A DNA stretch of 64,000 nt from Verrucomicrobiota bacterium (GTDB lineage Bacteria; Verrucomicrobiota; Verrucomicrobiia; Limisphaerales; SIBH01), in assembly GCA_038205745.1 (NCBI GenBank), contig JBBRBM010000003.1, positions 3,879-67,878 on the forward strand. The letters run 5' to 3'. The position numbers were made by a program, and so were the translations under genes. The notes beneath the pieces were generated by a model, which did not search any database, was not told the origin of the DNA, and saw only the letters and a list, made by a program, of their open reading frames with translations. Within the stretch, counting starts at the first letter, position 1. The number at the start of each line of letters is the position of its first letter. Shown here one piece after another: positions 1 to 64,000 of this stretch.

Positions 1-78
1 GTGAGTTGGACGAATGAAGGCAAGACTTACGTGCTCGCCGGCAGCATGGAAGCGAAGGAACTCGCGCAATTTCTTTGA
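1..78 (+). CDS. 3' end of an upstream gene (last 25 codons only; product not assignable)
   Basis: Frame 1 is open from the window edge and stops at TGA 76-78 (VSWTNEGKTYVLAGSMEAKELAQFL*). It is too short to classify. Confidence 0.3.
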   Translation: MSWTNEGKTYVLAGSMEAKELAQFL

Positions 79-116
79 TGCGGGCTTTCTCGGATCCGGG
101 CGGAGTCACTGCCGCA

Positions 117-1010
117 TCAGTGGGAATACGGCGGTGGGGAACTGGGACCGTCCTGAATGGAAGTCTGTGACATCAGCCAGTAGAAATCCCATCTTTCGCC
201 CTCGGGAATAGGCAACGGCAACTCTGCGGCATCTGGGCGTGCCGGCTGCCGCGTGAGCTTGTTCCTCCAGCGATGCCACTCGGCGCGACCATCAACGTAA
301 GCCATGTTCGCTCCGCCGTTGTGAAATGACGCCGGCAAGTCGATCCACTGCTTCTGGCTGTAACGATTCAGAAAGTAACCGTCATTGATGCTGTCGGGAT
401 GTTCCTCGATCAGTGCGAAGATTCGGGAGGGTTGCGGGACATCACCGAGCCGAATGAACTGGCGATACCCTGGGTTGTTCGTGTTTTGGCCCGAGCTCAT
501 GAACTCGCCCGCGTTCCCGACCATGGCGTTCATCGAGATGCTGCGCACGCGCTCGCGCCAGCCCGCCACTTTCTGAGTTTCGCTGAGAATGGTGTCCGAG
601 GGGCATTTGAACAACTTCGCCACACCGCCAACGTACGGTCCCAGCCCGCCAACGCTGAGCAGCCAACTGTTGGTATTGTCCGAATCCAGTTCCCAACTCA
701 TCACGTCGTTGGCCCAGTTGAGGAACTCGCCCTTTGCCACGGTTGCCTGGATGCCTTGTGTGCCCATGTTCTGCGGGAGCTCATCTTCATGTTCGCCCGC
801 GTAAAGATGTATTGCCAGGCCGAGCTGCCGCATGTTGTTCAGGCAGAAGGCGCCTTTGCTTTTCTCACGAGCTCCCTTGAGGGCAGGAATCAAAAGCGAT
901 GCGAGGATCGCCATGATGGCAATCACCACCAGCAGCTCGATCAGTGTGAACGCTTGGACGCGTCCCCGCCGTTCGAACTCGCGCCTTCGCACATGGATTT
1001 GGATGCGCAC
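117..1010 (-). CDS. Prepilin-type N-terminal cleavage/methylation domain protein with H-X9-DG motif (DUF1559-like type II pseudopilin family)
   Basis: The N-terminus (...[28 protein letters not shown]) is the classic N-methylation signature plus a hydrophobic helix. The C-terminal region has [12 protein letters not shown], an exact H-X9-DG. This family is expanded in Planctomycetes and Verrucomicrobia. Confidence 0.85.
288..323 (-). other. H-X9-DG motif ([12 protein letters not shown])
   Basis: The reverse complement of 288-323 reads cac aac ggc gga gcg aac atg gct tac gtt gat ggt. Confidence 0.9.
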
Positions 1011-1355
1011 GCTAGTGATTGATACGTAGCCTAGAAAAGTTCCTGCGCGCGGTCAACCCGGGGAAAGACTGATTTCTGAACTCCCGGAAGCTGTGCGGCT
1101 GTCATTCTGGCCCCGGTGGTTACGCCGCTCGGACGATGAATTGGCTTGAGGCAGAGACTCAACGCAAGAATCGCAAGCTCCTTTGCTCCCCTGCACCTGC
1201 GCTCCTCTTCCCATCCGCCGCTCGACGTCAGTTGGTGTTCGCGCCGGCATGATTCTTCACGCTCTTTTTGCAAGCGATCTCCCATGAAATTCTGTTTTGA
1301 TTTGAACTTGGTCTTGCGCAGGCACACGTTTCTACAACACAGCGAAAGGAAATCT

Positions 1356-1628
1356 ATGTCGCAAGCCATGATGGATCCCGAGCAGGTCCGGCGGTTCGCC
1401 GAGGAACTGCAGCGTTTCACGCGCGATCTCCAAAACCGCATGGGCTCCCTGCAGGCGCGCTTTTCGGCGCTGGGCGATTCGTGGCAGGACCAGGAACACC
1501 AGAAGTTCACTGACGAGTTCAAGCAGACCACGAAGGCGTTCAAGAAATTCGTCGAACTGTCGGACCAACACGTCCCGTTCCTTTTGCGCAAAGCGCAGCG
1601 CATCGAGGAGTATTTGAACCAGCGATGA
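1356..1628 (+). CDS. Small (90 aa) all-helical WXG100-like protein, with W-Q-D in place of W-x-G
   Basis: ATG 1356 is preceded by AAGGA (1346-1350). The size is ~100 aa. The central turn LGDSWQDQEHQKFTDEFKQ has the W-x-[G/D]-x5-F-x3-F spacing seen in Esx/WXG100 proteins. Heptad-like helical sequence lies on both sides. The gene sits directly upstream of a triple-FtsK ATPase. The in-frame upstream extension to 1146 is R/S-rich and lacks an RBS. Confidence 0.6.
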   Translation: MSQAMMDPEQVRRFAEELQRFTRDLQNRMGSLQARFSALGDSWQDQEHQKFTDEFKQTTKAFKKFVELSDQHVPFLLRKAQRIEEYLNQR

Positions 1629-1643
1629 ATGTGCCTGGTTGCA

Positions 1644-1710
1644 AGTTGAAGGTTGAAGGTTGCAGGTTCGTGCGCGCTCACCTGCAACCTTCGACCAGAC
1701 ACCTTCAACT
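1644..1710 (+). other. Extended intercistronic RNA stem-loop (13-bp inner stem plus 10-bp outer stem) with internally repeated arms
   Basis: 1655-1667 (gaaggttgcaggt) pairs perfectly with 1680-1692 (acctgcaaccttc), leaving a 12-nt loop. 1644-1653 (agttgaaggt) pairs perfectly with 1701-1710 (accttcaact). The left arm carries gttgaaggt twice (1645-1653, 1652-1660) and the right arm carries accttc twice. No U-tract follows. Confidence 0.6.
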
Positions 1711-1721
1711 CACCTGACGCC

Positions 1722-2294
1722 ATGGCCGACAGCGCACACGTCACTTCCGTCGATGCCATCGAGTCCTTCCGCGTGGGTCTAATCAATTACCTGAGCAAAG
1801 CCCGACCCGCTCTCGACGATGCGATCGATGATGTCGCCCGCACGCGTGACTGGCTTCAGCACAATCAACTGCGGCGTTGGGAGGGCGAATTGAAACGCCG
1901 GCGACGTGTAGTCGAGGAAGCGGAACAAGCCGTGTTCAGCGCCAGAATTTCCAGTCTCCGTGAAGTGTCGACGGCGGAGACTGCCGCCGTAACACGTGCG
2001 CGCCGGGCGATGATGGAGGCGGAAGAAAAATTGCACCTCGTGAAGAAATGGCTGCGGGTTTTCGGCAATCACGTCGATCCGCTGGTGAAGCAACTCGAAC
2101 AAGTGCAAACGATGTTTGGCAACACGATGCCCCGAGGCATCGCGCATCTGGCGGCATTGGTGAAGACGCTCGATGCTTACGCGAACGTCAGCACGGCGTC
2201 GTTGGCGGGACCGACACCACAAGCAACGCCAGAAGTATCGCCTTCAGATGCTGCGCCTGTGCAAACTGATCCCCTGAAAGCCGAACCCACATGA
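1722..2294 (+). CDS. 190-aa charged coiled-coil protein with a W-E-G turn after the first ~50 helical residues (possible extended WXG100/LXG-like protein)
   Basis: ATG 1722. The sequence ...TRDWLQHNQLRRWEGELKRRRRVVEEAEQ... has a W53-E54-G55 motif. Long helical segments are followed by a P/A/T-rich tail. Its stop overlaps the next start (ATGA at 2291-2294). Confidence 0.55.
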   Translation: MADSAHVTSVDAIESFRVGLINYLSKARPALDDAIDDVARTRDWLQHNQLRRWEGELKRRRRVVEEAEQAVFSARISSLREVSTAETAAVTRARRAMMEAEEKLHLVKKWLRVFGNHVDPLVKQLEQVQTMFGNTMPRGIAHLAALVKTLDAYANVSTASLAGPTPQATPEVSPSDAAPVQTDPLKAEPT

Positions 2295-2515
2295 TCTCCC
2301 AATCCCACATCAGTGCGAACGGACGGCTCGTCGCGGCGTTGACCAAAGACCTGATGCGCAACTGGGCCGGCACCAAGGAGCAATGGCAGGACGCCAAGGC
2401 CTATGAGTTCGAGCAACGATTCCTTTCCGAGCTGATGAACAGCGTCGATCGTGCGGTGCCGGTCTTTGAAGATTTGGAAAAGGTGATTAGAAAGATCAGG
2501 AGCGACTGTGAGTAA
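2291..2515 (+). CDS. Small (74 aa) WXG100-like helical protein, paralogous to the 90-aa protein
   Basis: It contains a literal W-A-G (residues 25-27) followed by EQWQDAKAYEFEQRF. It shares W-Q-D..F..(E/Q)(F/R)F...VP(F/V)F with the product of 1356-1628. It is translationally coupled on both sides (ATGA at 2291; an 8-nt overlap with GTG 2508). Confidence 0.6.
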   Translation: MISQSHISANGRLVAALTKDLMRNWAGTKEQWQDAKAYEFEQRFLSELMNSVDRAVPVFEDLEKVIRKIRSDCE

Positions 2516-5500
2516 GCACCTGACCGTCACACAAACGATCGAGCTGCTGGAGAGCCTCAAATCGACGGTGCGCGAATTCGCCGCCGCCGAAGAGAAGATC
2601 AATCGAGAGTTCAAGAGCAAGAGCGATGCGGCACAGAAGCGTTTCGAAGAAGAAGTCCGCACTCACGACTCCCAGGTAAACGATCAATTGCGACGCTCGA
2701 ATGCGGAGTTCGATCACGCGCAGGCGGGGGTGCAATCGCGTTACGAGCAACGCAAGTTGAAGATCGCGAAAGCCTACAAGAACGCCAAACGCCAGCGGCT
2801 CCAGCGTGTCGACGACGAAGAAGGGCGCATCAAATACCAAAGCCAGAAAGGGATGCTCGACACCAAGCGTTGGCGCACTGAGTCGCTGACGCGGAACGAT
2901 GTGCGGCTCGCCGACTTCAACCAGCGGCTCGCAGAAGCCCAGGCCACGTTGACCACGCTTCAGGACGAGGCGACAAAAGCATTTCGTGGCCACGGAAATT
3001 TCCGGAAAGAATTGGAGAAGCCCACAGGTGTTCCGAACATTGAGCGGACATCGGCCGAGGAACAGTTCTTCGAAAGGTTAAACGCATTGCTCACGCGCAC
3101 GCGCGAAAACCTCGACAAGTTCCGGATGCTTGCGGCGCCCCGGTTGTTCGGCGCCATCCCCATCGGTTTCGGCAAGAGCGAAGCGGCTCCGCTGGCAAAG
3201 ACGATCGCGCACGACCTCGAAACCAGCCGTCGCCTCTACGCGGCCGCTTCAGAAACGGCTCAGGCGCATCACGCTTCAGAGGTCGAACGCATCGAATCCG
3301 AGTCCAAACTACGGCTCGACGATTTTCAGTCGCACTGGACGGTGGGCATCGAGGGAGCCGAACGCGCAAGAGGGATCTGGCCCGGATACGTTGACGAGAA
3401 AGAACAGCGCGTGACGGTCAGACTGGAACAACTGCACATCGCGCGGCTGAACAGGTTGGAGTCCGAGCACAACGAGCGTGTATCAAAAACCCGCGGCGAG
3501 TCTGACGCGAAGCGATCCTCGATCGTCGCTACACACGAAACCCGCGCTGCGAAGTTTCGTTCCGACTACGAGGCTCAATGGCAAAAGCTGGAACTTGATT
3601 GGCGCTTGAGCGTCGAACCGCTTCTGCGCGCGATCGAAGCGGCGAACACCGCGGCGGCGGAATTCAAGCCGTGGACTCCGGAGTTATGGAGCGATTGGTT
3701 GACGCCGACCGAGTTTGGAAACGCCGCCGGCTTCGCGCGGCTCGAAGTGGAGCTGAAACGTTTCGCCGAGGCTGTTCCACACGACACGCGGCTTCAGCGT
3801 GCCCCCGGCATCTTGCCGGGTCCGGTCTTGGAATTCACAACAAGGCGCTCGTCTGAGAGCAACGCCCGGCAAGATGCCGGGGGCACGCTGTTTTCACTGC
3901 CGCTTGTGCTCACGTATCCGCAGCAAGGTTCCGTCTTGTTCGAGACCACGCGCACCGGAAACGAGCCGGTGTTCGAGGCGTTGAACAACATCATCTTCCG
4001 ACTGCTTTCCACGACACCCGCGGGCAAGTTGAGTTTCACAATCATCGACCCGGTGAAGCTTGGGCAGAACTTCTCCACTGTGATGCACCTCGCGGATTAC
4101 GAAGACAACGTCATCAACGGCCGCATCTGGACGCAGCCGAACCAAATTGACGAACGGCTCGGCGAGTTGAACGAGCACATGGAGAAAGTCATCCAGATGT
4201 ATCTCCGCAACGAGTACGAGACGATCGCGGAATACAATCGGCAGGCCGGAAACATCGCGGAGAAATATCACTTCGTCGTCGTGGCGGATTTCCCGGCGAA
4301 CTTCACCGACAGCGCGGTGAAGCGGTTGCTCCGCATTGCCGCGAGCGGTGCGCGCTGCGGTGTTTACACACTGATCCATTGGGATCATCGGCACACCGCG
4401 CCGGCGGATTTCTTTCCTGAGGAACTCCGCAAGAGCAGCGTGTGCATCAACATGGCGGGCGAACAGTTCGTGCTCGCTCATCCGTTCGTGCCAGGCGTGA
4501 AGGTGTTGCTGGATGCGCCGCCCGCGCCGGATTTCGCAACGGAATTTCTACACAAGGTCGGCGAGGCGGGTCGCGGATCGAATCGCGTTGAAGTGCCGTT
4601 CGCCCAGATCGCGCCGGCGCCGGACGACATCTGGTCGCTTGAAACGACGGAAGAACTTCGCGTTCCAATCGGACGCTCTGGCGCGACGAAGCTGCAGTAT
4701 CTCGCGATCGGAAAAGGCACCCGGCAACACGCGCTCGTCGCGGGCAAAACCGGCTCCGGCAAATCGACACTGTTCCACGTCATCATCACGAACCTCGCGC
4801 TCTGGTGCAGTCCCGAGCAGGTGGAGTTTTACCTCGTGGATTTCAAGAAGGGCGTTGAGTTCAAAAGCTATGCAACGAATCGATTGCCACACGCGAAAGT
4901 GGTGGCGATCGAGAGCGATCGCGAGTTCGGGCTCAGTGTGTTGCAGCGGCTGGACGAAGAATTGAAGCGCCGCGGCGAACTGTTCCGCAAACTCGGCGTG
5001 CAGGACGTTGCCGGATACAAGCGCGTCGGCGCTTCGCTGCAGACGGCCATTGAACCGATGCCCCGCACCTTGCTGCTCATCGATGAGTTCCAGGAATTCT
5101 TCGTGGAGGACGATCGCATCGCGCAGGCGGCGAATCTGTTGCTTGATCGCATTGTGCGCCAGGGCCGCGCGTTTGGCATTCACTGCATCCTCGGCTCGCA
5201 GACGCTCGGTGGCGCCTACACGCTTGCGCGCACCACGATTGGGCAAATGGTCATCCGCGTCGCGCTCCAGTGCAACGAAGCCGACGCTTACCTGATCATG
5301 GACGAGAACAACGCTGCGCCGCGTTTGCTCACGCGTCCTGGCGAAGGCATCTACAACGACATGGCTGGCGCGAGCGAAGGCAACAGCCCGTTCCAGGCCG
5401 TCTGGATCAGCGATGAAGAACGCGACGCGCGACTCACTCACGTGCGGCGCGTCGCAGATGAGCGTGGTGGAAAATTTTCCGTGCCGATTGTTTTCGAAGG

Positions 5501-6344
5501 CAACGCCCCCGCCGATGTGCGGGACAATCCATTGCTGCAACAATTGCTCGCCAACGGAGCGCAGAACTCCAGCTCTGTGCGCATCTGGCTCGGCGCCCCG
5601 AACTCGATCAAAGGTCCGACCGAAGCCGTGTTCCAAAATCGCAGCGGCAACAATTTGCTCGTGGTCGGTCAACGCGAAGAAGCAGTGCTGGCAATGTTGA
5701 GCGCGTCGCTGATTGCACTCGCCGCGCAGTTCGATAAGGGCGCGGCGAAGTTCATCCTGTTCGAGAGCACCGCGCCAGGTTCCGCAGAGCGCGCGTTCAT
5801 TGAACGCGTGGCGCGGGCCATTCCACACGGCGTCACACTGGGCAAACCCGGCGATCTCGTCGCCGTGCTCAACGGGCTCGCAGAAGATTTGCAGGACCGA
5901 ACGAACAGCGAACACGCGACGACACCGACGTTCCTGTTTCTTCACGGCATGCAGAATCTGAAGAAGCTAAAGCAGGACGATGAGTTCGCTTTCAGCAGCA
6001 GCGACGACGGCCCGAGTCCATCCGCACAATTGCAAAAATTGATTACCGAAGGCCCCGCGCATGGAATTCATGTGATCGCCACGCTCGACACTTTCAACAA
6101 CGTGACTCGTTTCCTCGGACGCAAGCTGCTGAGCGAATTCGAAATGCGCGTTCTCTTCCAAATGAGCGCGAACGATTCGTCGAGCCTCTGTGATGATCCA
6201 AAGGCCAGCACGCTCGGACTTCATCGCGCGCTTTTTTACAACGAGCAGGAGGGTTACCTGGAAACATTCCGACCTTATGCGCTGCCCAACCTGGAATGGC
6301 TTGAGCACGTGGCGGAGCAGTTATCGCGTCGCGTGCAGGGCTAA
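2508..6344 (+). CDS. FtsK/SpoIIIE-family ATPase with three tandem P-loop domains (EssC/EccC-like), a long N-terminal coiled coil and no recognisable TM segment
   Basis: GTG start at 2508. The middle domain is canonical: HALVAGKTGSGKSTLFHVIITNL (Walker A), RTLLLIDEFQEFF (Walker B), GRAFGIHCILGSQ. A degenerate upstream domain (approx. nt 3889-4400) has LSFTIIDPVKLG, YHFVVVADFP and GARCGVYTLI, with TRTGNEPV at the Walker A position. A degenerate downstream domain (approx. 5570-6344) has NNLLVVGQREEAVL, PTFLFLHGMQ and GPAHGIHVIATLD. The first ~450 aa are K/E/R/Q-rich coiled coil. Confidence 0.85.
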   Translation: MSKHLTVTQTIELLESLKSTVREFAAAEEKINREFKSKSDAAQKRFEEEVRTHDSQVNDQLRRSNAEFDHAQAGVQSRYEQRKLKIAKAYKNAKRQRLQRVDDEEGRIKYQSQKGMLDTKRWRTESLTRNDVRLADFNQRLAEAQATLTTLQDEATKAFRGHGNFRKELEKPTGVPNIERTSAEEQFFERLNALLTRTRENLDKFRMLAAPRLFGAIPIGFGKSEAAPLAKTIAHDLETSRRLYAAASETAQAHHASEVERIESESKLRLDDFQSHWTVGIEGAERARGIWPGYVDEKEQRVTVRLEQLHIARLNRLESEHNERVSKTRGESDAKRSSIVATHETRAAKFRSDYEAQWQKLELDWRLSVEPLLRAIEAANTAAAEFKPWTPELWSDWLTPTEFGNAAGFARLEVELKRFAEAVPHDTRLQRAPGILPGPVLEFTTRRSSESNARQDAGGTLFSLPLVLTYPQQGSVLFETTRTGNEPVFEALNNIIFRLLSTTPAGKLSFTIIDPVKLGQNFSTVMHLADYEDNVINGRIWTQPNQIDERLGELNEHMEKVIQMYLRNEYETIAEYNRQAGNIAEKYHFVVVADFPANFTDSAVKRLLRIAASGARCGVYTLIHWDHRHTAPADFFPEELRKSSVCINMAGEQFVLAHPFVPGVKVLLDAPPAPDFATEFLHKVGEAGRGSNRVEVPFAQIAPAPDDIWSLETTEELRVPIGRSGATKLQYLAIGKGTRQHALVAGKTGSGKSTLFHVIITNLALWCSPEQVEFYLVDFKKGVEFKSYATNRLPHAKVVAIESDREFGLSVLQRLDEELKRRGELFRKLGVQDVAGYKRVGASLQTAIEPMPRTLLLIDEFQEFFVEDDRIAQAANLLLDRIVRQGRAFGIHCILGSQTLGGAYTLARTTIGQMVIRVALQCNEADAYLIMDENNAAPRLLTRPGEGIYNDMAGASEGNSPFQAVWISDEERDARLTHVRRVADERGGKFSVPIVFEGNAPADVRDNPLLQQLLANGAQNSSSVRIWLGAPNSIKGPTEAVFQNRSGNNLLVVGQREEAVLAMLSASLIALAAQFDKGAAKFILFESTAPGSAERAFIERVARAIPHGVTLGKPGDLVAVLNGLAEDLQDRTNSEHATTPTFLFLHGMQNLKKLKQDDEFAFSSSDDGPSPSAQLQKLITEGPAHGIHVIATLDTFNNVTRFLGRKLLSEFEMRVLFQMSANDSSSLCDDPKASTLGLHRALFYNEQEGYLETFRPYALPNLEWLEHVAEQLSRRVQG
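4743..5090 (+). other. The only intact nucleotide-binding site of the ATPase: Walker A GKTGSGKST (4743-4769) and Walker B LLLIDEF (5070-5090)
   Basis: Read codon by codon and in frame with the 2508 start. Confidence 0.9.
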
Positions 6345-6393
6345 AAGTCAGCGCGGCTGGACAAACAGGTGGCGGTCACCCTTAATTTCGCGC

Positions 6394-7173
6394 GTGCAAC
6401 GCTACGGCAGCAACAAATTCAAGACGGCCCTCGATGCCGTTCGTCGCATTGAGAACTGGCCTGCCGCGTGGAATTTGCGGCTGCGCCGACACCAGAATGG
6501 GCTGACGCTGCTGCGCTTTCGCGACGGGATGAACGTAGTCTGCCGAGGCAACACGCGCGATTGGGACGTGGTTCACGAACTGATGTTTGCCGGAGGCTAC
6601 GCGAGAGCGTTTGAGTTTTTACGTGGAAACCGTGGTCGTAAAGCGGTGCTGGATCTGGGTGGAAATATCGGCCTCTTCAGCCTGCTCGCGGCGGCACAGT
6701 CGCCCGAGCTTCAGTTGCACGCGTATGAGCCGGGACCTCCGAACTATCGCCTCTTCGAGATGAATCGGCTGGCGAACCCGCAATTGAGTGAGCGCATCAT
6801 TCTACATCGCGAAGCCGTCGCCGGAGAAACCCGCGAGACAAAATGGTTTTTCGACGAGAAGAATCCCGGCGGCTCAAGCCTGTTCGCAACGGAAGGTGCC
6901 TCGTTCGACGTTCGCATTACGGCGTTCGCCGACGTGGTCGCGTCCATGACAGACACCATTGCGTTGGCGAAGATCGATATCGAGGGCGCGGAGTTCGAAT
7001 TGATCGAGCGCACGCCGGCCGCAGTTTGGGAAAAAATTCCAGCCATCTCACTCGAACTCCACGGCGACCCGTCCTCGCGAATGACGCAGCCTCAATTCCT
7101 CGAACGCATGCGCGGCTACGGCTACAACATCCACGAGGAGACGGTCTGCTCTTACTTCCTGACACGGCGCTAG
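6394..7173 (+). CDS. FkbM-family SAM-dependent methyltransferase
   Basis: VLDLGGNIGLFSL (SAM-binding motif I) and AKIDIEGAEFELI are hallmark FkbM-family motifs. GTG 6394 was chosen as the start because the ORF-track ATG at 6190 overlaps the ATPase gene by 155 nt. The start is uncertain. Confidence 0.75.
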   Translation: MQRYGSNKFKTALDAVRRIENWPAAWNLRLRRHQNGLTLLRFRDGMNVVCRGNTRDWDVVHELMFAGGYARAFEFLRGNRGRKAVLDLGGNIGLFSLLAAAQSPELQLHAYEPGPPNYRLFEMNRLANPQLSERIILHREAVAGETRETKWFFDEKNPGGSSLFATEGASFDVRITAFADVVASMTDTIALAKIDIEGAEFELIERTPAAVWEKIPAISLELHGDPSSRMTQPQFLERMRGYGYNIHEETVCSYFLTRR

Positions 7174-7177
7174 CAGT

Positions 7178-8320
7178 ATGATCGTCGTCCAGCTTACGAC
7201 GGACAATCGAGAGCCGTTCCGCGAATACCACAAAACGGAGCCGTGGTTCGGCACCGCACCCGAGGCGCTTCTACAAGGCTTCTCTTCACTGGATGATTGT
7301 GAAGTGCATGTAGTCACCTGCACGCAGCGGCCGATGCGTTCACCGGAAAAGCTCGCGCGTAACATTTGGTTTCACAGCTTGCACGTGCCGAAGCTGGGAT
7401 GGATGCGCACAGGCTTTCAGGGCTGCATTCGCGCCTGCCGAAGAAAGATCGCCGAGATCAGGCCAGACATCGTTCACGGCCAGGGCACGGAACGGGACTG
7501 TTCGATCAGCGCGGTTTTCTCAGGACATCCCAACGTTCTAACCGTCCATGGGAACATGCGGCTGATTTCGCGCGTGAATGGAGCAAAGCCGTTTTCGTAC
7601 GAGTGGCTGGCGGCGCGACTGGAAGGCTTCACCGTACCACGGTCCGACGGCGTCGTGTGCATCACGCGCTACACCCAGCAAGCGATGGTTCCATTAGCGA
7701 AGCGCACCTGGGTGTTGCCCAATGCGGTGGACCCGGCATTCTTTCAAATCGAGCCGCGCCGATCCGATCCGCCAACGATTCTTTGTGTCGGAGTGATTTC
7801 CCCGCGAAAAAATCAAAACCGGTTCATCACGGCGCTCGATCCGATCGCGGCGAAGCATCGCTTCCGCGTGCTTTTTCTAGGCGGAGCGGCCGCAAACCAT
7901 CCTTTCACGACTGAGTTCCGGCGATTGGTTACTGAGAGACCATGGTGCGAGCATGTGGATTTTTCGGGGCGCGACCGCGTGCGCGAGGAATTCACCCGCG
8001 CCTCGATGTTGGTGCTTCCGTCGTTGGAAGACAATTGTCCGATGGCCGTACTGGAAGCGATGGCGGCGCAGGTTCCAGTCATCGCTGCGAATGTCGGCGG
8101 AGTGCCAGACCTCGTGGAACCCAACGTGAATGGCCTGTTCTGCGATCCGCTCGATCTCACTTCGATGCGGGATGCTGTGGAACGACTGCTCGTGGATCGA
8201 AAGCTCGCGGAACAACTCGCGAACCGCGGAAGGGAATCCGCTCGCGCGAAGTTTCACCCGCAGGTGATCGCCCGGAAGCACCTGGATATCTACCGCGAAG
8301 CGCTGGCGACCCGTCGGTAA
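7178..8320 (+). CDS. GT-B fold glycosyltransferase, family 4-like
   Basis: The C-terminal signature is MLVLPSLEDNCPMAVLEAMAAQVPVIAANVGGVPDLVEPNVNGLF. ATG 7178 lies 4 nt after the FkbM stop. Confidence 0.85.
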   Translation: MIVVQLTTDNREPFREYHKTEPWFGTAPEALLQGFSSLDDCEVHVVTCTQRPMRSPEKLARNIWFHSLHVPKLGWMRTGFQGCIRACRRKIAEIRPDIVHGQGTERDCSISAVFSGHPNVLTVHGNMRLISRVNGAKPFSYEWLAARLEGFTVPRSDGVVCITRYTQQAMVPLAKRTWVLPNAVDPAFFQIEPRRSDPPTILCVGVISPRKNQNRFITALDPIAAKHRFRVLFLGGAAANHPFTTEFRRLVTERPWCEHVDFSGRDRVREEFTRASMLVLPSLEDNCPMAVLEAMAAQVPVIAANVGGVPDLVEPNVNGLFCDPLDLTSMRDAVERLLVDRKLAEQLANRGRESARAKFHPQVIARKHLDIYREALATRR

Positions 8321-9312
8321 ACAGCCAGTAGTTCTGTCGCAACGTCTCGCCAGCCAAATAAGCGAACTTTCGGCGCCGGCAAATTCGGGCAGCGCTCGTA
8401 AAAAGAGCGCAACACGCCGGCGTTGTTCTCACTGCGAAGATCTTCGTCGAAGTACTGCGCCTCTGCGCCAAAACGTTCGCGTGACCATTTCTGATCCGGC
8501 ACGAGGATCGGCAACCCGCACGCAACGGCTTCGTGCGCCGAGAGGCACCAGTTCTCATACTGGCTCATGATCACAAATCCCCGCGCCCGATGCAGCAGAT
8601 GAATCATCTCGGGAATCGAGGAAACATGCGGCTGATACTTCACGAATTTATTGTCGATCAATCGCTCGAAACGGAGCCAGTACGGATCCGACTTGGAATA
8701 CGGTTTACCGACGAAGAGCACCGGCACCTGAACGCGAATCGCGAGCTCGGCCAGTTCCACGGAAAGTTTCCGTTCCGTGATCGTGCCCGTGCAGATGAGG
8801 TGGGACTCATCGCGCGCGCCCGCACCAGCGTTCAAAAACTGATCGTTCAACCCGAGCGGCACGAGCGCAATCCGTGATGGGTCCACATCGTAAACCGTTT
8901 CGAGCACCTGTTGTTCTGCCCTCAGTCCGACGATGTTGCACGCGCACTTCTGATAAGCCCGCCAAGTCAATTGTTGTTTAACACCTTCGCCGAACGGAAG
9001 CCGCAGAACGGTTTGGGTCAGGAATCGTTGGCGCCGCAAACGAACATCGGATCGGTTGCAGGTCTCAGTAAAGAGAGTCGTCATAACGACGGGAATTCCC
9101 TTCACGCGCGCCGAATCCAGATACGCACCTTGCGCGGGGCCAAAGAAATGAATCACGTCGGCTTCCTGGCTGCCTTCCCACCATCGCGTGTGATCCACCG
9201 CCACACCGATGTTTTCCAAACCCGCTTTGCTCTGCTCGATCTGCGTTTGGAAGCCACCGTGCGCCAGCGCGAACGGAAACGGATGGTCGAACAACACTCG
9301 CATCGCCTCCAT
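8290..9312 (-). CDS. GT-B fold glycosyltransferase (GT1/GT4-like)
   Basis: GFVIMSQYENWCLSAHEAVACGLPILVPD is a GT-B C-terminal-domain signature. The gene converges on the previous GT and their 3' ends overlap by 31 nt (8290-8320). Confidence 0.7.
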   Translation of the reverse strand: MEAMRVLFDHPFPFALAHGGFQTQIEQSKAGLENIGVAVDHTRWWEGSQEADVIHFFGPAQGAYLDSARVKGIPVVMTTLFTETCNRSDVRLRRQRFLTQTVLRLPFGEGVKQQLTWRAYQKCACNIVGLRAEQQVLETVYDVDPSRIALVPLGLNDQFLNAGAGARDESHLICTGTITERKLSVELAELAIRVQVPVLFVGKPYSKSDPYWLRFERLIDNKFVKYQPHVSSIPEMIHLLHRARGFVIMSQYENWCLSAHEAVACGLPILVPDQKWSRERFGAEAQYFDEDLRSENNAGVLRSFYERCPNLPAPKVRLFGWRDVATELLAVYRRVASASR

Positions 9313-9404
9313 CTCAACGCGGCAGCCGTCGTGAACACGAGAAGTTTTTCTAATGCACGCGGGCGAACTGCGTCCAATTGACCAAACTTGATCACCGTCT
9401 CCTT

Positions 9405-10733
9405 ATGCGAACCCTGATTTTTCTCGCGCTGTGCGTGATGTCGTCTCGAGCAGTGGATTGGCAGGAGGTTCTGGGCCCGCCGCGCGGCGAGGTTCCCTAC
9501 AAGCTTGCACCCGTAATGTGGCGTAGCGATTTGACGGGCGCTTTGAAGGAAGCGCGGGCAGACGCAAAACCGCTCTTCGTCACGATGCGTTGCCTGCCCT
9601 GCAAGCAGTGCTCAGCGTTCGACAAGGAGGTGCTCGAAGGGGGTGGCAGGCTCGATCCCCTGCTCGCTCAATTCGTCACAGTGCGCATCACCAACGCGGC
9701 CGAGATCGATCTGCGAATGTTTCCTGTGGATGGCTTTCAGGACCTCGACCTCTCGTGGTGGGGTTGGCTGATGTCGCCTGAAGGAAAAATCTACGGCGTG
9801 TTCGGAGGACGCGATGAGGTTTCCGACACAACTCGCATTTCGAAGGAAGCACTGATGGTGATGCTGAGGCGTGTGTTGCAGCACCATTACGATCCGCGCC
9901 GCGCGCTGTGGAACGTCGATGGCGAAGCGCCGCGACTCGACGGCGCTGCGAAGACTGCACGCGAACTTCCCGGCTACGGTTTGTGGTATTCAAAACTGCG
10001 CCCGGCCGAAAAAGTTCCCGGCTCGTGCATTCACTGTCATCAGGTGAACGATATTTTGCGCACGCCAGCCGTGCAGGCGAAGACGTTCGACAAGGTTCGC
10101 GATGTCGAAGTCTGGCCGTTGCCGGAGAACGTTGGGATCACGGTGGACCGTGACGAAGGTTTGCTCGTCACCTCCGTCGCGCCGGACAGCGCGGCGGCGC
10201 GAGCCGGAATTCAAGCCGGCGATCAACTGGGTGCGGCAAACGGACGGCGACTTTTCGGCCAGGCGGATTTCCGCGGCGTGCTGCATCGCGGTCCGCGCGA
10301 CGCCGGCAACTTTGATCTCGTTTGGCTGCGCAACGGCAAGGTGATGCAAGGCAGACTCGACGTGCCGCCTGGTTGGCGTACGACGGATCTCGGCTGGCGC
10401 ATGTCGATCTCGCAAGGCGTCTTCGGCGGTTACCCCGGATTTTTCCCTTTGAACGTCAACGCCACGAAACGCCACCAATTCGGCATCGCGACCAACGTGA
10501 TGGCGATCGAGCCTTACATGGGCAAGAACACGAACGGCCCGGCGTACAAGGCTGGAGTGCGCGGCAATCAAGTTGTGACTGCCGTGGATGGTCTCAGCAG
10601 CAATCTCACCGGCCGCTCGTTCCTGGTCTGGTTCAAGCAACGGCATGAGCCGGGCGACCGCATCACGGTGACCGTGAAGGACGCACAAGGACAAGTGAAG
10701 GACATCGCGTATGAACTTTCGAAGGACGATTAG
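9405..10733 (+). CDS. Secreted protein with two PDZ domains, a Cys-rich thioredoxin-like N-terminal region and a CXXCH motif
   Basis: ATG 9405 gives the signal peptide MRTLIFLALCVMSSRA (alternative TTG start at 9378). PDZ-like segments are LLVTSVAPDSAAARAGIQAGDQL and PAYKAGVRGNQVVTAVDG. The protein also has CLPCKQC and CIHCH (10026-10040). Confidence 0.7.
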   Translation: MRTLIFLALCVMSSRAVDWQEVLGPPRGEVPYKLAPVMWRSDLTGALKEARADAKPLFVTMRCLPCKQCSAFDKEVLEGGGRLDPLLAQFVTVRITNAAEIDLRMFPVDGFQDLDLSWWGWLMSPEGKIYGVFGGRDEVSDTTRISKEALMVMLRRVLQHHYDPRRALWNVDGEAPRLDGAAKTARELPGYGLWYSKLRPAEKVPGSCIHCHQVNDILRTPAVQAKTFDKVRDVEVWPLPENVGITVDRDEGLLVTSVAPDSAAARAGIQAGDQLGAANGRRLFGQADFRGVLHRGPRDAGNFDLVWLRNGKVMQGRLDVPPGWRTTDLGWRMSISQGVFGGYPGFFPLNVNATKRHQFGIATNVMAIEPYMGKNTNGPAYKAGVRGNQVVTAVDGLSSNLTGRSFLVWFKQRHEPGDRITVTVKDAQGQVKDIAYELSKDD

Positions 10734-11724
10734 TCGCACTGTGGGAGCGGCGCTGATTGCAGCCGCGACACAGGCGCTTCCGGCGGAGTTGCCTTCTGAA
10801 TTCTCGTGGCTGTGCAGCGCTCCATTGCTCGGACCCGAGACGAACGCCAATGACTTTTACTTTTCAGTCAAGGATCCGTCCGTCGTATTCCACGAGAGGC
10901 GCTGGCATGTGTTCGTGACGGTGCGTGGGAAAAAGCGTTCGCACCAGACGGAATACATTTCTTTCAAGGACTGGAATGACACGGCCCGCGCCGAGCGGCA
11001 TTTCCTCGAAGTCACGAATGGTTACTTCTGCGCGCCGCAAGTGTTCTATTTCACGCCGCAGAGGAAATGGTTTCTCGTGTACCAGGCGATTGACACAAAT
11101 CGCACCGTCGCGTTGCAGCCCGTCTTCTCAACAACAACAAACCTGAGCGACTGGCGCTCGTGGACGCCGCCACAATTCTTCTACGCGAAGCATCCCGCGA
11201 ATGTGAAAGGCTGGATCGATTTCTGGGTGATCTGCGACGAAACGCGCGCCCATCTCTTCTTCACGTCCAACAACAACCTGATGTGGCGCGCGGAAACGAA
11301 GCTGGAAGATTTCCCGTACGGCTGGAGCGAGCCGAAAGTCGTGCTGCGCGACGACATCTTTGAAGCGAGCGCCACTTACAGAATCAAGGGTCGCGACCAA
11401 TTCCTGACCGTGATCGAGGCGCAGAATGGCTCGCGTCGTTACTACAAGGCGTACGTCGCCGACAAACTGGATGGCGAATGGAAACGGCTCGCTGGCACGC
11501 GCGAGAAGCCGTTCGCCAGTCTCTTGAACGTGCGCGACAGCGGCGAACACTGGACCGACTCTTTCAGCCACGGCGAATTCATCCGCAGCGGCGTGGATGA
11601 ACACATGGAGCTTGACCCGGCCCATCTCCGGTTCCTTTTCCAAGGCGTCCTCGACAAAGACATGCGCGGGAAAAAATACGGAGAAATTCCATGGCGGTTG
11701 GGGATTCTGGAACAAGCAAGGTGA
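10711..11724 (+). CDS. GH62-like (alpha-L-arabinofuranosidase family) five-bladed beta-propeller glycoside hydrolase, secreted
   Basis: A signal peptide is present. The blocks KDPSVVFHERRWHVF, YFCAPQVFYFTPQRKWFLVYQ, WIDFWVICDETRAHLFF, IFEASATY, SHGEFIR and DPAHLRFLFQG match my recollection of conserved GH62 blocks. No search was run. Confidence 0.6.
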   Translation: MNFRRTISRTVGAALIAAATQALPAELPSEFSWLCSAPLLGPETNANDFYFSVKDPSVVFHERRWHVFVTVRGKKRSHQTEYISFKDWNDTARAERHFLEVTNGYFCAPQVFYFTPQRKWFLVYQAIDTNRTVALQPVFSTTTNLSDWRSWTPPQFFYAKHPANVKGWIDFWVICDETRAHLFFTSNNNLMWRAETKLEDFPYGWSEPKVVLRDDIFEASATYRIKGRDQFLTVIEAQNGSRRYYKAYVADKLDGEWKRLAGTREKPFASLLNVRDSGEHWTDSFSHGEFIRSGVDEHMELDPAHLRFLFQGVLDKDMRGKKYGEIPWRLGILEQAR

Positions 11725-12653
11725 GCGTACCCGCAGCCACTGAGAAAGCAAAGAAGCGTCGCTGGCAATTCGGCGCACGTGAAAAGCGGTTGCTCTTCTA
11801 CCTTGCCGTCTTGCTCGGTGTTGCTGCGTGGAAGTTCATCCCGCGTCCGTGGCATCCGGCGATCACCATCGAGACAGCGCATTACTCGATCACCTCGAAC
11901 GCCACGCGCAAGGAGACCGGGGAAATGGCGCGCATGGTCGAATTGCTTTACGACGCTTACTCGAATCGCTTCGGCACTCTTCCGAAGTTTCAGCCAGACC
12001 ATCCGAAGCTGAAGCTCCTGCTCTACAGGGACCGCGATGAGATGCGCCGCGTGAATCCCGGCCTCGGCTGGGCGGAGGCATTCTACCGCAAGCCGTACTG
12101 CCGCGCTTATTTCTCCGCGCGCGAAATCAATCCGTATCACTGGATGCTGCACGAGGCCGTTCACCAGTTGAATGAAGAGGTGGCGCACGTCAATCCGGCG
12201 AAGTGGCTGGAGGAAGGCCTGGCGGAATATTTCAGCACGAGCCGCGTCCTCACGAACAAACTCGTGCCGGGCACCATCGATGCCAACACCTACCCGGTTT
12301 GGTGGAGCGACGACATCGCGACCACGCCGAGCCTCACGACCAATCTCACCAACGGCAGCGTCATTCCTTTGCGCGCGATCGTGACGAACCACGGCGGGCC
12401 ACGCATGAACAGCCACGTAAACCTGTATTATCTGCACTGGTGGACGCTCACGCATTTCGTGTTTGCGGATGCACGCCACCGCGACACAGCGATGAAGCTG
12501 TTGGAAGCAGGCGGCGAACTCGATTCCTTCGAGCAGTTGATCGGACCCATTGAATCAACACAAGCCGAGTGGCACACCCATGTCCTGCGAATTAAGGCGG
12601 CGCTTGCGGGTCACAACGTGAAATTTCTCAAGACCGGTGAATTGCCGAAGTAG
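11691..12653 (+). CDS. Membrane-anchored HExxH protein, DUF1570-like putative zinc metallopeptidase
   Basis: The N-terminal anchor is LLFYLAVLLGVAAW. The motif WMLHEAVHQLNEE has HEAVH at 12150-12164. Overall it resembles the Planctomycete/Verrucomicrobial DUF1570 family. Confidence 0.55.
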   Translation: MAVGDSGTSKVSVPAATEKAKKRRWQFGAREKRLLFYLAVLLGVAAWKFIPRPWHPAITIETAHYSITSNATRKETGEMARMVELLYDAYSNRFGTLPKFQPDHPKLKLLLYRDRDEMRRVNPGLGWAEAFYRKPYCRAYFSAREINPYHWMLHEAVHQLNEEVAHVNPAKWLEEGLAEYFSTSRVLTNKLVPGTIDANTYPVWWSDDIATTPSLTTNLTNGSVIPLRAIVTNHGGPRMNSHVNLYYLHWWTLTHFVFADARHRDTAMKLLEAGGELDSFEQLIGPIESTQAEWHTHVLRIKAALAGHNVKFLKTGELPK

Positions 12654-12715
12654 GGGCGCTATTCCTTCTTGAATCTAAACTCCAAATTCACCGGTGCCTG
12701 GCGTAGAGTTGGGCC

Positions 12716-13141
12716 ATGGATTCCAAGACGGAGCCGCCTGTGCCGCCGCAAATTCCCGTACGACTGGAGCGCTACGAACACAGCGTGCCGCCAAAGATAG
12801 AACGCCGCTATTGGCTTCACCCGAAGAGCGGCATCCTCATCCTGGCGGTGGACTGGCTTTTCTTCGGACCCGAGCTTTTCACCGCGGGAACGACGGCGAT
12901 CGTCACATCGCCCCTCGCGTTCCTGATCACCACGGCGGGCGTGTTTTGGATTCAGCGCAGGAAGAACGGAGACTCTTTCAATGCCGCGCTGTTGAAGGCG
13001 TTGCTCGGCGGTATCGTGGCGGGAATTCCCACCAGCATCAGCGGAACGATCCTCGGCACTGCGGTGCTCGCGCTCTCGGGGCTATCGGGATGGAATCAGC
13101 GGCGCGGTGATAAAATATCACCGAACACGCGCTCAAGTTGA
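12716..13141 (+). CDS. Small integral membrane protein (141 aa), function unknown
   Basis: It has three or more hydrophobic helices (GILILAVDWLFFGPELF, AIVTSPLAFLITTAGVFWI, LLGGIVAGIPTSISGTILGTAVLAL). The 3' end overlaps coaE convergently. Confidence 0.5.
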   Translation: MDSKTEPPVPPQIPVRLERYEHSVPPKIERRYWLHPKSGILILAVDWLFFGPELFTAGTTAIVTSPLAFLITTAGVFWIQRRKNGDSFNAALLKALLGGIVAGIPTSISGTILGTAVLALSGLSGWNQRRGDKISPNTRSS

Positions 13142-13704
13142 CGCTCGTGCATCTCAAGCACGCCCTCGGTCCACACCACGGGCGTCGAGGCGGCGATCTT
13201 CCTCTCGATCGGCCATTGCGCGTCGATTCGCTGCTCGATCTGCTCCGCTGACATCCCACGCGCCAACAATCGTTCGCGCTGCGATGCCGCAGAACACGCG
13301 GTGCAAACTACGAAATCAAACGCCGCTTGCGCGCTCGTTTCAAAAAGGAGCGGGATCACGACCACGGCTGCGCGCTCTCCTGCCCTGCGCCATGTTTCCA
13401 CCTGCTGCAACCATCGTGTGCGAATGCGCGGATGCAGAATCGCTTCGAGGATTTGCCGTTTCGTTGAATCGCCAAAAATAATTTCGCCGAGGAGGGCGCG
13501 GCGCAGCTTCCCTTCCGCGTCGATCAGTTCACCGCCAAACGTCGCGGCGATTTCGTCAAGCGCTGGCTGGCCAGGCTCCACGACTTCACGTGCAACCATG
13601 TCCGTGTCGATCACTGGCACTCCACGTCGCGCCAGGATCGACGCCGACGTCGACTTGCCCATGCCAATGCCGCCTGTGAGACCAAAGAGTTTCATTCGTC
13701 GCAT
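13096..13704 (-). CDS. coaE: Dephospho-CoA kinase
   Basis: MRRMKLFGLTGGIGMGKST (P-loop), VPVIDTDMVAREVVEPGQPAL and AVVVIPLLFE. ATG 13704 was chosen as the start. The longer ORF-track start at 13824 would overlap the giant gene. Confidence 0.85.
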   Translation of the reverse strand: MRRMKLFGLTGGIGMGKSTSASILARRGVPVIDTDMVAREVVEPGQPALDEIAATFGGELIDAEGKLRRALLGEIIFGDSTKRQILEAILHPRIRTRWLQQVETWRRAGERAAVVVIPLLFETSAQAAFDFVVCTACSAASQRERLLARGMSAEQIEQRIDAQWPIERKIAASTPVVWTEGVLEMHERQLERVFGDILSPRR

Positions 13705-13786
13705 CCATTCACGGTCGACACAGAAAAGCGCAGGCGAACTTTCGTCCGCCTGCGCTGTGAAACTGCTGCGAGCATCGCTTCTGCGG

Positions 13787-16700
13787 CTACGGCGTGCGCC
13801 TGAGCCGGAAGAACGACGCGCCACCCGAGATCGGCACGGTGGCCGAGCTGGTGCCGCTGCTGGTGGTGACGGTGGCCGACGACGTTGACCATGAACCGGA
13901 CGAGATCGACGCCCTCGTTTCGAGAACGATGTTGGTCTGCGTCTGCCAGCTCAACACGACATTGTTGCCCGCGCGCGCTGCGTAGAGTGTGGGCACGCCG
14001 GAAGCGGGCGGCGCATTCGGATCAAATACCGTGGTCTGAATCGACGCCACATTATTGACGGGGTTCAGGTCCTGTTCACCCGCGCCTGCGGTTGCGTTGA
14101 ATGTAATCTGGGCCGGGCTTCCCGGAGCCCGCACGGTGATCGTGCCGATGGTGCCCGCACCAGCCGGCAGGCTCCCGAAATTCAGCGTAACAGTGCTGCC
14201 GGATCGGGTGCCTGCGGGAGTCAGGTTCACGAACGTTGCATCTGGCGCCAATGTATTCGTCACGAACACGGCATTTGCGTTCGCAGGTCCGACGTTCGTC
14301 ACCGCGATGGTGTAAGTCAGCAGTCCATTTGTCGCCACAGGGTCCGGACTGTCCGTCACCTTGAGTGAAATATCCGCGCCGGGGATCACCGGTTCGCCAG
14401 ACTGGATATTGAGGCTCCAACCACCCGCGATGCTTCCACCGAATACTGGAGCGTCGTCATAGATGTAGAGTGACCACACACCATTGGGGTTCATGTTGTT
14501 GAACGTGGACAGACTCGTGCCGTAAGGCGGCAGCGGTCCGGGTGGCGCAAACGGATCGTTCGTCACCGCGTAGTTGCCGCAACGATACGTTCCATTGCTG
14601 ATGACACCGAAATCCGGGATCGCAAACGCCGCCGCGTCATCGAACGTAATGGTGAGATTGTGCATCGCGTTCGCGGTGCCGGAGCCGCCGTTGCCGGCGT
14701 CTGACATCAACATCACGTTCCTGCCATCCGGCGCCACGAGCACGATGTCGAGGTCATCCGGATAATCATGCGAGACGTTGTACAACGTGACCGTCAACCG
14801 GGTTAGCGGGCCGCCGAATCCAGAAACCGTCAACGTGGACGGATACGGCGAGGCCACACCCGAGTCAGGAAGCGTGATGACGTCCGAGTTCGCAAACGGA
14901 ATCATCGCGCGTCCAATCGTGTAGCTGAACGTCACGTCTCCCAGGAATACACCCAGGTTGTTCGTGAGCAGCAACGTGACCGTGAGGCGCGTGCCGTTGC
15001 TGCCGGACGCGAGGAATGTAAACGGACGCGACACCGAGTCACCACCCGCCACGAGCTCGCCGTAGCCTCGCTGCTGGAGATTTGTCGCCGCCTGGGCATT
15101 CGTCGGCGATACACCGGTGCCATTCCCGTAAACCAGCGTCGCCGTGATCGTGTCGTTGATCGTCCCGTTGTTGCGCAGTGCCAACTGGAGCGTGACGATT
15201 TCGCCCGGCTCGATGATGCTGTTCGTCGTCAGGTTTTCGGCGACCAGTGCCGAGCCCGCGGCCACAATCACGCCTGCATCATTGTCGAAGATCCGCAGGA
15301 GCGCCGAGCCCGGGCTGCCGACGCGAGCACCGCCGCCTGCGTTGCTCAAGGCGAGCGTCAAACTTTCCAGGCCTTCCACGATACTGTCGTCGTTGATCGG
15401 GATGATGATTGGCTTCTGTGTCTCACCCTGGGAGAAGACCACCGTGCCCGATGAGCCGAAGTAATCCTGACCGTTGATCGCTGATCCGCCAGTCACGCTC
15501 CAGGCCACGCTGACGGTGCCGTTGGAGCCGCCGGAGCGCACGAGGTTGATGACCGCATTACCGTCGCCTTCCACCACGTTGTAAGTCGCCGAGGCGAACG
15601 CAATCGAGCCGGCATTATCCACAATATTGAGCGTGGCCGTGCCGGTCGTCAGGTCAATCGTCGCGCCGCCGGTCGGCAGGTCGAGGAACAGGCCCACAGT
15701 TTCAATGCCCTCCGTTACGCCGTCATCCGCAATCGGAATGAGCAAGGTCCGGGAGGTGGCGTCACCCGAACCCCAGCTTAACGTTGTGGTGATCGCCACG
15801 TAATCGACCCCCGCCGTCGCTGTTCCATTCTGCGTGCGGAAGCGCGCACTGACTGCATTGGACGAATTACCAGTGCGAATCACCGTGATCACCGCATTGG
15901 TCCCCTTCTCGTTGACGACATAGATCGGGCTCGAGAAACCAATCCCAGTGTCATCCTCAATGATATTGACGATGGCCGTCGGCTGGCCACCAAGGCCGGT
16001 GCCGGGGCTGGGATTCGCCAGGGTCAGATTGAAGAACTCGTCTCCTTCCACGATCGTGTCGTTCTGGAGCGTCACACCAAAGACGCGGGATGTCTCGCCC
16101 GCGGCGAACGCGAGCCGTCCTGTGATCGTGAAGTAATCGTTCGTGAATAACAGGGACGTCGCGGTTCCGTCCGACGTGGCGAAGTCCACCGACACAGCCG
16201 GATTCGTCGAGCCTGTGCGTATGACGGTGATCGTCACGTTCGGTGCGGATTCCAGGACGGAATAGACAGCCGAGCTGAAGCTGAACCCGATATCGTCGTC
16301 CACGATGATCAACTGCGCAGAAGGCAACGGTTGCAGCGTCACGCCGCTCGATGGATTCGACAGCGTCAAGTTCACTATCTCGTCCCCTTCCGGAATCGTG
16401 TCGTCATTGATGGAGACGAGGAACGTCTTGTTCGTTTCGCCCGCCGCGAAGTTGAGCACCAGCGAGGTATTGAAATAATCCTGGCCGGCCGTTGCCGTGC
16501 CCGGGCTCGTGTTCACGCCGACAGAGAACGCCACACTCGGATCACCGCGGCGGTCAACGCTGATCACGGCGCTCGTGAACGCCTCGGTCACGAAGAACTG
16601 CGGCTGCGAGAACGTCACGCTGATCTCGTCGTCGAGGATGTTGAGCATCGCCGTTTGATTGAGGATATCCGGGCCATTCGGGAAGCCACCGGCAGGCTGG

Positions 16701-19700
16701 GGATTCGAGAGCAGGAGTTGAACAGTCTCGTTACCTTCGATCAGCGAGTCGTTGAAAATCGGAATCTGAACCGAGCGCACCGTTTGGCCGGCCGCAAAAT
16801 TCACCACAGTATTTACTGAGGTGTAATCAACGCCTGGCGTGGCCGTGCCGCCGCTGGTTTGGAACGTGACGCTCACGTTACCCACGTTGCCGTTGGTGCG
16901 CAGGATGGTGATCGTGGCGAACGTGCCGGACTCGGTGACGGTGTACACCGGCTGCGAGAATGTAAACTGGCCGGGCGCATCGTTGTCATTGATCGTCAAC
17001 GTCGCATTGCCGCCGCCAATGGTCGCGCCGCCGCTGGGGCCAAAGAGCACGAGCGGAACCGTCTCGTTGCCTTCGACGTTCGAATCGTCAATCAGGCGCA
17101 CCGTGAACGAGGCGTTCGTCTGGCCGTCCGCAAACGTCAGCGTGCCGTTCGTCGGGAAATAATCCACACCGGACGTCGCAATGCCGCCAGTCGTGGTGCC
17201 AAAGCCGACCGAAGCCACGCCGCTGTGACCGTTGGTGCGATACACATCGATCACGATGAATCCGCCATCTTCGCTGATCGAGTAACTGTTGGTGCTGAAC
17301 ACAAACACGCCGCCGCCGAAATCATTTTCGATGATGGTCAGCAACGCGTTCGTGCGTCCCGGCACCGCCGGTCCAACGATGTTGAAGAGCACGAGCGGAA
17401 CCGTCTCGTTGAACTCGGCATTCAAGTCGTCGGTGATCGGAACGTCGAATGTGAGCGTGCGCACTCCCGGATTGAACACGAGCGTGGCGTTGCGAACGGT
17501 GAAGTCCACGCCGCCGGTCGCAGTGCCGTTGGTGAGCGTCACGTAATCCACCGTCACACGCTCGCTCGCACCGCCGGTGCGCACCACCGTGATGCGGGCT
17601 GAACCGCCATTCTCAGTCACCGTGTAAGAATCCGCGGTGAAGCCGATCGTACTTTCGTTCTCGACGATCGTGACGAAGGCGATCTGGTTCGAGCCCAGCG
17701 ATGGACCGCCAAATGGATTCGAGAGCGTTACCGTGAAGAACCGATCCGGGTTGGGCACGGTGTTGTCCACAATCGGCACCGTGATGAGTTTCACGTTTTC
17801 CGCCTGCACAAAGTTCAGCGTGCCGCTCGACGCGATGTAGTGCGCCGGAGAAGTCGCGGTGCCGTTCGCCATGGTGTATTCGACCGAGGCCGAGCCAATC
17901 GTCGAACCCGTGCGCACGACGGCCAGAGTCACGCTGTTGCTGTTCTCGCTGACGAAGTAGTTCGTGATCCCGAACTGGAACGCGCCATTGCCGGCAGTGT
18001 CGCCGCCCAGAAGCCGCGCAATGCCGACGCGCACCTGGTCGTTGAAGACCGTGAAGGCGCCGCCCACCATGATGCTGTTGTCACTCTGCAAGGAAATGGT
18101 GGCGATGATGTCGTTCGCGCCCGTGCCGAAGTTAATCACTGGATCGAGCTGTCCATCGATTAGCAAACGGAAGATGCGATTGCGCAACTGGCCGTTGAAG
18201 ACCGTGAAGTTGCCGCCGACGAGAATCTTTCCGTCCGGCTGCACTTTGATGGTGTTCACGGTGTCGTTCGCGCCCGTGCCGCCGGTATTAAAGCTGGAGT
18301 CAAACGAGCCGTCCGAATTTAACCGACCGAGATACGGGGCACCGTTGCCATTCAACTGCGTGAACGCTCCACCGATCAGAATCTGGCCGCCCGGCGTCAG
18401 CGCGATGGCATTCACCACCGCGTTCGGGCCGCTGCCGGCGTTGAATGTCGTGTCGAGCGTGCCGTTCGCGTTGAGCCGCGCGATGCGGTTCTGCGGGATG
18501 CCGTTGACGGCCGTGAACTGTCCGCCGATCAACACGAGACCATCCGGTTGCAGGGCAATGGCATGCACCGGGCCGTTCGCGCTGCTCACGAAGGTGGTGT
18601 CCACCGTGCCGTTCGTCTGCACGCGACCGATGAAGGAACGCGGCGAGCCGTAGATCGCAGTGAAATTTCCGCCCACGACCGTCTTGCCGTCCGGCTGCAA
18701 CGCCAGCGCCAGCACGGCGTTGTCGAGTCCCACTCCAAAGTTGAAGCCCGGATCAACGGTGCCGTCCGTGTTCACCCGCGCGAGGAAGTTGCGCTGGACG
18801 AAATTATACGAAGTGAAGAAGCCGCCGATGATCGCCATGCCGTCCGGCTGGATCGCAATCGCGCGCACCGTGTCGTTCGGGCCCACGCCATTGGTGAAGG
18901 TCGTGTCGAGCGTGCCGTTGGTGTTCAAGCGGCCGAGGTGATTGATCCCTTCCACGCCGACCAACGCCGTGAAGTCGCCGCCCGCGAGGACTTTTCCAAG
19001 CACACCGTTCGTCGCGACGTTGTAGGTGTCGATCGCATAAACCGTATGGCTTGGCATCGCGCCTGGATCGAACATGCGTTCCACGCCGCCGTTGAAATCC
19101 AGCAACGCCACGCGATGACGCGGCACGCCGTTGATGTGCAGGAAGTCGCCACCCACCGCAATGCGATCCGTCGGCAACGGCTGCAGCACCGGCGAGGAAA
19201 ATATCTGGACGTTGTCCAGCGTCGCTGCACCGCCCGTCAGTTGAATGCGAACCCATTGCACATCACTGAAGGTCGAATCGAAGATCGCGAAGCCGCTTTG
19301 GGTCACAACCCTTTGTCCACCGGAGGAAGACGTGATGATGACGGGGCTGGAGAGACGGACGAACTGCATCGAGAAGAGCGAGAACGGACGACCGCTGACA
19401 TTCAACTCCATGAAGCCTCCGTCGGCGATGCGCAACTCGGCCGCCGTGCCGCCGAAGAACGTGGTGTTGCTCACCGCGTAAAACACGCCGCCCGTCGGGC
19501 CGAAGAACGAAACGCAATTCGTATTGAGGCTGGCAATGCTCGCGAGGTTCGTGTTCGAGAACGATTCAAAATCAAGCGCCACGAATCCCGGCGGCGAGCA
19601 AACCGTCGGCACCGGCAACGCGAAGGTCGCCACTGAGTTCACCTGACCGTCCGCGCCCGAACCGATGGCGAAGAACGTATCGATGGAGCCATCGGGATTG

Positions 19701-22700
19701 AGCCGTGCGATGCGGTTGACCGCGTTGCCCGACGCACCGGTGAACGCGCCGACCACAAGGATGCGTCCGTCCGACTGCACCGCGACCGAGCGAACATCGC
19801 CGCCCGTGAGCCCGGCGCCCGTATTGAAACTCAAGTCAACGCCGCCGTTCGGATTCAGCCGGATGAGCCGCGCGCGGGCAACGCCATCAAACGTCAGGAA
19901 CGACCCGCCGAGGATAATCTTGCCGTCCGCCTGAATCGCGATGCTGCGCACGGTGTCATCCGCGCCACTTGGGACAAAGAAGAACGGATCAAACGATCCG
20001 TCTGCATTCAGACGCGCCACACGAGGCGCGGCGAATCCATTTACGGTGGAGAAGTCGCCCGCGATGATGATCTGACCATTTGGCTGCACCGCCACCGCAC
20101 GAACGGAACCATTGGCGCCAATCGTGGTATTGAAGGTCGCGTCGTAGCTGCCGTCGTTATTCAGCCGAGCGATCCGTCGCGCCTGACGTCCGTCAAAGGT
20201 TGTGAAATCACCCGCCACAATGGTGTGGAACGCGTACGGCGTGACCGCGCGCACAGTTCCATTTGCACCCGTGCCGATTTGAAACAACGGATCCACCGAG
20301 CCGTTGTCATTGAGTCGCGCGACGCGGCTGAAGTTCGTGCCGCTCACGTTCGTAAACGCACCGCCGAGATAAATCCTCGAACCGAGCACGAACGAACTGT
20401 TGGACGTGACGATCGTGTAAGTGTTGTTCGTCAGCACCGAAGTGGTGATCACCACGACAATATTCGTTCCCGAGATAAAGCTGTTGGTGACGCTGTTCGT
20501 GATTGGCCCATTGTTCACGACGAGGTTGGTGAAATTAACCACGGTGTTCGTGCCGATGATCACATTGGTCACTGCCGACACCCCGAATACCGTGTCATTG
20601 GCGCCGCTGCCGATCTGGAAGCTGAAGTCCACCGCGCCGTTCGTGGTGAAGCGCGCGAAGCGATTCGCCGCAAGGCCCCAAACTTGGGTGAACTCGCCAC
20701 CGGCGATCAACCGCTGCTGCGCGTCAAAGGCAACGGAATGGACCGGCGCATTCGCACCGATGTTGTCAGCGAATGTGGGATCGACATTGCCTGAAACGGC
20801 GATCACGCGGTCCGAGATGATCAGCGCCGCGTTGGCCAGCGCCAACACGACCGATGTGTTCGTCGAGCGCACGTTGCTCAAACTGAGCAGGACGGTTTCG
20901 TCACCTTCGCTCAGGAGGTCGTTGAAGACCGGAATGGTGAACGTTGCCGAAGACACGTTGTCGAGCAGGGTGACGGTGCCGTTCGTGAATCCGTAATCGA
21001 AGCCCGCGGTCGCGCTGCCATTGGCGACGGAGAAGTCAACTTCCACCACGCCGCGGCGATTGTTCGTGCGTGTGACCGTGATGGTGGCGAACACGTCGGC
21101 TTCGTTGACGAAGAACAGGTTCATCGCGAATCCGACGTAGCTGGTGCTGAACTCGTCATCAGCAATCGTCATGATCGCGCTGCCTTGACCTGGCACAATA
21201 GTCGTGCCGGCCGATGGCTGTGAAAGCGTGAGGATGATCGTCTCGTCCGGCTCAGTGATCGCGTCATTCACGATCGGGAACAGAACGTTCTTCGCCGTTT
21301 CTCCTTCGCCGAAAGTCACCAACGTGTTGGTGCCGAAATAATCCGAGCCGTTCACCGCCGTGCCATTGCTGGTCGTAAACCGCACTTGAGCCGAGCCGGA
21401 GCTTCCGTTGGTGCGCAGGATCGTGGCGACCGCGAAGCCGGCAAATTCATCCACGACAAAGCTGTTGGTGGCGAACAGAAACCGGCCAGGTCCGGAATCA
21501 TTATCGTTGATCGTGACCACGGCGCTTGCGAGTCCAAGCGCTGTCACACCGCTCGGATTTGAGAGCAGCACGTTGAACGTCTCGCTGCCTTCGATCAGCG
21601 CGTCATCAAAAATGTGGACGTTGAAGTTCTTCGTCAATTCTCCGGGCAGGAAAGTCACGATGGCGTTCGTCGGAGCATAGTCAAAGTTGGCGGTGGCACT
21701 GCCATCCACCGACGTTATGGTGACACTCACTGTCGTGTTCGTGCCACCCCGGCGAACGAGACTCACCGTCGCATTGCCGCTCACACTCGCTTCGCCAACC
21801 GTGAAGGTGGGCGCTGTGAAACCCACCGTGCTCTCGTCATCGAGAATCACCAGCGTGGTGAAGGGCGATGGTCCCTGCGCTGCCCCGACAAAATTACTCA
21901 GGATCAACTGCAGGTAACGGTCACCATCCGGTATCGAGTTGGAGACGATCGAAACCGTGAACACCTGCCGCGTTTCGCCCTCCGCGAATGTCAGCGTGCC
22001 TGAGGTCGCGAGGTAGTCCACACCGGCGACCGCGGTTCCATTGGTGGTCGAATGAAAGTCCACCGACACGCTGCCGCCCGTGCCGCCGATGCGCCGGACC
22101 GAGATGACAGCATTGGTCGTGCTCTCACTTACCGTGAAGAGCGGCGAGCTGAACTCAAGTGAGCCAGCGCCCGCGATCGCCCCGCCATAAATCCGAGCGA
22201 TGTAGTGCCGCGCCTTGTCATCATACCTCGTGAATCCGCCACCGATCACGATCCGGCGGTCCGGCTGGATGACCAGTGCCGCCACGAAGCCGTTGGCGCC
22301 GTTGCCGAAGTTGATCGTCGGATCGGTGCTGCCGTCCTCGTCGTACAGCCGCGTGATGCCGTTGCGGGTGACGCCATTGAAGACGTGGAAATCGCCGGTC
22401 ACGAGGATGCGCCCGTCAATCTGTTGCTGGAGCGCATACACCGTGTTGTCCGCGCCCATCAACGGTTCGTCCACAAAGCCTCCGTCAAGTATGCCGTTCC
22501 CGTCCACACGCGCGAGGTAGCGCCGCTCCGTGCCGTTCACCCTCGTGAAGGATCCGCCAATGACAACCCGACCGTCCGGCTCCACAAGGATCGCGCGAAC
22601 CGCCCCGTTGACCACCAGTGATGGATTAAATGTTGTGTCCAGCGTGCCGTTCCCGTTCAGGCGCAGGATGTTCGTGCGCGCAGAATTGTTGAAGGAGGTG

Positions 22701-25700
22701 AAATCGCCGCCGACGATCACCTTGCCGTCGTTTTGCAGCGCCACTGCGTAAACCGCGCCGATGAATCCCGAGCCAATGTTGAATGAGCCGTCCACCGTGC
22801 CATTCGTGTTCAGACGCACAAGACCTGGCCGCGTAATACCATTGAACGTCACGAACGAACCGCCGACGAGAAGCTTGCCATTGCCTTGCAGTGCCAATGT
22901 GAAGACGGGATTGTCCGCGCCAGAGCCAGGATTGAACGACGCGTCGAGCGTGCCATCCGTCGAGAGGCGTGCGACACCGTTGCGGTTGGTGCCGTTGATG
23001 GTCGTGAACAACCCACCGATCAAGAGCTTCCCGTCGCTCCCGATGGCGAGCGCGCGGATCGAGCCATTGGCGCCCGGGCCGATGTCGAAGGTGTTGTCGA
23101 GCAGGCCGTTCGGCTTCAGGCGGGCGAGGCGGTTGCGCGGCACGCTGCTGACCTGCGTGAAATCACCCGCCATGATGATTCGTCCGTCCTGCTGTTGCAC
23201 CAGCGCGTAAACCGCTGCATTCGCATTGGCATTGGTGCTGAACGTCGTGTCGAGCTCACCGGCCGGAAGGCTGATCGATTCGTTGTCCACGATCGTGAGG
23301 ACCACGTTGGTAATGGCACCAAGCCCGCCGCCAGTTGGATTCGACAACGTGAGTTGCACCGTCTTATCGCCATCGGGCACTGAGTCGTCGATCACCGGAA
23401 CCGCGAAGGTCTTGCTGAATTCGCCCGGCCCAAAGGTCAACGTGCCGGTCACGTCGCTGTAGTCAGTGCCAGGTGTGGCGACGATCGGCGTGGATTGATA
23501 ATTGACTGTGACCGTTCCAGCGCTGCCGCCGCTGCGCACCACGGTAATGGTGGGGGACGAACCATTTTCATCCACCTCGTAGAACAACTGGCTGAACGAG
23601 AGATTGCCGAAGGCATCGCCATCGGTGATCCACAATGTGGCGTTGGTTCGCGAACCGAGCGAGCCGACGACCGACGGGTTGGACAAACGCAGCAGAATGG
23701 ATTCAGGATTTTCGACGACGCCGTCCGGCAGCAAGGGAATCGTGAAGGTCTTCGCGGAGCTGTCTCCATCCGTCCACACCAGCATCCCGCTCACCGGCGT
23801 GTAATCGACGTTCGGCGTGGCTGTGCCGCCGGAAATCGTCTGATATTGAACCGTCATCGCGAATTTGTTGCCGCCCGAGCGAGTGACGGTCACCGTCCCG
23901 AAGGCTTCGTTTTCGTTGTTCGTGTAGTTCGAGATGCTGAACTGCAGCCGGCCCTGGAGGAAATCGTTGTCAACGATTGTCAGCGTGTTGGTGACCACCG
24001 ACGTCGCGAGGCCGGCGGGCAACTTCGCGCCACCGGTCGCGTTCGTGAGCACGAGGATTACCGTTTCGTCAAACTCCACGTCAGGATTATCCAAGATCGG
24101 AATGGAGAACGTTTTGTTTGTCTCGCCCGAGGCAAATCGCAACTGGCCGCGCGTCGTCGTGTAATCCGAACCGGCCGTCGCCGATCCATCGCGCGTGAGA
24201 TAGTCCACGGTCACCGCTCCGGAGGAACCGTTGGTGCGAATAACCGAGATGATCGCCAGTCCCGCGTCCTCATTCGTCATGTACGACACGGCACCGAAGT
24301 TGAAGATGCCCTTGTTGAATTCGTTGTCAGCAATGGTTGCCGAACCGAAGTCCGTATGACCGATGGCGGTGCCGAGCGGAATGTATTCCCCGCCGAGTGT
24401 GATGCTGCCAAAAGCATTGGTGATCGCCAAACCAAAGGTCTCGTCACCTTCCGCAAGCAGGTCATCCAAAAGAGGGACATCGAAATACAGCGGCAGGGCG
24501 TAGCCGACACTGCGGGGCGAAAATGGCCGCTGCAGGACGGCATTGATCGTCGGCGTCCACTCTTCCCAAATCTGTGTGCTCGTCGAACTGCTGAAGTCCA
24601 CGGGGAATAGTGCCGTGTTGTTCGTCGTAAAAGGCACTGCCACAGCAGTTCCCAGCCGGCCATCGACGCGCCGCAATGTGACCGTAACCGATCCATTGTT
24701 CTCGTTGGCACTGAACGACGAATTGGGGTCGTATTCGACGTTACCCGGCCCCGGCGTGTAGTCGCCGATGATGCGCGCGACATTCAAGCGCGCGGTTTTG
24801 TCCTGCCGTGTGAACGGAGCAAATAGATGCGCGCCGCTGTTGTGACCGTTCGTGCGTCCATTGACAGGCTGGTAATCAAATCCCAACAGCGTAAAAAAGC
24901 CGGTTGTATTTGTGACGCTTACGGCCGTGGTGGTCTGGTTCGTGGTGTTGAAATGCACCGATAAATTGCCGCCAACATTCGTAAACGAACCACCCACCAT
25001 GAGGTTGCCATCCGACTGAAGGGCGATCGAGTTCACGAACGAGGGATTGTCGAAGCTGAACGTCTTCGGGAATCCGGCGAACTGATTATACGCCGTGTCC
25101 ATGAAACTGGTATCTAGCACACCGCTCGTGTGGATTCGAGCCATGCCCATGCGCCGGGTGTTGTTGTAACTCGTGAACGGTCCTCCGATCAGCGCCTTCC
25201 CATCCGGCTGCAATGTAATGGCGTAAACCGAACCCTCCACGCCCACGCCCACATTGTAGCTCAGGTCCAGCGTGCCGTCCGTGTTCACCCGCGCGATCGA
25301 ACGGCGCACCGAAGTATGAAACGTGTCGAACGAGCCGCCCACGATGACTTTGCCATCCGCTTGAATCGCCAACGCGTAAACAGTCTGGTTCGCGCCGAGA
25401 CCGGCGTTGAAACTTGGATCGACATCGCCGAGGTCAGTCAGCCGCGCCACGCGGTTGGCCTCTGTGCCATTGAACGTGGTGAACTCGCCTGCAATGTAAA
25501 TCGAGCGTTCCCCTAGCGCTGTTTCACTCACGATGATCGCCCAAATTGCGCCGTTCGCGCCTACGCCTGGATTAAATGTCGCATCCAGCGAACCATCGGG
25601 ATTCAACCGCATGATTCCGTTCACGTTCAGGTCGTTGAAGGTCTCGAAATCGCCCGCCACGATGATCTTTCCATCATTCTGAAGGGCGACGGCGTAAACG

Positions 25701-28213
25701 ATGCCGTCTGCTCCGTTGCCGGGCGCAAAGGTTGGGTCGAGCGTGCCATTCGGGTTCACCCGAGCGATACCATTTCGCTGCGCGCCGTTGTACGAACTGA
25801 AGAAACCGCCTATGACAATCCTTCCCGCAAATGGATTGTTCGTGGGATACAACGCCAGCGCGTTCACCGAACCGTCAGCGCCAGAGCCGGGATTAAAGGA
25901 CGTGTCGAGGGAGCCATCGGAGTTGATGCGCGCTAGATGATTGCGGGTAATGCTGTTGTAGTGATCGAAGTCGCCACCGATGATCGTCTTGTCATCTGGC
26001 TGCACCGCCACGGAAGAGACGGTGTTGTTCGCGCCCGGCGTGTCATTGAAGCGAGGATTCGTGAAAAGAACACCTTCCTGATTCCATTCTCGATCGGCAG
26101 CGCCGGACGGTACGTCATTATAAAGTATGGTCGCACTGGCGAATCGGTTGCCGGACGAAACGGAATTGGGACTCCAATCGACAATGAATATGCCGATGTC
26201 TTCGTTGAATTCCACGACGCTATCCACGCGAATGGGAACGCGAACCCGCCTGCGGAATGTTGTGTCCGTAGGGAATGGAACACGGACCACAATTCCATTA
26301 GGAGATCCTCTAAAAGAAACGGTGGAAACCGAGCCGCTATCAGGTGTAATCGGGCCGTAATCGATCTGATTTACTAAATCCGGGGAACCGTCGGTGTATG
26401 GCGTATCGTCGAAATTGGCGAGAAATCCATCGGCGTAATCCGAACCGGGTTGAAGATAATATTGCCCACTAAAAGCTAGATCGACGTCCACCGAGAAATT
26501 GCCGCCACCGCCGCCGGGAAGGATAATATCGAATTCGAGAATAAACGTATTCGTGGTGACCGCATTAATCACCACTTGATTAGTGGTGAACGTGAAGTTC
26601 GTGCTCACCTGGCCAACTCCATTGGTGACAACGACGAAAGTTGTGACAACTACATCGTTCGTAACCGGCGTGGTAGTGGTGCCAATCACGTTAGTGCCAC
26701 CGCGCGCAAAGCTCGCATATTCGTCCGCCCGATACGTTCTACGCTCAATGCTGTAGCCTCGAAAGTTATTGATTTGAAGAATTTCCACGCTGGCCTGACC
26801 GACACCGATCGTCGGCACTATTTCAGCCGGATCTTCCTCGGGAGCCGGACGCGGATTTGTCAGGACCACATCGAAGAACAGGGGCGTCGAAATGAAATTT
26901 GTCGCCGTGCCGAAGAATGACCCCGGACCAATCGGAACGATGAAGTTCGCCATCATCTGGTAATCATCGAACAGCAGCGTGCCTGTTACCGGCTGATAAT
27001 CGATGCCGGGCTGCGCAAAGTAAAAGTTCGTGCCGAAGATGATGAAATTCGTGAGGAATGTGTTCGTGGTGTAGTAGTCCACCAGCACGCGGCCAGAGGC
27101 GGGCGCGGTACGCGTCACCGTGACCATGGCTCCCTTCACGCTACGCGTAAGATCAGAAACAATTCCCCCAAACGGTGCGCGAAACGTCTCATTCTCCGTC
27201 ACCACCGAGGCAAGGTTCTGATTGGCAAAGAAAAATCCGCCGCCAAAAATTGTATTGAGAGAATTCGTCGTAACGATGTTGAACTGCCCCGCCCGCGTCG
27301 GCGCGATCGGCGTCTCATCGTCGATGATCGTCACGACCGCATTGCTGATGGAGCCGATCGCTGCATCGAAGGTGGGATTGGCGAGCACGAGGTTGATCGT
27401 CTTGTTGCTGTGCTGGATCGAGTTGTCGAGGATCGGGATGGTGAAGACCTTGACCGTGTCGCCGGGCCCGAAGGTGAGCGTGTTGGACACACTCAAGTAG
27501 TCCTGCCCCGCCACCGCAGTTCCATCGACCGTGTAGTAATCGACGGTCGAGACATTCGTGAACCCACCACCGGATACCACCGAGACGGTGATGAATCCGG
27601 GCGTGTTTTCCTCCACACCAAAAGCGGAAGACGCAAACGCCACCTCGTTAGAGGCGGCCGACGGCGGGATGTTCGTTCCGTTACCTTGGTTCCAGTTCAA
27701 AACGAATGGCCCGAAATCCCCCGAGAAGCCGTCCACCGCGATGTGATACTCCACGCCAGCCACAGCGAAAAACGACACCAAGCTGTCCAAACTGAAGTAA
27801 TCGTCGTTACTAGCCAACCGAACCAACTGTCCGTAGTTCGGCCCAATATAAGCCGCCAGAACCGAATCGAAAAAGAAAGTACCGCTCCCCACATAGGTGC
27901 CGAGAGTATCGAAAGTCACCAAACCATTCGTGGGCGCCACCCAGCGATACCAAACCGAGTGCAAACGATAGCTGCTGTAGTGAAACGGTTCGTTGAACTC
28001 AAATGTTGCGCCAACCGTCGTGCCATTCGTCGTTCCAAATGCACCAGTCAACGCGGTCGCATTAAAAAAATTGTCATTGATCGGCACCTGCGCCTTTGCA
28101 CTCGGCGCGAGCATCGCGACCAGCAACAACAGCGGCATCGCCAGCAAGGCGAAGCGTACGCCACGACGTGCGGCGCAGGGGTTGACACTGCACTTCTCTA
28201 AAATACTGCTCAT
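13787..28213 (-). CDS. Giant secreted protein (4808 aa): PPC-like N-domain, ~19 Calx-beta modules, four delta-60 beta-propeller arrays, P domain, DUF11 repeat and shared C-terminal domain
   Basis: The signal peptide is MSSILEK...RFALLAMPLLLLVAMLAPSAKA. Calx-beta signatures recur (e.g. FSQPVYTVTESGTFATITILRTNGNVGNVSVTFQTSGGTATPGVDYTSVNTVVNFAAGQTVRSVQIPIFNDSLIEGNETVQLLLSNP), about 19 counted by eye from the G-x-DY...G-x-L-x-F signature. Runs of ~55-aa repeats follow the pattern DGSLDxSFNPGxGANGxVxAxAxQxDGKIxxGGxFTxxNGxxRNxIARLNxxG. An alternative GTG start at 28270 would overlap the upstream stop (GTGA). Confidence 0.9.
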   Translation of the reverse strand: MSSILEKCSVNPCAARRGVRFALLAMPLLLLVAMLAPSAKAQVPINDNFFNATALTGAFGTTNGTTVGATFEFNEPFHYSSYRLHSVWYRWVAPTNGLVTFDTLGTYVGSGTFFFDSVLAAYIGPNYGQLVRLASNDDYFSLDSLVSFFAVAGVEYHIAVDGFSGDFGPFVLNWNQGNGTNIPPSAASNEVAFASSAFGVEENTPGFITVSVVSGGGFTNVSTVDYYTVDGTAVAGQDYLSVSNTLTFGPGDTVKVFTIPILDNSIQHSNKTINLVLANPTFDAAIGSISNAVVTIIDDETPIAPTRAGQFNIVTTNSLNTIFGGGFFFANQNLASVVTENETFRAPFGGIVSDLTRSVKGAMVTVTRTAPASGRVLVDYYTTNTFLTNFIIFGTNFYFAQPGIDYQPVTGTLLFDDYQMMANFIVPIGPGSFFGTATNFISTPLFFDVVLTNPRPAPEEDPAEIVPTIGVGQASVEILQINNFRGYSIERRTYRADEYASFARGGTNVIGTTTTPVTNDVVVTTFVVVTNGVGQVSTNFTFTTNQVVINAVTTNTFILEFDIILPGGGGGNFSVDVDLAFSGQYYLQPGSDYADGFLANFDDTPYTDGSPDLVNQIDYGPITPDSGSVSTVSFRGSPNGIVVRVPFPTDTTFRRRVRVPIRVDSVVEFNEDIGIFIVDWSPNSVSSGNRFASATILYNDVPSGAADREWNQEGVLFTNPRFNDTPGANNTVSSVAVQPDDKTIIGGDFDHYNSITRNHLARINSDGSLDTSFNPGSGADGSVNALALYPTNNPFAGRIVIGGFFSSYNGAQRNGIARVNPNGTLDPTFAPGNGADGIVYAVALQNDGKIIVAGDFETFNDLNVNGIMRLNPDGSLDATFNPGVGANGAIWAIIVSETALGERSIYIAGEFTTFNGTEANRVARLTDLGDVDPSFNAGLGANQTVYALAIQADGKVIVGGSFDTFHTSVRRSIARVNTDGTLDLSYNVGVGVEGSVYAITLQPDGKALIGGPFTSYNNTRRMGMARIHTSGVLDTSFMDTAYNQFAGFPKTFSFDNPSFVNSIALQSDGNLMVGGSFTNVGGNLSVHFNTTNQTTTAVSVTNTTGFFTLLGFDYQPVNGRTNGHNSGAHLFAPFTRQDKTARLNVARIIGDYTPGPGNVEYDPNSSFSANENNGSVTVTLRRVDGRLGTAVAVPFTTNNTALFPVDFSSSTSTQIWEEWTPTINAVLQRPFSPRSVGYALPLYFDVPLLDDLLAEGDETFGLAITNAFGSITLGGEYIPLGTAIGHTDFGSATIADNEFNKGIFNFGAVSYMTNEDAGLAIISVIRTNGSSGAVTVDYLTRDGSATAGSDYTTTRGQLRFASGETNKTFSIPILDNPDVEFDETVILVLTNATGGAKLPAGLATSVVTNTLTIVDNDFLQGRLQFSISNYTNNENEAFGTVTVTRSGGNKFAMTVQYQTISGGTATPNVDYTPVSGMLVWTDGDSSAKTFTIPLLPDGVVENPESILLRLSNPSVVGSLGSRTNATLWITDGDAFGNLSFSQLFYEVDENGSSPTITVVRSGGSAGTVTVNYQSTPIVATPGTDYSDVTGTLTFGPGEFSKTFAVPVIDDSVPDGDKTVQLTLSNPTGGGLGAITNVVLTIVDNESISLPAGELDTTFSTNANANAAVYALVQQQDGRIIMAGDFTQVSSVPRNRLARLKPNGLLDNTFDIGPGANGSIRALAIGSDGKLLIGGLFTTINGTNRNGVARLSTDGTLDASFNPGSGADNPVFTLALQGNGKLLVGGSFVTFNGITRPGLVRLNTNGTVDGSFNIGSGFIGAVYAVALQNDGKVIVGGDFTSFNNSARTNILRLNGNGTLDTTFNPSLVVNGAVRAILVEPDGRVVIGGSFTRVNGTERRYLARVDGNGILDGGFVDEPLMGADNTVYALQQQIDGRILVTGDFHVFNGVTRNGITRLYDEDGSTDPTINFGNGANGFVAALVIQPDRRIVIGGGFTRYDDKARHYIARIYGGAIAGAGSLEFSSPLFTVSESTTNAVISVRRIGGTGGSVSVDFHSTTNGTAVAGVDYLATSGTLTFAEGETRQVFTVSIVSNSIPDGDRYLQLILSNFVGAAQGPSPFTTLVILDDESTVGFTAPTFTVGEASVSGNATVSLVRRGGTNTTVSVTITSVDGSATANFDYAPTNAIVTFLPGELTKNFNVHIFDDALIEGSETFNVLLSNPSGVTALGLASAVVTINDNDSGPGRFLFATNSFVVDEFAGFAVATILRTNGSSGSAQVRFTTSNGTAVNGSDYFGTNTLVTFGEGETAKNVLFPIVNDAITEPDETIILTLSQPSAGTTIVPGQGSAIMTIADDEFSTSYVGFAMNLFFVNEADVFATITVTRTNNRRGVVEVDFSVANGSATAGFDYGFTNGTVTLLDNVSSATFTIPVFNDLLSEGDETVLLSLSNVRSTNTSVVLALANAALIISDRVIAVSGNVDPTFADNIGANAPVHSVAFDAQQRLIAGGEFTQVWGLAANRFARFTTNGAVDFSFQIGSGANDTVFGVSAVTNVIIGTNTVVNFTNLVVNNGPITNSVTNSFISGTNIVVVITTSVLTNNTYTIVTSNSSFVLGSRIYLGGAFTNVSGTNFSRVARLNDNGSVDPLFQIGTGANGTVRAVTPYAFHTIVAGDFTTFDGRQARRIARLNNDGSYDATFNTTIGANGSVRAVAVQPNGQIIIAGDFSTVNGFAAPRVARLNADGSFDPFFFVPSGADDTVRSIAIQADGKIILGGSFLTFDGVARARLIRLNPNGGVDLSFNTGAGLTGGDVRSVAVQSDGRILVVGAFTGASGNAVNRIARLNPDGSIDTFFAIGSGADGQVNSVATFALPVPTVCSPPGFVALDFESFSNTNLASIASLNTNCVSFFGPTGGVFYAVSNTTFFGGTAAELRIADGGFMELNVSGRPFSLFSMQFVRLSSPVIITSSSGGQRVVTQSGFAIFDSTFSDVQWVRIQLTGGAATLDNVQIFSSPVLQPLPTDRIAVGGDFLHINGVPRHRVALLDFNGGVERMFDPGAMPSHTVYAIDTYNVATNGVLGKVLAGGDFTALVGVEGINHLGRLNTNGTLDTTFTNGVGPNDTVRAIAIQPDGMAIIGGFFTSYNFVQRNFLARVNTDGTVDPGFNFGVGLDNAVLALALQPDGKTVVGGNFTAIYGSPRSFIGRVQTNGTVDTTFVSSANGPVHAIALQPDGLVLIGGQFTAVNGIPQNRIARLNANGTLDTTFNAGSGPNAVVNAIALTPGGQILIGGAFTQLNGNGAPYLGRLNSDGSFDSSFNTGGTGANDTVNTIKVQPDGKILVGGNFTVFNGQLRNRIFRLLIDGQLDPVINFGTGANDIIATISLQSDNSIMVGGAFTVFNDQVRVGIARLLGGDTAGNGAFQFGITNYFVSENSNSVTLAVVRTGSTIGSASVEYTMANGTATSPAHYIASSGTLNFVQAENVKLITVPIVDNTVPNPDRFFTVTLSNPFGGPSLGSNQIAFVTIVENESTIGFTADSYTVTENGGSARITVVRTGGASERVTVDYVTLTNGTATGGVDFTVRNATLVFNPGVRTLTFDVPITDDLNAEFNETVPLVLFNIVGPAVPGRTNALLTIIENDFGGGVFVFSTNSYSISEDGGFIVIDVYRTNGHSGVASVGFGTTTGGIATSGVDYFPTNGTLTFADGQTNASFTVRLIDDSNVEGNETVPLVLFGPSGGATIGGGNATLTINDNDAPGQFTFSQPVYTVTESGTFATITILRTNGNVGNVSVTFQTSGGTATPGVDYTSVNTVVNFAAGQTVRSVQIPIFNDSLIEGNETVQLLLSNPQPAGGFPNGPDILNQTAMLNILDDEISVTFSQPQFFVTEAFTSAVISVDRRGDPSVAFSVGVNTSPGTATAGQDYFNTSLVLNFAAGETNKTFLVSINDDTIPEGDEIVNLTLSNPSSGVTLQPLPSAQLIIVDDDIGFSFSSAVYSVLESAPNVTITVIRTGSTNPAVSVDFATSDGTATSLLFTNDYFTITGRLAFAAGETSRVFGVTLQNDTIVEGDEFFNLTLANPSPGTGLGGQPTAIVNIIEDDTGIGFSSPIYVVNEKGTNAVITVIRTGNSSNAVSARFRTQNGTATAGVDYVAITTTLSWGSGDATSRTLLIPIADDGVTEGIETVGLFLDLPTGGATIDLTTGTATLNIVDNAGSIAFASATYNVVEGDGNAVINLVRSGGSNGTVSVAWSVTGGSAINGQDYFGSSGTVVFSQGETQKPIIIPINDDSIVEGLESLTLALSNAGGGARVGSPGSALLRIFDNDAGVIVAAGSALVAENLTTNSIIEPGEIVTLQLALRNNGTINDTITATLVYGNGTGVSPTNAQAATNLQQRGYGELVAGGDSVSRPFTFLASGSNGTRLTVTLLLTNNLGVFLGDVTFSYTIGRAMIPFANSDVITLPDSGVASPYPSTLTVSGFGGPLTRLTVTLYNVSHDYPDDLDIVLVAPDGRNVMLMSDAGNGGSGTANAMHNLTITFDDAAAFAIPDFGVISNGTYRCGNYAVTNDPFAPPGPLPPYGTSLSTFNNMNPNGVWSLYIYDDAPVFGGSIAGGWSLNIQSGEPVIPGADISLKVTDSPDPVATNGLLTYTIAVTNVGPANANAVFVTNTLAPDATFVNLTPAGTRSGSTVTLNFGSLPAGAGTIGTITVRAPGSPAQITFNATAGAGEQDLNPVNNVASIQTTVFDPNAPPASGVPTLYAARAGNNVVLSWQTQTNIVLETRASISSGSWSTSSATVTTSSGTSSATVPISGGASFFRLRRTP
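13790..13996 (-). other. Shared C-terminal domain, copy 1 (...NNVVLSWQTQ...SGSWST...SFFRLRRTP)
   Basis: These are the last 69 codons. They align by eye with the C-termini of the next three large proteins. Confidence 0.7.
13997..14377 (-). other. DUF11 / 'conserved repeat domain' module
   Basis: ADISLKVTDSPDPVATNGLLTYTIAVTNVGPANANAVFVTNTLAPDATFV matches the DUF11 signature. Confidence 0.7.
14378..14902 (-). other. Proprotein-convertase (kexin-type) P domain with no adjacent subtilase domain
   Basis: ITLPDSGVASPYPSTLTVSG...LTRLTVTLYNVSHDYPDDLDIVLVAPDGRNVMLMSDAG...NPNGVWSLYIYDDAPVFGGSIAGGWSLNI. Confidence 0.7.
24971..26038 (-). repeat. First delta-60 (DUF5122-type) beta-propeller repeat array in the 4808-aa protein (ORF residues ~745-1100)
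   Basis: There are six to seven consecutive ~55-aa units. Coordinates were anchored by reading DTPGANNTVSSVAVQPDD at 25990-26043. Confidence 0.75.
27686..28084 (-). other. N-terminal PPC-like (pre-peptidase C-terminal-type) beta-sandwich domain
   Basis: INDNFFNATALTG...GATFEFNEPFH...SVWYRWVAPTNGLVTFDT...FDSVLAAYIG...LASNDDY...YHIAVDG is a pattern commonly found at the start of large secreted proteins. Confidence 0.5.
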
Positions 28214-28266
28214 ATAAGTTCGCAATCTGGTGTCCGGTTCAGTCGTCCGGCAGCGCTCGTTCGTTC

Positions 28267-31200
28267 TCACGGTACCAATCGGCGCACGCGGTAAAACCGG
28301 TACGGAACCCCTGAAATGGGAGAATCAGTCAAATCCAACGTCAGACCCGTGGCTGTATTCGTGCTGAGGCTGAACCATTGTACCATGTTGGTGCTGCCTT
28401 CAAGGGCGTAGGTGCGTCCGGGCTGCGAATTCACCGTGACAGTTGCACTGTTGATCGAAAGGACCGGCGCACTCGCGCGGAGTAACGTTTCGCCCACGTT
28501 GATACGCGCGACGCCGCGACGTGTCAGTCCACCCACCGTGACGAAATCACCGCCGATGATAATCTTCTGGTCCGGCTGCACCACCGATGAATAAACGGTG
28601 TTGTCCGCGCCGAGAGAGGAATCGAATTCCTCATCCACGGCGCCGCCCGTCTGTAGCAGCGCGTAACGATTCCGCGTGAATCCGTTCACACTCGTAAAGT
28701 CACCGCCGATGAACACATGGCCGTTGGCGAGAACATTGACCGTATAAACACTCCCGTTCGGACCCGTGCCCGGATCAAACGTCAGATCAAGGGAACCATC
28801 ACTGTTCAGTCGCGCAATGCCGCCGCGCGCAAAACCATTCACAAACCGGAACGTGCCGCCGATCAGGATTTTCCCATCCGCCTGCACCGCGATGCTCAGC
28901 ACATTCCCGTTTGTAATCGTCAAGGGCTGCAATGAGGTGTCGATCAACCCGTTGGCCGCGATGCGCACCAGGCGCGGATAGGGGAAACCGCTCACGTTGG
29001 TGAAACCGCCGCCGATCAAAACCATGCCGTCGGGTTGCAACTTCGCTGCAAGCACCGGGGCGTCCGTGCCCGACCCCACATCAAACGTCAGGTCGGTGCT
29101 GCCATTCACGCGCAGCCGTGCCACGCCGCGCGTCGGCAACGAGAAGCCGCCGCCCGCGACGATGCGACCATCCGAGAGCAGTTCCAGCGCGTTCACCGCG
29201 GCATCGAACTTCAACGACTGGCTCAATGTCGGGTCAGACGCACCGCTATCCAGCAACCGCGCCATACGATTGAACGCATTGCTGTTCACGTTCGTGAATG
29301 CGCCGCCGATGACAATGTGCCCGTTCGTATCGGCAGCCACGGCGGACACCAGCGCGTTCGGCCCGGCCACGATGAAGTTCGTGTCGAACACACCGTTCGT
29401 GTTCAGGCGCGCCAGGAAGTTTCGGTTCGTCACGTTCGCGAAATTCGTGAATGCGCCGCCGACGAGAATTCGGCCGTTCTGCTGCAATGCCACGGCGCGG
29501 ACAAATTTGTTCGCGCCTGCGCCGGGATCGAACGTGCTGTCCGGCCCGCCCGGGCCGGCGTCGTTGTCCGCAATCGTGAGTGTCGCAGTGCCCGGCAAGA
29601 TCACGGCGGCATTAGTCGGGAACACGAGATCCAACAGAACGGTCTCCGGGCCTTCGGTGAGCCCGTCGTCAAAGATCGGCACCAGCACCGTCTTGTTCGA
29701 TTCGCCGGCGGCGAACTTCACAATATTGCTGGTGTAGAGGTAATCCGCGCCAGCCACTGCTGAGCCATCGCGCGTTCGGAAGATGACGCTGATGCCGCGG
29801 GTCAACAAACCCGAGCGCTCGATCGTGATCACCGCGTTTGTGTCGCCTTCGTTGACGATGTAATCCGTGGCGCTGAAATGAACGAACCGCGCACTGTCCT
29901 GGATGGTGATGACTGCGTTCGAAGGCGCGCCGATCTGCACGTTGGACGACGGATTGTTCAGCAATACGCGGAACGTTTCAGGCAGTTCCGTGACCGTGTC
30001 CGAGACGATCAGGATGTCGAACAACTGCCGCACCACACCGGCCAGGAACGTCAGCGTCCCATTCGTCGGGATGTAATCAGCCGGAGCCGAAGCCGTCTGC
30101 GGAGCGGTGAAAAAGCCGACCGATGCAACGACATTGGTGTTGCCGGAGCGGATCACGGTCACACGCACGGAGCCGTCGTCTTCCGCGGCGGAATACGTGG
30201 CGCTCTCGAACTGCACGCCGGATTCGTCATCGATGATCAGCAATGTCCCTGGATTGGTCGACAGCAGGGAAGCGCCGCCGGTGGGATTCGACAGGGTCAT
30301 CAGAACGGTCTCGTCGCCTTCGACAGATTGGTCGTTGATGATGACCACCGAAAAGCTCTTGGCCGTTTCACCATCGGCAAACGACAGCAACCCGGACGCT
30401 GCCAGATAATCAACTCCCGCCGCGGCCGTGCCACCGCCCAGACTGTAGCGCACCGAGACGATGCCCGAACTGCCATTCGTCCGCAGCACGGTGATGGTGA
30501 TAAAACCATCCGCCTCACCGACAACGTTTGTTTGCGCTGAGAACGTGAATTGTCCTGGCAGAAAATCGTTGTCCACGATGGTCAAGGTGGCGTCCGAGAG
30601 TCCCAGAAACGCATCAGACCCTCCGCCGCTGAAGACGATGGGCGAAGAGAGCTGCAGCAACACTGTTTCCGGTGCCTCCACGTTTGTGTCCTCGAACACC
30701 GGCACCGTGAACTCCCGCAGCGTTTCGCCTGGCGAAAACACCACGAGGCCGCTCGAAGCTGTGTAATCATCCGGCGAAGTGGCGGTTCCGCCCACGGTCG
30801 CGAAATTCACCGCCACCGTCGTGTTGGTGGAGCCGACGCGCTCGACCGCAATGATCGCGTGCCCGGCCGCCACGCCTTCATTCACACTGTAGTTTTCCGT
30901 GACGAAGCGGATGATGCAGTCGTCGTCACGAATCACCAGCACGGCATCCGAAGTCAGCCCCAGCTCGGCTCCCGCCGAAGGCGAGTCGAGCGCGAGGAAC
31001 ACCACCACATCACCATCGACCGTGTGGTCGTTGACCACCCGCACTGAAAATGTCTGAAGCGTTTCGCCGGGAGGAAACGTCAGCGTGCCGTTGGTCGCCT
31101 GATAATCGCCCGGGGCAAAACCGCTGCCGTCAAACGTGGAGAAGTTCACCGTTCCGATTCCCGCCGTGCCGCCATCGCGCGACACTGTGATTACCGCATT

Positions 31201-34200
31201 CGTTCCATTCTCGTTCACCGTGAACACGCCCGAGATGAAGTTGAATGTGCCCGCGCCATCGTTCACGCCGCCGATCAGCCGCGCGACATATTGGCGCGGC
31301 ACACCGTTGAATTCAGTGAAGCCGCCGCCGATCACGATCTGCTCGTTCGGCTGCAACAACACCGCCGCAATGAAGCTGTTCGCCCCCGTGCCGAAATTGA
31401 TCGACGGATCGATCGAACCATCCGGGGCCAGGCGCGTGAGGCGATTGCGGCTCACGCCGTTGAAAACATGGAAGTCGCCGGCCACGAGAATGCGGCCGTT
31501 GCCCTGAAGGGCCAGCGCCAGCACCGCCGCGTCCGCGCCGCTGCCGGCATCGAACGATGGATCGAGCCCGCCCGAAGGCAACAACCGCGCCAGATGATTC
31601 CGCGCCGCGCCGTTGAAGTTGGTGAACGAGCCGCCTACGACGATGTTCCCGTCCGGCTGCAAAAGAATCGCGCGAACCGCACCGCCCGCCGCGCCACCCG
31701 GCGGGTTGAAAGTGACGTCGAGTGAACCATTGGGATGCAATCGCGCGATGCGCGAACGGTTCGTGTTGTTCACCATTGTGAAATCGCCGCCGATGAGAAT
31801 TTTTCCATCCGGCTGCACGGCCACGGCATAGACGGTTCCATTCAGGCCCGCGCCAGTGCTGAAGGAGAAGTCCACAGAGCCATTCGTGTTCAACACCGCC
31901 ACGTTCGGACGCGTCACACCGTTGACGGTGGTGAACGAGCCGCCCAACACGACGCGCTGATCCGGGGTCAACGCCAGGGCGAAGACCGGATTGTCCGCGC
32001 CTGCACCGGGATTGAACGAGGAATCGATGGTGCCGTCCGCGTTGAGCCGCGCGATGCGCGCCCGGTTCGTCACGTCGTAAGTGGTGAAGCGCCCGCCAAC
32101 GATGATCTTGTCATCCGGCTGGATAAGAATCGCCTGCACCTGCCCGTTGGCGCCCTGCCCCACCTTGAAGAGCGGATCGGTGGAACCCGTCACGTTGAGG
32201 CGGGCGATGCGATTGAAGCCAAAGCTGTTGATGGATGTAAAATCCCCGCCGACGATCAGCTTGCCGCTGCTCTGAAGACCGAGCGCGTTGATGAAGCTGT
32301 TCGGATGCGCGTCAAACGTCGTGTCCACGGAACCCGCCGGCGCATTCAACGCCTCATTGTCGATGATGGTGAGCAGCGAATTGGTGAACGTGCCCGGCGT
32401 GGCTTTCTGGAAGTTGTTCAGCACGAGCGACACGGTTTCATTTTCCTCCAGCAGCTCGTCGTCGAGGATGGGCAGCGCCACCACCACGGTGCGCACTCCG
32501 TCCGGGAACGTGACGGTCATGTTCGTGCCGACATAGTCCTCTCCGTCAGTCGCCGAAATCGCCACCGTCGCGAAATCCACCGAGACATCCTCCGCGTCAC
32601 CGCCCACGCGCGTCAGCGTGATCAACGCGTTCGTGCCGCGTTCGCTGATGAAATAATTCACGTCACTGAAGCCAAGGCTGCCGTAGGAATCATCGTCCAC
32701 GATCGTCAACGTGGACTGCCGGAGGAAACCCAGCGTGCCGTTGCTGACGTTGGTAAGCAGAAGGCCGATGCGCTCGTTGCCCTCCACGAACCGATCGGAA
32801 ATGATCGGCACCGTCACGTACTGAGTCAGCACACCCGGCGGAAACACCACGCGATTGGTGACCGGCGTGAAATCAATATCCGCCCGCGCCACACCCGGCC
32901 CGAGCGGCAATTCGTAGGCGATGAAATCGTTCGTCAGGTAACCCAGGCCGCCGCTGGTGCGCCGAATCGGGATGGTCGCGAATCCGGCGGACTCGGACAC
33001 CGCGAGTTCACTGTTCGTGAAGCTCACACTGCCGCGACCGAAGTCGTTGTCGTAAATCAACACCGTGGCGTTGCTCAGCCCCAGCACCGCGCCGCCCGTT
33101 GCGTTCGTGAGACGCACCCCAAACCACTCTTCCGATTCCAGCGAAACGTCCGACGCAATCGGAACGAAGAAACTCTTGTTCGTATCCCCCGAGGCAAACG
33201 TGAGCGTGCCGCTCGTCGTCGTGTAATCAATGCCGCCCGTCGCCGTGAGGGCATACGTCGCATACTGCACCGTCACCTGCCCGACGCTGCCGTTGGTGCG
33301 CACCACGGTCACGGTGGCATTGCCCGTTTCATCCACGTTGAAGACGGGTTGTTGGAAGCCGAGCACGCCGCGATTGAAATCGTTGTCCAGAATCGTGACC
33401 GTTGCGCGCGTCTGCGCACCGAGCGCCGGCTGCGTCGACGGCAACGAACCGTTGACCGGGTTGGTGAGAATCACCGTGAACGTCCGGTTTCCTTCCACGA
33501 AACTATTGTCGAAAATCGGGATCTGGATGATCCGCGTCAGCGTGTCGCAATCTCCAAAAATCACCGTTCCCGAAGTGCCTGAGAAATCCGTGCCTGCGTG
33601 CCCGGAGCCGTCCACCGTATAGAACGAAGTGGTGATCGGACCCACTTCGCCGTGCAATCGCCGCACGGTGAGGAGGACGGAGCCGCTGAGGGAATTTTCA
33701 TCCACGGAATATTGGGCCGAAACAAATTCAATATTGCCGGGCATGTTCAACGCGCCCGGATTCGTGCCGCCGATGAAACGCGTGAAATTGAACTGCGGCC
33801 GAACCGCATTGGTCAGGAGCCCGAAAATGCCATCCTGTCCGCCACCGATCAGCGAGAACGCACCGCCCGCCATGATGTTGCCGTTGGTCTGGATCGAAAT
33901 CGAATTCACGAAACCGTTCGGGCCGGATTGCGCCTGGAGGTAGTGATTATCGCCGAAGCTCGTATCAAGCGTGCCATCGGTATAGAGGCGGGCGATGTTC
34001 GTGCGAGCTGTGCCGTTATAGAGCGTGAAGTCGCCGCCGATGATCGGCATCTGGTCGGGCTGCAACTTGATGTCGAACACCGCACCAAGAACACCACTGC
34101 CGGAACTAAATGTGGTATCGACCGTGCCGTTGGTGAGCAGTCGGACGAGACCCGCGCGATCGAGTCCATCGAATGTCTGAAACGATCCGCCCACCAGGAT

Positions 34201-36495
34201 CGCAAGATTCCCCTGCACTGCCAGCGAATAGACCGTGTTGTCGGCTCCGAAAGCCGGGGCAAAGGCCGTATCGAGATCACCGTCACCCAGCAACCGCGCG
34301 ATGCGGCTGCGCGGTTGGCCGTTGAAAGAGGTGAATTCGCCACCCACGTAAAAGCGCTGGCCCTCGCCATTCGCATCGACCGACGCCGTGAATTGCCAGA
34401 CCGTTCCCGGATCACCGCTCCCCTCATTGATGACGATCGAAACCACCGTCGCTCCGCCGCCGCCGAACGGAACGGAAACCGTGATCGGGCCTTGATACAG
34501 GGCGAAGTCACAGAGCGGATCGCCCAGGTAATTATTGGTCATGCCCGAATTGTAAATCAGAGTGGCACCGTAATAGATGTGCAGCGTGTCGGGCACACAC
34601 GCAAAATCGTAAGTGACCGTCACGATTCCCGACGCACCGCCCACCGTGATGTTGGTGCGAAACTCCGCAGGTCCAGCGCCGGAGTTGCCCGCACCGACGT
34701 TGATAATCGCCGTACTCCGCTCCATCGCCACTGCCCAAATCGGTGCGTCAGGACCGGTTCCAGGATTGAACGTCGTGTCGAGTGTTCCGTTCGGCAAAAG
34801 TCGCGCGATGTTGTTCACCGGCACGTCGTTGTAAGCCGTGAATTCACCGACGATGATCATCTTTCCGTCCGCCTGAAGCGCGATGTCCCGCACGATTCCG
34901 CGGACACCGCTGCCAGGAATAAAGCCCGGATCAAGCGAACCATCCTCATTCAACCGCGCGACACCGCGGCGGCTGATATTGTTGAATGAAGTGAACCCGC
35001 CACCGATCACGATCTTGCCATCGGACTGCTCCACCAAAACATCAATAAATCCGTCCGCGCCACTTCCCGGATCAAAGCTTGCATCCACTGAACCGTCAAC
35101 ATGCACACGTGCGATGCGATTGCGCACGATCGCGTTCACGCCCGTGAATTCGCCGGCGAGGAGAGTCTTGCCGTTGTTGCCGATGGCGCTGTTCGCCACC
35201 ACAGACACCGCATACACCTCGTTGTTCGCGCCCGGAGTGATGATTGGATTGTAATACCAGTCCACCGACCCGGCCGACATATCGTCCGAACGGATGACCA
35301 CCGGAATCTGGCGCGCTCCGCCAAACGACGGCGGATTCCCCGCAGTGCCCCCGCGAATGTTAATCAGCGAGAAGAGGTTGGTCTCATCCAGTTCCACGAG
35401 AATATCGTCCGTGATCGTGATCGTGAACGTCTGTTCGCTTCCCTGCGACCCGTTGCCCTGCCCATCGAGCCAAGTCAACGTGCGCTGATTCAGCACAAAA
35501 TCCAGCCCATGCCGAGACTCCAATTCCCCGGGACATGTGGCAGAATTAATGAAATTCGTAATGTCCACATCGATCCTGCCGCTGCTCCCGCACTCGCGAA
35601 AAACATGCACCGTCAGCGTCGTCGTATTCCCCTCGCGCACCAGCGGTTGCATCGGGTCGGCGTAAAAATCGATGCTGTTATTATCCACCGTCGCCCCGGT
35701 GATGCGGATGCGGCCCACGCCATTGTCGTTGTCGCGAATCACCACCGACGCCACACCGAAATTCGGAGCCACGGAGCCGCCAATTGGATTCGAAAGAACC
35801 ACCTGAAAAAAATCCAGGTTCGTCTCCACTGTGCAATCATCCACGATCGGAATGCTGATCGTCGCCGACAACTGACCGTTGGTGAACAAAATGGTGCCCG
35901 ACGTCGCGAGGTAGTCCGCGTTAAAGATGGCCGTGCCATCCACCGTGGAAAAATCCACCGACGCCGACCCATTCGTATCCCCCACCCGCAGCACCGTGAG
36001 CACGGCGTTCGTCACATCCTCATTCACCTGCAGGTTGGTGCTGGCAAAGCGGAAGAAGGTGTCATTGTCAAAAATCGTGACCAACGTGACCGCATTCGAG
36101 CCCAGGTTCGCCCCCACCGGACTGAATAGCAGCACACCGAACGTTTCACTCGGCTCCGTCAGCAAATCGTCGATGATCGGGACATTGATCAGCTTGAACG
36201 TTTCGCCGTCGGCGAAGTTGAGGACATCATTGGTGCCAATGTAATCCGCGCCCGACAGCGCCGAACCATCGAACGTCGAATACTGCACGGAAGCCGCGCC
36301 CGAGCCGGGAGTACGCGTGACGATGACACTGATATTGGTGCCCGCGACACCGCCCGCCTCGTAAGTGCTGGGGGCACCGGGCAGGAACTGGATGGTTTGC
36401 GCCCCACCCAATGCGGTGGTGAGCAGGAAAAGAAACAACCCACAAAGGCCGGCGAAACCGCGTTTCATCGCGGCCTTAGCTTGCAATTTTTGCAT
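28267..36495 (-). CDS. Giant secreted protein (2742 aa): ~12 Calx-beta modules, three delta-60 propeller arrays and shared C-terminal domain
   Basis: The signal peptide is MQKLQAKAAMKRGFAGLCGLFLFLLTTALGGAQT. The Calx-beta and delta-60 signatures are the same as in the neighbouring gene. The protein ends ...VPYRFYRVRRLVP. Confidence 0.9.
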   Translation of the reverse strand: MQKLQAKAAMKRGFAGLCGLFLFLLTTALGGAQTIQFLPGAPSTYEAGGVAGTNISVIVTRTPGSGAASVQYSTFDGSALSGADYIGTNDVLNFADGETFKLINVPIIDDLLTEPSETFGVLLFSPVGANLGSNAVTLVTIFDNDTFFRFASTNLQVNEDVTNAVLTVLRVGDTNGSASVDFSTVDGTAIFNADYLATSGTILFTNGQLSATISIPIVDDCTVETNLDFFQVVLSNPIGGSVAPNFGVASVVIRDNDNGVGRIRITGATVDNNSIDFYADPMQPLVREGNTTTLTVHVFRECGSSGRIDVDITNFINSATCPGELESRHGLDFVLNQRTLTWLDGQGNGSQGSEQTFTITITDDILVELDETNLFSLINIRGGTAGNPPSFGGARQIPVVIRSDDMSAGSVDWYYNPIITPGANNEVYAVSVVANSAIGNNGKTLLAGEFTGVNAIVRNRIARVHVDGSVDASFDPGSGADGFIDVLVEQSDGKIVIGGGFTSFNNISRRGVARLNEDGSLDPGFIPGSGVRGIVRDIALQADGKMIIVGEFTAYNDVPVNNIARLLPNGTLDTTFNPGTGPDAPIWAVAMERSTAIINVGAGNSGAGPAEFRTNITVGGASGIVTVTYDFACVPDTLHIYYGATLIYNSGMTNNYLGDPLCDFALYQGPITVSVPFGGGGATVVSIVINEGSGDPGTVWQFTASVDANGEGQRFYVGGEFTSFNGQPRSRIARLLGDGDLDTAFAPAFGADNTVYSLAVQGNLAILVGGSFQTFDGLDRAGLVRLLTNGTVDTTFSSGSGVLGAVFDIKLQPDQMPIIGGDFTLYNGTARTNIARLYTDGTLDTSFGDNHYLQAQSGPNGFVNSISIQTNGNIMAGGAFSLIGGGQDGIFGLLTNAVRPQFNFTRFIGGTNPGALNMPGNIEFVSAQYSVDENSLSGSVLLTVRRLHGEVGPITTSFYTVDGSGHAGTDFSGTSGTVIFGDCDTLTRIIQIPIFDNSFVEGNRTFTVILTNPVNGSLPSTQPALGAQTRATVTILDNDFNRGVLGFQQPVFNVDETGNATVTVVRTNGSVGQVTVQYATYALTATGGIDYTTTSGTLTFASGDTNKSFFVPIASDVSLESEEWFGVRLTNATGGAVLGLSNATVLIYDNDFGRGSVSFTNSELAVSESAGFATIPIRRTSGGLGYLTNDFIAYELPLGPGVARADIDFTPVTNRVVFPPGVLTQYVTVPIISDRFVEGNERIGLLLTNVSNGTLGFLRQSTLTIVDDDSYGSLGFSDVNYFISERGTNALITLTRVGGDAEDVSVDFATVAISATDGEDYVGTNMTVTFPDGVRTVVVALPILDDELLEENETVSLVLNNFQKATPGTFTNSLLTIIDNEALNAPAGSVDTTFDAHPNSFINALGLQSSGKLIVGGDFTSINSFGFNRIARLNVTGSTDPLFKVGQGANGQVQAILIQPDDKIIVGGRFTTYDVTNRARIARLNADGTIDSSFNPGAGADNPVFALALTPDQRVVLGGSFTTVNGVTRPNVAVLNTNGSVDFSFSTGAGLNGTVYAVAVQPDGKILIGGDFTMVNNTNRSRIARLHPNGSLDVTFNPPGGAAGGAVRAILLQPDGNIVVGGSFTNFNGAARNHLARLLPSGGLDPSFDAGSGADAAVLALALQGNGRILVAGDFHVFNGVSRNRLTRLAPDGSIDPSINFGTGANSFIAAVLLQPNEQIVIGGGFTEFNGVPRQYVARLIGGVNDGAGTFNFISGVFTVNENGTNAVITVSRDGGTAGIGTVNFSTFDGSGFAPGDYQATNGTLTFPPGETLQTFSVRVVNDHTVDGDVVVFLALDSPSAGAELGLTSDAVLVIRDDDCIIRFVTENYSVNEGVAAGHAIIAVERVGSTNTTVAVNFATVGGTATSPDDYTASSGLVVFSPGETLREFTVPVFEDTNVEAPETVLLQLSSPIVFSGGGSDAFLGLSDATLTIVDNDFLPGQFTFSAQTNVVGEADGFITITVLRTNGSSGIVSVRYSLGGGTAAAGVDYLAASGLLSFADGETAKSFSVVIINDQSVEGDETVLMTLSNPTGGASLLSTNPGTLLIIDDESGVQFESATYSAAEDDGSVRVTVIRSGNTNVVASVGFFTAPQTASAPADYIPTNGTLTFLAGVVRQLFDILIVSDTVTELPETFRVLLNNPSSNVQIGAPSNAVITIQDSARFVHFSATDYIVNEGDTNAVITIERSGLLTRGISVIFRTRDGSAVAGADYLYTSNIVKFAAGESNKTVLVPIFDDGLTEGPETVLLDLVFPTNAAVILPGTATLTIADNDAGPGGPDSTFDPGAGANKFVRAVALQQNGRILVGGAFTNFANVTNRNFLARLNTNGVFDTNFIVAGPNALVSAVAADTNGHIVIGGAFTNVNSNAFNRMARLLDSGASDPTLSQSLKFDAAVNALELLSDGRIVAGGGFSLPTRGVARLRVNGSTDLTFDVGSGTDAPVLAAKLQPDGMVLIGGGFTNVSGFPYPRLVRIAANGLIDTSLQPLTITNGNVLSIAVQADGKILIGGTFRFVNGFARGGIARLNSDGSLDLTFDPGTGPNGSVYTVNVLANGHVFIGGDFTSVNGFTRNRYALLQTGGAVDEEFDSSLGADNTVYSSVVQPDQKIIIGGDFVTVGGLTRRGVARINVGETLLRASAPVLSINSATVTVNSQPGRTYALEGSTNMVQWFSLSTNTATGLTLDLTDSPISGVPYRFYRVRRLVP
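28270..28470 (-). other. Shared C-terminal domain, copy 2
   Basis: The last 67 codons: ...TYALEGSTNMVQWFSLSTNTATGLTLDLTDSPISGVPYRFYRVRRLVP. Confidence 0.6.
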
Positions 36496-36601
36496 ACAAA
36501 AAGCGGTTCAACACACACGACACCCGCAGGCGGACACACACGCGCCATGGCTGTTTAGGAAGTCGAGTTATTCTCACACTTAACAATTCACTTCAAGTTG
36601 T

Positions 36602-39600
36602 TTACGGCTTCTTCAGGCGGAAGAACTGCCGCTGTCCCGTAACCGGCACGGTCTGGGTGTAAACGCCATTCACCAACTGCGGCGTTCCCGGCAACGGCGA
36701 CCACGGCCCATTCGCCTCCGGTCCGCTCACCACGAAGTAACCCACGGCACTCGCCGGCCACGAAAAAACGATGTCGTTCCCCGATCGCGTCGCGAACAGC
36801 GTGACGCTCGACCCGGCAATGAAGTTCATCCGCCAACCGCCTGCCAACACGCCGGCGTCCGAACCCTGATCGTCCATGATGAACAACTTCCAGTCACCGT
36901 TCGGATCGGTGCCGTTGAAAATCGAAAGGCTCGTGCCGTAAGGTCCGGCGGGTGCGGGCGGGAAGAAAGTATCACCAGCGCCAATATTCGTCGGTTTGTA
37001 GGAGCCGGAAACGATCTGCGCGTTGGGCGGCAGCCCGCTGGCTGCGGATTCCGTGAACAACAACGTCACGCCGTCCAGATCGAAGCCCCCGCCCGCATCC
37101 GACATCAACATCACGTTCTGTCCTGACGGGCCGACAACCAGAATATCCAGATCCGCCGGATACGTGTGGCGCAAGTCACTGAGTGTGACCGTCAGATCAG
37201 TCAACGCATTCGGCGCGTTGGTGATGCGAATGATGGAGGGATACGTGGCCGCAGTTCCGGCATCGAGCAGCGTCACAGGCGACGGATTCGCGTACGTTCC
37301 CGCTGAGACAGCCGCAGCGATGTTCGTCGCCACGTTGTTGTCCAGGTTGAAATCAATCTGGTCTGTGGACACCACGGCACCATTTGTCAGGCTGCCTTCC
37401 TGCGTCGGGATGACGTTGATCAGTATCGTGGCAAATCCTCCGGCGAAGAGCGTGCCGATGTCCGCCGTCAACACTCCATTGCTCAGCACGATCGTGCCGC
37501 GGCTGGTTGTATAGCTGAGCAGGTTGGCGTTCACCGACGGCGGCGTATCGAGCAGCACCACATTGGTGGCAACGTCAGGCCCGGCATTCGTGACCACAAT
37601 TGTGTAACTGAAGATGGAGCCGACGCCGGCAAACGGACTGGGCGTCGCGATCGACAAGCGCAGGTCGGCCCCCGCCAGCGCGGTGCCACCAATGCCGCCA
37701 AAGCCGAAGATGAATGTGTTCGGCGAGCCGTTGGTTTTGCCCTCAAAGGTTTCCGGTTCGCCAAACGAACTCTTGCCAAACGAATACGCCTCGGCGCCAA
37801 CACGCGCCACCGCCGACAACGCATCGCGCTCGGTGCCAGCCGCGCCGTAATAGGTCACGAACGATGTGCTCTGGCCGGGATTCAACAACCCGAAGTTGAA
37901 ATCAAACAACGCGCCGTGGTCCGCTGGACCGCTGTCCACGAACGTGTTCGTCGCCAGAATGAAGAAGCCCGGTATCAACGGGTCAGCGCTCGCGAAACCG
38001 TTGTCGCTGGTGAAGACAAGGTTCGTCGAGTCGCCCTTGATCACAGTGGAATATTCGCGGAACGGCGTCGGCTCGATGTCCCAATCCATCACGCGGCGAT
38101 ACAGAACTTCGGTGACGTTGGTCGAAATGTTTTCGATCGTGACATCCACCTGATAGAGATTCCGCGTCACTGGCGAGGGATGATAGAAATGCGTCACGCG
38201 GAACGTCGGCCGCGGCGTGGTATTCGTGCCGCCGAAGCGAGTGCCGCCGATCACGCGCACCACCGACCTCGCATTCACTCCATCCGAGGTGAAGCTTTCG
38301 ACCACGAGTCCGAAAGGTCCGCCGTCCGATGACTCGTTCGCGCCTCCGGAAACGCGGGAGATCGCGTCCGCCGCGCCCCAGCCTTCGCACAAGCAACCCG
38401 GCGCCGTCGATTCAGCGCCCGTGGGCAGATAGCGCAATCCGACCGCCGTGGTGCCGCTCAACGAAGGCTTGCCGCCCGGCACATTCAGGTGTCCCGCGCG
38501 ATGCACGCCGAGTTGAACAATTCCGTTGTCGATGATGCCGCTGACCGAGCTGCCTCCGGCATCCACGCTCACGGTCGTGGTTTCAATGCTCGTATTGTTC
38601 GCTGGTGATGGCTCGGGTTCGACTGCCACCGCCGTCGCGAGATTGGTGAAAGTGCCGCCCACCGTGGTGCGGAACACGATCAACGCCTGCGCGAATGCAC
38701 CATTCGTAATCGTGCCGAACTCGAACACAAGCGTGCCGCCCGTGGCGTAATTCGTTCCCTGCGAACCCGAGAACGAAACCAGCGTGAACTGCGGCGGGAG
38801 CGAGTCGAACAACGTGACGTTGTGCGCCACGCTCGGGCCGTCGTTGAACACCGTGATTGTGTAAGTCACGTTCACGTTGACGCCCGCCGGATCACGCGAC
38901 TCGCTCGTCGTCACCGACAGGTCCGACGCCGCCGTCACCACCGTCGTCTGCACTGCCGTGTTCTCGGGCGTCAGGTCAGGCTCGTTGGCGGAAGCCGTGA
39001 TGATGTTCGTCATCACACTTTCAAAACGGCCCTGCACGATCACATTGCCGTTCACTGAAGAATTCGCCGGCATCGTGCCGACGGTGAACACCAGTCGATC
39101 GCCCAGATTGATGAATGAGCCGCCGCTGATGCTGGCCGAAACGAACGTTCCATTCAGTGGCAGGTAATTCGTCACGAGCACGCCCGTCGCCACCAGTGGA
39201 CCGCGATTCGTCACCACGAAATGATACGTCACCGGCTGGCCGGCGAACGCCGGGTCGGGCGCATCCGTCAACGTCACGCTGAGATCGGCAGTTGTTCCCG
39301 GCGCGATCGTCGTCACGACGCTCACGGTGTTGTTCGCAATGATGGAATCCGGTTCCTGCGAAGAGACTGTGGCCGCATTCGTCAGCGTGCCGCCCACGCC
39401 CGCGACCGTTTTGAAATCAACCGTGGCAACACTGTTCGAGGTCAGGAAATCCAGCGCGCACAGCACGTAACCGTTGCTCACGACGCAACTGCCTTGCGAA
39501 GGAAACGCGCCCACGATGGTGACTCCCGCAGGAAGCGCGTTGCTGAACAGAACGTTGGCCGCCGCATTGGGTCCGGCATTGCTGACGATGAAGGAATAGA

Positions 39601-42600
39601 GCAATACGTCGCCCGCCGCCGCACCGGAGGCAGGTGACACGCTGCCGGTCACCGAGAGGTCGGCGACTTTCGCCGGATCGACCGTCGAGAAGATCAAACG
39701 CCAGCCGTTGCTGATCACGCCGGCGTCATTGCCACGGTCATCCAGCACATACAACGACCATGTGCCGTTCACACTCTTGCCGCCGAAGATCGAGAGCAGA
39801 TTTCCATACGGCCCGACTGGTGCAGGGCTGAAGAAATTGTCCGCCGGACCAAAATCCGTCGGGCGATTCGTGCTCGTGGTCAGGACCGCGTTGCTCGAAA
39901 TGCCGGGCGCCGTGTCGTCGAACGTCAACGTGAGGTTCGTCACCGGGAAGCTGCCGCCCACATCCGACATCAACAGCACTTTTTCACCGGCGGGGCCGAC
40001 GAGCAACGCATCGATGTCTGCGGGGAACGAGTGGCGCAAGCCCACCAACTGCACTTCCACATGGCTCAACAGGCCGGTGAGATTGTTCACCACGATCGTC
40101 GAGGGATACGGTGAGGCCGGCTGCGCGTCGAAGATGTTAATCATCGCCGTGTTCGAACGAATGATGGTGCCGACCGTGAAGTCGTTGTCCACGATGCTGA
40201 GCGGCGCAACGCCCGGCGTGCCGATCGCGCAGTCCACGGGATTGATCAGGCTCAATGAGAGCGTTTCGTTGGGCTCACCAGTCGGGTCGTCGATGATCGG
40301 GACGAACACTTCCGCGTTCGTCTGGCCCGGCGCAAAAGCGACGTTCGTGCTCACGGAAATGTAATCACTCCCGGCCAGCGCGGTGAGGTCCGCCGTGACG
40401 AGCGTGGCGGAAATCGTGCCGCTCAACCCGCCCACACGCTGCAACGTGATGACCGCGTTGGTGACGCCTTCGCTCACGACGTAATTGGTGCGCGCAAACT
40501 GAATGCCTTTCTCGTCGTCTTGAATGGTCACGAGCGCATTGGTGTTGCCGCTCAAGTCAACCAACGCCGGGGCGCCGCTCAGGAACAAACCGAAATTTTC
40601 GTCTCCCTCAACGGCCGTGTCGTTGAGGATCGTGATGTTGACGATCGCGGAGGTTTCGCCGGCCGCGAACGAGATCGTGTTGGTCACGCCAACGTAATCC
40701 AACGCGTTCGTGGCGGTAATGTCGTAAGTGCTGAGGCTCAGCGAGAATGCCGTGTTCGTGTTGCCACTGCGCAACACCGTGACCGCCAGGGAACCGGCGT
40801 TCTCCGGCACCAGGAAATTCACGGACGCAAACTCGACGGCTGTTGTCACCGCTTTCTCATCGCCATGGATGCGCGCCACGTAATTCCTCGCGATGCCGTT
40901 CACTTCCGTGAAATCGCCGCCGATGATCACCGCGCTGTCCGGCTGCACCAGCGCCGTGCGCACGGAGGCATTGGCGCCGTTGCCCGTCACGAAACCGAAG
41001 TCGATGCCGCCGGTCTTTTTCAATCGCGCAAACCGATTCGCCAGCGCGCCGTTGTAAGTGGTGAAGTCGCCGGCAATCACGATCTTGCTGTTCGGTCCCA
41101 CGGCAATGGCTTGGATCGCTCCACTCGCGCCGCTGCCGATGCCGAAATTGGCATCGACCGCACCCGATGAAGTCAGGCGCACGAGGGCATTTCTTCCGTT
41201 GCCATCGAAGTTCGAGAATTGTCCGCCGGCAAGAATGAGTCCGTCCGGCTGCACCGCGATTGCATTCACCGGGCCGTTGAAGCCTGTGCCCGTGGCGAAG
41301 CTGAGGTCGAGGCCGCCGCTGGTGTTCAAACGAGCGAGCGATGCGCGGTTGGTTCCATTGACGGTGGCAAAAGCGCCGCCAGCCAGGATTCTGCCGTCGG
41401 ACTGAATAGCCAGCGCATTCACATTGCCGCTGAAGCTGGGATTGAAACCGGCGTCGAGCGAGCCGTTGACGTTAAGGCGCGCGATGTGGCTGCGCGGCGT
41501 GCCGCCGACAGACGTAAAGTCGCCCGCGATAATCACCTGCCCGTTGGTCTGCAATGCGATGGCGCGCACGATGTCATTCACACTGTTGCTGAAGACGAGA
41601 TCGAGTTTGCCGTCCGCAGCGAGGCGCGCGATGCGGGTGCGGTTCGTGTTGTTAACCTGTGTGAAATCGCCGCCGAGATAGACCTTGCCGTCCGGCGCGG
41701 AGGCGAGTGAGTACACGGTGTTATTCGCACCTGCTCCCGGATTGAAGCCCGAATCGAAAATGCCGTTGGCTTGCAGCCGCGCCACGCGAATGAAGGTGAA
41801 TCCGTCCACCTGCGTGAATTCACCCGCGATGACGATCTTGTTGTCATACTGGAGGGCCGCGGCGCGCACGGGAGCGTTCGGACCGGAGACGAATTCATAG
41901 TCCACATTGCCCGCAGTCTCGTTGTCGATAATGGTCACCGTGGTCGTAATGTTCGCCCCCAGCAGCACAGAATTCGGGGCGGCTACGGCGGAAGTTTCCG
42001 GATTGCTCAGCGTGACGATGAAGTCTTCGTTCCCCTCTCCGTCCGCATCGTCCACGATGGGTAGGGTGACCAGCTTTTCGGATTCTCCGGCCACAAACGT
42101 GAGTTGGCCCGTGCCGTTGGTATCGAGTTCGAAATGGTCGCCAGTGAACTGGACGGTGAAGGCGCCACCCAGATAATCCAGACCGTCAATCGCAGTGCCA
42201 TCGGCGGTGGTGTAGGTGGCCGACACCGGATTCACCGTGCCGCCCGTGCGGCGAACGATGATGGTGACGCTGTTGGAATACTCGCGCACAAAGTTGTTGG
42301 TGGACTCGAACTCGATCCGGCACTCGTCATCCACGATCACAAGCGATGCATTGCTGATGGCACCGAGGGACGCGCCGCCAAGCGGGCTGGTCAGGCGCAG
42401 CGAAACCGTCTCGTCGCCTTCGAAGAGATTGTCGTCGAAGATGTCGATGGACACGAAAGCGTTCGTTTGGCCTGGCGCAAAATTAAGGACCAGATTCGTC
42501 GCCACAAAGTCGTTGGAACCTGCGCTTCCGTTCGTGGCGGTGAAGGTTACGGATTGCGCATTGGTAATTACACCGGAGCGGACGATCTCGACCTGGCCCG

Positions 42601-45600
42601 TGAGGCTGTTCTCATTGCCGCGGAAGGTGAGCTGACGAAACGCGAGGTCGGTGTCGTCGTTTACGATAGTCAATGTTGCGGTCTTTTGCCCGCCCAAGGG
42701 AATGCCGCCGCTCGGATTGAACAGTGCCATGGCGACGGTTTCGTCGGGCTCGACCACCGCGTCGTCAATCAAGGGAACATCGAACGTCTTCAACGTTTCG
42801 CCAGGCGCGAAGGTGATCGTTCCGTTGGTGAGCACGTAATCAGAGCCGGCAATGGCCGTTCTGTTGCTGACCACGAAGCTGACGCTGACGGTCAGATTGG
42901 TGTTGCCGCTGCGCACGACTGGGATGGAGGCGACACCTGCGTTTTCCGGCACGTCATAGTTCTCCAGCAGGAACTGGATGGCACCGTCGTCAGAAACCAG
43001 CACCACGGTGGCGCTGCTGGGTGAGCCCACCGCATAACCGGGGCGCGGCAGCAGGGAGACGGTCATGAACTCAGCCATCTCCTCCGTAGGATCATCGCGC
43101 GGAATGAGCGTGAGCACGGCGCTGTTGGTTCCCGCCGGGATGGTGATGCTGCCGTTGGTTGAAAGCGTGAAGTCATTGCCGCTGGCGGCGGTGCCATTGA
43201 CCGCGAAAGCAATGGTGAGCGGTGCGTTGGTCGTGCCGCTGCGCGTCACGGTGAAACGCACCGGCTGCGCTCCCAGCTCGTAAGCAATATCGGACGATGG
43301 CGTGATCGTGACGGTCGATGTGCCAACGTCGAGAATGGTCAAGGTGTGGCTCAGGGACGGTCCCAGGAAAGCGTTTGTCGGGACACGCGTGATGACGGTG
43401 CTCATGATTGGAACCCCGTTGTTCGTAGCAAAGGAAATGTTAGTCACGTAACCGCCCGGGTTCATCAACGTCAGCGTAAGGGTGCGGTTCGCGGTGGAGA
43501 CACCGTCGTTCAGAATCGGCACTTGAATGACCTCAATGCTGCCTTCGGCATTCGAGATGATCGGAGCCGGATCGGGATCCTTGACATGGATGAAATGAAG
43601 CACGCCGGTGGCGCCGCGTTCGAAGGAGCCCGGCACATAATTCACGCCAGGGATGGCTGTGCCGCCCAGGATGCGGTAATCGACTTCGACCGGACGATTC
43701 GTGGCGGGATTGGCCGTCACACGGACGTAAATCAACGCGGTGCCGGCATCCTCGCGGATGGTGGACGTGCCCAGGAGGAATCCAACTGCAGGGAGCGCGG
43801 TATCACCTTCATCATCGTTCACGCGGATCGAGCGCGAGGTGGTGGAGCCAAGCAGGTAGTTGGTTCTGGCAAGGAGTTGAATGACGATGTTTTCCGCACC
43901 CAGCACCCGGCCCCGTTCGCGCGCGTTGTCGTTGATGCCGCTCAACGTGATATTGGCGCTGGCTGCGCCCACTGGAATGATCACATTCGTTCCGATGGCC
44001 GTGTAATCGATGCCTTCCCACGCCGTTCCACCCACTTCAAAGACCACATTGAGGCTGTTCGTCGTGGGACCAGTGCGCGTGACGGTAAATGAAGTACTGC
44101 CACCGCTCTCTCCTATGTCGGCGCCGCCGCTGATGGTGACGGTCGGCAATGTGCCGTCGATAAGGGTGACAATCGCGGCGTTGTCGCTGTAGATATTGTA
44201 AGTGGTTGAGTCAGAAATCTGCACAATCACCGTGCGGGGAAGCGGCGTCGATGCCGAAGCAATGGCGCTGATGGACACGTCGATGCTGATCTGCCCGGCC
44301 GGGATGGTGACCGAACCGGCGAGCGTTGTGTAATCGACTCCCGGAAGCGCCGTGCCGGTGACAAGGTAGTTGACGGTGAGATCGTCGCTCAAGGTACCGG
44401 CGCGCGAGAAGGTGACTCGCCCATTGCCGCCTCCGCGAACGGCGCTCGAATCCGCAGCGAAGATGTTCACGAGCGGCAAATCGTCATCGACCACTAGGAA
44501 GTTCGCCGAGCCGCCCGAGATGGTATAGCGATCCTGCGGGTCAGGGAGAATCGTCACAGTGGCTTGCTCGTTGCCTTCCACGAAAAGATCATTCACGGCC
44601 GTGGCGTATACGATGATGAAATATTCTCCCGCAGGAATCGTGACTGAACCGGACAGCCCGGTGTAGTCGAGATTGTTACTCGCAATGCCGCTCAGGCCAT
44701 AGGCAATCGTCAGGTCGTTCGTGATGGGCGCTCCCGAGCGGAAAAAGAAAATCGCCGCCGTATCGCTGCTGGACTCCATGACGTCGGAATCCAAAACTGC
44801 GACACCCACCAGAGGAACGGCGGGCGGGTCGTCGTCAATGATTTGAATGCTGCTTTCAGCCAAACCGAGGACGTAAGTCGGATCGGTCTGGAACCAGGTC
44901 AGCGCCTGACTTGGACCCGACGGACGGAGTTCCCAGCCAGGAATTGCCAGGTTGTTCGTGCGCGTGACGAAAAGAGTGTTGGTCGAGATCACGCTGCCAT
45001 TTGTGGTCAGCACATTCGTCAACACCGTGAACACGCGCAGATCGTTCGTCGCCAGCAGCAGCCGGATCCCCACGCTGTCGTTTCCAGTTCCGACCCCATT
45101 GTCCGTGGGCGTGTAGCGGAAATCGACTGACGAGAATCCAGCCGGGATGATGAAGCGTCGTTGATCGAAGATAATTGTCGCGAAATCTGAAAAGAAATTT
45201 CCCTCATTGAGCTGTCCGATGGGTTCGAAGCGCACCACGAGATCTTCGCTGAGGTCACCATCGCGCGTGACGACGAAATGGCCTTCTTCATCCGACGAGA
45301 CACCATCCTCGCCGGGTTCGTGTGCATCGATGGTCTGTGCAATCCTGACGCGCGTGATCGGCGTGGCGAGAAAATCGAAATCCGTCGTGTTGCCGTCCGT
45401 CACGACCAGAGGATCGGTGAAATTCTGCGGCACGGTGCGGTAGCCGTAAAGGAACCCACGCTCCGTATAGGAGCCGGGAGGAACGTTGCCAATGACGTAG
45501 TAACCGTCGCTGTCCGTGAAGCCATAGCGATAGGTGCCGAGATCGATGGGGTTGTCTCCATCGTCGGGTCGGGCTCGGCTGTTGTGGACGCGCACACCCT

Positions 45601-47887
45601 GCACACCGTTTCCGAACGAATCCAGAATGCGCCCGCTGACCGTGTAGGTGGTCGGGGTTCCAACCGTCACGACCACGTGGCGGCTCGCCGTGCCGCCTTT
45701 CATGTCCGAAACCTCGCAGCGCGCCACATACACACCACTGTTCGGGTAAGTCCTGCTCTGAGTCGGCCCATTGGTGCCGAACGAGTGATCACCAAATTCC
45801 CAGTAATACGCAAGCTGGTCGCCGTCGCTGTCCTGCGCGATGGAACTGAACGTCACCGTGCCGCCGTTCGTGATGGTCAGAACGTCAGCCGAAATCGAAA
45901 GCGTCGGAACATGGTTGTCCAAGAAATTGCCGATCTGCAGGACCACATCGATCCATTTGTTGGTTGGGTCCGGGCTGTCACTGATCGCGATCGGGGTGAT
46001 GTGCAAATTGGCCTGCGAATCATGAAACGTGCGGCCCACCACCAGCGCGGCATCCTGCCGGCCATAGGCGGAGTCCGGAGTGGTATCGATCAACACCGTG
46101 CTCGTGTTCAACATGATCTCGAGTCCAGAGGCGAACCACGGATTATTCGCGACTCCCTGCCGGTAGCTGAGCCAATACTCGGTGTTTTGCCTCTTCAGCG
46201 TTACGAGAGCGTAGGTGCGGTCGTTCTGGATCCGTGGCACATCAAACGCATAGATGCGATTCGTAGTACTTTTGAGAGCCGTGGCGATCGCCCCGCGCGG
46301 CAACCAATTCAGGGAGTACTTGAACATGGTATTAAATTGTCCACCCCCTCCCATGGTGTCGTAGGGATGACCGTATTCGTAGACCGCCTCGGCGGTTGGG
46401 TCGCCGAGGAATTTGGGCGCGCCGCCACGACCCACCGGTGCGTTAATATCGTTGTGACCAATCAGAATACTGTCAGGATCGGTAGGGAAAGGCGTGTTAT
46501 TTGTCGGGCCGGGATTGCGGCCTTCCGGCTGGTAGAAATTTGCATGCGGCAGACCGAAGTTGTGGCCGAGTTCGTGCGTCAAGGCGCCGGGAGAATTATT
46601 GAGGATGCCGCTCGATATGCCGCCAAAGAGAAATTGCGGCATCGATGTGGTCAGAACGTAATACATGTAGTAGTCGCTGGAGAAGTAACCCAGCGCAGCG
46701 GCACCAGCGAGTGCGTCTCCAATCAGGTTGCCGTCGTCCCCGTAATACACTTTGCTCTGCGGCAGGCGAATCACAGGCGTCACGGTCGTCTCCCACCAAA
46801 CGCTGTTATACGATCCGGTGTTGAAGAATCGATTATTCGCTGCCGCAGTCGCGTACGCGGCGTCTTCTGACTGCGGGATCTGGGGCTGGTCCGCATACGT
46901 AACCCGGATGTAGAGCAACTTCTTGATGCCTTGCGTGCGGCTGTTGGCCGCAGGCGGCAATTGGTCCGGGGGATTTCCCGCGACGGCGCCGCCGCCGGCC
47001 CCGCCCGCTTCCCAGATCAATCCATTGGCCGCAGTGAGCTGTGCGTTGAATTCATTCGCCTCCTTGGTTCCGCAATAGGTGTAGTATTGCTCGCCAAATT
47101 GCAGCACCGAGGCGCTCTCTGCAGCCACCGGCCGGCTGCATGCCTGGCATGTCGCATTCAGCTTCCCTGCCGCGGCGAGGTCGGCCATCTCCACTTTGTC
47201 CGTAACTCCACGCGCCGCATCTTCAGGAATCGCGGCAACATTTCCCGCCGTGATACCACTGAGAAACATGCTGTCGTGAGGTGGTTGGTGCAGACGCTTG
47301 CCCCAAGTGTAGGCGCGATACGTCTTTTTCTTTTTGTCCTGCCGCACCTCAATTTCGAGTCCATCCACGCGGCAATCGGCTGGATGCTGCTCGGCGGCCA
47401 GATAATTGATGTGCGGGTGCATACTGCCCCGCGTGCTCAACGGTTGCTCGATCTGCGAGAGAATGCTTTCGGGGAGTTGCTTGCGAACACTGTACGGAAG
47501 CGCCTGGGCAATCGCCTGCTCGGGATTCTCACGAATCAACTTGATCATCTCCTCGCGGCGCGCGTTCGCGAGCGGTTCGGCTTTTGCCAGCAACGCGGGG
47601 CGGAGTGCCACGTCAGCCTTGATGAACTGTTGCGCCCAATCATCAAAGGCGGAAATCGCTGATGCGGTCGCCACTTTTTGTGCGGGCTGCGAACTGGCCG
47701 TGGGAATGGCGGCCGGTTTCGTCGCGCTGGAAACGCCCGGCGTTACAGCCGGCACGGATGCGGGCGCAGCGTCAGGCGCCGCGGCGACCGGTGCTTGCGG
47801 TCGGGGCGGCGAACTGGTCTGCCAGAAAACCAGCGTCGACAGGAGTAACGCTGCGGCTCCTGCCGCAAACCAACGAGACGTCTTCAT
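36602..47887 (-). CDS. Giant secreted protein (3761 aa): metzincin domain, PKD, CarboxypepD_reg-like, Calx-beta modules, delta-60 propeller, P domain, 3x DUF11, unknown Cys-containing domain, DUF11, second P domain and shared C-terminal domain
   Basis: The N-terminal anchor/signal WFAAGAAALLLSTLVFW is followed by a P/A-rich linker. Other elements are HELGHNFGLPH, a PKD signature, Calx-beta signatures, delta-60 repeats, two P domains and DUF11 modules at approx. 38570-39688 and 37300-37680. The protein ends ...QRQFFRLKKP. Confidence 0.9.
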   Translation of the reverse strand: MKTSRWFAAGAAALLLSTLVFWQTSSPPRPQAPVAAAPDAAPASVPAVTPGVSSATKPAAIPTASSQPAQKVATASAISAFDDWAQQFIKADVALRPALLAKAEPLANARREEMIKLIRENPEQAIAQALPYSVRKQLPESILSQIEQPLSTRGSMHPHINYLAAEQHPADCRVDGLEIEVRQDKKKKTYRAYTWGKRLHQPPHDSMFLSGITAGNVAAIPEDAARGVTDKVEMADLAAAGKLNATCQACSRPVAAESASVLQFGEQYYTYCGTKEANEFNAQLTAANGLIWEAGGAGGGAVAGNPPDQLPPAANSRTQGIKKLLYIRVTYADQPQIPQSEDAAYATAAANNRFFNTGSYNSVWWETTVTPVIRLPQSKVYYGDDGNLIGDALAGAAALGYFSSDYYMYYVLTTSMPQFLFGGISSGILNNSPGALTHELGHNFGLPHANFYQPEGRNPGPTNNTPFPTDPDSILIGHNDINAPVGRGGAPKFLGDPTAEAVYEYGHPYDTMGGGGQFNTMFKYSLNWLPRGAIATALKSTTNRIYAFDVPRIQNDRTYALVTLKRQNTEYWLSYRQGVANNPWFASGLEIMLNTSTVLIDTTPDSAYGRQDAALVVGRTFHDSQANLHITPIAISDSPDPTNKWIDVVLQIGNFLDNHVPTLSISADVLTITNGGTVTFSSIAQDSDGDQLAYYWEFGDHSFGTNGPTQSRTYPNSGVYVARCEVSDMKGGTASRHVVVTVGTPTTYTVSGRILDSFGNGVQGVRVHNSRARPDDGDNPIDLGTYRYGFTDSDGYYVIGNVPPGSYTERGFLYGYRTVPQNFTDPLVVTDGNTTDFDFLATPITRVRIAQTIDAHEPGEDGVSSDEEGHFVVTRDGDLSEDLVVRFEPIGQLNEGNFFSDFATIIFDQRRFIIPAGFSSVDFRYTPTDNGVGTGNDSVGIRLLLATNDLRVFTVLTNVLTTNGSVISTNTLFVTRTNNLAIPGWELRPSGPSQALTWFQTDPTYVLGLAESSIQIIDDDPPAVPLVGVAVLDSDVMESSSDTAAIFFFRSGAPITNDLTIAYGLSGIASNNLDYTGLSGSVTIPAGEYFIIVYATAVNDLFVEGNEQATVTILPDPQDRYTISGGSANFLVVDDDLPLVNIFAADSSAVRGGGNGRVTFSRAGTLSDDLTVNYLVTGTALPGVDYTTLAGSVTIPAGQISIDVSISAIASASTPLPRTVIVQISDSTTYNIYSDNAAIVTLIDGTLPTVTISGGADIGESGGSTSFTVTRTGPTTNSLNVVFEVGGTAWEGIDYTAIGTNVIIPVGAASANITLSGINDNARERGRVLGAENIVIQLLARTNYLLGSTTSRSIRVNDDEGDTALPAVGFLLGTSTIREDAGTALIYVRVTANPATNRPVEVDYRILGGTAIPGVNYVPGSFERGATGVLHFIHVKDPDPAPIISNAEGSIEVIQVPILNDGVSTANRTLTLTLMNPGGYVTNISFATNNGVPIMSTVITRVPTNAFLGPSLSHTLTILDVGTSTVTITPSSDIAYELGAQPVRFTVTRSGTTNAPLTIAFAVNGTAASGNDFTLSTNGSITIPAGTNSAVLTLIPRDDPTEEMAEFMTVSLLPRPGYAVGSPSSATVVLVSDDGAIQFLLENYDVPENAGVASIPVVRSGNTNLTVSVSFVVSNRTAIAGSDYVLTNGTITFAPGETLKTFDVPLIDDAVVEPDETVAMALFNPSGGIPLGGQKTATLTIVNDDTDLAFRQLTFRGNENSLTGQVEIVRSGVITNAQSVTFTATNGSAGSNDFVATNLVLNFAPGQTNAFVSIDIFDDNLFEGDETVSLRLTSPLGGASLGAISNASLVIVDDECRIEFESTNNFVREYSNSVTIIVRRTGGTVNPVSATYTTADGTAIDGLDYLGGAFTVQFTGDHFELDTNGTGQLTFVAGESEKLVTLPIVDDADGEGNEDFIVTLSNPETSAVAAPNSVLLGANITTTVTIIDNETAGNVDYEFVSGPNAPVRAAALQYDNKIVIAGEFTQVDGFTFIRVARLQANGIFDSGFNPGAGANNTVYSLASAPDGKVYLGGDFTQVNNTNRTRIARLAADGKLDLVFSNSVNDIVRAIALQTNGQVIIAGDFTSVGGTPRSHIARLNVNGSLDAGFNPSFSGNVNALAIQSDGRILAGGAFATVNGTNRASLARLNTSGGLDLSFATGTGFNGPVNAIAVQPDGLILAGGQFSNFDGNGRNALVRLTSSGAVDANFGIGSGASGAIQAIAVGPNSKIVIAGDFTTYNGALANRFARLKKTGGIDFGFVTGNGANASVRTALVQPDSAVIIGGDFTEVNGIARNYVARIHGDEKAVTTAVEFASVNFLVPENAGSLAVTVLRSGNTNTAFSLSLSTYDITATNALDYVGVTNTISFAAGETSAIVNITILNDTAVEGDENFGLFLSGAPALVDLSGNTNALVTIQDDEKGIQFARTNYVVSEGVTNAVITLQRVGGLSGTISATLVTADLTALAGSDYISVSTNVAFAPGQTNAEVFVPIIDDPTGEPNETLSLSLINPVDCAIGTPGVAPLSIVDNDFTVGTIIRSNTAMINIFDAQPASPYPSTIVVNNLTGLLSHVEVQLVGLRHSFPADIDALLVGPAGEKVLLMSDVGGSFPVTNLTLTFDDTAPGISSNAVLTTSTNRPTDFGPADNFFSPAPVGPYGNLLSIFGGKSVNGTWSLYVLDDRGNDAGVISNGWRLIFSTVDPAKVADLSVTGSVSPASGAAAGDVLLYSFIVSNAGPNAAANVLFSNALPAGVTIVGAFPSQGSCVVSNGYVLCALDFLTSNSVATVDFKTVAGVGGTLTNAATVSSQEPDSIIANNTVSVVTTIAPGTTADLSVTLTDAPDPAFAGQPVTYHFVVTNRGPLVATGVLVTNYLPLNGTFVSASISGGSFINLGDRLVFTVGTMPANSSVNGNVIVQGRFESVMTNIITASANEPDLTPENTAVQTTVVTAASDLSVTTSESRDPAGVNVNVTYTITVFNDGPSVAHNVTLFDSLPPQFTLVSFSGSQGTNYATGGTLVFEFGTITNGAFAQALIVFRTTVGGTFTNLATAVAVEPEPSPANNTSIETTTVSVDAGGSSVSGIIDNGIVQLGVHRAGHLNVPGGKPSLSGTTAVGLRYLPTGAESTAPGCLCEGWGAADAISRVSGGANESSDGGPFGLVVESFTSDGVNARSVVRVIGGTRFGGTNTTPRPTFRVTHFYHPSPVTRNLYQVDVTIENISTNVTEVLYRRVMDWDIEPTPFREYSTVIKGDSTNLVFTSDNGFASADPLIPGFFILATNTFVDSGPADHGALFDFNFGLLNPGQSTSFVTYYGAAGTERDALSAVARVGAEAYSFGKSSFGEPETFEGKTNGSPNTFIFGFGGIGGTALAGADLRLSIATPSPFAGVGSIFSYTIVVTNAGPDVATNVVLLDTPPSVNANLLSYTTSRGTIVLSNGVLTADIGTLFAGGFATILINVIPTQEGSLTNGAVVSTDQIDFNLDNNVATNIAAAVSAGTYANPSPVTLLDAGTAATYPSIIRITNAPNALTDLTVTLSDLRHTYPADLDILVVGPSGQNVMLMSDAGGGFDLDGVTLLFTESAASGLPPNAQIVSGSYKPTNIGAGDTFFPPAPAGPYGTSLSIFNGTDPNGDWKLFIMDDQGSDAGVLAGGWRMNFIAGSSVTLFATRSGNDIVFSWPASAVGYFVVSGPEANGPWSPLPGTPQLVNGVYTQTVPVTGQRQFFRLKKP
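36605..36820 (-). other. Shared C-terminal domain, copy 3
   Basis: The last 72 codons: ...SGNDIVFSWPASAVGYFVVSGPEANGPWSPLPG...TGQRQFFRLKKP. Confidence 0.7.
36821..37296 (-). other. P domain, second copy in the 3761-aa protein
   Basis: TYPSIIRITNAPNALTDLTVTLSDLRHTYPADLDILVVGPSGQNVMLMSDAGG...DPNGDWKLFIMDDQGSDAGVLAGGWRMNF. GGWRMNF was read at 36821-36841. Confidence 0.7.
39689..40150 (-). other. P domain, first copy in the 3761-aa protein
   Basis: SPYPSTIVVNNLTGLLSHVEVQLVGLRHSFPADIDALLVGPAGEKVLLMSDVGG...NGTWSLYVLDDRGNDAGVISNGWRLIF. DAGVISNGW was read at 39701-39727. Confidence 0.7.
45353..45646 (-). other. Carboxypeptidase-regulatory-like (CarboxypepD_reg) beta-sandwich
   Basis: YTVSGRILDSFGNGVQGVRVHN...GFTDSDGYYVIGNVPPGSYT. 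Confidence 0.55.
45659..45910 (-). other. PKD domain
   Basis: GGTVTFSSIAQDSDGDQLAYYWEFGDHSFGTNGPTQSRTYPNSGVYVARCEVSDMKGGTASRHVVVTV. Confidence 0.75.
45923..46930 (-). other. Metzincin-type zinc metalloprotease domain (HExxHxxGxxH), M11 gametolysin-like or reprolysin-like
   Basis: GALTHELGHNFGLPHA, with HELGH read at 46562-46576. The downstream EYGHPYDTMGGGGQFNTMFKYSLNWLP matches the EYGDP.D.MG...K..LGWL block I recall from bacterial M11-like proteins. Confidence 0.65.
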
Positions 47888-47996
47888 GCTATAGCGCGCT
47901 TAACAATTTCTGTGACGACACTTCGCGGTCGTTCGCAGTTATGGACCGGCCAACACTCGGACATCGACAGGCGCGTTTGAAGGAAGGCGGAGTTGC

Positions 47997-50900
47997 CTAC
48001 GGATTCACGGCGTCCACACGGACGCGGTAAACACGCAGTGGCGCTCCCGCTGTATCCTTCACTGTCAACCGTGTGTTCCCAGATCCATTGATCAAATTCG
48101 TGAGTGTGTGCCATGAACCCGCGCCGAGCGTTTCGGCATACTCGACCGTGCTCGTGGCACCGGCCGGTGCATTCCAGGTCAACGTGACTTCTCCATCGAC
48201 GCTCGACAGCGAGATGGCGAGGCCCAGCTCAACTGACAAGGCGGCCGCGCGCACCGGCGCCGGCAGGATTATGGGCCCGGAACATTGCGCGCCGAACCAA
48301 AGCGCGGAATTACTTGCCTCACCCGGCGGAATGATTGGTGCGCAGTCGATTCCGTTTGGAACGCCGTCGTTGTCCGAATCGATGTCGAGGCTGCGTACGA
48401 GGCCCGCGTTGAACGTATAGGTCACGCCGTTCGTGTACGTGAGGTTGGTTGAACTTTGCGGCCCGGCGAAGTCCCGCACCCATCGGAAGCGGCCCCCTGA
48501 AATGTTCACCAGTCGCTCCGGCTCGACATTGGAATCTGCAAAATAAACCGTGAAATCCGGATCGATGGTGATTGAGCCATTGAAATTTGTGGCGTCATTG
48601 CGCAGCTCAAGGAAATCGACGTAAAGCGCATTGCTGGTCACCCCGCTCGAGAAACGGAACAGGTTCCTGCCGAAGCCATCGAGGACGAGCCGGCCCAGCG
48701 CAATGTTTCCGCTGAAGCCAGCCGGCGAGGTTCCACGGTCCACTCCGGGCCACGCAATACGGGATGATATCAGCGCCCCGGCTGTGGAGTAGATTCTCGT
48801 TCCCATCAAATCGCCAGCGATCGCAGGGAGCCTCGGCAACCGCACGCCGGAAGTGACGAACCAGTCATTCGTCGTGGTGGTGCCCAAGTCGCCGAATGAA
48901 TTGGTGGCGTCGATGACCAGCGCCCCCCGAATGTATTGGCCGAGCGCGTTGCTCACAGTCCCGGCGCTAATGAACGTGCTGGCGAAACTCAGGTTGTTGC
49001 CGTGGAACTCGATGTCCGATGTTGCACGAATCTCTGCATTCGAAATGTTGAGCGTCGATCCGGTCGCGAGAATCACACCGCCATTGGCGGTCAGAAGCGA
49101 CGGGAAGAACGTTCGTCCCACGTTCTGGAGGTTGGTGGAGCGAATCAGCAGCGATGATCCGAGGATCGATCCGTCGTTCACAAAATTGGCCAAAGCCGCC
49201 GGCACTATTGGAACGGGCGGGGTCTTCCTTTTCTTCTTTTTCTTCGGCGGCACATTGGTCGAGACGTGTCCGGCTTCGAAAACACCGAAGTAAGCCGCGC
49301 CCGAAATGTTCACCCCACCGTGATTCGTAAAGTTCAGAAGGTCGGCGGCGTTGGTGAACGCGAAGTTCGCCCCTACCGGCAGATTCAAACTGGCGTTGCT
49401 TTGGATAGTGAGCGCTGGCGCCTTGAGGTTGATCCCGGAATTCACGGACAAATTGTCATGAATGATCAGGCTGGGCGCCTTCACCTGGAACCGATGAAGC
49501 GTCACCGGTTGCTGGGATTCCAGGCAGTTGTCGATGATGAGCACATGGAAGCGCTGGCTCTCCAAGCCGCCTGTGGTCGTGTTGGTGATGTCGGCGGTCC
49601 ACGCGCCGCTCCATGCCGACACGGTGCCGAAAAGGCGATTCACAAAAGACGGTGCAATGTTCGAGAGCACCATGGAGCTGTTGGTCGTGGCCACGTCGAA
49701 GTCGATGAACGGCGCGTCGAGCTGCGCCAGCGTGTTACTGACGAGGTTGTCGGTGTGAATGCCAATGAAATCCTCCGACTTGATGCGCGTCGAGGCGAGG
49801 TTCAGCGAGCGCGCCAGAATGTTCACATTGCCGGTGAAATTCGTGGGGTCCGACAAGCCCGGGTTCACGCCCAACTGCTGGAAGATGGAGCCCGAAAGGA
49901 AAAACTGCTGCGCAAAGCTCGCCGCGTTGGTCTGGCCGACATGCACGGAATGCGCTGCGTAAATGTCGTTCGCGAAGTTCGTGGTGAAGAGCGCATTGTA
50001 GAAGACGCTCGGATCGAACACTGAATTGGCCGGCTGCGCGCCGGTGAAGAAGACGTTCGTGCCGAAAATGATGGGCGGCGAATCGAAATTACAATAACGC
50101 CCGCGGAACCAGGTGTAGGTGGACGGGCGCCGTGTGTTGGGAATCCGAGCTCCGGTCGTGGTCGTAATCGGCCTGGCAAAGAGAACGTTCGTCTGGCTGG
50201 CCGTCGCGTCGATAAAGGTGAGGTAGTTCGTGATGTACTGCTGGTTCACGATGTCGAAGTCCACGTTGCGGAACTCTACCACCGGTGCAAACGCCGAACC
50301 GGCCGGACCGAAGGAGGATATGAATCGAACGTCCACGTTCAGGTTGGAGGGCGAGATCAAGCTGTTCGTGGCCACGAACACGATGTTGATCATGGTGTTC
50401 GTCGGGTTGTTGACGTTGGTGTGAACGTATGCAGTGTAGCCATTGCCGCAGCCACCTCCGAAGAGGCCGAACCCGTTCGCGCCGATGGTGATCGAATTCG
50501 TGAAAAGAAACGAACCGGAGCGTGTAATCACCTGATGCAAAGGCGACGTGGGAAAAGGCAGCGAAAAGTTCGGCGAACTGAAACCCGTCGCAAGGTTCGC
50601 CAGCGAGAGCGGTGTCGCGTTCGTATCCACGGCATCCCCTCGTCCCGCGCCCCAATACAGGTCGGTGATCGCGGTATCCGCCGTGAAGTTCGTGCTCACA
50701 CTGAAGAAGGAGATACACGGCGTGAGGTTGCCGGTGGCTGGGCCCACGCGAATGCCGCCGCGATTCAGGTCCGCATAACCGTTCGAGGCGACCAGGCTGA
50801 TAAAGGCGACTTCCCCGCCATCCAGTCTTCCAGGGTTGACGATGTTGTTGGCGTTCACCAACAGCGACTCCGTGACGGAAATGTTTCCGTCGTTAAGAAA

Positions 50901-51236
50901 CATTTGCGAGGGACGCTGAAGCGCTTTTGAATTCTTGACCGTCCTGCGGCTCCTCGGCTTCTTCAGGCTGGAGCCGTCTGACTCATTGTCGAACCTGTAA
51001 CCGGGCGTGCCGCTCATCACACCGTTGTTGGTCCAGAATGCGACGTTCTGTCCCGTAAAGGGAAGGAAGCTGAACACTTCAAACGTGCTGCGATTCAAGA
51101 ACGCAGTTGCATCGATATTCGGCGGCGTCTGGCCAAGCGTGAGCGGCGAGTTGTTGATGTAAATCGGGGACGTTCCTGCAAAGGCGGGGTTCGTGCCGAT
51201 GAGGGCTGCCAGGATCGATGCCAAAAACTTTTTCAT
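47997..51236 (-). CDS. Secreted N/T/S-rich beta-helix-like repeat protein (1079 aa) with an internal poly-Lys/Arg stretch, a TSP3-like Ca-binding motif and the shared C-terminal domain
   Basis: ATG 51236 gives the signal peptide MKKFLASILAALIGTNPAFAG. The ORF-track start at 51362 would overlap the upstream gene. Long runs of short N/S/T/G-rich beta-strand-like repeats are present. The protein ends ...PLRVYRVRVDAVNP. Confidence 0.8.
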   Translation of the reverse strand: MKKFLASILAALIGTNPAFAGTSPIYINNSPLTLGQTPPNIDATAFLNRSTFEVFSFLPFTGQNVAFWTNNGVMSGTPGYRFDNESDGSSLKKPRSRRTVKNSKALQRPSQMFLNDGNISVTESLLVNANNIVNPGRLDGGEVAFISLVASNGYADLNRGGIRVGPATGNLTPCISFFSVSTNFTADTAITDLYWGAGRGDAVDTNATPLSLANLATGFSSPNFSLPFPTSPLHQVITRSGSFLFTNSITIGANGFGLFGGGCGNGYTAYVHTNVNNPTNTMINIVFVATNSLISPSNLNVDVRFISSFGPAGSAFAPVVEFRNVDFDIVNQQYITNYLTFIDATASQTNVLFARPITTTTGARIPNTRRPSTYTWFRGRYCNFDSPPIIFGTNVFFTGAQPANSVFDPSVFYNALFTTNFANDIYAAHSVHVGQTNAASFAQQFFLSGSIFQQLGVNPGLSDPTNFTGNVNILARSLNLASTRIKSEDFIGIHTDNLVSNTLAQLDAPFIDFDVATTNSSMVLSNIAPSFVNRLFGTVSAWSGAWTADITNTTTGGLESQRFHVLIIDNCLESQQPVTLHRFQVKAPSLIIHDNLSVNSGINLKAPALTIQSNASLNLPVGANFAFTNAADLLNFTNHGGVNISGAAYFGVFEAGHVSTNVPPKKKKKRKTPPVPIVPAALANFVNDGSILGSSLLIRSTNLQNVGRTFFPSLLTANGGVILATGSTLNISNAEIRATSDIEFHGNNLSFASTFISAGTVSNALGQYIRGALVIDATNSFGDLGTTTTNDWFVTSGVRLPRLPAIAGDLMGTRIYSTAGALISSRIAWPGVDRGTSPAGFSGNIALGRLVLDGFGRNLFRFSSGVTSNALYVDFLELRNDATNFNGSITIDPDFTVYFADSNVEPERLVNISGGRFRWVRDFAGPQSSTNLTYTNGVTYTFNAGLVRSLDIDSDNDGVPNGIDCAPIIPPGEASNSALWFGAQCSGPIILPAPVRAAALSVELGLAISLSSVDGEVTLTWNAPAGATSTVEYAETLGAGSWHTLTNLINGSGNTRLTVKDTAGAPLRVYRVRVDAVNP
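48000..48239 (-). other. Shared C-terminal domain, copy 4
   Basis: ...DGEVTLTWNAPAGATSTVEYAETLGAGSWHTLTNL...GAPLRVYRVRVDAVNP. Confidence 0.6.
48336..48386 (-). other. Thrombospondin type-3-like acidic Ca-binding motif (DIDSDNDGVPNGIDCAP)
   Basis: Read directly from the reverse complement of 48361-48386 and following. Confidence 0.6.
49224..49244 (-). other. KKKKKRK stretch within PPKKKKKRKTPP
   Basis: The + strand reads ctt cct ttt ctt ctt ttt ctt, in frame with the gene. Confidence 0.9.
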
Positions 51237-51247
51237 ACTCACGCGCA

Positions 51248-52753
51248 CTACTGGCTGCTTTGTCCTCTCCCCAAGACTTCCCGCCGCAATTGCTGCAAGG
51301 AGATGTTTTTGTATCGCGGATAAATGATCGGCGCGTTCGTGGAACCGTCGAACGAACCCCACACGCCGCTGCCAGATGCAGAATTCTCTCCGGGAAACTC
51401 ATCGAGAAACGCTGACTGGGTGCTGTTTACAAAATAGGGGAGCTGGTCCGAAAAGCTGATGCGAATCGGCGGTGCTATCACACCCGGGCCGTGGCTCAAG
51501 GCGGTTTCGTCCACACCGTTGATCAAATCATTGTCGGTCCAGTTCGCCGTGTCGCTGCGGAGCAGGAGAGCGGGGAGTAAATTGGCAACAAGTCCAATAT
51601 CCTCCGCCACAAAGACAAAATCCGGCTGCGTGATGCCACGGGCCACTGCTTGCACCACCATCGTAAAGTTCGAGCCAACCGCCACGTCCGTGTAGGCGTT
51701 GGTGATCGGCGTGAACGTCTGGCTAAAGATCGAATCGAAGAACACTCGTTGGAACCGCAGCTTGTTGCGCCCGCCCCGAAGCCCCTGGCTGAGGATCGAG
51801 TTCGTGCCGCCAATGACCACGTTCGTCACGCCCACCTGGTTCGTGATGCCGGTAAACGGCACCCACGCGCCCGACGCACCGAGGCCGGAGCCCAACCCGA
51901 CCGTCGGCAGGAGCGTTTCAACGGCCAGATTCTTCGGATCATAAAGAAACTTGATGCCGCCTACATCATCGCGAGTCAATCCCGTGCGGAACAACCCCGG
52001 CGCAATGCTTCCGGCCGGACCGGAATCAGCCACGCCGGTGAGAAACTTGAAGTGCGTGAGGCCCGTTGCCACCGGCACCGTCTCGTCATCGTTTCCGAAG
52101 CGGACTACTTCCAACGCATCCGCATGGTCGAAAGGAGGAGCAGCGAATTCCTGAATTTCGTAAGTGTAAAGCGTCCCGTTGACGTAACGCGACGGCGACA
52201 GCGTAACGGGATCGAAATTGCGCATGATGGTCACGTAGTTCGTGAACGACACGTTGTTCACGGTCGTCACAACCCGCGAGCGCAACGTGAACGTGTAGCG
52301 AATCGGGTCGGCGAACCCGAGTTCCTCCATGATCATCCCCATCGCAGTACTCTTGATATCGATGATCCCCAGCGCGCTCGCCTCGAAATTTTCACGCAGC
52401 GTCGAGGTCGAATATTCATCGAGGCTCGAACTGATCTGCGTCGATTTGGGCAGGTCGTTGAAATACTGGAACGCATCATCGATAGCCTTCGTCCCTTCCG
52501 AGCCGAAGTAATCAATGTACGATTTGTCGCAAGCGTAGGTAACCACGGGTACGTTCCAGCGAAAGCCTTCGCGCAGGTTCATCGGGCCGCCCAGGTCGCC
52601 GCCAAATCCATACGCCAGCCCGTTCACCTGCCATGAGGTGAGCGGACCCAGCAACGAGAACGCCTTCACTCCTGGAGTAGCAACCAACGCGATCACCGCC
52701 GCGCAAAGCTTGATCCATTTCGACATGTTCATGTGCATCGGGCGCGTCTTCAT
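51248..52753 (-). CDS. Secreted protein of unknown function (501 aa)
   Basis: The signal peptide is ...MSKWIKLCAAVIALVATPGVKA / FSLLGP. No catalytic motif was recognised. The start overlaps the upstream stop (ATGA at 52750-52753). Confidence 0.7.
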   Translation of the reverse strand: MKTRPMHMNMSKWIKLCAAVIALVATPGVKAFSLLGPLTSWQVNGLAYGFGGDLGGPMNLREGFRWNVPVVTYACDKSYIDYFGSEGTKAIDDAFQYFNDLPKSTQISSSLDEYSTSTLRENFEASALGIIDIKSTAMGMIMEELGFADPIRYTFTLRSRVVTTVNNVSFTNYVTIMRNFDPVTLSPSRYVNGTLYTYEIQEFAAPPFDHADALEVVRFGNDDETVPVATGLTHFKFLTGVADSGPAGSIAPGLFRTGLTRDDVGGIKFLYDPKNLAVETLLPTVGLGSGLGASGAWVPFTGITNQVGVTNVVIGGTNSILSQGLRGGRNKLRFQRVFFDSIFSQTFTPITNAYTDVAVGSNFTMVVQAVARGITQPDFVFVAEDIGLVANLLPALLLRSDTANWTDNDLINGVDETALSHGPGVIAPPIRISFSDQLPYFVNSTQSAFLDEFPGENSASGSGVWGSFDGSTNAPIIYPRYKNISLQQLRREVLGRGQSSQ

Positions 52754-54240
52754 TGAGCCGTGTAGCGTTGGCCAAACAAATCGAAGGCCGCTTCCGTTTG
52801 ATAACTCGACCAGATCACCATGGCGCGATTGTTCGCGTCCGCAGCGACGGCCGGATGGAATTGCCGCAAATACGTCGTCGTGTTCACGCGGAACTCGGTG
52901 CTCGTGATGTCGCCATCATTGAGCCAGCGACCGAAGACACCTTCACGTGAACCGTCCTGCGCGAGGCCCGTCCACACAACAAGCTGACCGCCGGGTGCGG
53001 CGGCAATCTGCGGGGTGAACTGGTCGCCGTAAGTGCGATTGTTGACGAGAAAACCTTCCGTGACGGCATTGCCTGACGGGCTGTAGGCACGAGCGTAAAT
53101 ATCGAGACTGTTCTCGCGCACCGAATCCTTCTGCGTCCATGTGATCGTGTATCCGCCACCTGCCGACGCGGCCACGCTCGGGCTGCTGCACGGCAAACCC
53201 GCCGTGTTCACCACGAACTCGTCCCCGACCGGTGTTCCATTGTTACTGAATACACGCCCGACGATATCGATCTGCCGGAGCAGTGCTTTGTTCGTGTCAC
53301 TACCGCGAATGATGAACGATTGCGCGACTGCGTCGTAATCCGCCCCGCTGCGCTGCAACTCGGAAGCCCACGCCAAAACGAAAGTTCCATCAGCGCGCGA
53401 CGCGATCGCAGGATTGCGCTGATTGAAAGCGCGAAACTGGTTGGCCAAGATCTCGCCGCCGATCTTTTCTCCCGTCGCCGTGAAGCGCTGAAAGTAAATG
53501 TCCTGCATCGAATCCATCTCGATCGGCACGGTCGTGAGCACAGTGTTGGTGATGCCGCGCTGGCCGCGCCATTTTACTTTCTCTGTGAGCACCTGCGTGG
53601 TGGCGGAAACTTTGCGCCCACTCGTGTATGCAACGATTACGGTGCCGTCAGACAACGTCGCTGCAACGGCTCCACCCGTGCGCTCGAGGTGGCGCTTGAA
53701 TGTTTCCTTGATGCGCACCGCGCGAAAACGCGCGTGATTATTTCGGATCATCGTCGCATTGATGGTAACACGATTGGCACTCTTTCCCTCAGGCGGGTTG
53801 ATCAGAATATCCTGCGCCGTCGTAAACGAGCCGTCCGCATTCAGGAAACGCGCGTAGATGTTTTGGAATCCTTGCTTGCCGCCCTGAAACACGACTGCGG
53901 CGCCACCGTTGCCCAGCAACGTCACGTGAGGTTTTTCCTGGTCACCCACGATCGTCTTGTTCACGCGCAACGCAGCGCCGACCGGATTGAGATTCTCATC
54001 CAGCTTGCGCGCGCCGATGCCAAACCCTTTGCCATCAATGAAGGGATCCTGCCAGACCACCCATCCGCCAGCCGGACTGATCGCGAGGCTGGGAGCGGTT
54101 TGGTCACCTGGAAGCGGGCCGGAGATGGCGGATTCTCCGCCCAGGGGATTAAAAACTGTGCCTGCAAAAACCAGCGTTACGGTCGCGAAAAAAAGTCCGC
54201 TTAGGACAATCCACTTCCGGACGCACGACGCAGGTGACAT
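52750..54240 (-). CDS. Secreted seven-unit repeat protein (probable beta-propeller), function unknown
   Basis: ATG 54240 gives MSPASCVRKWIVLSGLFFATVTLVFAG. Seven ~50-aa units share the pattern (F)xVNxxxxGxQxxPxxAxxxxGxxxxxWxx...G(R)x(F/Y)xxxGxxxxxEF, e.g. EFRVNTTTYLRQFHPAVAADANNRAMVIWSS and GFLVNNRTYGDQFTPQIAAAPGGQLVVWTG. Confidence 0.7.
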   Translation of the reverse strand: MSPASCVRKWIVLSGLFFATVTLVFAGTVFNPLGGESAISGPLPGDQTAPSLAISPAGGWVVWQDPFIDGKGFGIGARKLDENLNPVGAALRVNKTIVGDQEKPHVTLLGNGGAAVVFQGGKQGFQNIYARFLNADGSFTTAQDILINPPEGKSANRVTINATMIRNNHARFRAVRIKETFKRHLERTGGAVAATLSDGTVIVAYTSGRKVSATTQVLTEKVKWRGQRGITNTVLTTVPIEMDSMQDIYFQRFTATGEKIGGEILANQFRAFNQRNPAIASRADGTFVLAWASELQRSGADYDAVAQSFIIRGSDTNKALLRQIDIVGRVFSNNGTPVGDEFVVNTAGLPCSSPSVAASAGGGYTITWTQKDSVRENSLDIYARAYSPSGNAVTEGFLVNNRTYGDQFTPQIAAAPGGQLVVWTGLAQDGSREGVFGRWLNDGDITSTEFRVNTTTYLRQFHPAVAADANNRAMVIWSSYQTEAAFDLFGQRYTAQ

Positions 54241-54335
54241 AGGCTTGGAATTATTATCAATCGTGGTTTTCTTTGTCCACGCTTTCTTGCCCAATCTGGC
54301 TTCAACACGTGGCAAAATGACTGTCAGATGAGTCG

Positions 54336-55229
54336 TCACAACAAACTTCCCTGGGTGGATTGCGTCGCGTCGAGCTGCGCGAGCAATGTTTTGAATCCCC
54401 ACTTCGCATAGAGCGGGCGCAATCGCATCGCGTCGGGAGCGCGCACGGCGAGTTTCTCGAGCTGAAAGTCACACGGCAGATCTGCGTGCAGGCGGATCAA
54501 TTTCTGATTGCGGCGCACGATCGACTCGGCGTCCTGAAGGTTTGCGCGAATGCGCTCGGACTTCACCTCACCAAGCCGCGAGTACATCGCGTCAATCCTG
54601 CCGAACTGCTTCAGCAGATCAGTCGCCGTCTTCGGGCCGACGCCCGGCACGCCTTTGATGTTGTCCACGGAGTCGCCGATTAGACTAAGCCAGTCGACCA
54701 CTTGCTCCGGGTCAAGGCCGGTTTTCGCGCGCACCTGATCGATCCTCCAAATGGTTTCCGATTTGTCGTTCGGATTAAGCAGCCCCACATGGTCGGAAAC
54801 GAGCTGGAGAAAATCCTTGTCCGCGCTGGCGATCACCACTTCCACGCCGCCTCGAACGGCGCAATCGGCCTGGCTCGCGATCCAATCATCCGCCTCGACG
54901 CCTTCGTTCACGAAAGACGGGATGGTGGATGCTGCTAGAAAACTCTCGATCTCTGGCAGTTGTTTTTCCAGATCGCCGGGCATGGGCGGGCGTTGGATTT
55001 TATATTCGGGCAATGCCGCCATGCGCTTCTCGCAGAGCCCGCCGTCCCAGACGACACAGTGGTGCGTCGGCTGGAGCGTGGTTTCCATTTTCAAAAGCAT
55101 CTTGATGAAGCCGTAGATCGCGTTGGTCGGCGCGCCATCCGGGCCATTCAAACTCTGGATCGCATGGAAGGCCCGATACGCGTAAGCGTGGCCATCAACG
55201 ATCAGCAGACGTGGCGAAGCAGCTTGCAT
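54336..55229 (-). CDS. Stand-alone 5'-3' exonuclease (Pol I N-terminal / FEN-like domain)
   Basis: LLIVDGHAYAYRAFHA, VVIASADKDFLQLV and the H3TH motif DNIKGVPGVGPKTATDLLKQFG. ATG 55229 was chosen as the start. Confidence 0.8.
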   Translation of the reverse strand: MQAASPRLLIVDGHAYAYRAFHAIQSLNGPDGAPTNAIYGFIKMLLKMETTLQPTHHCVVWDGGLCEKRMAALPEYKIQRPPMPGDLEKQLPEIESFLAASTIPSFVNEGVEADDWIASQADCAVRGGVEVVIASADKDFLQLVSDHVGLLNPNDKSETIWRIDQVRAKTGLDPEQVVDWLSLIGDSVDNIKGVPGVGPKTATDLLKQFGRIDAMYSRLGEVKSERIRANLQDAESIVRRNQKLIRLHADLPCDFQLEKLAVRAPDAMRLRPLYAKWGFKTLLAQLDATQSTQGSLL

Positions 55230-55282
55230 CCGAAGAACGGTTGCGCGACTTGCCCTGCGGCGATGGCACAACCTCGTTCAGG

Positions 55283-58150
55283 TTACGGCGTAATCACCCG
55301 CGGCAACTGCAACGGAGCTGAATGCTGCGCCGCGAACGGCATCTCCTCGTCCGAGTGCATCCGATTGCCGGCCGGATCGATCAACGTCGGCGTGACGAAA
55401 ATAACGAGATTTTTCTTGTCGCTCCGGTTCGACTCGCTGCGAAAGAAACGTCCGAGAAACGGCAGGTCGCCGAGCACTGGAACTTTGTCCTTCTGCTTCT
55501 GGACGTTTTCCGAAATCAACCCGCCGAGGACGACCGTCTGGCCGTCCCAGACCATCACCGTCGTCGCGACCGTGCGCAGGCGGAACTTGGGCAGAGGCGT
55601 TTGCTGCACGAGCGCCGTCGTCGGCGGTCCACTGCCGCCCACGGATTGCGCTTGCGCGACAAAAGCGCTGGCATCGTCGTAACCAAGAAACTCTTTCAAC
55701 GACGGCAACAACGTCATCGTGATCGTGTACCCGTCTGCATTCACGTACGGCACCACGTCGAGAACTGGACCGAGTTCAAAGGGTTCGGTGATCGGCTGAA
55801 CGGTTGTGCCGATGCCACCGCCCGTGGTCACCGCTCCCGCGCCCCCCAACCCGCCGCCGGCTGCCGTCTGATTCAGGTCCAGATCAGTGACGATGTACTT
55901 CACGTCCACCACTTTGATCTGCGCCTGCCGTCCGCTCATGGTCGTAACTTCAGGACAGCTCAACAAGTCGGTGCCGCCGCGCTGTTCGAGCGCGCGCACC
56001 ACGAACTTGAATTGCGGATCGGTCAGAATGCCGGTGACCGATGCGAGCGCCGGAGCACTGTTGCGCAAACCACCGGTGAGCAAACTGTCCGTGCCGGATG
56101 CCGGAGTGGCGAACGGTCCCGGCACACCCGGTGCGGATCCCGGTCCGGGAAACCAACCGCTCGGATTCGCGGGTGTCGGCGCGCCTTGATAACTCGGAGC
56201 AGTGCCCGCCTGCGCACCGATCGCTCCGTGGTTCAGCAACGTGTTGCCCAGATACCAATCGAAACCGAGGGCTCGATTGTCATCCTGCGTCACTTCCATG
56301 AACTTCGCGCGGATGGTCAATTGCGGCGGCGCCATGTTGAGCATCTGCACCGCTTTCTCGATCGTGTCGAGATCCTGCAACGTCGCCCGCACCATGAGCA
56401 CGCCGAGACGGTCGTTGAAGAAGACCGCCTTGCCGACATCGTCGAGATTCACGCCCGCCGTGCTGAAGAACAACTTCACCTGCGGGATGACAATCGCTGA
56501 AGGAGTGACGTCGGTAAGAAATTCGATGCCGCCGGAACCTTGGGGCAAGGCTCCACCACCAGCACCACCCGCCTGCGCGCCTGCGCGGCCAGGTTGTGCG
56601 GCACGACCGCCGCCAGCCTGCTGGCCTCCTCGGCCTCCGCCGCCGCCGGGTGCGATGGAAACGGTGGCGTAGGATGCGCCGCCGCCGCTACTGTTACCGT
56701 TCTGATTATTGCCGCCTTGATTGTTGCCGCCGCCACCACGATTACCCCCGCCGCCGCCACCACGATTACCGCCGCCGCCACCACCCCGTCCACCACCACC
56801 ACCACCACCACCGCCGCCACCACCGCCGTTTTGCGCTGCGCCAAAGTCCAATGATGTCACGTTGGCGAGACCTTGCCAGAAGGTGTTCGGATCGACTTTG
56901 AAGAAGCGCGTGTGCAGTGGAACCGCTTCCACCGGCTTCGGCGAAATCACAACGCCCCAGTCTTCGACCGAGTATTTGATTTTCTTGTCCGCGACCATCG
57001 TGACGATGTTGAGCGCTTCCTCGAGCGAGATGTCGCGCAACGGGGTGCTGATCGTAATCGTGACGCCACCGACAAGATCGAGCGTCTCCCCGCCGGGCGC
57101 AGGCAATTCCGCGCCGGGAATTGGCCCTCCGCCGGGGAAACCGGGTCCGCCGGGAAATCCCGTGGTGGGTGGCGCCGTGGCGGTATCCGCATTCGGGCTG
57201 ATCAGGAAATTCACGCCCTTGGTCGCGGGATTCGGATCAAGATCTCGGCGGCGCGCCTCGGCATTCAACTGCGAAATCACCTCGCCAAGTGGAAGCTTGT
57301 CCACCATGAACTCGTTCAGGCGAATCCGCTGCAGCTTGTCGTAGACTTTCTGCCGTCCGGAGCCGGTATACACGATGTTGGTCCGCGCATAAATGTTCGG
57401 CACCGGCAGCGTTTCACGCTTCACGTTGTCCGCCCATTGGCGCTCGACTTCGAGCATCATCTGCTTGGAGTTCACGTCGCGCAGACGCAGTTCTTCCGAG
57501 TAACGGCGGGCATTGACGAGATCGAGATAGTACGCGGCTGCCTTATTGTTCGGATCGAGCTTGATCGAGGCGCGCAAAGCCTTTTCGGATTCGTTCAAAC
57601 GTCCGGTTTCGTAAAACAGCTTTCCGTCCTGCACGAGCTTGGCCACTTCCACGCGGTTGGTCTCGGTCAACTCAATGATCTTGAGCGTGCTGTCGTGCGG
57701 CATCTTGTCGTACGTCTCGGCGATCATGCGGTTGTTCCTGGTCCGCATGTCGAGCGCGAGCTTGTTCTTGGGATCTTCGGTCAGCACGCGGTCGAGGTGG
57801 ACCTTGGCTCCGGCAAAATTACCGCTGCGCATCTCATTATCCGCGATGGCCAGCGTGGTTCGCCCGAGACCTGCGACGGCTTCCGTGCGTTGCGGTTCGA
57901 TGACGCCGCCGATCTCGCGCAGCGACTGCAACGCTTTGTTGTACATCTGGGACGCGGGCACGATGTCCCGCTGGACTTCGAGCGTGCGTCCCTGGTCGAT
58001 GAGGTTGCGAGCCTCCATCAACTTGTTTTCTCGGCGCACCGCCGCATCGATCGCAGCTTGCGTTTCAGGAGGGACGTCTTGGGCGTGAAGCACTGGCGTC
58101 GCAGCCAGGGCGACGGCCAGACACAGCGAAGGAAAGACAGCATGATTCAT
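55283..58150 (-). CDS. Secretin (PilQ/GspD family) with an N-terminal TPR-like region and a ~100-aa Gly/Arg/Asn-rich insert
   Basis: The signal peptide is MNHAVFPSLCLAVALAATPVLHA. The secretin core includes LTIRAKFMEVTQDDNRALGFDW and KDKVPVLGDLPFLGRFFRSESNRSDKKNLVIFVTPTLI. By position it matches Amuc_1098 in the Akkermansia cluster. Confidence 0.85.
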   Translation of the reverse strand: MNHAVFPSLCLAVALAATPVLHAQDVPPETQAAIDAAVRRENKLMEARNLIDQGRTLEVQRDIVPASQMYNKALQSLREIGGVIEPQRTEAVAGLGRTTLAIADNEMRSGNFAGAKVHLDRVLTEDPKNKLALDMRTRNNRMIAETYDKMPHDSTLKIIELTETNRVEVAKLVQDGKLFYETGRLNESEKALRASIKLDPNNKAAAYYLDLVNARRYSEELRLRDVNSKQMMLEVERQWADNVKRETLPVPNIYARTNIVYTGSGRQKVYDKLQRIRLNEFMVDKLPLGEVISQLNAEARRRDLDPNPATKGVNFLISPNADTATAPPTTGFPGGPGFPGGGPIPGAELPAPGGETLDLVGGVTITISTPLRDISLEEALNIVTMVADKKIKYSVEDWGVVISPKPVEAVPLHTRFFKVDPNTFWQGLANVTSLDFGAAQNGGGGGGGGGGGGGRGGGGGGNRGGGGGGNRGGGGNNQGGNNQNGNSSGGGASYATVSIAPGGGGGRGGQQAGGGRAAQPGRAGAQAGGAGGGALPQGSGGIEFLTDVTPSAIVIPQVKLFFSTAGVNLDDVGKAVFFNDRLGVLMVRATLQDLDTIEKAVQMLNMAPPQLTIRAKFMEVTQDDNRALGFDWYLGNTLLNHGAIGAQAGTAPSYQGAPTPANPSGWFPGPGSAPGVPGPFATPASGTDSLLTGGLRNSAPALASVTGILTDPQFKFVVRALEQRGGTDLLSCPEVTTMSGRQAQIKVVDVKYIVTDLDLNQTAAGGGLGGAGAVTTGGGIGTTVQPITEPFELGPVLDVVPYVNADGYTITMTLLPSLKEFLGYDDASAFVAQAQSVGGSGPPTTALVQQTPLPKFRLRTVATTVMVWDGQTVVLGGLISENVQKQKDKVPVLGDLPFLGRFFRSESNRSDKKNLVIFVTPTLIDPAGNRMHSDEEMPFAAQHSAPLQLPRVITP
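56727..56784 (-). repeat. In-frame 24-nt tandem repeat (~2.5 copies) encoding RGGGGGGN units
   Basis: ccgccgccaccacgattacc occurs at 56727-56746 and again at 56751-56770. A partial third copy starts at 56772. Confidence 0.85.
56791..56811 (-). repeat. (CAC)7 / (GTG)7 trinucleotide microsatellite within a poly-Gly coding run
   Basis: caccaccaccaccaccaccac read on the + strand. Confidence 0.85.
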
Positions 58151-58190
58151 CGTGTGCGTAACTCAGAATATGGGAAGACAAGGCAAAGCA

Positions 58191-58988
58191 TTATTTACGA
58201 ATCGTTGCACGTCGATTGTTTGAACTTGCGGACACTACAACCTCGTTTTCCGTGATAGCAACGATATTGTATTCTTCACCGCCCACAGTCAGCTTGTCGC
58301 CGACGCGCAGGTCTTTGAACGAGAGCTTGGGCTCGGGCGGATACGTCAAATCCGCCTTGTAGCCTTCCACTTCGGTGTAGGGCTTTTCCAACGTGACACT
58401 CGTTTTTTTCCCGTCCGCCAGTTCAATGACGGCTTCCGGTTGCTCAGGCGTGCCGCGAATGTCGCGCAATGTAAAAAGCTTCGAGGTGTGCTGCGTGTTG
58501 GTGGTGACGTATTGCGAAATCTTTATTCGCGCGCGGGCGTTCGTGGCCGCCTCCTGAACCGCGCTCATGTACAATCCACCCGGTGTCACACGGTCCACGG
58601 CGACAATCGTCCTCAATGGCGCGGTGTTCACCAATTTGAGAGCAGCACCGCCGACTTCCGTTCCTTTTTCGATTTTGAGCAGGGAGCCATCGGGCTTCTT
58701 CTGCCACGTCACGGGATTGACCAAGTTGTGCGGCAAACCGAAATCGAGCGCTGGCGGGTTCTTCGCTTTTTCAAGGGCGCCGGAAAGCTGCGCGAGATCG
58801 ACGGAAGGAACTTCCTTGCCCTTCTTCTTCTGCACGTTGCGATCGTACTCGCGAATCTTGTCTTCCTCGGCCTGGCGCACACCATACAGGTAAACGACCG
58901 CGCCGAGGAAACCGATCAACGCGAGCGCGACAATCACCTTCTCGTAGTGTTTCGCAAACAGGCCGCCAATTTTTCGCAGGAAGTTCAT
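58191..58988 (-). CDS. Single-pass membrane protein in the PilP position (Amuc_1099-position homologue), function unknown
   Basis: The N-terminal TM is VIVALALIGFLGAVVYLY. Its start overlaps the upstream stop (ATGA at 58985-58988). It lies between the PilO-position gene and the secretin. Confidence 0.6.
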   Translation of the reverse strand: MNFLRKIGGLFAKHYEKVIVALALIGFLGAVVYLYGVRQAEEDKIREYDRNVQKKKGKEVPSVDLAQLSGALEKAKNPPALDFGLPHNLVNPVTWQKKPDGSLLKIEKGTEVGGAALKLVNTAPLRTIVAVDRVTPGGLYMSAVQEAATNARARIKISQYVTTNTQHTSKLFTLRDIRGTPEQPEAVIELADGKKTSVTLEKPYTEVEGYKADLTYPPEPKLSFKDLRVGDKLTVGGEEYNIVAITENEVVVSASSNNRRATIRK

Positions 58989-59896
58989 CGCGCTGGTTTG
59001 ATCACTTCCACTTTGAGCACCACGCGCAGCAGGCGCTCCCTGAGAATCGTTTCAAGCCCGGACGGAGCAGCCGCGGCGGGGCGGGATCCGCCTCGACCAC
59101 CTCGACCAGGCGGCGCATTGCCAGGAACCGGCGCTGCTCCTGGTTGCTGTCGGGTGGGCAGCGGTTCAGCAGGTTCAACCACCACCGACCGCACGACGTA
59201 AGCCTCCGGCATGCGCGAGATGCCTTCGATCACCGCTGCCAGTTCCGGCGAGAAGGAATGAAAAACGATTTCGTAGGGCCACATCACCATGCCCGCGTCG
59301 GCATTGAAGTGCGGAGCCTCAGGCAGGTAATCCCCCGCAGAATTCGCACCCGGGATTTCATCCGTCACGCGCGCACGGCGAATCGATTCCAGCCGGTTCA
59401 CCTTGCCCTTGAACAGGAGCGACGACAGTTGCTTCACCTCCGCGAGCCTTTCGCTCAAGGGTTGCAGGCTCCCGGGTGGAAACGACGCGGAAGGCCATTG
59501 GCTCGCGAAGCTGAAATGGTAGTTGGTCTCGACGCGAATGCCCGCTGCGCTCGCTTCCTTCACCAGCTCCGCCACCGTGTTGTGCAGAAGCGACGCAAAC
59601 GATTGATTGTTCAACGGAGTTGTCGGCAAGAGGGATGGGGGGAAGAATTTCTGCGCTTCCGCCGTGAAGTCGGCCACACGCTTGATCTCCCGCTGCGCGA
59701 CCGCAATGTTGCTCGGACTCGGATAATAAGGTGCTCCAATAAGCCGATCCAACTCAGCCTTCAAGCCGCCGATCTCATTATCGACGCCTTTGTTCTTATC
59801 CATCGCGCGCATGAGATACCAGCCGCCAAAACCGATTAAGCCAATCGCTACGGCGGCACTGATCACCACGACGAGATGTCTTTTGAACCAGGCCAT
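58985..59896 (-). CDS. Amuc_1100-family pilus-associated protein (PilO position)
   Basis: An N-terminal TM (VVVISAAVAIGLIGFGGWYL) is followed by a coiled coil. The blocks WPYEIVFHSFSPELAAVIEGISRMPEAYVVRSVVVEP and RERLLRVVLKVEVIKP are collinear with my recollection of A. muciniphila Amuc_1100 (PLEIAFQGDRESVLKAMNAITGMQDYLFTVNSIRI...; KEQVFVQVSLNLVHF). Synteny is the same (secretin, hypothetical, Amuc_1100, PilM-like). Confidence 0.6.
   Translation of the reverse strand: MAWFKRHLVVVISAAVAIGLIGFGGWYLMRAMDKNKGVDNEIGGLKAELDRLIGAPYYPSPSNIAVAQREIKRVADFTAEAQKFFPPSLLPTTPLNNQSFASLLHNTVAELVKEASAAGIRVETNYHFSFASQWPSASFPPGSLQPLSERLAEVKQLSSLLFKGKVNRLESIRRARVTDEIPGANSAGDYLPEAPHFNADAGMVMWPYEIVFHSFSPELAAVIEGISRMPEAYVVRSVVVEPAEPLPTRQQPGAAPVPGNAPPGRGGRGGSRPAAAAPSGLETILRERLLRVVLKVEVIKPAR
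59057..59164 (-). other. Pro/Gly/Arg-rich low-complexity segment (PLPTRQQPGAAPVPGNAPPGRGGRGGSRPAAAAPSG)
   Basis: Read from the translation. Coordinates were derived by counting back from the stop. Confidence 0.8.
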
Positions 59897-59897
59897 C

Positions 59898-61781
59898 TTA
59901 GAGCTTGAGCGGGTTCTTCAGAGCGACGTGCATCTGGAACGTGAACGTGTCGCCGTCCGGCACGACCGACCCGCCAGGAGGAAAGCCAGTGTTGGTGGAA
60001 ACGAACATGGAACTCGCCTTCAATTCCTTCTCGATCATGTAGGCGAGTTCAAGATTTGAATCCGCCTTGCCGGTGCGCTGCACCAGATCGACCGCGCGCA
60101 CAACGAGAGTGATCGTCTCGCACGGAACGCCTGCAGCGGCGCTCCCGCCAGCCATCGTTCCACCATCTCCACGACGCCTGTTCGGACCACCGCCACCGCC
60201 ATCCAACTGAGGGGGGCCGCCGCCACCGCCGCCGGGGCGACCTCTGCGTCCACCGAATCCGGGAGGAGGCGTGGAAGGTGGCGGTGCGGCCGCTCCGGCC
60301 ACCGGCGCCCGACCACTGCAATCCGGAACGAACTGCTCGATCCAAACACCCGTCTCGACTTTGAACTGCTCACTCGCCTTTCGTTCAGTCGCGATGAGGA
60401 TGCTGCGGAAATTCGTCAGCACATTCCCCCAGTAAGGCTTGTCGTTCAGCCACTCGACAAACTGTGCCGCCCGCCCCTGCGTCACATTGAGCACCTTGAG
60501 CTCGCGATCCAGCTTTTCGCTCGCCGCCTTCAGCTTGGCGACTTCGCCCTGCAACCGGTCTCGCGATGCCGTCTTCGACTCCGCGATCTGGTTGTAGAAA
60601 AATCCGTAGGCCCACACGATCGCCACCACACAAGCCATCGTCGCGACGAAGTAAGGTTTCTTCGCGCCGAACTCGCGACCCTTCACCGCACTCTTCGGCA
60701 TGAGGTTCAGCTCGACGGGGCAATGCGCGAGGTTGCGCAGTCCAAGACCGACGAGTTCGCCCATCTGGTGGCCGATCTTCGCGAGTTCCTCGATGTTCAC
60801 CGAGGGATCGATCTGCACGTTGCGCAGCGGATTGAAGTACTCCACCGGCAGGTTCAATTTCTCCGCGAAGAACTGCGCCGTGTAAGGCATCGCAGACGCG
60901 CCGCCCGACAGGAACAATCGCACTGGAGCCGCCCCGCCCTGCTGGCCGCGATAGAATTGAACCGTCTGGTTCACCTGGATGTGCAACCGCGTCATCACTT
61001 GACGCGCGATTTTCGAAATCGCCTGCTGCGCTGGATCGTCCGGCTCCTCATAAGCGCCGCCGAGACTGACAAACCCTTGAGAGATCTTCAGCTCTTCCGC
61101 CGCGTCGTAGCTCAGCTTTGATTCTTTCGCGAAATCGACGGTGATGGAGTTCGCGCCGATGTTGATGCCGCGCGCGTAAACATTCTCCTTGTCGAAAAAC
61201 AGCAGGTTGCTCGTCTTCGCACCAATATCGAGCAGCATCGTGCAGCCCTCGATATCGCCGTAGTTGTAACGGAAGGCGTTGGCGAGAGCCGCTGGAGAAA
61301 CATCCACGACACCTAGCTTCAGGCCGGCCTTCTCCGTCGTGCGGAAAAGTCCCTCGACGATCTCCGTCTTGATCGCCACGAGCAACACTTCGAGCTCGCC
61401 CGTCGGCGTCGCACCAAGAATCTGGTAATCCCAAACGACCTCTTCGAGCGGGAACGGAACGTTCTGCTGCGCCTCGTACTGAATGATCTGGGGAACCTTC
61501 GAGTTATCGACTGGTGGCAGCTTGACGAATTTCGAGAAGACGTGAAAACCCGGCGCGCAAACGTTCGCCTGCTTCGAGCCCGTGCCGCACTCGGCGAGCA
61601 CTTCCGCGAGCGCTTTTTGGATGACCGGTTCGCGCGTGCTCTCCTGCATCGCCTCGGGGCCAAGCGCGCGGAACGCGTAATGACTCAGGCGCAGCCCCCC
61701 GGCTTCGTTCGGCTCAAACGCCGCGACCTTGAGCGTCGAAGCCCCAAGATCCAGCGCCAAAAATGATTTCGCGTTCAGCAT
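59898..61781 (-). CDS. pilM: Type IV pilus assembly PilM (actin-like ATPase fold) fused to a PilN-like TM/coiled-coil segment and a C-terminal periplasmic domain
   Basis: ATG 61781 gives MLNAKSFLALDLGASTLKVAAFE..., a typical PilM start. After ~360 aa comes the TM PYFVATMACVVAIVWAYGFFY plus a coiled coil (PilN-like). A G/P/R-rich linker and a ~76-aa terminal domain follow. The stop lies 1 nt from the next start. Confidence 0.8.
   Translation of the reverse strand: MLNAKSFLALDLGASTLKVAAFEPNEAGGLRLSHYAFRALGPEAMQESTREPVIQKALAEVLAECGTGSKQANVCAPGFHVFSKFVKLPPVDNSKVPQIIQYEAQQNVPFPLEEVVWDYQILGATPTGELEVLLVAIKTEIVEGLFRTTEKAGLKLGVVDVSPAALANAFRYNYGDIEGCTMLLDIGAKTSNLLFFDKENVYARGINIGANSITVDFAKESKLSYDAAEELKISQGFVSLGGAYEEPDDPAQQAISKIARQVMTRLHIQVNQTVQFYRGQQGGAAPVRLFLSGGASAMPYTAQFFAEKLNLPVEYFNPLRNVQIDPSVNIEELAKIGHQMGELVGLGLRNLAHCPVELNLMPKSAVKGREFGAKKPYFVATMACVVAIVWAYGFFYNQIAESKTASRDRLQGEVAKLKAASEKLDRELKVLNVTQGRAAQFVEWLNDKPYWGNVLTNFRSILIATERKASEQFKVETGVWIEQFVPDCSGRAPVAGAAAPPPSTPPPGFGGRRGRPGGGGGGPPQLDGGGGGPNRRRGDGGTMAGGSAAAGVPCETITLVVRAVDLVQRTGKADSNLELAYMIEKELKASSMFVSTNTGFPPGGSVVPDGDTFTFQMHVALKNPLKL
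60129..60314 (-). other. Gly/Pro/Arg-rich low-complexity linker in the PilM/N fusion
   Basis: GRAPVAGAAAPPPSTPPPGFGGRRGRPGGGGGGPPQLDGGGGGPNRRRGDGGTMAGGSAAAG. Confidence 0.85.
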
Positions 61782-61997
61782 CGCACAATATGCGACCACA
61801 TCGCTGCGCACTGCGCCAGACGATGCGGAGTCCCGCTGCGTACCCTATTCGCAACAATACGGTCAAACAGAAAACTTATTCCGGTGATACTCGCGCAATT
61901 TATGGCGCAAGTTTTCTGGCAAGACGCGCGATGCGTTTTGAAGTTACACGGCGGAGCGGGAAAACAAAAATTTCCGCCGGTCAGGAAACGACAGCAT

Positions 61998-64000
61998 TCA
62001 CAGAACGCGTTGCGTTGAAGGAAATGCCTTGCTCAGCGCTGCCGCGGTGAAACTGCTCGGACTCGATTTGATTTGTTCCACGGTGCCTTGCGCCACGATT
62101 TCGCCGCCGCGATCTCCCGCCTCCAGGCCGAGATCGATGATCCAATCAGCACACGAGATCAGTTCGAGGTTGTGTTCAATGACAAGCAGCGAGTGACCCT
62201 CTTCCACCAATCGCTGGAAAACCTCGACCAACACGCGAACGTCATCGAAGTGCAATCCCGTCGTCGGTTCGTCGAAGATGAAGAGCTTGTTCGTGGTTTG
62301 TTGTTCGTTGGTCGTTGTGAACTCAGCGAGATGGCTGACGAGTTTCAATCGCTGGCTCTCGCCGCCGGACAACGTGTTGATCGGCTGCCCCGAACGCAGA
62401 TAGCCAAGCCCCACCTCCTGCAACAGCTTCAACGCACCCAGCGCGCGCTGCTGGTGGCGCGACTCCGGCAAACCGCGCAGGAACTCCACGCCTTCGTCGA
62501 TCGTTGCATCGAGGAAATCGCCGATGCTCCATGAGAGTGAGTCAGTATTCAGTGCAGGCGGCTCCGGCACTGATTCACTGATTACTACCTTACTCTCCAC
62601 CTTCACTTCCAGAATGTGCTCGCGATACCGCCGCCCATCGCACTCACCGCAGCGAATGAACACGTCGCTCAAAAACTGCATTTCGATTTTCTCGAAGCCC
62701 GCGCCTTTGCACTTCTCGCATTGGCCCTGGCCGGAGTTGAAACTGAACGCGCTCGCATTCAAACCGCGTTGCTTCGCTTCTTCTGTCATCGCGAACAACT
62801 CGCGAATCGATTCAAAAGCACCGACGTAAACCGCGGGGTTCGATCTTGGCGTGCGGCCGAGCGACGATTGGTCCACCAGAACAACACTGTTGAGCGATTC
62901 GTAGCCGCTGATCGTACAGGCGGGACAGGCAGTCGAATCCGCATCTTCTTCCTGTTCTTCATCCGCGCCGGTAGCGGCGGCGACATCAGGCCCGAGTTTT
63001 TGCTGGAGCAGTGGAAACAAAACTTCGCGCGCGAGCGTGGTCTTTCCCGATCCGCTCACGCCGGTGAGACAAACGAATCGGCCCAAAGGAATCTCGACCG
63101 TCACGTTGTTCAAGTTGTGCGTGCTCGCGTTCTCAATACGCAGCTTCGCCGTGCGCCGATCAACATGCCGCGGTTCGCGTGCCGGGATTTGCGTGCGACC
63201 GCTGAGGTATTTGCCGGTCAGCGATTCATTGGATCGCAGCAACTTGTCGAACGGACCTTGGAAAACAATCTGCCCACCGCTCTCGCCGTGTCCCGGCCCA
63301 AGATCAACAACGTGATCCGCTGCGCGCATCACCGCCGGCTCATGCTCCACGACGATCACCGTGTTCCCAATGTCGCGCAACTGTTCGAGGATGCGCACGA
63401 GTCGTTCCGTGTCGCGCGGATGCAGTCCGACACTCGGCTCATCGAGCACGTACAGCGTGTTCACCAGTCGCGTGCCGAGACACGTCGTGAGATTCACCCG
63501 CTCCGTTTCGCCGCCCGACAACGTGCGCGTCGAACGATCCAGCGTGAGATAACCCAGTCCCACTTCGTTCAAATAACCAAGCCGCGCCCGCACTTCACCG
63601 AGCGCGAAACGAAACGGATCAATGTTGCGCGGCTGAACTTCAGTTGCGCTTCGCGGACGAGAAAGCGAACCCGGCAACGCGTCATTCAGCGCAAACCTTT
63701 CCGTCGGAGTCGACGTGAGGAGACTCTGATCATACCGAACAGAAGAGTGAGTCTCGTCACCTCGACTCCTGCGAGACGTATTTGGGGTGATCGCTCGGTC
63801 GATGAACCCCACCGCATCCCGGATCGCGAACTGATAAAAATCCGCGAGCGTCAATCCCTTCAGCTTGTAGAGCAACGCATCGGGTTGAAACCGTTTGCCA
63901 TGACAATCCGGGCACGTCACGTAAGCACGATACCGCGCCAGCAAAACGCGCACGTGCATCTTGTACGCCTTCGATTCGAGCCAGCGAAAATAGCCTTTGA
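61998..64000 (-). CDS. uvrA: Excinuclease ABC subunit A (UvrA or a UvrA-family paralogue), 5'-truncated by the window edge
   Basis: CPDCHGKRF and CEKCKGAGF...CGECDGRRY are zinc modules. ABC signatures are TLSGGETERVNL and TLSGGESQRLKL. Walker A is GVSGSGKTTL. Walker B motifs are LYVLDEPSVGLH and LFIFDEPTTGLH. The frame stays open beyond the ORF-track Met (63959) to nt 64000 (...KGYFRWLESKAYK-MHVRV...). Confidence 0.85.
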   Translation of the reverse strand, partial: KGYFRWLESKAYKMHVRVLLARYRAYVTCPDCHGKRFQPDALLYKLKGLTLADFYQFAIRDAVGFIDRAITPNTSRRSRGDETHSSVRYDQSLLTSTPTERFALNDALPGSLSRPRSATEVQPRNIDPFRFALGEVRARLGYLNEVGLGYLTLDRSTRTLSGGETERVNLTTCLGTRLVNTLYVLDEPSVGLHPRDTERLVRILEQLRDIGNTVIVVEHEPAVMRAADHVVDLGPGHGESGGQIVFQGPFDKLLRSNESLTGKYLSGRTQIPAREPRHVDRRTAKLRIENASTHNLNNVTVEIPLGRFVCLTGVSGSGKTTLAREVLFPLLQQKLGPDVAAATGADEEQEEDADSTACPACTISGYESLNSVVLVDQSSLGRTPRSNPAVYVGAFESIRELFAMTEEAKQRGLNASAFSFNSGQGQCEKCKGAGFEKIEMQFLSDVFIRCGECDGRRYREHILEVKVESKVVISESVPEPPALNTDSLSWSIGDFLDATIDEGVEFLRGLPESRHQQRALGALKLLQEVGLGYLRSGQPINTLSGGESQRLKLVSHLAEFTTTNEQQTTNKLFIFDEPTTGLHFDDVRVLVEVFQRLVEEGHSLLVIEHNLELISCADWIIDLGLEAGDRGGEIVAQGTVEQIKSSPSSFTAAALSKAFPSTQRVL

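Follow-up and report, generated by a model that had tools for sequence, protein, structure and literature searches.

A self-contained WXG100/EssC-like ATPase operon of Verrucomicrobiota, in a genome whose ATPase lacks the membrane hairpin of its family

The window, that is, the whole 64-kb stretch of DNA analysed here, carries four translationally coupled open reading frames on the plus strand, p1 to p4. The features of the locus are listed below, with the basis of each assignment in brackets.

1356-1628, + strand: p1, WXG100 protein of 90 aa (Pfam, PDB profile search, conservation)
1629-1721, + strand: p1-p2 spacer with RNA hairpin (folding versus shuffles)
1722-2294, + strand: p2, coiled-coil hairpin protein of 190 aa (AF2 model)
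2291-2515, + strand: p3, small helical protein of 74 aa (shared motif, hhalign)
2508-6344, + strand: p4, EssC/EccC-type ATPase of 1278 aa with a GTG start (Pfam, NCBIfam, Foldseek)
2508-3902, + strand: p4 N-terminal coiled coil, residues 1-465 (profile matches to coiled-coil proteins only)
3168-3173, + strand: p4 deletion junction, F221/G222 (alignment with TM-bearing homologues)
3915-4607, + strand: p4 domain A, degenerate FtsK-like, residues 470-700 (AF2 model secondary structure)
4620-5387, + strand: p4 domain B, predicted sole catalytic FtsK/SpoIIIE domain, residues 705-960 (Pfam, Walker motifs)
4743-4766, + strand: Walker A, GKTGSGKS, residues 746-753, in domain B
5070-5090, + strand: Walker B, LLLIDEF, residues 855-861, in domain B
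5460-6341, + strand: p4 domain C, degenerate FtsK-like, no P-loop, residues 985-1278 (hhalign)

The arrangement described in the initial annotation, four co-directional genes with an ATGA at 2291 and an overlap of 8 nt at 2508 (GTGAGTAA), is entirely present in the window. The ATGA overlap between p2 and p3 is conserved in relatives (53 loci), and the 8-nt overlap between p3 and p4 recurs in them. The p1-p2 spacer folds into a hairpin with an MFE of -40.4 kcal/mol (z -4.4; equalled by 0 of 200 shuffles); it is long and structured in 22 of 69 loci and about 4 nt long in the remaining ones. Its hairpin may act through mRNA stability or attenuation and so fix how much p1 is made relative to the downstream products. 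The host had been taken for a Verrucomicrobia-like diderm, in agreement with the secretin and the DUF1559 prepilin-like protein that it encodes and with its relatives, which are Verrucomicrobiota.

At least 432 species-level genomes, almost exclusively Verrucomicrobiota, contain the cassette, which is conserved across orders. All three small genes lie directly upstream of the ATPase gene in 69 of the 74 informative loci, with p2 occurring in 70 and p3 in 71 of them, so that the features of the cassette recur far beyond chance. Beyond p1-p4, no neighbour is conserved across the surveyed loci, and no partner resembling EccB/D/E, MycP, EsaA or EssA/B is conserved near the cassette. p1-p4 is a self-contained operon conserved across the phylum Verrucomicrobiota.

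p4, whose family comprises more than 200 full-length members, is an EssC/EccC-type ATPase with three stacked FtsK-like domains. It scores 117 bits against FtsK_SpoIIIE in Pfam; in NCBIfam it reaches 126 bits for EccCa, 104 for EccCb and 85 for EssC versus 32 for FtsK, all four values lying under the equivalog cutoffs and the first three far under theirs (509, 347 and 778, respectively). Profile scores follow the same order (EccC 104 bits, EccC5 97 and YukB 85 versus FtsK 31). In Foldseek, p4 comes closest in fold to the cytoplasmic three-ATPase domain of T. curvata EccC (4nh0, E 8e-31, ~890 aligned columns). The triple-FtsK-domain protein proposed initially is therefore upheld as to its three successive alpha/beta domains, but Walker A and B are found in the central one only, and on these motifs only the central domain is predicted to be able to hydrolyse ATP. 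Domain A has no P-loop, retains the FtsK-type 'LSFTIIDPVKLG' strand motif (read from the sequence) and shows 74% column identity; its sequence similarity to domain B is undetectable (E 0.19). Domain B aligns to D1 of EccC/EccC5/YukB and has 88% column identity. Domain C is matched to domain B by hhalign (probability 96%, E 3e-9); the analogy with EccC D3 makes it a candidate for docking the conserved p1 or p3 C-terminus. The N-terminal region contains neither FHA domains nor a TM helix, and the maximum Kyte-Doolittle hydrophobicity over 19 residues is 1.44 for the whole protein, with its peak within the ATPase part.

p1 is a true WXG100 protein, scoring 43.8 bits against PF06013 (cutoff 27.3). 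A profile search of the PDB ranks H. pylori HP0062 first among solved structures (E 3e-10), with EsxB at 1e-6. Its turn consists of W43-Q-D45 followed by F51 and F55, and its C-terminus, P-[YF]-LLRKAQRIEEYLNQR, is near-invariant. Across 36 genomes the mean column identity of p1 is 83%, close to the 88% of the p4 catalytic domain, which suits a subunit or regulator more than a fast-evolving secreted effector.

Among the small proteins, the motif W-x-D-x5-F-x3-[F/Y] is conserved in only p1 and p3. The invariant residues of p3 are W25, W32-x-D34, F40 and C73, and the family C-terminus reads D-C-E. Compared by hhalign with the WXG100 protein of a sister module, p3 gives E 2e-4 (probability 46%); its match to the p1 profile is not significant (E 0.05), and it finds no match in Pfam and reaches no family of the EsxAB clan. 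We consider p3 to be probably a divergent WXG100-like partner, weakly supported by profiles. Its 'NWAG' was rejected as a conserved motif, since only W25 of it is invariant.

p2 is of a different kind. Its AF2 model (pLDDT 86, pTM 0.64) predicts one long antiparallel coiled-coil hairpin, with helices at 3-78 and 84-160 and, after them, a disordered tail rich in Pro, Ala and Ser. A comparison with PDB folds yielded nothing significant, the best shape match being YscO (4mh6, TM 0.55/0.63); no Pfam family was reached, the EsxAB clan included, LXG similarity was undetectable and a toxin domain is absent. All family members are 160-230 aa long, and none carries an added domain. p2 was also considered as a WXG protein and rejected, since its 'RWEG' sits in the middle of a confidently modelled helix of 76 residues and hence is not a turn. 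The proposal of three small WXG100-like proteins, each with a Trp turn and F-x3-F spacing, thus stands for p1 and, through the shared motif and a weak profile match, probably for p3, but fails for p2.

Although the absence of a membrane component noted in the initial annotation is true of the window, where none of p1-p4 has a TM segment, it arose by loss: the family ATPase normally has a two-TM hairpin. Two TM segments occur at one position in 178 of 203 homologues (~88%), within the long N-terminal coiled coil, with positively charged flanks and placed as in EssC. The ~47 residues gone in frame from the window's p4 correspond to TM1, loop and TM2 of the family. In a rooted NJ tree without support values, the clade of the window, P0001 and P0002 is nested among TM-bearing sequences, and a second, independent loss is seen in P0075. 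Judged from the alignment and the tree, the hairpin is ancestral within the Verrucomicrobial family and was deleted in the window's clade. Both TM-less lineages retain the full cassette, the gene overlaps and intact Walker motifs, even though the four TM-less p4 sequences share only 60-80% pairwise identity. Between the hairpin position and the ATPase rings lie ~200 residues of coiled coil and disordered linker, which looks more like a tether than like a tightly coupled channel.

The class to which the cassette belongs has been noted before (Sutcliffe 2011; Anantharaman 2012; Uchiyama 2016; Bell 2024), and the novelty implied at first has to be given up (PMC6471051, PMC11090510, PMC4978471). 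WXG100 proteins in Verrucomicrobia go back to Sutcliffe 2011, as cited in PMC6471051; an operon of WXG100 and a coiled-coil EssC-like ATPase was described computationally by Anantharaman 2012, as cited in PMC11090510, and by Bell et al. 2024 (eLife, PMC11090510), whose description of this architecture is independent of the present analysis. Outside the family, the most closely related ATPases have three domains and no TM helix, with 27-31% identity across 87-95% of the ATPase part. Plasmids of Caballeronia, Helicobacter and Rhodococcus carry sister modules which, set in TerY-P/CoCoNuT, TerD or toxin-immunity surroundings, encode homologous WXG100 proteins, a TM-less ATPase and, in the gene slot that p2 occupies, nuclease effectors. 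The slot-1 WXG100 protein of the Caballeronia module matches p1 with an hhalign probability of 99.5% (E 3e-23). The N-terminus of p2 weakly resembles that of the 314-aa effector-slot protein of Rhodococcus (hhalign, E 2e-4, probability 45%), whose C-terminus looks ParB-like by eye.

An example of this operon class is found on plasmid pSBC2-5 of Caballeronia sp. SBC2 (L081). Its ATPase is colinear with p4 at ~30% identity, has three FtsK-like domains of which the central one alone is active, carries a long N-terminal coiled coil instead of FHA domains and, like the window's p4, is without TM helices; upstream of it a coiled-coil protein lies between two small helical proteins, and the last small gene runs into the start of the ATPase gene. 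The Verrucomicrobial cassette, in contrast, stands alone, without VWA, TerY-P, CARF or CoCoNuT genes and without a DNA-mimic or immunity gene; its slot 2 encodes a bare hairpin lacking a nuclease domain, most of its ATPases have gained the two-TM hairpin inside the coiled coil, and it is chromosomal and phylum-wide rather than a mobile accessory element.

Helicobacter, a diderm like the window's host, offers a second comparison. H. pylori has the WXG100-like HP0062 (PDB 3fx7, 2gts) and the FtsK/SpoIIIE protein HP0066, together termed 'a minimal set of T7SS' (PMC4978471). HP0062, which crystallised as a homodimer, has like p1 a W-x-D turn (WRD) in place of W-x-G (PMC3397514). The plasmid version of Helicobacter sp. 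NHP19-012 (L083) keeps the order WXG100, effector slot, small protein and TM-less ATPase, but its p2 slot holds genes for an HNH endonuclease and for SMI1/KNR4 immunity, and its ATPase is shorter (823 aa), the N-terminal region being far shorter.

The cassette shares with the canonical type VII secretion system (T7SS) of EsxA/EsxB the adjacency of WXG100 and ATPase genes, and with EccC (ESX/T7SSa) and EssC/YukB (T7SSb), its best fold and profile matches, the multi-domain FtsK-like fold. Most family members also have the EssC order of an N-terminal cytoplasmic region, two TM helices and ATPase domains, whereas the window's p4 has neither TM helices nor FHA domains and a single active P-loop. 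Unlike canonical systems, the cassette resides in a classical diderm and has no EccB/D/E/MycP or EsaA/EssA/EssB partners nearby. The LXG toxin of T7SSb with Lap1/Lap2 (PMC9600955) is a functional analogy only: there too one protein with a long helical N-terminal domain and two small helical-hairpin proteins adjoin an EssC-type ATPase, and the long helical protein of the sister modules bears a C-terminal nuclease, but p2 has neither detectable LXG similarity nor a toxin domain.

The homology of the locus to the core pair of T7SS, WXG100 and a multi-domain FtsK-like ATPase of EccC/EssC type, is borne out. Of the three outcomes named in advance as contrary to it, none was found in full: p2 alone among the small proteins lacks similarity to the EsxAB clan, the ATPase does not belong with FtsK/TraB-type DNA translocases, and its orthologues are linked to small helical proteins. 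On balance, we favour a stand-alone, effector-less Verrucomicrobial variant of the T7SS-core-derived WXG100/coiled-coil EssC-like ATPase module, anchor-less and most likely cytoplasmic. The main initial reading was a true minimal T7SS, in which the ATPase hexamer alone is an inner-membrane translocon that exports WXG100, p3 and p2 to the periplasm. The cassette does contain the only two components common to all T7SS variants according to PMC11217815, and most family ATPases have the EssC-positioned hairpin with positively charged flanks. The Helicobacter sister module, with its HNH toxin and immunity gene, is also counted on this side, as we take it, from general knowledge of polymorphic toxin systems, to resemble an exported toxin system. 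Nevertheless, TM helices are missing from the window's ATPase and p1-p3, the hairpin was lost twice while the whole cassette was kept, the long linker points to a tether, the small proteins have no YxxxD/E signal, membrane partners are not conserved nearby, there is no route across the outer membrane, and p1 varies less than secreted proteins usually do. We regard this reading as doubtful, and a complete secretion system for the window locus is not supported.

A conflict or defence module akin to the CoCoNuT/TerY-P- and HNH-toxin-linked versions, with a toxic effector encoded elsewhere or p2 as effector or decoy, would account for the contexts of the sister modules, for their homologous WXG100 proteins and identical gene order, and for the weak likeness of the p2 N-terminus to the Rhodococcus protein. 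It is rather improbable, given that the Verrucomicrobial cassette has no nuclease, immunity gene or defence-island neighbours, that no specific PADLOC model matched, that p2 family members all stay within 160-230 aa with no domain added, and that conservation across orders and the very slow evolution of p1 are unlike accessory defence genes. The deletion of an otherwise conserved p4 segment might instead mark a decaying remnant, inactivated by anchor loss and becoming a pseudogene; the deletion is, however, exact and in frame, the 3.8-kb ORF is intact, as are the Walker motifs of all four diverged TM-less sequences, and both TM-less lineages keep the four genes and their overlaps, so that decay seems very improbable. 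Hardly credible is an FtsK/TraB-like DNA translocase that would serve chromosome segregation or conjugation, assisted by the small proteins. Homologues are publicly annotated as 'DNA segregation ATPase FtsK/SpoIIIE', and the FtsK motor 2ius is a significant fold match (E 2e-12), albeit much weaker than EccC; but EccC/EssC scores lie far above those for FtsK, p4 lacks the gamma and alpha domains of FtsK, where true FtsK matches carry PF17854 and PF09397, three tandem domains with one active ring follow the EssC/EccC plan, the linkage to WXG100 is conserved, and relaxase and conjugation genes are absent nearby.

Having lost its membrane anchor, the window's ATPase is unlikely to act alone as a secretion system, and the alternative already offered at the outset, a cytoplasmic reuse of the WXG/FtsK pairing, fits the window better than a secretion module. 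Against the cytoplasmic reading, all other known cases of WXG100/EssC pairing are secretion systems, and a partner or paralogue from outside the 64-kb window could serve the TM-less clades. Under the favoured reading of a stand-alone, anchor-less module, p4 would form a hexameric ring by analogy with other FtsK/EssC ATPases, and the helical-hairpin proteins would be its clients or regulators. p1, alone or with p3, may form a four-helix bundle, the p1-p3 pairing being an analogy, and its invariant C-terminal helix may dock on a degenerate ATPase domain as EsxB does on EccC D3. p2 would be the engaged client, a long hairpin left from an effector-trafficking domain, and the central ring would hydrolyse ATP to remodel or translocate the hairpins. 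The machine of the window would be soluble or at most peripheral, and hence most likely cytoplasmic rather than a complete envelope-spanning secretion system. In its TM-bearing relatives the process would probably take place at or across the inner membrane and, with ~88% of the family membrane-anchored, periplasmic export is still plausible for the family.

The cassette at the start of the window comprises four co-directional open reading frames, encoding three small proteins (p1, p2 and p3) and an ATPase (p4). An ATGA overlap joins p2 to p3 and an 8-nt overlap joins p3 to p4, and both lie, like the frames themselves, where the initial annotation had put them:

1356-1628, forward strand: p1, ORF of 90 aa, WXG100 protein
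1722-2294, forward strand: p2, ORF of 190 aa
2291-2515, forward strand: p3, ORF of 74 aa
2508-6344, forward strand: p4, ORF of 1278 aa with a GTG start

The four genes had been described as a minimal type VII secretion system (T7SS)-like module of three WXG100-like proteins and a triple-FtsK-domain ATPase. The universal T7SS parts are two, the EssC/EccC ATPase and a WXG100 protein. p4 has a strong Pfam FtsK/SpoIIIE domain at residues 735-899, and scores 125.7 bits with the NCBIfam model EccCa, 104 with EccCb, 85.4 with EssC and 32 with FtsK, where the equivalog cutoffs of the first three (509, 346.6 and 778.4 bits, respectively) are far from being reached. The family profile scores are 104 bits for EccC, 97 for EccC5, 85 for YukB and 31 for FtsK, and the active domain aligns to D1 of EccC-type proteins. 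A model of residues 432-1278 (pLDDT 72, pTM 0.60) contains three alpha/beta domains, A, B and C; its top Foldseek match is 4nh0, the three-ATPase cytoplasmic domain of T. curvata EccC (E 8e-31, ~890 columns), followed by D2-D3 of EccC and of EssC (1e-24 to 1e-18), with the single-domain FtsK motor well behind EccC at ~1e-12. The placement of p4 with EccC/EssC rather than FtsK is thus a ranking of scores and folds, and, given this ranking and the FtsK-like domains, "triple FtsK-domain EccC/EssC-type ATPase" is correct, as was the wider call of homology to the WXG100 and EccC/EssC pairing. The description needs one qualification. p4 has one Walker A motif (GKTGSGKS, residue 746) and one Walker B motif (LLLIDEF, residue 855), domains A and C are both without a P-loop, and only the central ring, that of domain B, is predicted to be able to hydrolyse ATP.

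Domain C is recognised by comparison with domain B (hhalign probability 96%, E 3e-9), whereas domain A is not recognisable by sequence (E 0.19); it keeps the FtsK-type strand motif 'LSFTIIDPVKLG' at the position expected from the model. We rejected TTPAGKLS as a degenerate P-loop in domain A, since the model places the FtsK-type beta-2 strand region there (…LSFTIIDPVK…); the P-loop position proper reads ETTRTGNEP and is degenerate. For residues 1-465 the profile has coiled-coil proteins as its only matches, no Pfam match to an FHA domain was found in p4, and its N-terminus has no similarity to p2. Profile searches of PDB sequences with domains A and C and with the N-terminus returned nothing or coiled-coil noise. 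Just before domain A, at window positions ~3840-3900 (p4 residues ~445-465), lie ~20 residues beyond the family consensus, in a low-confidence linker (…EFTTRRSSESNARQDAGGT…).

Public annotation of the cassette is inconsistent, naming the ATPase "DNA segregation ATPase FtsK", p1 "type VII secretion target" and p2 and p3 "hypothetical". That p4 translocates DNA in the manner of FtsK/SpoIIIE is scarcely credible: it has no FtsK alpha or gamma domain, its EccCa score of 126 bits is far above the 32 bits for FtsK, and it bears neither PF17854 nor PF09397, both of which are borne by the true FtsK homologues P0067-P0074.

Among the small proteins, p1 matches Pfam PF06013 (WXG100) with 43.8 bits against a curated cutoff of 27.3 (E 3e-11), and its sequence identifies it as a WXG100-family protein. 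W43, D45, F51 and F55 do not vary in the family alignment, the C-terminal 17 residues hardly do, and the turn is W-x-D, not W-x-G. Its closest solved structure, by profile search of the PDB, is H. pylori HP0062 (E 3e-10), followed by a Firmicute EsxB (1e-6) and S. aureus EsxA (4e-3). The HP0062 protein, a WXG100-like homodimer whose turn reads W-R-D, is encoded in a cluster with an FtsK/SpoIIIE gene (PMC3397514). In a homologue search seeded with the p1 alignment, the matches listed were near-identical Verrucomicrobial proteins, with other phyla not reached among them; at NCBI, p1 homologues already carry the label [quoted passage not shown].

p3 shares the exact motif W-x-D-x5-F-x3-[F/Y] with p1, and its invariant residues are W25, W32, D34, F40 and C73; the NWAG turn proposed for it is conserved only at the Trp. 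Its similarity to the p1 profile is not significant (E 0.05), none of 34 members has a Pfam match, and no significant similarity was found to the third-position small proteins of the related plasmid loci, the sister modules described below. Against a sister-module WXG100 protein p3 gives an hhalign E of 2e-4 (probability 46%), and we regard it as a probable divergent WXG100-like partner. The C-terminus in the p3 family (p3, 2291-2515) is always D-C-E, with the invariant Cys one residue before the end; this Cys could be a docking, redox or modification site.

p2 is of another kind. Its model (pLDDT 86, >95 across the helices) is a single hairpin of ~160 residues, formed by two ~76-residue helices (3-78 and 84-160) and a turn at 79-83, after which comes a disordered Pro/Ala/Ser-rich tail and no further domain. 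W53, of the supposed RWEG turn, sits in the middle of helix 1. None of 36 members has a Pfam family match, and the p1 and p2 profiles align off-register and without significance (E 0.011). The fold search returned only generic coiled-coil hairpins, none with E ≤0.001, and no Esx or LXG structure among the top 50 matches. The structure closest in shape is that of the T3SS stalk protein YscO (TM 0.55/0.63, Pfam E 0.024), a resemblance that we do not take for homology. Searches of PDB sequences with the p2 and p3 profiles gave no matches. "Three WXG100-like proteins" was therefore an overstatement: it stands for p1 by its PF06013 match and fails for p2 with its mid-helix Trp and lack of a Pfam family. 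Furthermore, no Y-x3-[DE] export motif occurs in p1, p2 or p3.

Conservation across the family differs from part to part of the cassette.

Mean column identity of cassette proteins and domains
p4 domain B (catalytic): 88%
p1: 83%
p4 domain A: 74%
p4 domain C: 67%
p3: 55%
p2: 48%
p4 N-terminal region: 45-47%

p1 is nearly as conserved as the catalytic domain, which speaks for a subunit or regulator under constraint and against a secreted effector that diversifies.

The p4 family consists of proteins of ~1290 aa; clustered at 90% identity they form more than 60 groups, the most distant of them 46% identical to the query, and in an exhaustive search the top 150 representatives (50% identity) are all of one architecture. 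Relatives of p4 occur in at least 432 species-level genomes, nearly all from Verrucomicrobiota: Limisphaerales/Pedosphaera, Chthoniobacterales and Verrucomicrobiales (Verrucomicrobium sp. BvORR106, Prosthecobacter). We fetched 80 loci, of which 6 end at a contig edge, leaving 74 informative ones. As a linkage of the ATPase to small helical proteins would have it, homologues of p1, p2 and p3 all lie immediately upstream of the ATPase on the same strand in 69 of the 74, at least p3 adjoins it in 71, and 53 loci have the ATGA overlap of p2 with p3. Three of the 74 (L010, L019 and L043) have a family ATPase without any of the small genes alongside, and L065 and L073 have it with a partial set; the missing genes may lie at other sites of the genome or have been lost. 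Clustering of all flanking ORFs within ~8 kb of the 80 loci revealed no further conserved neighbour, the best cluster (generic regulators) being found at 9 loci. Hence, the cassette is a self-contained four-gene unit in variable chromosomal contexts. No second copy of p1-p4 is present within the 64-kb window. At eight loci (L016, L017, L018, L022, L055, L063, L064 and L071) the cassette is of the Verrucomicrobiota type and ~50% identical to that of the window, and the metagenome-assembled genomes carrying it bear the labels Klebsiella, Bifidobacteriaceae, Acidobacteria-type or Limnocylindrales; the probable cause is mis-binning or mislabelling of the assemblies, not horizontal transfer.

The spacer between p1 and p2 (1629-1721, forward strand) holds a very stable RNA hairpin directly 3' of the p1 stop codon (MFE -40.4 kcal/mol, z -4.4). 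It is without a U-tract and hence not a canonical terminator, but may determine how much p1 is made relative to the downstream products. Structured spacers of at least 30 nt occur in 22 of 69 related loci, the remainder being ~4 nt. Scans for promoters and terminators gave matches no commoner than expected by chance, and no tRNA genes or Rfam matches were found in the window.

The surroundings of the cassette in the window are as follows:

117-1010, reverse strand: DUF1559 protein with a prepilin-type N-terminal methylation motif, divergent from p1
6190-7173, forward strand: FkbM-type methyltransferase ORF, counted from the first possible GTG, with a ~155-nt overlap with the 3' end of p4
13787-47887, reverse strand: three tandem giant ORFs of 4827, 2742 and 3761 aa
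47997-61811, reverse strand: region with three ORFs of 1121, 501 and 550 aa without a Pfam match
55283-58150, reverse strand: outer-membrane secretin (PF00263) with TPR
59898-61811, reverse strand: PilM/FtsA-like protein

The real start of the methyltransferase is probably further downstream than 6190, and further ORFs follow it up to ~9312. The region 47997-61811 has the look of an assembly cluster for a type IV pilus or a T2SS-like system, and the secretin cluster confirms a diderm envelope. With their Calx-beta, DUF5122 beta-propeller, DUF11 and PKD repeats, the giant ORFs probably encode huge surface or adhesin proteins. We rejected the giant Calx-beta proteins as cargo of the module, as they lie on the opposite strand, other genomes show no linkage between them and the cassette, and Pfam reports no WXG/LXG-like N-terminus for them.

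By tblastn of plasmids, proteins from Rhodococcus, Deinococcus and Caballeronia are colinear with all three ATPase domains (27-31% identity to the ATPase part of p4 over 87-95% of its length), and a Helicobacter plasmid protein matches with 28% identity over 64% of the query, whereas the EccCa matches cover the central domain alone. The ATPases of these sister modules have a single Walker A motif and no convincing transmembrane (TM) segment, and the gene order is that of the window.

Gene order in the window cassette and in the sister modules
Window: WXG100 (90 aa) – p2 (190 aa) – p3 (74 aa) – ATPase
Caballeronia: VWA – WXG100 (89 aa) – 436 aa – 113 aa – 76 aa – ATPase – CARF – VWA – PP2C – kinase
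Helicobacter: 89 aa – HNH endonuclease – SMI1/KNR4 – 77 aa – ATPase
Rhodococcus: ATPase – 314 aa – 73 aa – 87 aa, near TerD genes

The proteins in the p1 position match the p1 profile with hhalign probabilities of 99.5% (Caballeronia WXG100), 98.4% (Helicobacter) and, for the third, 85%. p2 occupies the slot of the nuclease effector, and its N-terminus can be aligned with that of the Rhodococcus 314-aa protein (E 2e-4, against 0.18 or worse for shuffled controls); p2 shows no significant similarity to the Caballeronia 436-aa or the Helicobacter HNH protein. The 314-aa protein (9450-10394 of the fetched Rhodococcus plasmid locus, L082) has a p2-like helical N-terminus, and its C-terminus (…NGFHRVWVARRLGLDSVP…) looks, by eye, like a ParB-type nuclease motif.

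Unlike a T7SS, the window copy has no TM anchor. No TM-grade hydrophobic segment is present in its p1, p2, p3 or p4 (maximum hydrophobicity of p4, 1.44), whereas 178 of 203 full-length family homologues have two strongly hydrophobic segments at ~residues 215-270. The pair forms a hairpin within the coiled coil, with Lys/Arg-rich flanks, and gives these ATPases the order of EssC, in which an N-terminal cytoplasmic region is followed by two TM helices and the ATPase domains. In window p4 and its 79-80% identical relatives P0001 and P0002 exactly this segment is absent: ~47 residues are gone in frame from window p4, and the flanks align cleanly to TM-bearing homologues. P0075 (60% identical) also lacks the hairpin, with slightly different borders. 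In a neighbour-joining tree rooted on the TM-less Rhodococcus and Caballeronia ATPases, and without bootstrap support, all basal branches are TM-bearing, the window clade is deeply nested and P0075 is placed elsewhere. By this topology, the hairpin was gained once, at the family's base, and lost independently at least twice. In both TM-less lineages all four genes, their overlaps and the Walker motifs have been retained, which argues that the soluble form is maintained by selection and is neither an assembly artefact nor a pseudogene; for the same reasons, decay of the window copy is very improbable.

The class to which the module belongs had been implied to be novel, but is already known computationally (PMC11090510). 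Bell et al. 2024 (PMC11090510) describe EssC homologues with three ATPase domains of which the central one alone is active, and with an N-terminal coiled coil in place of the FHA domain and TM segments, in modules of two WXG100 proteins, one of them without the motif, and a coiled-coil nuclease. The same paper mentions a "stand-alone" form of the module, and cites Anantharaman et al. 2012 for the module of WXG100 and coiled-coil EssC-like ATPase. Uchiyama et al. also count among the prior art for the sister modules, and WXG100 proteins were reported from Verrucomicrobia by Sutcliffe 2011, as cited in PMC6471051. No experimental study of any class member was found in the literature. The WXG100 protein and ATPase of described members are homologous to p1 and p4, and window p4 shares with the class the three ATPase domains with Walker motifs in the central one only, the long N-terminal coiled coil and the lack of FHA and TM segments; most Verrucomicrobial relatives differ from it by their TM hairpin. 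Unlike the forms with a nuclease effector and TerY-P/CoCoNuT linkage, p2 has no domain after its hairpin, and no nuclease, VWA, kinase or phosphatase genes are conserved within ~8 kb of the cassette in the 80 loci. A cassette without effector or TerY-P/CoCoNuT genes matches the "stand-alone" form. What is new is the conservation of an effector-less four-gene cassette across the phylum, the acquisition of a TM hairpin by the Verrucomicrobial family with its repeated clean loss, including in the window, and the recognition that p2 is a long hairpin occupying the effector slot.

The module resembles a T7SS in having the WXG100 gene upstream, beside an EccC/EssC-type ATPase. It differs in that neither EccB/D/E and MycP nor EsaA/EssA/EssB were found within ~8 kb in the 80 loci, in the lack of YxxxD/E motifs on p1-p3, and in the equivalog thresholds that p4 does not reach. 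For the window, we somewhat favour a cytoplasmic or peripheral ATP-driven role as the best reading, because the ATPase is soluble and no conserved membrane partner was found within ~8 kb. The same two features speak against a working minimal secretion system there, which is unlikely, and a "minimal T7SS" cannot be upheld as the function of this copy. Export to the periplasm is reasonable as a hypothesis for the majority of the family, which has the TM hairpin. A role in defence or conflict is quite unlikely for the window module; PADLOC returned generic FtsK/HerA matches only and no defence system.

In the favoured cytoplasmic or peripheral reading, p4 would form a hexamer like other FtsK/EssC ATPases, and p1, alone or with p3, may use its invariant C-terminus to dock on a degenerate domain, in the way that EsxB docks on EccC D3. 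p2 would be the toxin-less remnant of an effector-trafficking hairpin, engaged by the ATPase. A bolder and rather doubtful proposition is that Verrucomicrobia domesticated a mobile effector-delivery module with a T7SS core into a phylum-wide effector-less machine, with the WXG100 protein as constrained subunit or regulator and not cargo, and hairpin loss as a natural experiment for a membrane-independent, non-secretory core activity on helical hairpins. If true, this domestication would give type VII machinery a non-secretory function.

To our knowledge, type VII secretion is characterised solely in Actinobacteria and Firmicutes. Taken together, the four genes, with no other conserved partner and no toxin, make the family a simple natural test case. 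Hundreds of diderm species carry the cassette, among them cultivable ones such as Verrucomicrobium sp. BvORR106 (L068), and sister lineages with and without the membrane anchor permit direct comparison. Export of the WXG100 protein by the TM-bearing form would make that form the smallest known T7SS and the first one from a classical diderm. If the module is cytoplasmic, it would reveal a non-secretory role for T7SS-type machinery, with a bearing on the CoCoNuT/TerY-P defence-island modules and the Helicobacter HP0062/HP0066 locus.

Follow-up and report, generated by a model that had tools for sequence, protein, structure and literature searches.

An EccC-like ATPase from a Verrucomicrobiota bacterium lacking the transmembrane hairpin of its family

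The FtsK-related ATPases EccC, EssC and TsxC of type VII secretion systems (T7SS) combine two N-terminal transmembrane (TM) helices with four C-terminal NTPase-like domains, a DUF domain and D1 to D3, and their genes adjoin a WXG100 (EsxA-like) gene; the T7SS pore has been described as being formed by the TM helices of EccC (PMC11217815). The window analysed here, a stretch of 64,000 nucleotides from a Verrucomicrobiota bacterium, encodes a related ATPase. Its best family matches in NCBIfam are EccCa, EccCb and EssC, and its best sequence matches in the PDB are T. curvata EccC and EccC5, with a further match to YukB (9qks). The best fold match of its three-domain model is 4nh0, the cytoplasmic part of T. 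curvata EccC with its three ATPases (885 columns, E 1.4e-29), and fold matches also include EssC D2-D3 (4lya, 5fv0) and EssC D3 (6tv1). The kinship with EccC/EssC proposed in a preliminary description of the locus is thus upheld at all three levels. The scores for the EccC equivalogs TIGR03924 and TIGR03925 (125.7 vs 509.15 and 104 vs 346.55, with only the D1/D2-like part aligning) and for the EssC equivalog TIGR03928 (85.4 vs 778.4) stay far below the curated cut-offs, and the protein is, as judged from these profiles, a putative T7SS-like variant outside both equivalogs. From kinship and gene context, we infer its role, which is rather likely that of a motor ATPase in a compact, T7SS-like module of four genes.

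The ATPase and its gene cassette

The cassette consists of four genes on one strand, with the ATPase gene, as always in the family, in last position:
1356..1628, + strand: WXG100-family protein, 90 aa, first cassette gene (PF06013, 43.8 bits, cut-off 27.3)
1722..2294, + strand: p190, helical protein of 190 aa, second cassette gene (place kept in 72 of 80 loci)
2291..2515, + strand: p74, protein of 74 aa (present in 74 of 80 loci)
2508..6344, + strand: FtsK/SpoIIIE-family (EccC-like) ATPase, 1278 aa, GTG start

An identical 1278-aa product is present in an NCBI record on a 72.5-kb contig, and the 190-aa product of p190 is on record there as well. The N-terminus of the ATPase can be aligned from residue 2 to that of ~60 homologues; therefore, no TM-bearing upstream extension has been overlooked. 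PF01580 matches residues 735-899 with 117.4 bits (cut-off 24). Family members are annotated in their sources as 'DNA segregation ATPase FtsK/SpoIIIE', have a steady length of about 1290-1320 aa and occur at no fewer than 581 loci in species-representative genomes of the Verrucomicrobiota, a Gram-negative phylum. The cassette partners accompany the ATPase in 72-74 of 80 related loci, with gene order and strand unchanged. The p190 stop and the p74 start overlap by 4 nt, the p74 stop and the ATPase start by 8 nt, which suggests translational coupling.

The WXG100 family is defined by a PF06013 match above the gathering score and by a helix-turn-helix form of ~100 aa with a W-x-G turn. The 90-aa protein, which lies three genes upstream of the ATPase on the same strand, matches the profile above the cut-off with W-Q-D instead of W-x-G at the turn, as found family-wide. 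Its gene is located 5' of the ATPase gene in 72 of the 80 loci, with 66-84% protein identity across loci as compared to 47-63% for the ATPase. Its relatives fall into 3440 clusters at 90% identity and carry source names such as 'WXG100 family type VII secretion target' or YukE. The second protein, p190, consists of ~155 conserved aa and, beyond them, a variable tail rich in Pro, Ala, Ser and Thr; searches with 32 members yielded nothing significant in Pfam or among PDB sequences. In p74, for which neither Pfam nor PDB yielded a match, W25, W32, D34 and F40 are invariant and the C-terminus (DCE) is conserved; hhalign pairs its W-R-D with W-Q-D in the WXG100 protein, a match that is not significant (P 0.09). 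Both p190 and p74 are hydrophilic. No further conserved neighbour, membrane protein included, was found beside the cassette in the 80 related loci. Searches for accessory T7SS components covered the sequence around each locus, and Pfam revealed no EccB, EccD, EccE, MycP, EssA, EssB, EsaA or YukD-like EsaB in p190, p74 or the neighbours, nor does any cassette product match a YukD-like ubiquitin-fold protein.

Three FtsK-like domains with one intact site

The C-terminal part of the ATPase is divided as follows:
3870..4607, + strand: domain A, aa ~455-700, degenerate FtsK-like (TRTGNEPV at the P-loop, VVVADF at the Walker B position)
4608..5477, + strand: domain B, aa ~701-990, intact ATPase (PF01580, E 8e-34)
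4743-4769, + strand: Walker A of domain B, GKTGSGKST, aa 746-754
5070-5090, + strand: Walker B of domain B, LLLIDEF, aa 855-861
5478..6341, + strand: domain C, aa ~991-1278, degenerate duplicate of domain B (hhalign against domain B)

All motifs named in the preliminary description were located exactly where it had placed them, including TRTGNEPV (481-488) and VVVADF (590-595) in domain A as well as VGQREEAV (1053-1060) and FLFLHG (1142-1147) in domain C. Domain B alone combines an intact Walker A (GxxxxGK[ST]) with an intact Walker B (hhhhDE); it retains the Walker A lysine, the Walker B Asp-Glu pair and the GRAxGIH arginine, none of which is kept in the flanking domains, and these motif residues are invariant or nearly so across the family. 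R887 within GRAFGIH is a candidate arginine finger, as judged from the motif. The motif positions bear out that the central nucleotide site is the sole intact one, and the degenerate-active-degenerate pattern is conserved family-wide. This pattern is compatible with the EccC logic invoked in the preliminary description, since the intact domain aligns best to catalytic D1 of EccC (EccC5 residues 463-674, 75.9 bits; 4nh0 residues 276-464, 58.3 bits; TIGR03924 positions 411-627). By position only, domain A takes the place of the DUF domain of EccC/EssC; no sequence similarity between the two was found.

Both flanking domains proved to be FtsK-like, a point on which the earlier three-domain reading had been made to depend. 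Domain A reaches 24.3 bits with PF01580, just at the 24-bit cut-off, and adopts an alpha/beta fold in the AlphaFold2 (AF2) model with a strand-loop-helix at the P-loop position. It aligns in register with domain C (hhalign, E 0.014); its hhalign comparison with domain B was not significant, and a profile search of the PDB gave no sequence match. Domain C by itself has no match in Pfam and no sequence match in the PDB. Aligned to domain B (probability 94.7%, E 5.7e-8, 212 columns), it has VGQREEAV in register with Walker A and FLFLHG with Walker B. Overall, the AF2 model of the window ATPase shows three alpha/beta domains; its confidence is very low in the most conserved stretch, aa 912-964.

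Long N-terminal helices and a lost hairpin

Upstream of the ATPase domains, three features are relevant:
2526..2984, + strand: long helix 1, aa 7-159 (AF2 model m22f16ab96d5d, pLDDT ~95)
3147..3173, + strand: deletion junction FGAIPIGFG, aa 214-222 (in alignments, homologues are ~46 residues longer here, forming two TM helices)
3183..3659, + strand: long helix 2, aa 226-384 (AF2)

The AF2 model has a mean pLDDT of 87, with helices at residues 7-159, 184-207 and 226-384 and low confidence at aa 217-223, the deletion junction. The N-terminus is 33% charged (K, R, E, D). Hydrophobic periodicity is significant in helix 1 (3.64, p ~0.008) and not significant near 3.6 in helix 2 (p ~0.14). Hence, of the ~450-aa heptad-like N-terminus described before, the long, helical and charged character stands, while the helical part ends at ~aa 384 and its periodicity is significant in the first helix only. 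In Foldseek searches with this region, antiparallel coiled-coil arms (MukB elbow, Rad50, chemoreceptor, dynein stalk) scored best as generic matches with low TM-scores. The AF2 models represent single chains. From these low-scoring matches, helices 1 and 2 are deduced to pair in antiparallel fashion, probably forming a coiled-coil stalk.

TM segments were called from the mean Kyte-Doolittle hydropathy over 19 residues at the usual threshold of 1.6. Across all 1278 aa of the window ATPase, no segment reaches this value; the highest mean, 1.44, is found at aa 1058-1076 within the third ATPase-like domain, in agreement with the absence of TM segments claimed previously. In nearly all homologues, used as positive control, this script returned two segments (1.6-3.15) at ~aa 212-270. 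This hairpin of two TM helices is present in ~95% of the family between two ~155-residue helices. It is internal, following ~210 residues instead of standing at the N-terminus, and has positively charged flanks and a short loop of ~10 residues only, a periplasmic domain being absent. A soluble coiled-coil version as an enzyme class is therefore not what the locus represents; rather, the window protein stands for an uncommon, derived form.

P0001 and P0002 are close relatives of the window protein; in all three, exactly this hairpin has been removed by a clean, in-frame deletion of 46 residues. The three proteins share this deletion at 78-80% identity; P0001 and P0002 stem from a JGI metagenome, whereas the contig of the window is an NCBI record, and the P0001 locus has a cassette identical in order and strand. 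With this divergence and with all family-invariant residues retained in the window protein, the deletion must be old and the gene maintained. TM-less variants are rare, accounting for ~3-5% of family members. The hairpin is also missing in L012 (with P0077), L013 and P0075, where the losses are independent, since their junctions differ and their tree positions are separate. Similar excisions thus occurred as at least two or three further independent events. The cassettes of L012 and L013 are still complete. An odd small ORF with a hydrophobic start, found in L013 only, is the sole hint of compensation.

Possible roles and comparison with known systems

Taking homology and models together, we consider it reasonably probable that the ATPase is the motor of a T7SS-related module, for which secretion, hexamerisation and ATPase activity are all predicted. 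In typical members, the TM hairpin would lie at the far end of the stalk and anchor it in the inner membrane, leaving both protein ends and all ATPase domains in the cytoplasm. The enzyme would be hexameric, like EccC and FtsK, and ATP hydrolysis at the central site would drive the handling of the co-encoded helical proteins WXG100, p74 and p190, with domain C probably binding substrate or partner by analogy with the distal domains of EccC/EssC. The window variant would be expected to have the same fold in a soluble or only peripherally attached form; either it would reach the membrane via something else, or the selected step would need no membrane insertion. This explanation meets with difficulties. 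Neither EccC nor EssC offers a precedent for a ~20-nm stalk linking membrane and motor, and conservation of the WXG100 protein above that of the ATPase is unusual for a secreted substrate and counts against it. Moreover, if the hairpins of the ATPase were the sole pore, the hairpin-less variant could not secrete.

A truly soluble EccC-like enzyme, docking through its coiled coil onto some channel-providing membrane partner, would agree with the missing TM segment of the window protein, with an extended helical part potentially serving protein-protein contacts and with the persistence of TM-less forms alongside intact cassettes. Still, this appears rather unlikely, given that an intrinsic hairpin is the family norm, that no conserved membrane protein is found next to the cassette in 80 loci, and that p190 and p74 are hydrophilic, the hint of compensation being confined to the small ORF in L013. 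Similarly doubtful is a cytoplasmic ATP-driven machine which, for example, assembles, disassembles or unfolds WXG100/p74/p190 complexes instead of secreting across a membrane. Here, the hairpin would be losable because it merely localises the enzyme, in line with its clean, independent loss on three or four occasions with motor and cassette kept, a WXG100 partner conserved like a housekeeping protein, a module without other T7SS membrane components, and a ~10-residue hairpin loop in place of a periplasmic domain. However, retention of the hairpin in ~95% of members shows that most lineages select for it, the motor domain is most closely related to secretion ATPases, and the reported pore formation by the TM helices of EccC (PMC11217815) makes a channel built from the ATPase only conceivable.

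That the TM-less allele is crippled or decaying and without functional meaning is improbable; its rarity (~3-5% of members) would fit, but the ORF is full length with every family-invariant residue present, the window protein, P0001 and P0002 have diverged to 78-80% identity after the deletion while staying free of frameshifts, an intact cassette with overlapping genes precedes the ATPase, and hairpin losses recur with clean junctions. An FtsK/SpoIIIE-type DNA translocase or an anti-phage ATPase (SspH-, HerA- or mad8-like), as brought to mind by the source annotation 'DNA segregation ATPase FtsK/SpoIIIE' and by PADLOC matches to SspH (E 8e-26), mad8 and HerA, is highly improbable, with these matches limited to the P-loop domain (aa ~717-940), FtsK scoring 32 vs 126 bits for EccC in NCBIfam and 42 vs 121 bits in the PDB, no FtsK gamma or other DNA-binding domain found by Pfam, and the gene strictly linked to a WXG100 gene.

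Returning to the T7SS-related motor, the family might, quite speculatively, represent a phylum-wide minimal WXG100-ATPase machine, with an EccC-like motor on a ~20-nm antiparallel coiled-coil stalk and a dispensable TM hairpin at its tip, lost cleanly in three or four separate lineages in which all other parts remained under selection. If true, the core activity conserved in this WXG100/FtsK pair would consist in handling small helical-hairpin proteins in the cytoplasm with the help of ATP rather than in forming a pore, or else the pore would be supplied by something unrecognised. Either way, natural TM-less alleles would set the motor role of a T7SS-type ATPase apart from its role at the membrane.

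Among known systems, FtsK/SpoIIIE translocases and type IV coupling proteins (TcpA, VirD4/TrwB) have the P-loop motor fold, GRAxGIH and the Walker motifs in common with the window ATPase, but possess a single motor domain, N-terminal TM helices and DNA-binding modules, lack a WXG100 partner and score much lower than EccC. The antiparallel coiled-coil arms of SMC/MukB, Rad50 and the chemoreceptor cytoplasmic domain resemble the predicted arrangement of two ~155-residue helices and a turn, although only in generic shape (TM-score 0.3 or less, no sequence relationship), and in most family members the turn carries a TM hairpin instead of a hinge or zinc hook. EssC/YukB (T7SSb, Bacillota) and TsxC (T7SSc-j) likewise pair an FtsK-related ATPase with a single small WXG100 protein. 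Compared to these ATPases, the family has a long helix at the N-terminus instead of FHA domains and three domains instead of four, and EssA, EssB and EsaA of T7SSb are not encoded in its locus. EccB, EccD, EccE and MycP of the EccC system are not encoded there either. Relative to EccC, the family has three NTPase-like domains in place of four, the last one without a P-loop, and its TM hairpin is inserted between two ~155-residue helices, ~210 cytoplasmic residues into the protein, whereas the TM helices of EccC/EssC are N-terminal. The two-helix TM hairpin itself is common to EccC and typical family members and missing in the window protein. With EccC (T7SSa, Actinomycetota; 4nh0 and M. tuberculosis EccC5, 7np7), the window ATPase shares tandem FtsK-like domains and the linkage to a WXG100 gene.

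The ATPase and its three domains

The ATPase is encoded at 2508-6344 on the forward strand by an open reading frame with a GTG start, and an identical 1278-aa product is recorded at NCBI on a 72.5-kb contig. Since its N-terminus aligns from residue 2 onward with about 60 homologues, the start is correct and no upstream segment is hidden. Pfam assigns FtsK_SpoIIIE to residues 735-899 (E = 8e-34). Partial NCBIfam matches to EccCa (125.7 bits), EccCb (104 bits) and EssC (85 bits) all lie far under the equivalog cut-offs, and the FtsK model scores 32 bits only. The top PDB sequence matches are T. curvata EccC (4nh0, 121 bits), EccC5 (108 bits) and YukB (77 bits), with FtsK at about 42 bits. A role in defence was rejected, as PADLOC matches were confined to the P-loop domain.

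All sequence motifs quoted in the preliminary description were found where it had placed them, with intact Walker motifs only in the middle domain (B) of three (A, B and C). The AF2 model of residues 440-1278 (pLDDT 78) comprises three alpha/beta domains and as a whole matches the three-ATPase cytoplasmic domain of EccC (4nh0) over 885 aligned columns (E = 1.4e-29), followed by EccC D2-D3, EssC D2-D3 and FtsK. Domain C is demonstrably a diverged copy of domain B: hhalign aligns the two at a probability of 94.7% (E = 6e-8), with VGQREEAV opposite Walker A and FLFLHG opposite Walker B. Domain A barely reaches the Pfam FtsK threshold (24.3 bits, threshold 24) and is in register with domain C (E = 0.014), its alignment to domain B being not significant. 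Profile searches of A and C against PDB sequences gave no match. Support for FtsK-like folds in the outer two domains comes from Pfam (borderline, for A), hhalign (for C) and AF2/Foldseek.

Domain B is best aligned to EccC D1 (EccC5 residues 463-674, 75.9 bits versus 29.9 bits for D2) and also to positions 411-627 of TIGR03924. D1 was correctly described earlier as the catalytic domain, and it is this domain that intact B fits best. As the first domain after the N-terminal helices is degenerate, the three can be ordered, by position only, as DUF-like, D1-like and distal degenerate domain. R887 of domain B lies within a GRAFGIH motif aligned with GRSLGVH of EccC D1 and with the arginine-finger motif of FtsK; the equivalent position holds a proline in domain C and an invariant arginine (R616) in domain A. 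The degenerate sites of A and C are conserved across the whole family and hence represent functional adaptations, not decay.

Family-invariant residues are packed most densely in GQMVIRVALQCNEADAYLIMDENNAAPRLLTRPGEGIYND, at 5241-5399 of the window (residues 912-964), where the confidence of the AF2 model is at its lowest (pLDDT about 28-31). This stretch may contact a neighbouring subunit or the substrate, in which case a model of a single chain could not position it; both AF2 models (residues 1-470 and 440-1278) are monomers.

The N-terminal helices and the transmembrane hairpin

Transmembrane (TM) segments were called with a 19-residue Kyte-Doolittle (KD) hydropathy window. The maximum mean in the window protein is 1.44, in the helix following the degenerate P-loop of domain C, in agreement with the claim that the protein is free of TM segments. 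With FtsK-like outer domains and no TM helix found, the original observation stands. In the AF2 model of residues 1-470 (pLDDT 87), continuous helices span residues 7-159 and 226-384, with a shorter helix at 184-207 and a low-confidence turn at 217-223. Foldseek matches of this model are generic antiparallel coiled-coil arms only (MukB, Rad50, chemoreceptor, dynein stalk). The heptad-like character proposed for this region holds in part: a period scan gave a hydrophobic periodicity of 3.64 that is significant in helix 1 but not in helix 2, and strict 3.5-residue heptad periodicity over the full helix lengths is not significant.

The family is large. A word-indexed search yielded about 60 full-length relatives (46-78% identity), an exhaustive search more than 150 representatives of 50%-identity clusters (E < 1e-214, nearly all about 1290-1340 aa), and a scan with one genome per species at least 581 loci. 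The 80 loci retrieved, with one ATPase copy per MAG, stem essentially all from Verrucomicrobiota MAGs, including Limisphaerales, Pedosphaera, Chthoniobacterales and Verrucomicrobiales. Some titles of cassette-bearing contigs (e.g., L012, L024, L023 and L065) name Methylomirabilota, Bifidobacteriaceae, Klebsiella, Limnocylindrales, etc.; this probably reflects mis-binning or mislabelling of MAG contigs and not a real occurrence in those taxa.

In the alignment, almost every family member carries about 46 additional residues between F221 and G222 of the window protein. They comprise two strongly hydrophobic segments (KD 1.6-3.15) joined by a loop of about 10 residues, with positively charged flanks, PK(L/I)FR before and G(R/K)SK after, and are predicted to form a TM hairpin whose two ends lie on the cytoplasmic side. 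Exactly this hairpin is missing from the window protein, known from an NCBI record, and from P0001 and P0002, two JGI metagenome proteins 78-80% identical to it. It is also absent, with different junction sequences, from locus L012 and its relative P0077, from locus L013 and from protein P0075, which occupy separate positions in a simple distance (neighbour-joining) tree or, judged by their identities, fall outside the window clade. Hence, the TM-less state is real, rare (about 3-5% of members), derived and repeatedly arisen. The earlier interpretation is supported in part: TM absence is not the design of the family, nearly all homologues carrying the hairpin.

The gene cassette and its surroundings

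Three small genes precede the ATPase gene in the following order:

Upstream of the ATPase, same strand: WXG100 protein, 90 aa (PF06013, 43.8 bits)
Upstream of the ATPase, same strand: p190, helical protein of 190 aa
Upstream of the ATPase, same strand: p74, protein of 74 aa

Stop and start codons overlap by 4 nt between p190 and p74 and by 8 nt between p74 and the ATPase. The cassette order is kept in 72-74 of the 80 loci, most exceptions lying at contig ends, as well as in the P0001 locus, and the full cassette is kept in the TM-less loci L012 and L013. When all ORFs from the 80 loci were clustered, no other gene proved to be conserved next to the cassette; 14 of the loci have an NtrC-like regulator and 9 have a Ser/Thr kinase. 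As system parts, the downstream methyltransferase (0/80 related loci) and the downstream glycosyltransferase genes (weak, 28% matches at 2/80 loci only) were rejected. No ATPase or small-protein paralogue was found elsewhere within the 64-kb window, the genomic scope being these 64 kb for the window genome and single contigs for the other TM-less organisms. A promoter and terminator scan returned fewer sites than in shuffled sequence.

Across the 80 loci, identity amounts to 66-84% for WXG100, nearly always exactly 90 aa long, 47-63% for the ATPase, 34-55% for p190 and 33-59% for p74. A WXG100 protein more conserved than its ATPase is unusual for a presumed secreted substrate. It falls into 3440 90%-identity clusters, named 'WXG100 family type VII secretion target' or YukE by public pipelines. 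Neither p190 nor p74 (32 members each) gave a significant Pfam or PDB match; an aligned, not significant W-x-D motif (P = 0.09) shared by p74 and WXG100 suggests a short WXG100-like partner. In L010, L014 and L044, 1.6-6 kb of unrelated DNA separate p74 from the ATPase gene, and in three loci the ATPase lacks any upstream cassette; hence, the module can be split. Loci L016, L028 and L054 are likewise split or cassette-free examples.

In L013 (about 4030-4283), one of the independent TM-less loci, the WXG100-p190 spacer is unusually long, with 264 bp compared to about 8-160 bp in other loci. It holds an ORF tail beginning MTKRAFILLSAVAIFLAGYCLGY with a hydrophobic N-terminus, which could be due to chance or could be a small membrane protein compensating for the lost hairpin.

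Other genes of the window are as follows:

117-1010, minus strand: protein with prepilin-type N-terminal methylation motif and DUF1559
13787-47887, minus strand: three giant ORFs in succession (4827, 2742 and 3761 aa)
Within 55283-61811, minus strand: 955-aa secretin with TPR (PF00263)
Within 55283-61811, minus strand: two unassigned ORFs
Within 55283-61811, minus strand: 637-aa PilM/FtsA-like protein
54336-55271, 61998-63959 and 13096-13824 (group coordinates), minus strand: 5'-3' exonuclease (PF02739/PF01367)
Same group, minus strand: ABC-F-type double ATPase
Same group, minus strand: probable dephospho-CoA kinase (GGIGMGKST motif, by eye only)

The last three are ordinary housekeeping genes. 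Prepilin-type/DUF1559 genes are abundant in Planctomycetota and Verrucomicrobiota and would fit the taxonomic assignment. Calx-beta domains and DUF5122 beta-propeller repeats recur many times in the giant ORFs, which also contain DUF11, PKD and proprotein-convertase P domains; as the first carries a Sec-type signal peptide, all three resemble very large surface or adhesin-type proteins and not type VII secretion system (T7SS) substrates. In related loci, the pilus- or type II secretion-like cluster at 55283-61811 does not accompany the WXG100 cassette.

Proposed mechanism and relation to known type VII systems

The module consists of an EccC-type motor with one catalytic tier that is strictly linked genetically to WXG100 and two small helical proteins. 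In most lineages, the hairpin lies between two helices of about 155 residues and anchors the motor. For the working of the module, we infer the following. The two long helices would pair in antiparallel fashion, which would put the hairpin at the tip of a stalk and leave the motor hanging in the cytoplasm. The ATPase would form hexamers and act on the small helical proteins, with domain C as a putative binding module. In the window variant, the fold would be unchanged and the protein soluble or only peripheral. TM-less variants may reach the membrane via some other partner, or selection may act on a cytoplasmic activity that the hairpin merely localises. The second reading fits somewhat better with the very high conservation of WXG100 and with a module that has no other membrane component. 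About 95% of lineages have kept the hairpin, however, an argument that attachment to the membrane is usually important. Simple decay is unlikely, because TM-less alleles arose several times and have diverged by about 20% while keeping the cassette and every invariant residue.

Widespread in Verrucomicrobiota, the family offers a four-gene parts list, a three-domain ATPase and a long stalk with a putative tip hairpin, and thus a minimal system for asking what an EccC-type motor and WXG100 can do alone. The rare TM-less alleles, including the one of the window, are natural deletion mutants testing the need for membrane insertion. To T7SS specialists, the minimal module, the stalk-and-hairpin design and these natural alleles should be surprising and experimentally useful. 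Verrucomicrobiota are Gram-negative and possess an outer membrane; if the module secretes, crossing it would be a further question, the cassette encoding nothing obvious for this purpose.

The searchable literature assigns type VII secretion to Actinomycetota and Bacillota, and full-text searches turned up no description of a system from Verrucomicrobiota. Sutcliffe, in a 2011 survey, reportedly noted that Verrucomicrobia and further Gram-negative phyla possess WXG100 and FtsK/SpoIIIE genes. While the kinship to T7SS is already reflected in public annotation, the stalk-hairpin architecture and its recurrent hairpin loss appear undescribed. A 2024 survey of the variants T7SSa-j, which covers Gram-positive bacteria only, reports N-terminal TM helices and four NTPase domains for every ATPase; canonical T7SS ATPases have two such helices, and the first of their NTPase-like domains is a DUF domain (PMC11217815). 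The window protein is related to EccC/EssC and probably resembles them in its working. However, it fails their equivalog scores and lacks their N-terminal TM helices, its family has three NTPase-like domains, one fewer than the canonical enzymes, and its cassette has none of the accessory core components of T7SSa and T7SSb. Hence, it is a T7SS-like variant and not a member of T7SSa or T7SSb-j.

Follow-up and report, generated by a model that had tools for sequence, protein, structure and literature searches.

The window, that is the whole 64,000-nt stretch of Verrucomicrobiota DNA analyzed here, carries three consecutive giant genes that are transcribed from the minus strand in the order A, B, C, according to ORF analysis of the window. 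Together they occupy 33,942 nt (53% of the window), with gaps of 106 nt between A and B and 53 nt between B and C. These gaps, as well as the co-direction and the lengths of 4808, 2742 and 3761 aa given in a first-pass annotation made from the letters alone, were confirmed on re-measurement. The features of the locus are as follows.

13787..28213, minus strand: gene C, 4808 aa from its ATG (an alternative GTG at 28270 would give 4827 aa)
28267..36495, minus strand: gene B, 2742 aa, ATG start
31225..32322, minus strand: delta-60 block of B (aa 1392-1757), predicted by AF2 to be a seven-bladed beta-propeller
36602..47887, minus strand: gene A, 3761 aa, ATG start
36605..36817, minus strand: FN3-like C-terminal domain (CTD) of A, ending FFRLKKP
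40856..41884, minus strand: the single block of seven delta-60 repeats of A (aa 2002-2344), located with an HMM trained on the window
46541..46576, minus strand: HELGHNFGLPHA, aa 438-449 of A, a metzincin-type HEXXHXXGXXH zinc-binding motif, invariant in five homologues
47997..51236, minus strand: U1121, a secreted protein of 1079 aa and unknown family with the same CTD, ending RVYRVRVDAVNP; a conserved partner upstream of the giants
51248..52753, minus strand: U501, a secreted protein of about 500 aa from an unmodelled family, always between U550 and U1121
52750..54240, minus strand: U550, a secreted protein of about 496 aa that shows a pattern of internal repeats and matches no Pfam family
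54336..55271, minus strand: a stand-alone 5'-3' exonuclease, between secretin and U550 on related contigs too
55283..61811, minus strand: a cluster resembling Amuc_1101, Amuc_1100, the Amuc_1099 position and Amuc_1098

A, B and C are real, intact genes without frameshift. Stop-free frames of this length would arise by chance with a probability of 1e-40 to 1e-70, as calculated from the base composition, and matches to Pfam and to window-trained HMMs cover the three proteins nearly from end to end. No internal stops were found when the translated ORFs were read. B was 100% identical to the database protein P0158. Modular repeat proteins commonly give rise to misassembly, and the DNA had been described as highly repetitive, open to recombination between modules and possibly to assembly collapse. 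This description failed at the nucleotide level. Tandem Repeats Finder reported 0 arrays in the window, self-blastn gave only 25 off-diagonal matches with no more than 72% identity over at least 100 bp, and no exact repeat was longer than 27 nt. Judged by their sequences, the module repeats are old and anciently diverged. Independent assemblies also hold orthologues of equal domain order and length (3733, 2650 and 4768 aa). That the three ORFs result from collapse or expansion of repeats, or are pseudogenes in decay, has a negligible probability and is effectively refuted already.

Calx-beta modules number about 42 across A, B and C, and delta-60 repeats 56, the latter in eight blocks. Domain annotation with Pfam confirmed the Calx-beta and delta-60 architecture that had been read by eye. 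PF03160 (Calx-beta) scored 347, 668 and 973 bits in A, B and C, and PF17164 (DUF5122, delta-60) scored 201, 623 and 829 bits, against a cut-off of 27 in both cases; TIGR02608 (delta-60) also passed (127.5 against 76.5). For C, B and A, respectively, Pfam delimited 16, 11 and 6 Calx-beta stretches and 25, 19 and 7 DUF5122 stretches, and the window-trained HMMs found 20, 12 and 10 Calx-beta modules and 28, 21 and 7 delta-60 repeats. The earlier Calx-beta counts of about 19, 12 and "a dozen or more" were thus close for C and B and slightly too high for A, and the period of the delta-60 repeat was about 51 aa, not about 55 aa. Four of the delta-60 blocks are in C, three in B and one in A, mostly with seven repeats each. 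The blocks are predicted to fold as separate beta-propellers, as had been suggested: an AF2 model of B aa 1392-1757 reached a pLDDT of 90.3 and a pTM of 0.89 with seven repeating blade units, and its Foldseek matches in the PDB were exclusively beta-propellers. A search by regular expression found the acidic Calx motif DDxxxExxE in 22 of 40 strong modules; that only roughly every second Calx module retains it speaks against the fibre model discussed below.

From N- to C-terminus the parts of the three proteins are arranged in this order.

A: signal/anchor, Pro/Ala linker, conserved N-domain, metzincin-like domain, PKD, CarboxypepD_reg, eight Calx-beta, seven delta-60, two Calx-beta, P-domain, three CLIPPER, about 310 aa of unknown type, CLIPPER, P-domain, CTD
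B: signal peptide, three Calx-beta, seven delta-60 (three, a 131-aa gap, four), four Calx-beta, seven delta-60, five Calx-beta, seven delta-60, CTD
C: signal peptide, N-domain of about 140 aa, three to four Calx-beta, seven delta-60, five Calx-beta, seven delta-60, four Calx-beta, seven delta-60 (with a 74-aa insert), about 150 aa, eight delta-60, eight Calx-beta, P-domain, CLIPPER, CTD

The N-terminal signal or anchor sequences ascribed to all three giants were indeed present, as a hydrophobic signal could be read directly in each translation. In B (GGA|Q) and C (AKA|Q) the cleavage sites are canonical. The N-terminus of A, with a Pro/Ala-rich linker after it, rather resembles a signal-anchor; it may be an uncleaved anchor and would then tether A to the inner membrane. 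Towards the other end, four CLIPPER (DUF11) copies in A and one in C adjoin the P-domains. CLIPPER has been described from the stalks of fibrillar adhesins (bioRxiv 10.1101/2025.04.25.650565); the CLIPPER region gave no match among PDB sequences. The FN3-like CTD is common to A, B, C and U1121 and has no Pfam or NCBIfam model. A word-indexed search for the CTD returned 5 fragments only, and an exhaustive profile search returned 19,725 cluster representatives. Among the 150 top matches, 145 carried the domain in at least two tandem copies and 63 had the best copy at the C-terminus, so that its position is preferentially but not exclusively terminal. On these numbers the CTD was rejected as a private sorting tag; its family occurs in internal tandem arrays as well. 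Scans of the whole proteins with Pfam and of the terminal segments with NCBIfam detected no LPXTG, OmpA-like, PEP-CTERM, T9SS CTD or RTX/T1SS signal in A, B or C, and the Por_Secre_tail-type T9SS domain (TIGR04183/PF18962) was absent from the C-terminal segments in both.

The N-terminal part of A is a putative metzincin-type zinc-peptidase-like head. The sequence HELGHNFGLPH (aa 438-448) carries the zinc-binding motif, which was identical in all 6 sequences aligned (A and the five homologues). The weak Pfam and PDB matches of the head all fell on metzincin zinc sites. In Pfam, A remained just below the cut-offs of all peptidase families, among them M66 (20.2 against 20.6) and Reprolysin_3 (18.8 against 22.4), and against PDB sequences the head gave PKD and marginal metzincin-site matches only. 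Two relatives passed related models, namely the homologue P0005 with Reprolysin_4 (26.0 against 22) and the giant of locus L040 with Reprolysin_5 (40.7 against 27). The conserved D-x-M-G of aa 510-513 is no more than a candidate for the Met-turn. An AF2 model of the N-terminal 586 aa, built on a six-sequence alignment, had a pLDDT of 38, too low to be of use. The metzincin-like head, the cassette of P-domain, CLIPPER and CTD, the shared CTD and the three accessory genes were absent from the first-pass annotation.

Signal peptides were found on all six proteins U550, U501, U1121, A, B and C. The stop of U550 overlaps the start of U501 by 4 nt, and all genes from PilM through C are co-directional with intergenic gaps of at most 109 nt. 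The U501 family is well conserved, with 37-64% identity across loci. Pfam gave no consistent family for homologues of the three accessory proteins, and U1121 and the U501 family profile gave no match among PDB sequences. A scan of 47.7-55.5 kb for promoters and terminators found them no more enriched than in shuffled sequence; a single promoter-like site in the gap from the exonuclease gene to U550 did not reach significance. Further upstream, the Amuc-like cluster encodes a PilM-like protein of 637 aa, proteins of 303 and 265 aa (U303 and U265) and a TPR and secretin PilQ-like protein of 955 aa. The Amuc NCBIfam equivalogs were the best matches and scored below their cut-offs (375.8 against 750, 53.6 against 180 and 497.1 against 650), by which the cluster is a distant homologue of the Amuc_1098-1101 cluster. 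The generic PilM subfamily (157 against 133) and the Pfam Secretin family were passed. The position of the giants "directly downstream of a secretin operon" was inexact, as four genes and about 7.3 kb (exonuclease, U550, U501, U1121) lie between the secretin and the first giant. The neighbourhood was nevertheless rightly called notable, because the gene order is conserved on related contigs.

A, B and C belong to a common Verrucomicrobial giant family that is already catalogued and experimentally unstudied. The names of the homologues and the hallmark families seen here (DUF1559/N_methyl and the Amuc families) point to this group as well. At least 875 relatives, automatically named "delta-60 repeat" or "Calx-beta domain-containing" protein, place these giants among the largest and commonest uncharacterised genes of soil and freshwater Verrucomicrobiota. 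No paper linking "delta-60 repeat" or Calx-beta with Verrucomicrobia giants was found in the literature. Many of the homologues are pairs on one contig. Giants from Verrucomicrobiota MAGs (P0162, P0163, P0166, P0170 and P0178) share with those of the window the alternation of Calx-beta and DUF5122, two size classes (about 2.4-2.7k and 4.1-4.8k aa), tandem placement on one contig and DUF11 and P-domain tails; their identity to B is 38-59%. They do not differ in kind, except that some relatives have a trypsin head in place of the metzincin head. Between B and C the identity is 40%, lower than that of B with its own orthologues (51-59%) or of A with its own (54%). By this comparison the triplication is older than speciation and the three giants are ancient paralogues. 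The A-B-C triple also occurs in GCA_031414955.1, and GCA_046048995.1 has U550-U501-U1121-(short A)-B-C. PilM, secretin, exonuclease, the three unknowns and giants follow in the same order on at least eight metagenome contigs, and in the window the whole module is present, complete and without interruption.

The three giants are most probably exported proteins akin to fibrillar adhesins. We consider it reasonably probable that these paralogues are Sec-exported bead-on-a-string proteins of a conserved module for surface or released fibres. The runs of Ig-like Calx-beta modules would serve as spacer rods, probably stiffened by Ca2+, and each seven-repeat delta-60 block would form its own propeller and act as a binding node. 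The tails of A and C, each with a cassette of P-domain, CLIPPER and FN3-like domain, are of a type usual in adhesin stalks, and A would also bear the zinc-peptidase-like head at its N-terminal end. U550, U501 and U1121 with A, B and C would make up one conserved co-directional module, whose most likely products are fibres, on the cell surface or released, that attach to external material; proteolysis of this material by A, a putative protease, is possible. We infer that the three giants may bind Ca2+, lie at the surface and act in adhesion, and any route across the outer membrane is likewise a putative one. A signal peptide and a stalk of tandem Ig-like repeats, both hallmarks of fibrillar adhesins, are found in all three giants; the further hallmark of a recognised surface anchor or sorting domain was not found by Pfam (whole proteins) or NCBIfam (terminal segments), and surface attachment is therefore only putative. 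The giant adhesins of the RTX/T1SS type (LapA, SiiE, MpIBP) are rods of Ig-like repeats that are rigidified by Ca2+ and function in adhesion. The giants of the window are unlike them in having N-terminal Sec signals and no RTX repeats, and Pfam scans found no ABC/MFP (T1SS) export genes in the window and no RTX matches. The CLIPPER/DUF11 fibrillar adhesins, such as B9T28_05395 of Acinetobacter silvestris (bioRxiv 10.1101/2025.04.25.650565), share with the window giants a signal peptide, a long tandem Ig-like stalk that includes CLIPPER, and distinct terminal functional domains. The stalk in the window differs in being mainly Calx-beta and interrupted by propellers, with no OmpA-like, LPXTG or known anchor.

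Adhesin, S-layer and extracellular matrix had all been proposed earlier for the giants. The adhesin-like role is the most reasonable of these and is strengthened by the CLIPPER/DUF11 stalk domains, whereas nothing specific was found for an S-layer or matrix. Eukaryotic Calx-beta giants such as ADGRV1/VLGR1 and the sponge aggregation factor form Ca2+-dependent extracellular filaments from long Calx-beta chains, and the extracellular assemblies that they build, together with the presence of three very large, tandem paralogues of Ca-binding type in the window, would suit a coat or matrix around the cell. The eukaryotic proteins lack both delta-60 propellers and a protease head; what they have in common with the window giants is the domain only, not orthology. 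Pfam and NCBIfam scans detected no SLH, other S-layer domain or self-assembly motif, and rods with separate propellers and an enzyme-like head fit fibres better than a two-dimensional lattice. An S-layer-like coat or matrix is accordingly quite improbable.

The giants could also be cargo of the neighbouring Amuc_1098-1101-type PilM/secretin machinery, or be displayed by it, through a T2SS-like outer-membrane conduit or in association with a pilus. Such a link would supplement the fibre model and not exclude it. The order PilM, U303, U265, secretin, exonuclease, U550, U501, U1121, A-like giant is kept on L062-L065, L071, L076, L082 and L091, even though U501 is only 37-48% identical to that of the window on these contigs, and it is partly kept on L075 and L078. 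The compact co-directional arrangement from PilM through C points the same way. In two distant Verrucomicrobial lineages, at loci L040 (Opitutia) and L049 (a marine single-cell genome), a secretin is directly followed by a giant with the A-type N-domain and the motif HELGHNFGLAHA. These represent 2 of the 28 A-head loci for which 9 kb or more of upstream sequence was available, against a roughly estimated chance expectation of well under 1% per locus; the other 26 have no secretin nearby, which argues against the link. A housekeeping 5'-3' exonuclease in mid-cluster means that the order could be inherited synteny of one clade, and no gene for a GspE/PilB ATPase, a GspF/PilC platform or a pseudopilin lies from PilM to coaE. 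Amuc_1098 itself is, by annotation and localisation, a type IV pilus secretin (PMC4960237). In Omnitrophota, on the other hand, giant genes are generally preceded by T2SS/T4P-like loci (bioRxiv 10.1101/2023.11.21.568195). Weighing both sides, we regard the link as tentative and somewhat unlikely. A more specific version, in which U550-U501-U1121-A-B-C would be a dedicated, undescribed Verrucomicrobial surface-fibre system with giants exported or displayed via the PilM/secretin complex and with U501 and the FN3-like CTD as new assembly or recognition elements, is unlikely and speculative. If it were true, the "pilus-like" cluster of Akkermansia would ancestrally be a secretion or display machine for protease-headed giants.

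The homologue of the PilM/secretin cluster in Akkermansia, Amuc_1098-1101, is medically studied. If the link of the giants to this cluster is functional, it would parallel the T2SS-like association in Omnitrophota and suggest a shared PVC-wide strategy; if not, the locus adds one well-annotated example to a protein family that is in the catalogues already. Testable handles are offered by the conserved metzincin-like head, the defined seven-bladed propeller unit, the three conserved accessory proteins unmodelled in databases and the recurrent PilM/secretin link. Like the window giants, those of Omnitrophota are giant, multi-domain exported proteins of the PVC superphylum encoded downstream of a conserved secretin-containing locus, and adhesion and degradation are proposed roles for both. 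The Omnitrophota genes encode more than 30,000 aa with other domains, Calx being unmentioned (bioRxiv 10.1101/2023.11.21.568195), and their loci contain gspD, gspE and gspF, whereas the locus in the window has only PilM-like and secretin components.

The three giant genes, A, B and C in order of transcription, were found to share one direction within 13787-47887, with spacers of 106 and 53 nt:

47887 to 36602, minus strand: A, ORF of 3761 aa
36495 to 28267, minus strand: B, ORF of 2742 aa
28213 to 13787, minus strand: C, 4808 aa from ATG (4827 aa if the GTG at 28270 is used)

The lengths, spacings and 53% share of the window reported in the first-pass annotation were all correct on recomputation. 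At the window G+C of 59%, a random frame would stay open over these lengths with a probability of 1e-40 to 1e-70. No internal stops were observed and recognisable domains cover nearly the full length of each protein. A, B and C are therefore real, intact genes, and their being an artefact or pseudogenes is effectively excluded. The ORF of C reaches upstream to the GTG at 28270, which overlaps the stop codon of B (GTGA); the ATG at 28213 was favoured as the start because a canonical signal peptide results. The NCBI call for B (P0158) is 2733 aa and starts 9 codons after the first ATG. A drop in G+C to 0.54 at 26001-28000 (about 0.60 elsewhere) covers the 5' end of C, including the signal peptide, N-domain and first Calx modules.

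The DNA had been expected to be highly repetitive and prone to recombination, which was not borne out. TRF detected no tandem array, self-blastn gave 25 weak off-diagonal matches (<=72% identity over >=100 bp), and the longest exact repeat was 27 nt compared to 15 nt in shuffled sequence. Assembly collapse of the region is very unlikely. B and C are 40% identical over 1822 aa, and A is 33-35% identical to either. A and B each resemble their orthologues in other assemblies more closely (A 54%, B 51-59%) than these paralogues, so the triplication is judged to be older than the divergence of the lineages compared.

Pfam searches gave 973, 668 and 347 bits for Calx-beta and 829, 623 and 201 bits for DUF5122 (PF17164) in C, B and A, respectively, and the delta-60 repeat (TIGR02608) was confirmed with NCBIfam. 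With HMMs trained on the window, Calx-beta modules numbered 20 in C, 12 in B and 10 in A, and delta-60 repeats 28, 21 and 7. The delta-60 repeats have a period of about 51 aa and form eight blocks across the three proteins, mostly of seven repeats each. A structural model was built for one block (B aa 1392-1757) from an alignment of the seven paralogous blocks. The model (pLDDT 90.3, pTM 0.89) had seven repeating blade units, and Foldseek against the PDB returned beta-propellers only, with TM-scores of 0.5-0.64. As far as structure prediction goes, this one block supports the proposal that every block could form a separate propeller. Within the third delta-60 propeller of C, a 74-aa low-complexity insertion rich in T/N/V/I (aa 2538-2611; 20381-20602, minus strand) is missing from the other six blocks of the alignment. 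The acidic Calx-beta motif is kept in 22 of 40 strong modules, and roughly half of these modules may plausibly bind Ca2+.

The description of the giants as Calx-beta and delta-60 proteins holds for the module body, but A and C carry further domains. PKD, CarboxypepD_reg, two P-domains and four CLIPPER (DUF11) domains were found in A, and one P-domain and one CLIPPER domain in C. In fibrillar adhesins, CLIPPER has recently been shown to serve as a stalk domain, CnaA-like and isopeptide-bonded (bioRxiv 10.1101/2025.04.25.650565). The N-terminus of A consists of a hydrophobic stretch, a Pro/Ala-rich linker and a conserved N-domain, followed at aa 438-449 by HELGHNFGLPHA, a metzincin HEXXHXXGXXH signature unchanged in all five homologues found. 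This head fell narrowly under every cut-off for peptidase families (M66, 20.2 vs 20.6), and its weak Pfam and PDB matches all fall on metzincin zinc sites. Two homologues exceeded curated thresholds (Reprolysin_4, 26.0 vs 22; Reprolysin_5, 40.7 vs 27). AF2 gave no usable fold for the head (pLDDT 38). The head is likely a zinc protease. A trypsin domain (PF00089) is present on the same Calx/delta-60 body in the B homologues P0168-P0172, P0210, P0217 and P0251; different lineages have therefore joined different protease types to this scaffold.

Three secreted proteins, U550, U501 and the 1079-aa U1121, are encoded upstream of A. All have signal peptides and none matched a known family. A, B, C and U1121 finish in a common domain of about 70 aa (CTD), with the closing motif [FY][FY]R[LV][RK] lying a few residues short of the stop codon:

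52750-54240, minus strand: U550, about seven blade-like repeats (...VVW/VVF... then ...G..F.VN...)
51248-52753, minus strand: U501, secreted, well-conserved family, motifs REGFRWNVP and YACDKSYIDYFG
36605-36817, 28270-28491, 13790-14005 and 48000-48224, minus strand: CTD copies

The blade-like repeats suggest that U550 is an unmodelled propeller. Its orthologues on L058, L070, L071, L075, L082 and L091 end in the CTD, which the window U550 lacks. U501 always lies between U550 and U1121 and had no Pfam or PDB relative, even with a 12-sequence profile. More distant U501 paralogues (L089, L083/84) occur in other contexts, adjoining CTD-bearing proteins. U1121 looks beta-helix-like outside a lysine-rich mid-protein insert, PPKKKKKRKTPP (49215-49250, minus strand), whose surroundings are N/S/T/G-rich. 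No model of the CTD exists in Pfam or NCBIfam, and its likeness to fibronectin type III is faint. An exhaustive profile search retrieved 19,725 cluster representatives at E <= 1e-3, biased toward the extreme C-terminus; most top matches had tandem copies, in arrays of up to 20. By this search the CTD is an uncatalogued FN3-like module of very wide occurrence, and its abundance and frequent tandem copies rule out a private sorting tag.

The giants had been placed directly downstream of a secretin operon. Adjacency was not confirmed, since the exonuclease, U550, U501 and U1121 genes lie between, but the linkage is recurrent:

55283-63959, minus strand: Amuc_1098/1100/1101-like pilus cluster region, immediately downstream of a UvrA fragment
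54336-55271, minus strand: stand-alone 5'-3' exonuclease, resembling the DNA polymerase I N-terminal domain, with the secretin on one side and U550 on the other

The operon encodes a PilM-like protein, two small proteins (U303 and U265) and a TPR+secretin PilQ-like protein. Its best NCBIfam matches, below equivalog cut-offs, were to the Akkermansia Amuc_1101/1100/1099/1098 cluster, of which it is a distant homologue; the PilQ studied in PMC4960237 is Amuc_1098. All genes from PilM through C are co-directional, and no gap between them exceeds 109 nt. Scanning metagenomes with U501 as the seed recovered the order PilM, U303, U265, secretin, exonuclease, U550, U501, U1121, A-like giant on L062-L065, L071, L076, L082 and L091, and in part on L075 and L078. 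These giants have a metzincin head, Calx and delta-60, and the U501 proteins of these contigs are only 37-48% identical to that of the window. On 10 related metagenome contigs the exonuclease lies at this same place, an unusual setting for a housekeeping gene. In GCA_046048995.1, U550-U501-U1121 are followed by a short protein matching only the tail of A, then by B-like and C-like genes. In two distant lineages, L040 (an Opitutia MAG) and L049 (a marine single-cell genome), the giant directly follows the PilM/secretin cluster and has the N-domain and zinc motif of A, but its downstream domains are wholly different (C-type lectin, LamG, CBM5/12, Ig-like, cadherin). No secretin was nearby for 26 of the 28 A-head relatives with enough upstream sequence. 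In Omnitrophota, giant genes are reported to lie, as a rule, behind loci that resemble type II secretion and pilus systems (bioRxiv 10.1101/2023.11.21.568195).

At least 875 homologues of B were found at E <= 1e-20, one of them, on a 72.5-kb NCBI contig, 100% identical. Those with names are annotated "uncharacterized delta-60 repeat protein" or "Calx-beta domain-containing protein" and belong to Verrucomicrobiota MAGs. There are two size classes, one B-like at about 2.4-2.7k aa and one C-like at about 4.1-4.8k aa, often sharing a contig. The same triple in the same order is present in GCA_031414955.1 (3733, 2650 and 4768 aa). By homology, A, B and C are further members of an already known, unstudied giant family.

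A, B and C are probably Sec-exported, adhesin-like fibrillar proteins, encoded in one conserved module with the three accessory secreted proteins. Calx-beta rods would alternate with propeller binding nodes, with stalk-type tails at the ends of A and C and a likely zinc-protease head on A. No known anchor or sorting domain was present in the three proteins, and their place on the surface, reliance on Ca2+, ligand, protease activity and path of export are putative. The first interpretation is partly borne out: adhesin-like surface proteins are the most plausible reading, propellers are backed by structure prediction, and recombination-prone DNA is not supported. The S-layer or matrix it also envisaged has no specific support and is improbable. 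A functional connection of the giants to the neighbouring secretin complex is compatible with the adhesin reading and is made credible by the recurrent linkage. It is nevertheless rather doubtful, as a housekeeping exonuclease gene sits between the secretin and the module, and the ATPase and platform genes required by a type II secretion system or type IV pilus are absent; no PilB/GspE, PilC/GspF or pilin genes were found between the Amuc-like cluster and the giants. That U550-U501-U1121-A-B-C would be a dedicated surface-fibre system served by an Amuc_1098-1101-type secretin complex is unlikely.

The left flank (117-12653) encodes a DUF1559/N-terminal-methylation prepilin-like protein, a 1278-aa FtsK/SpoIIIE-family ATPase, an FkbM methyltransferase, two GT4 glycosyltransferases, a thioredoxin-PDZ protein, a GH62 arabinofuranosidase-like protein and a weak DUF1570 match. 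This gene set is typical of the PVC superphylum.
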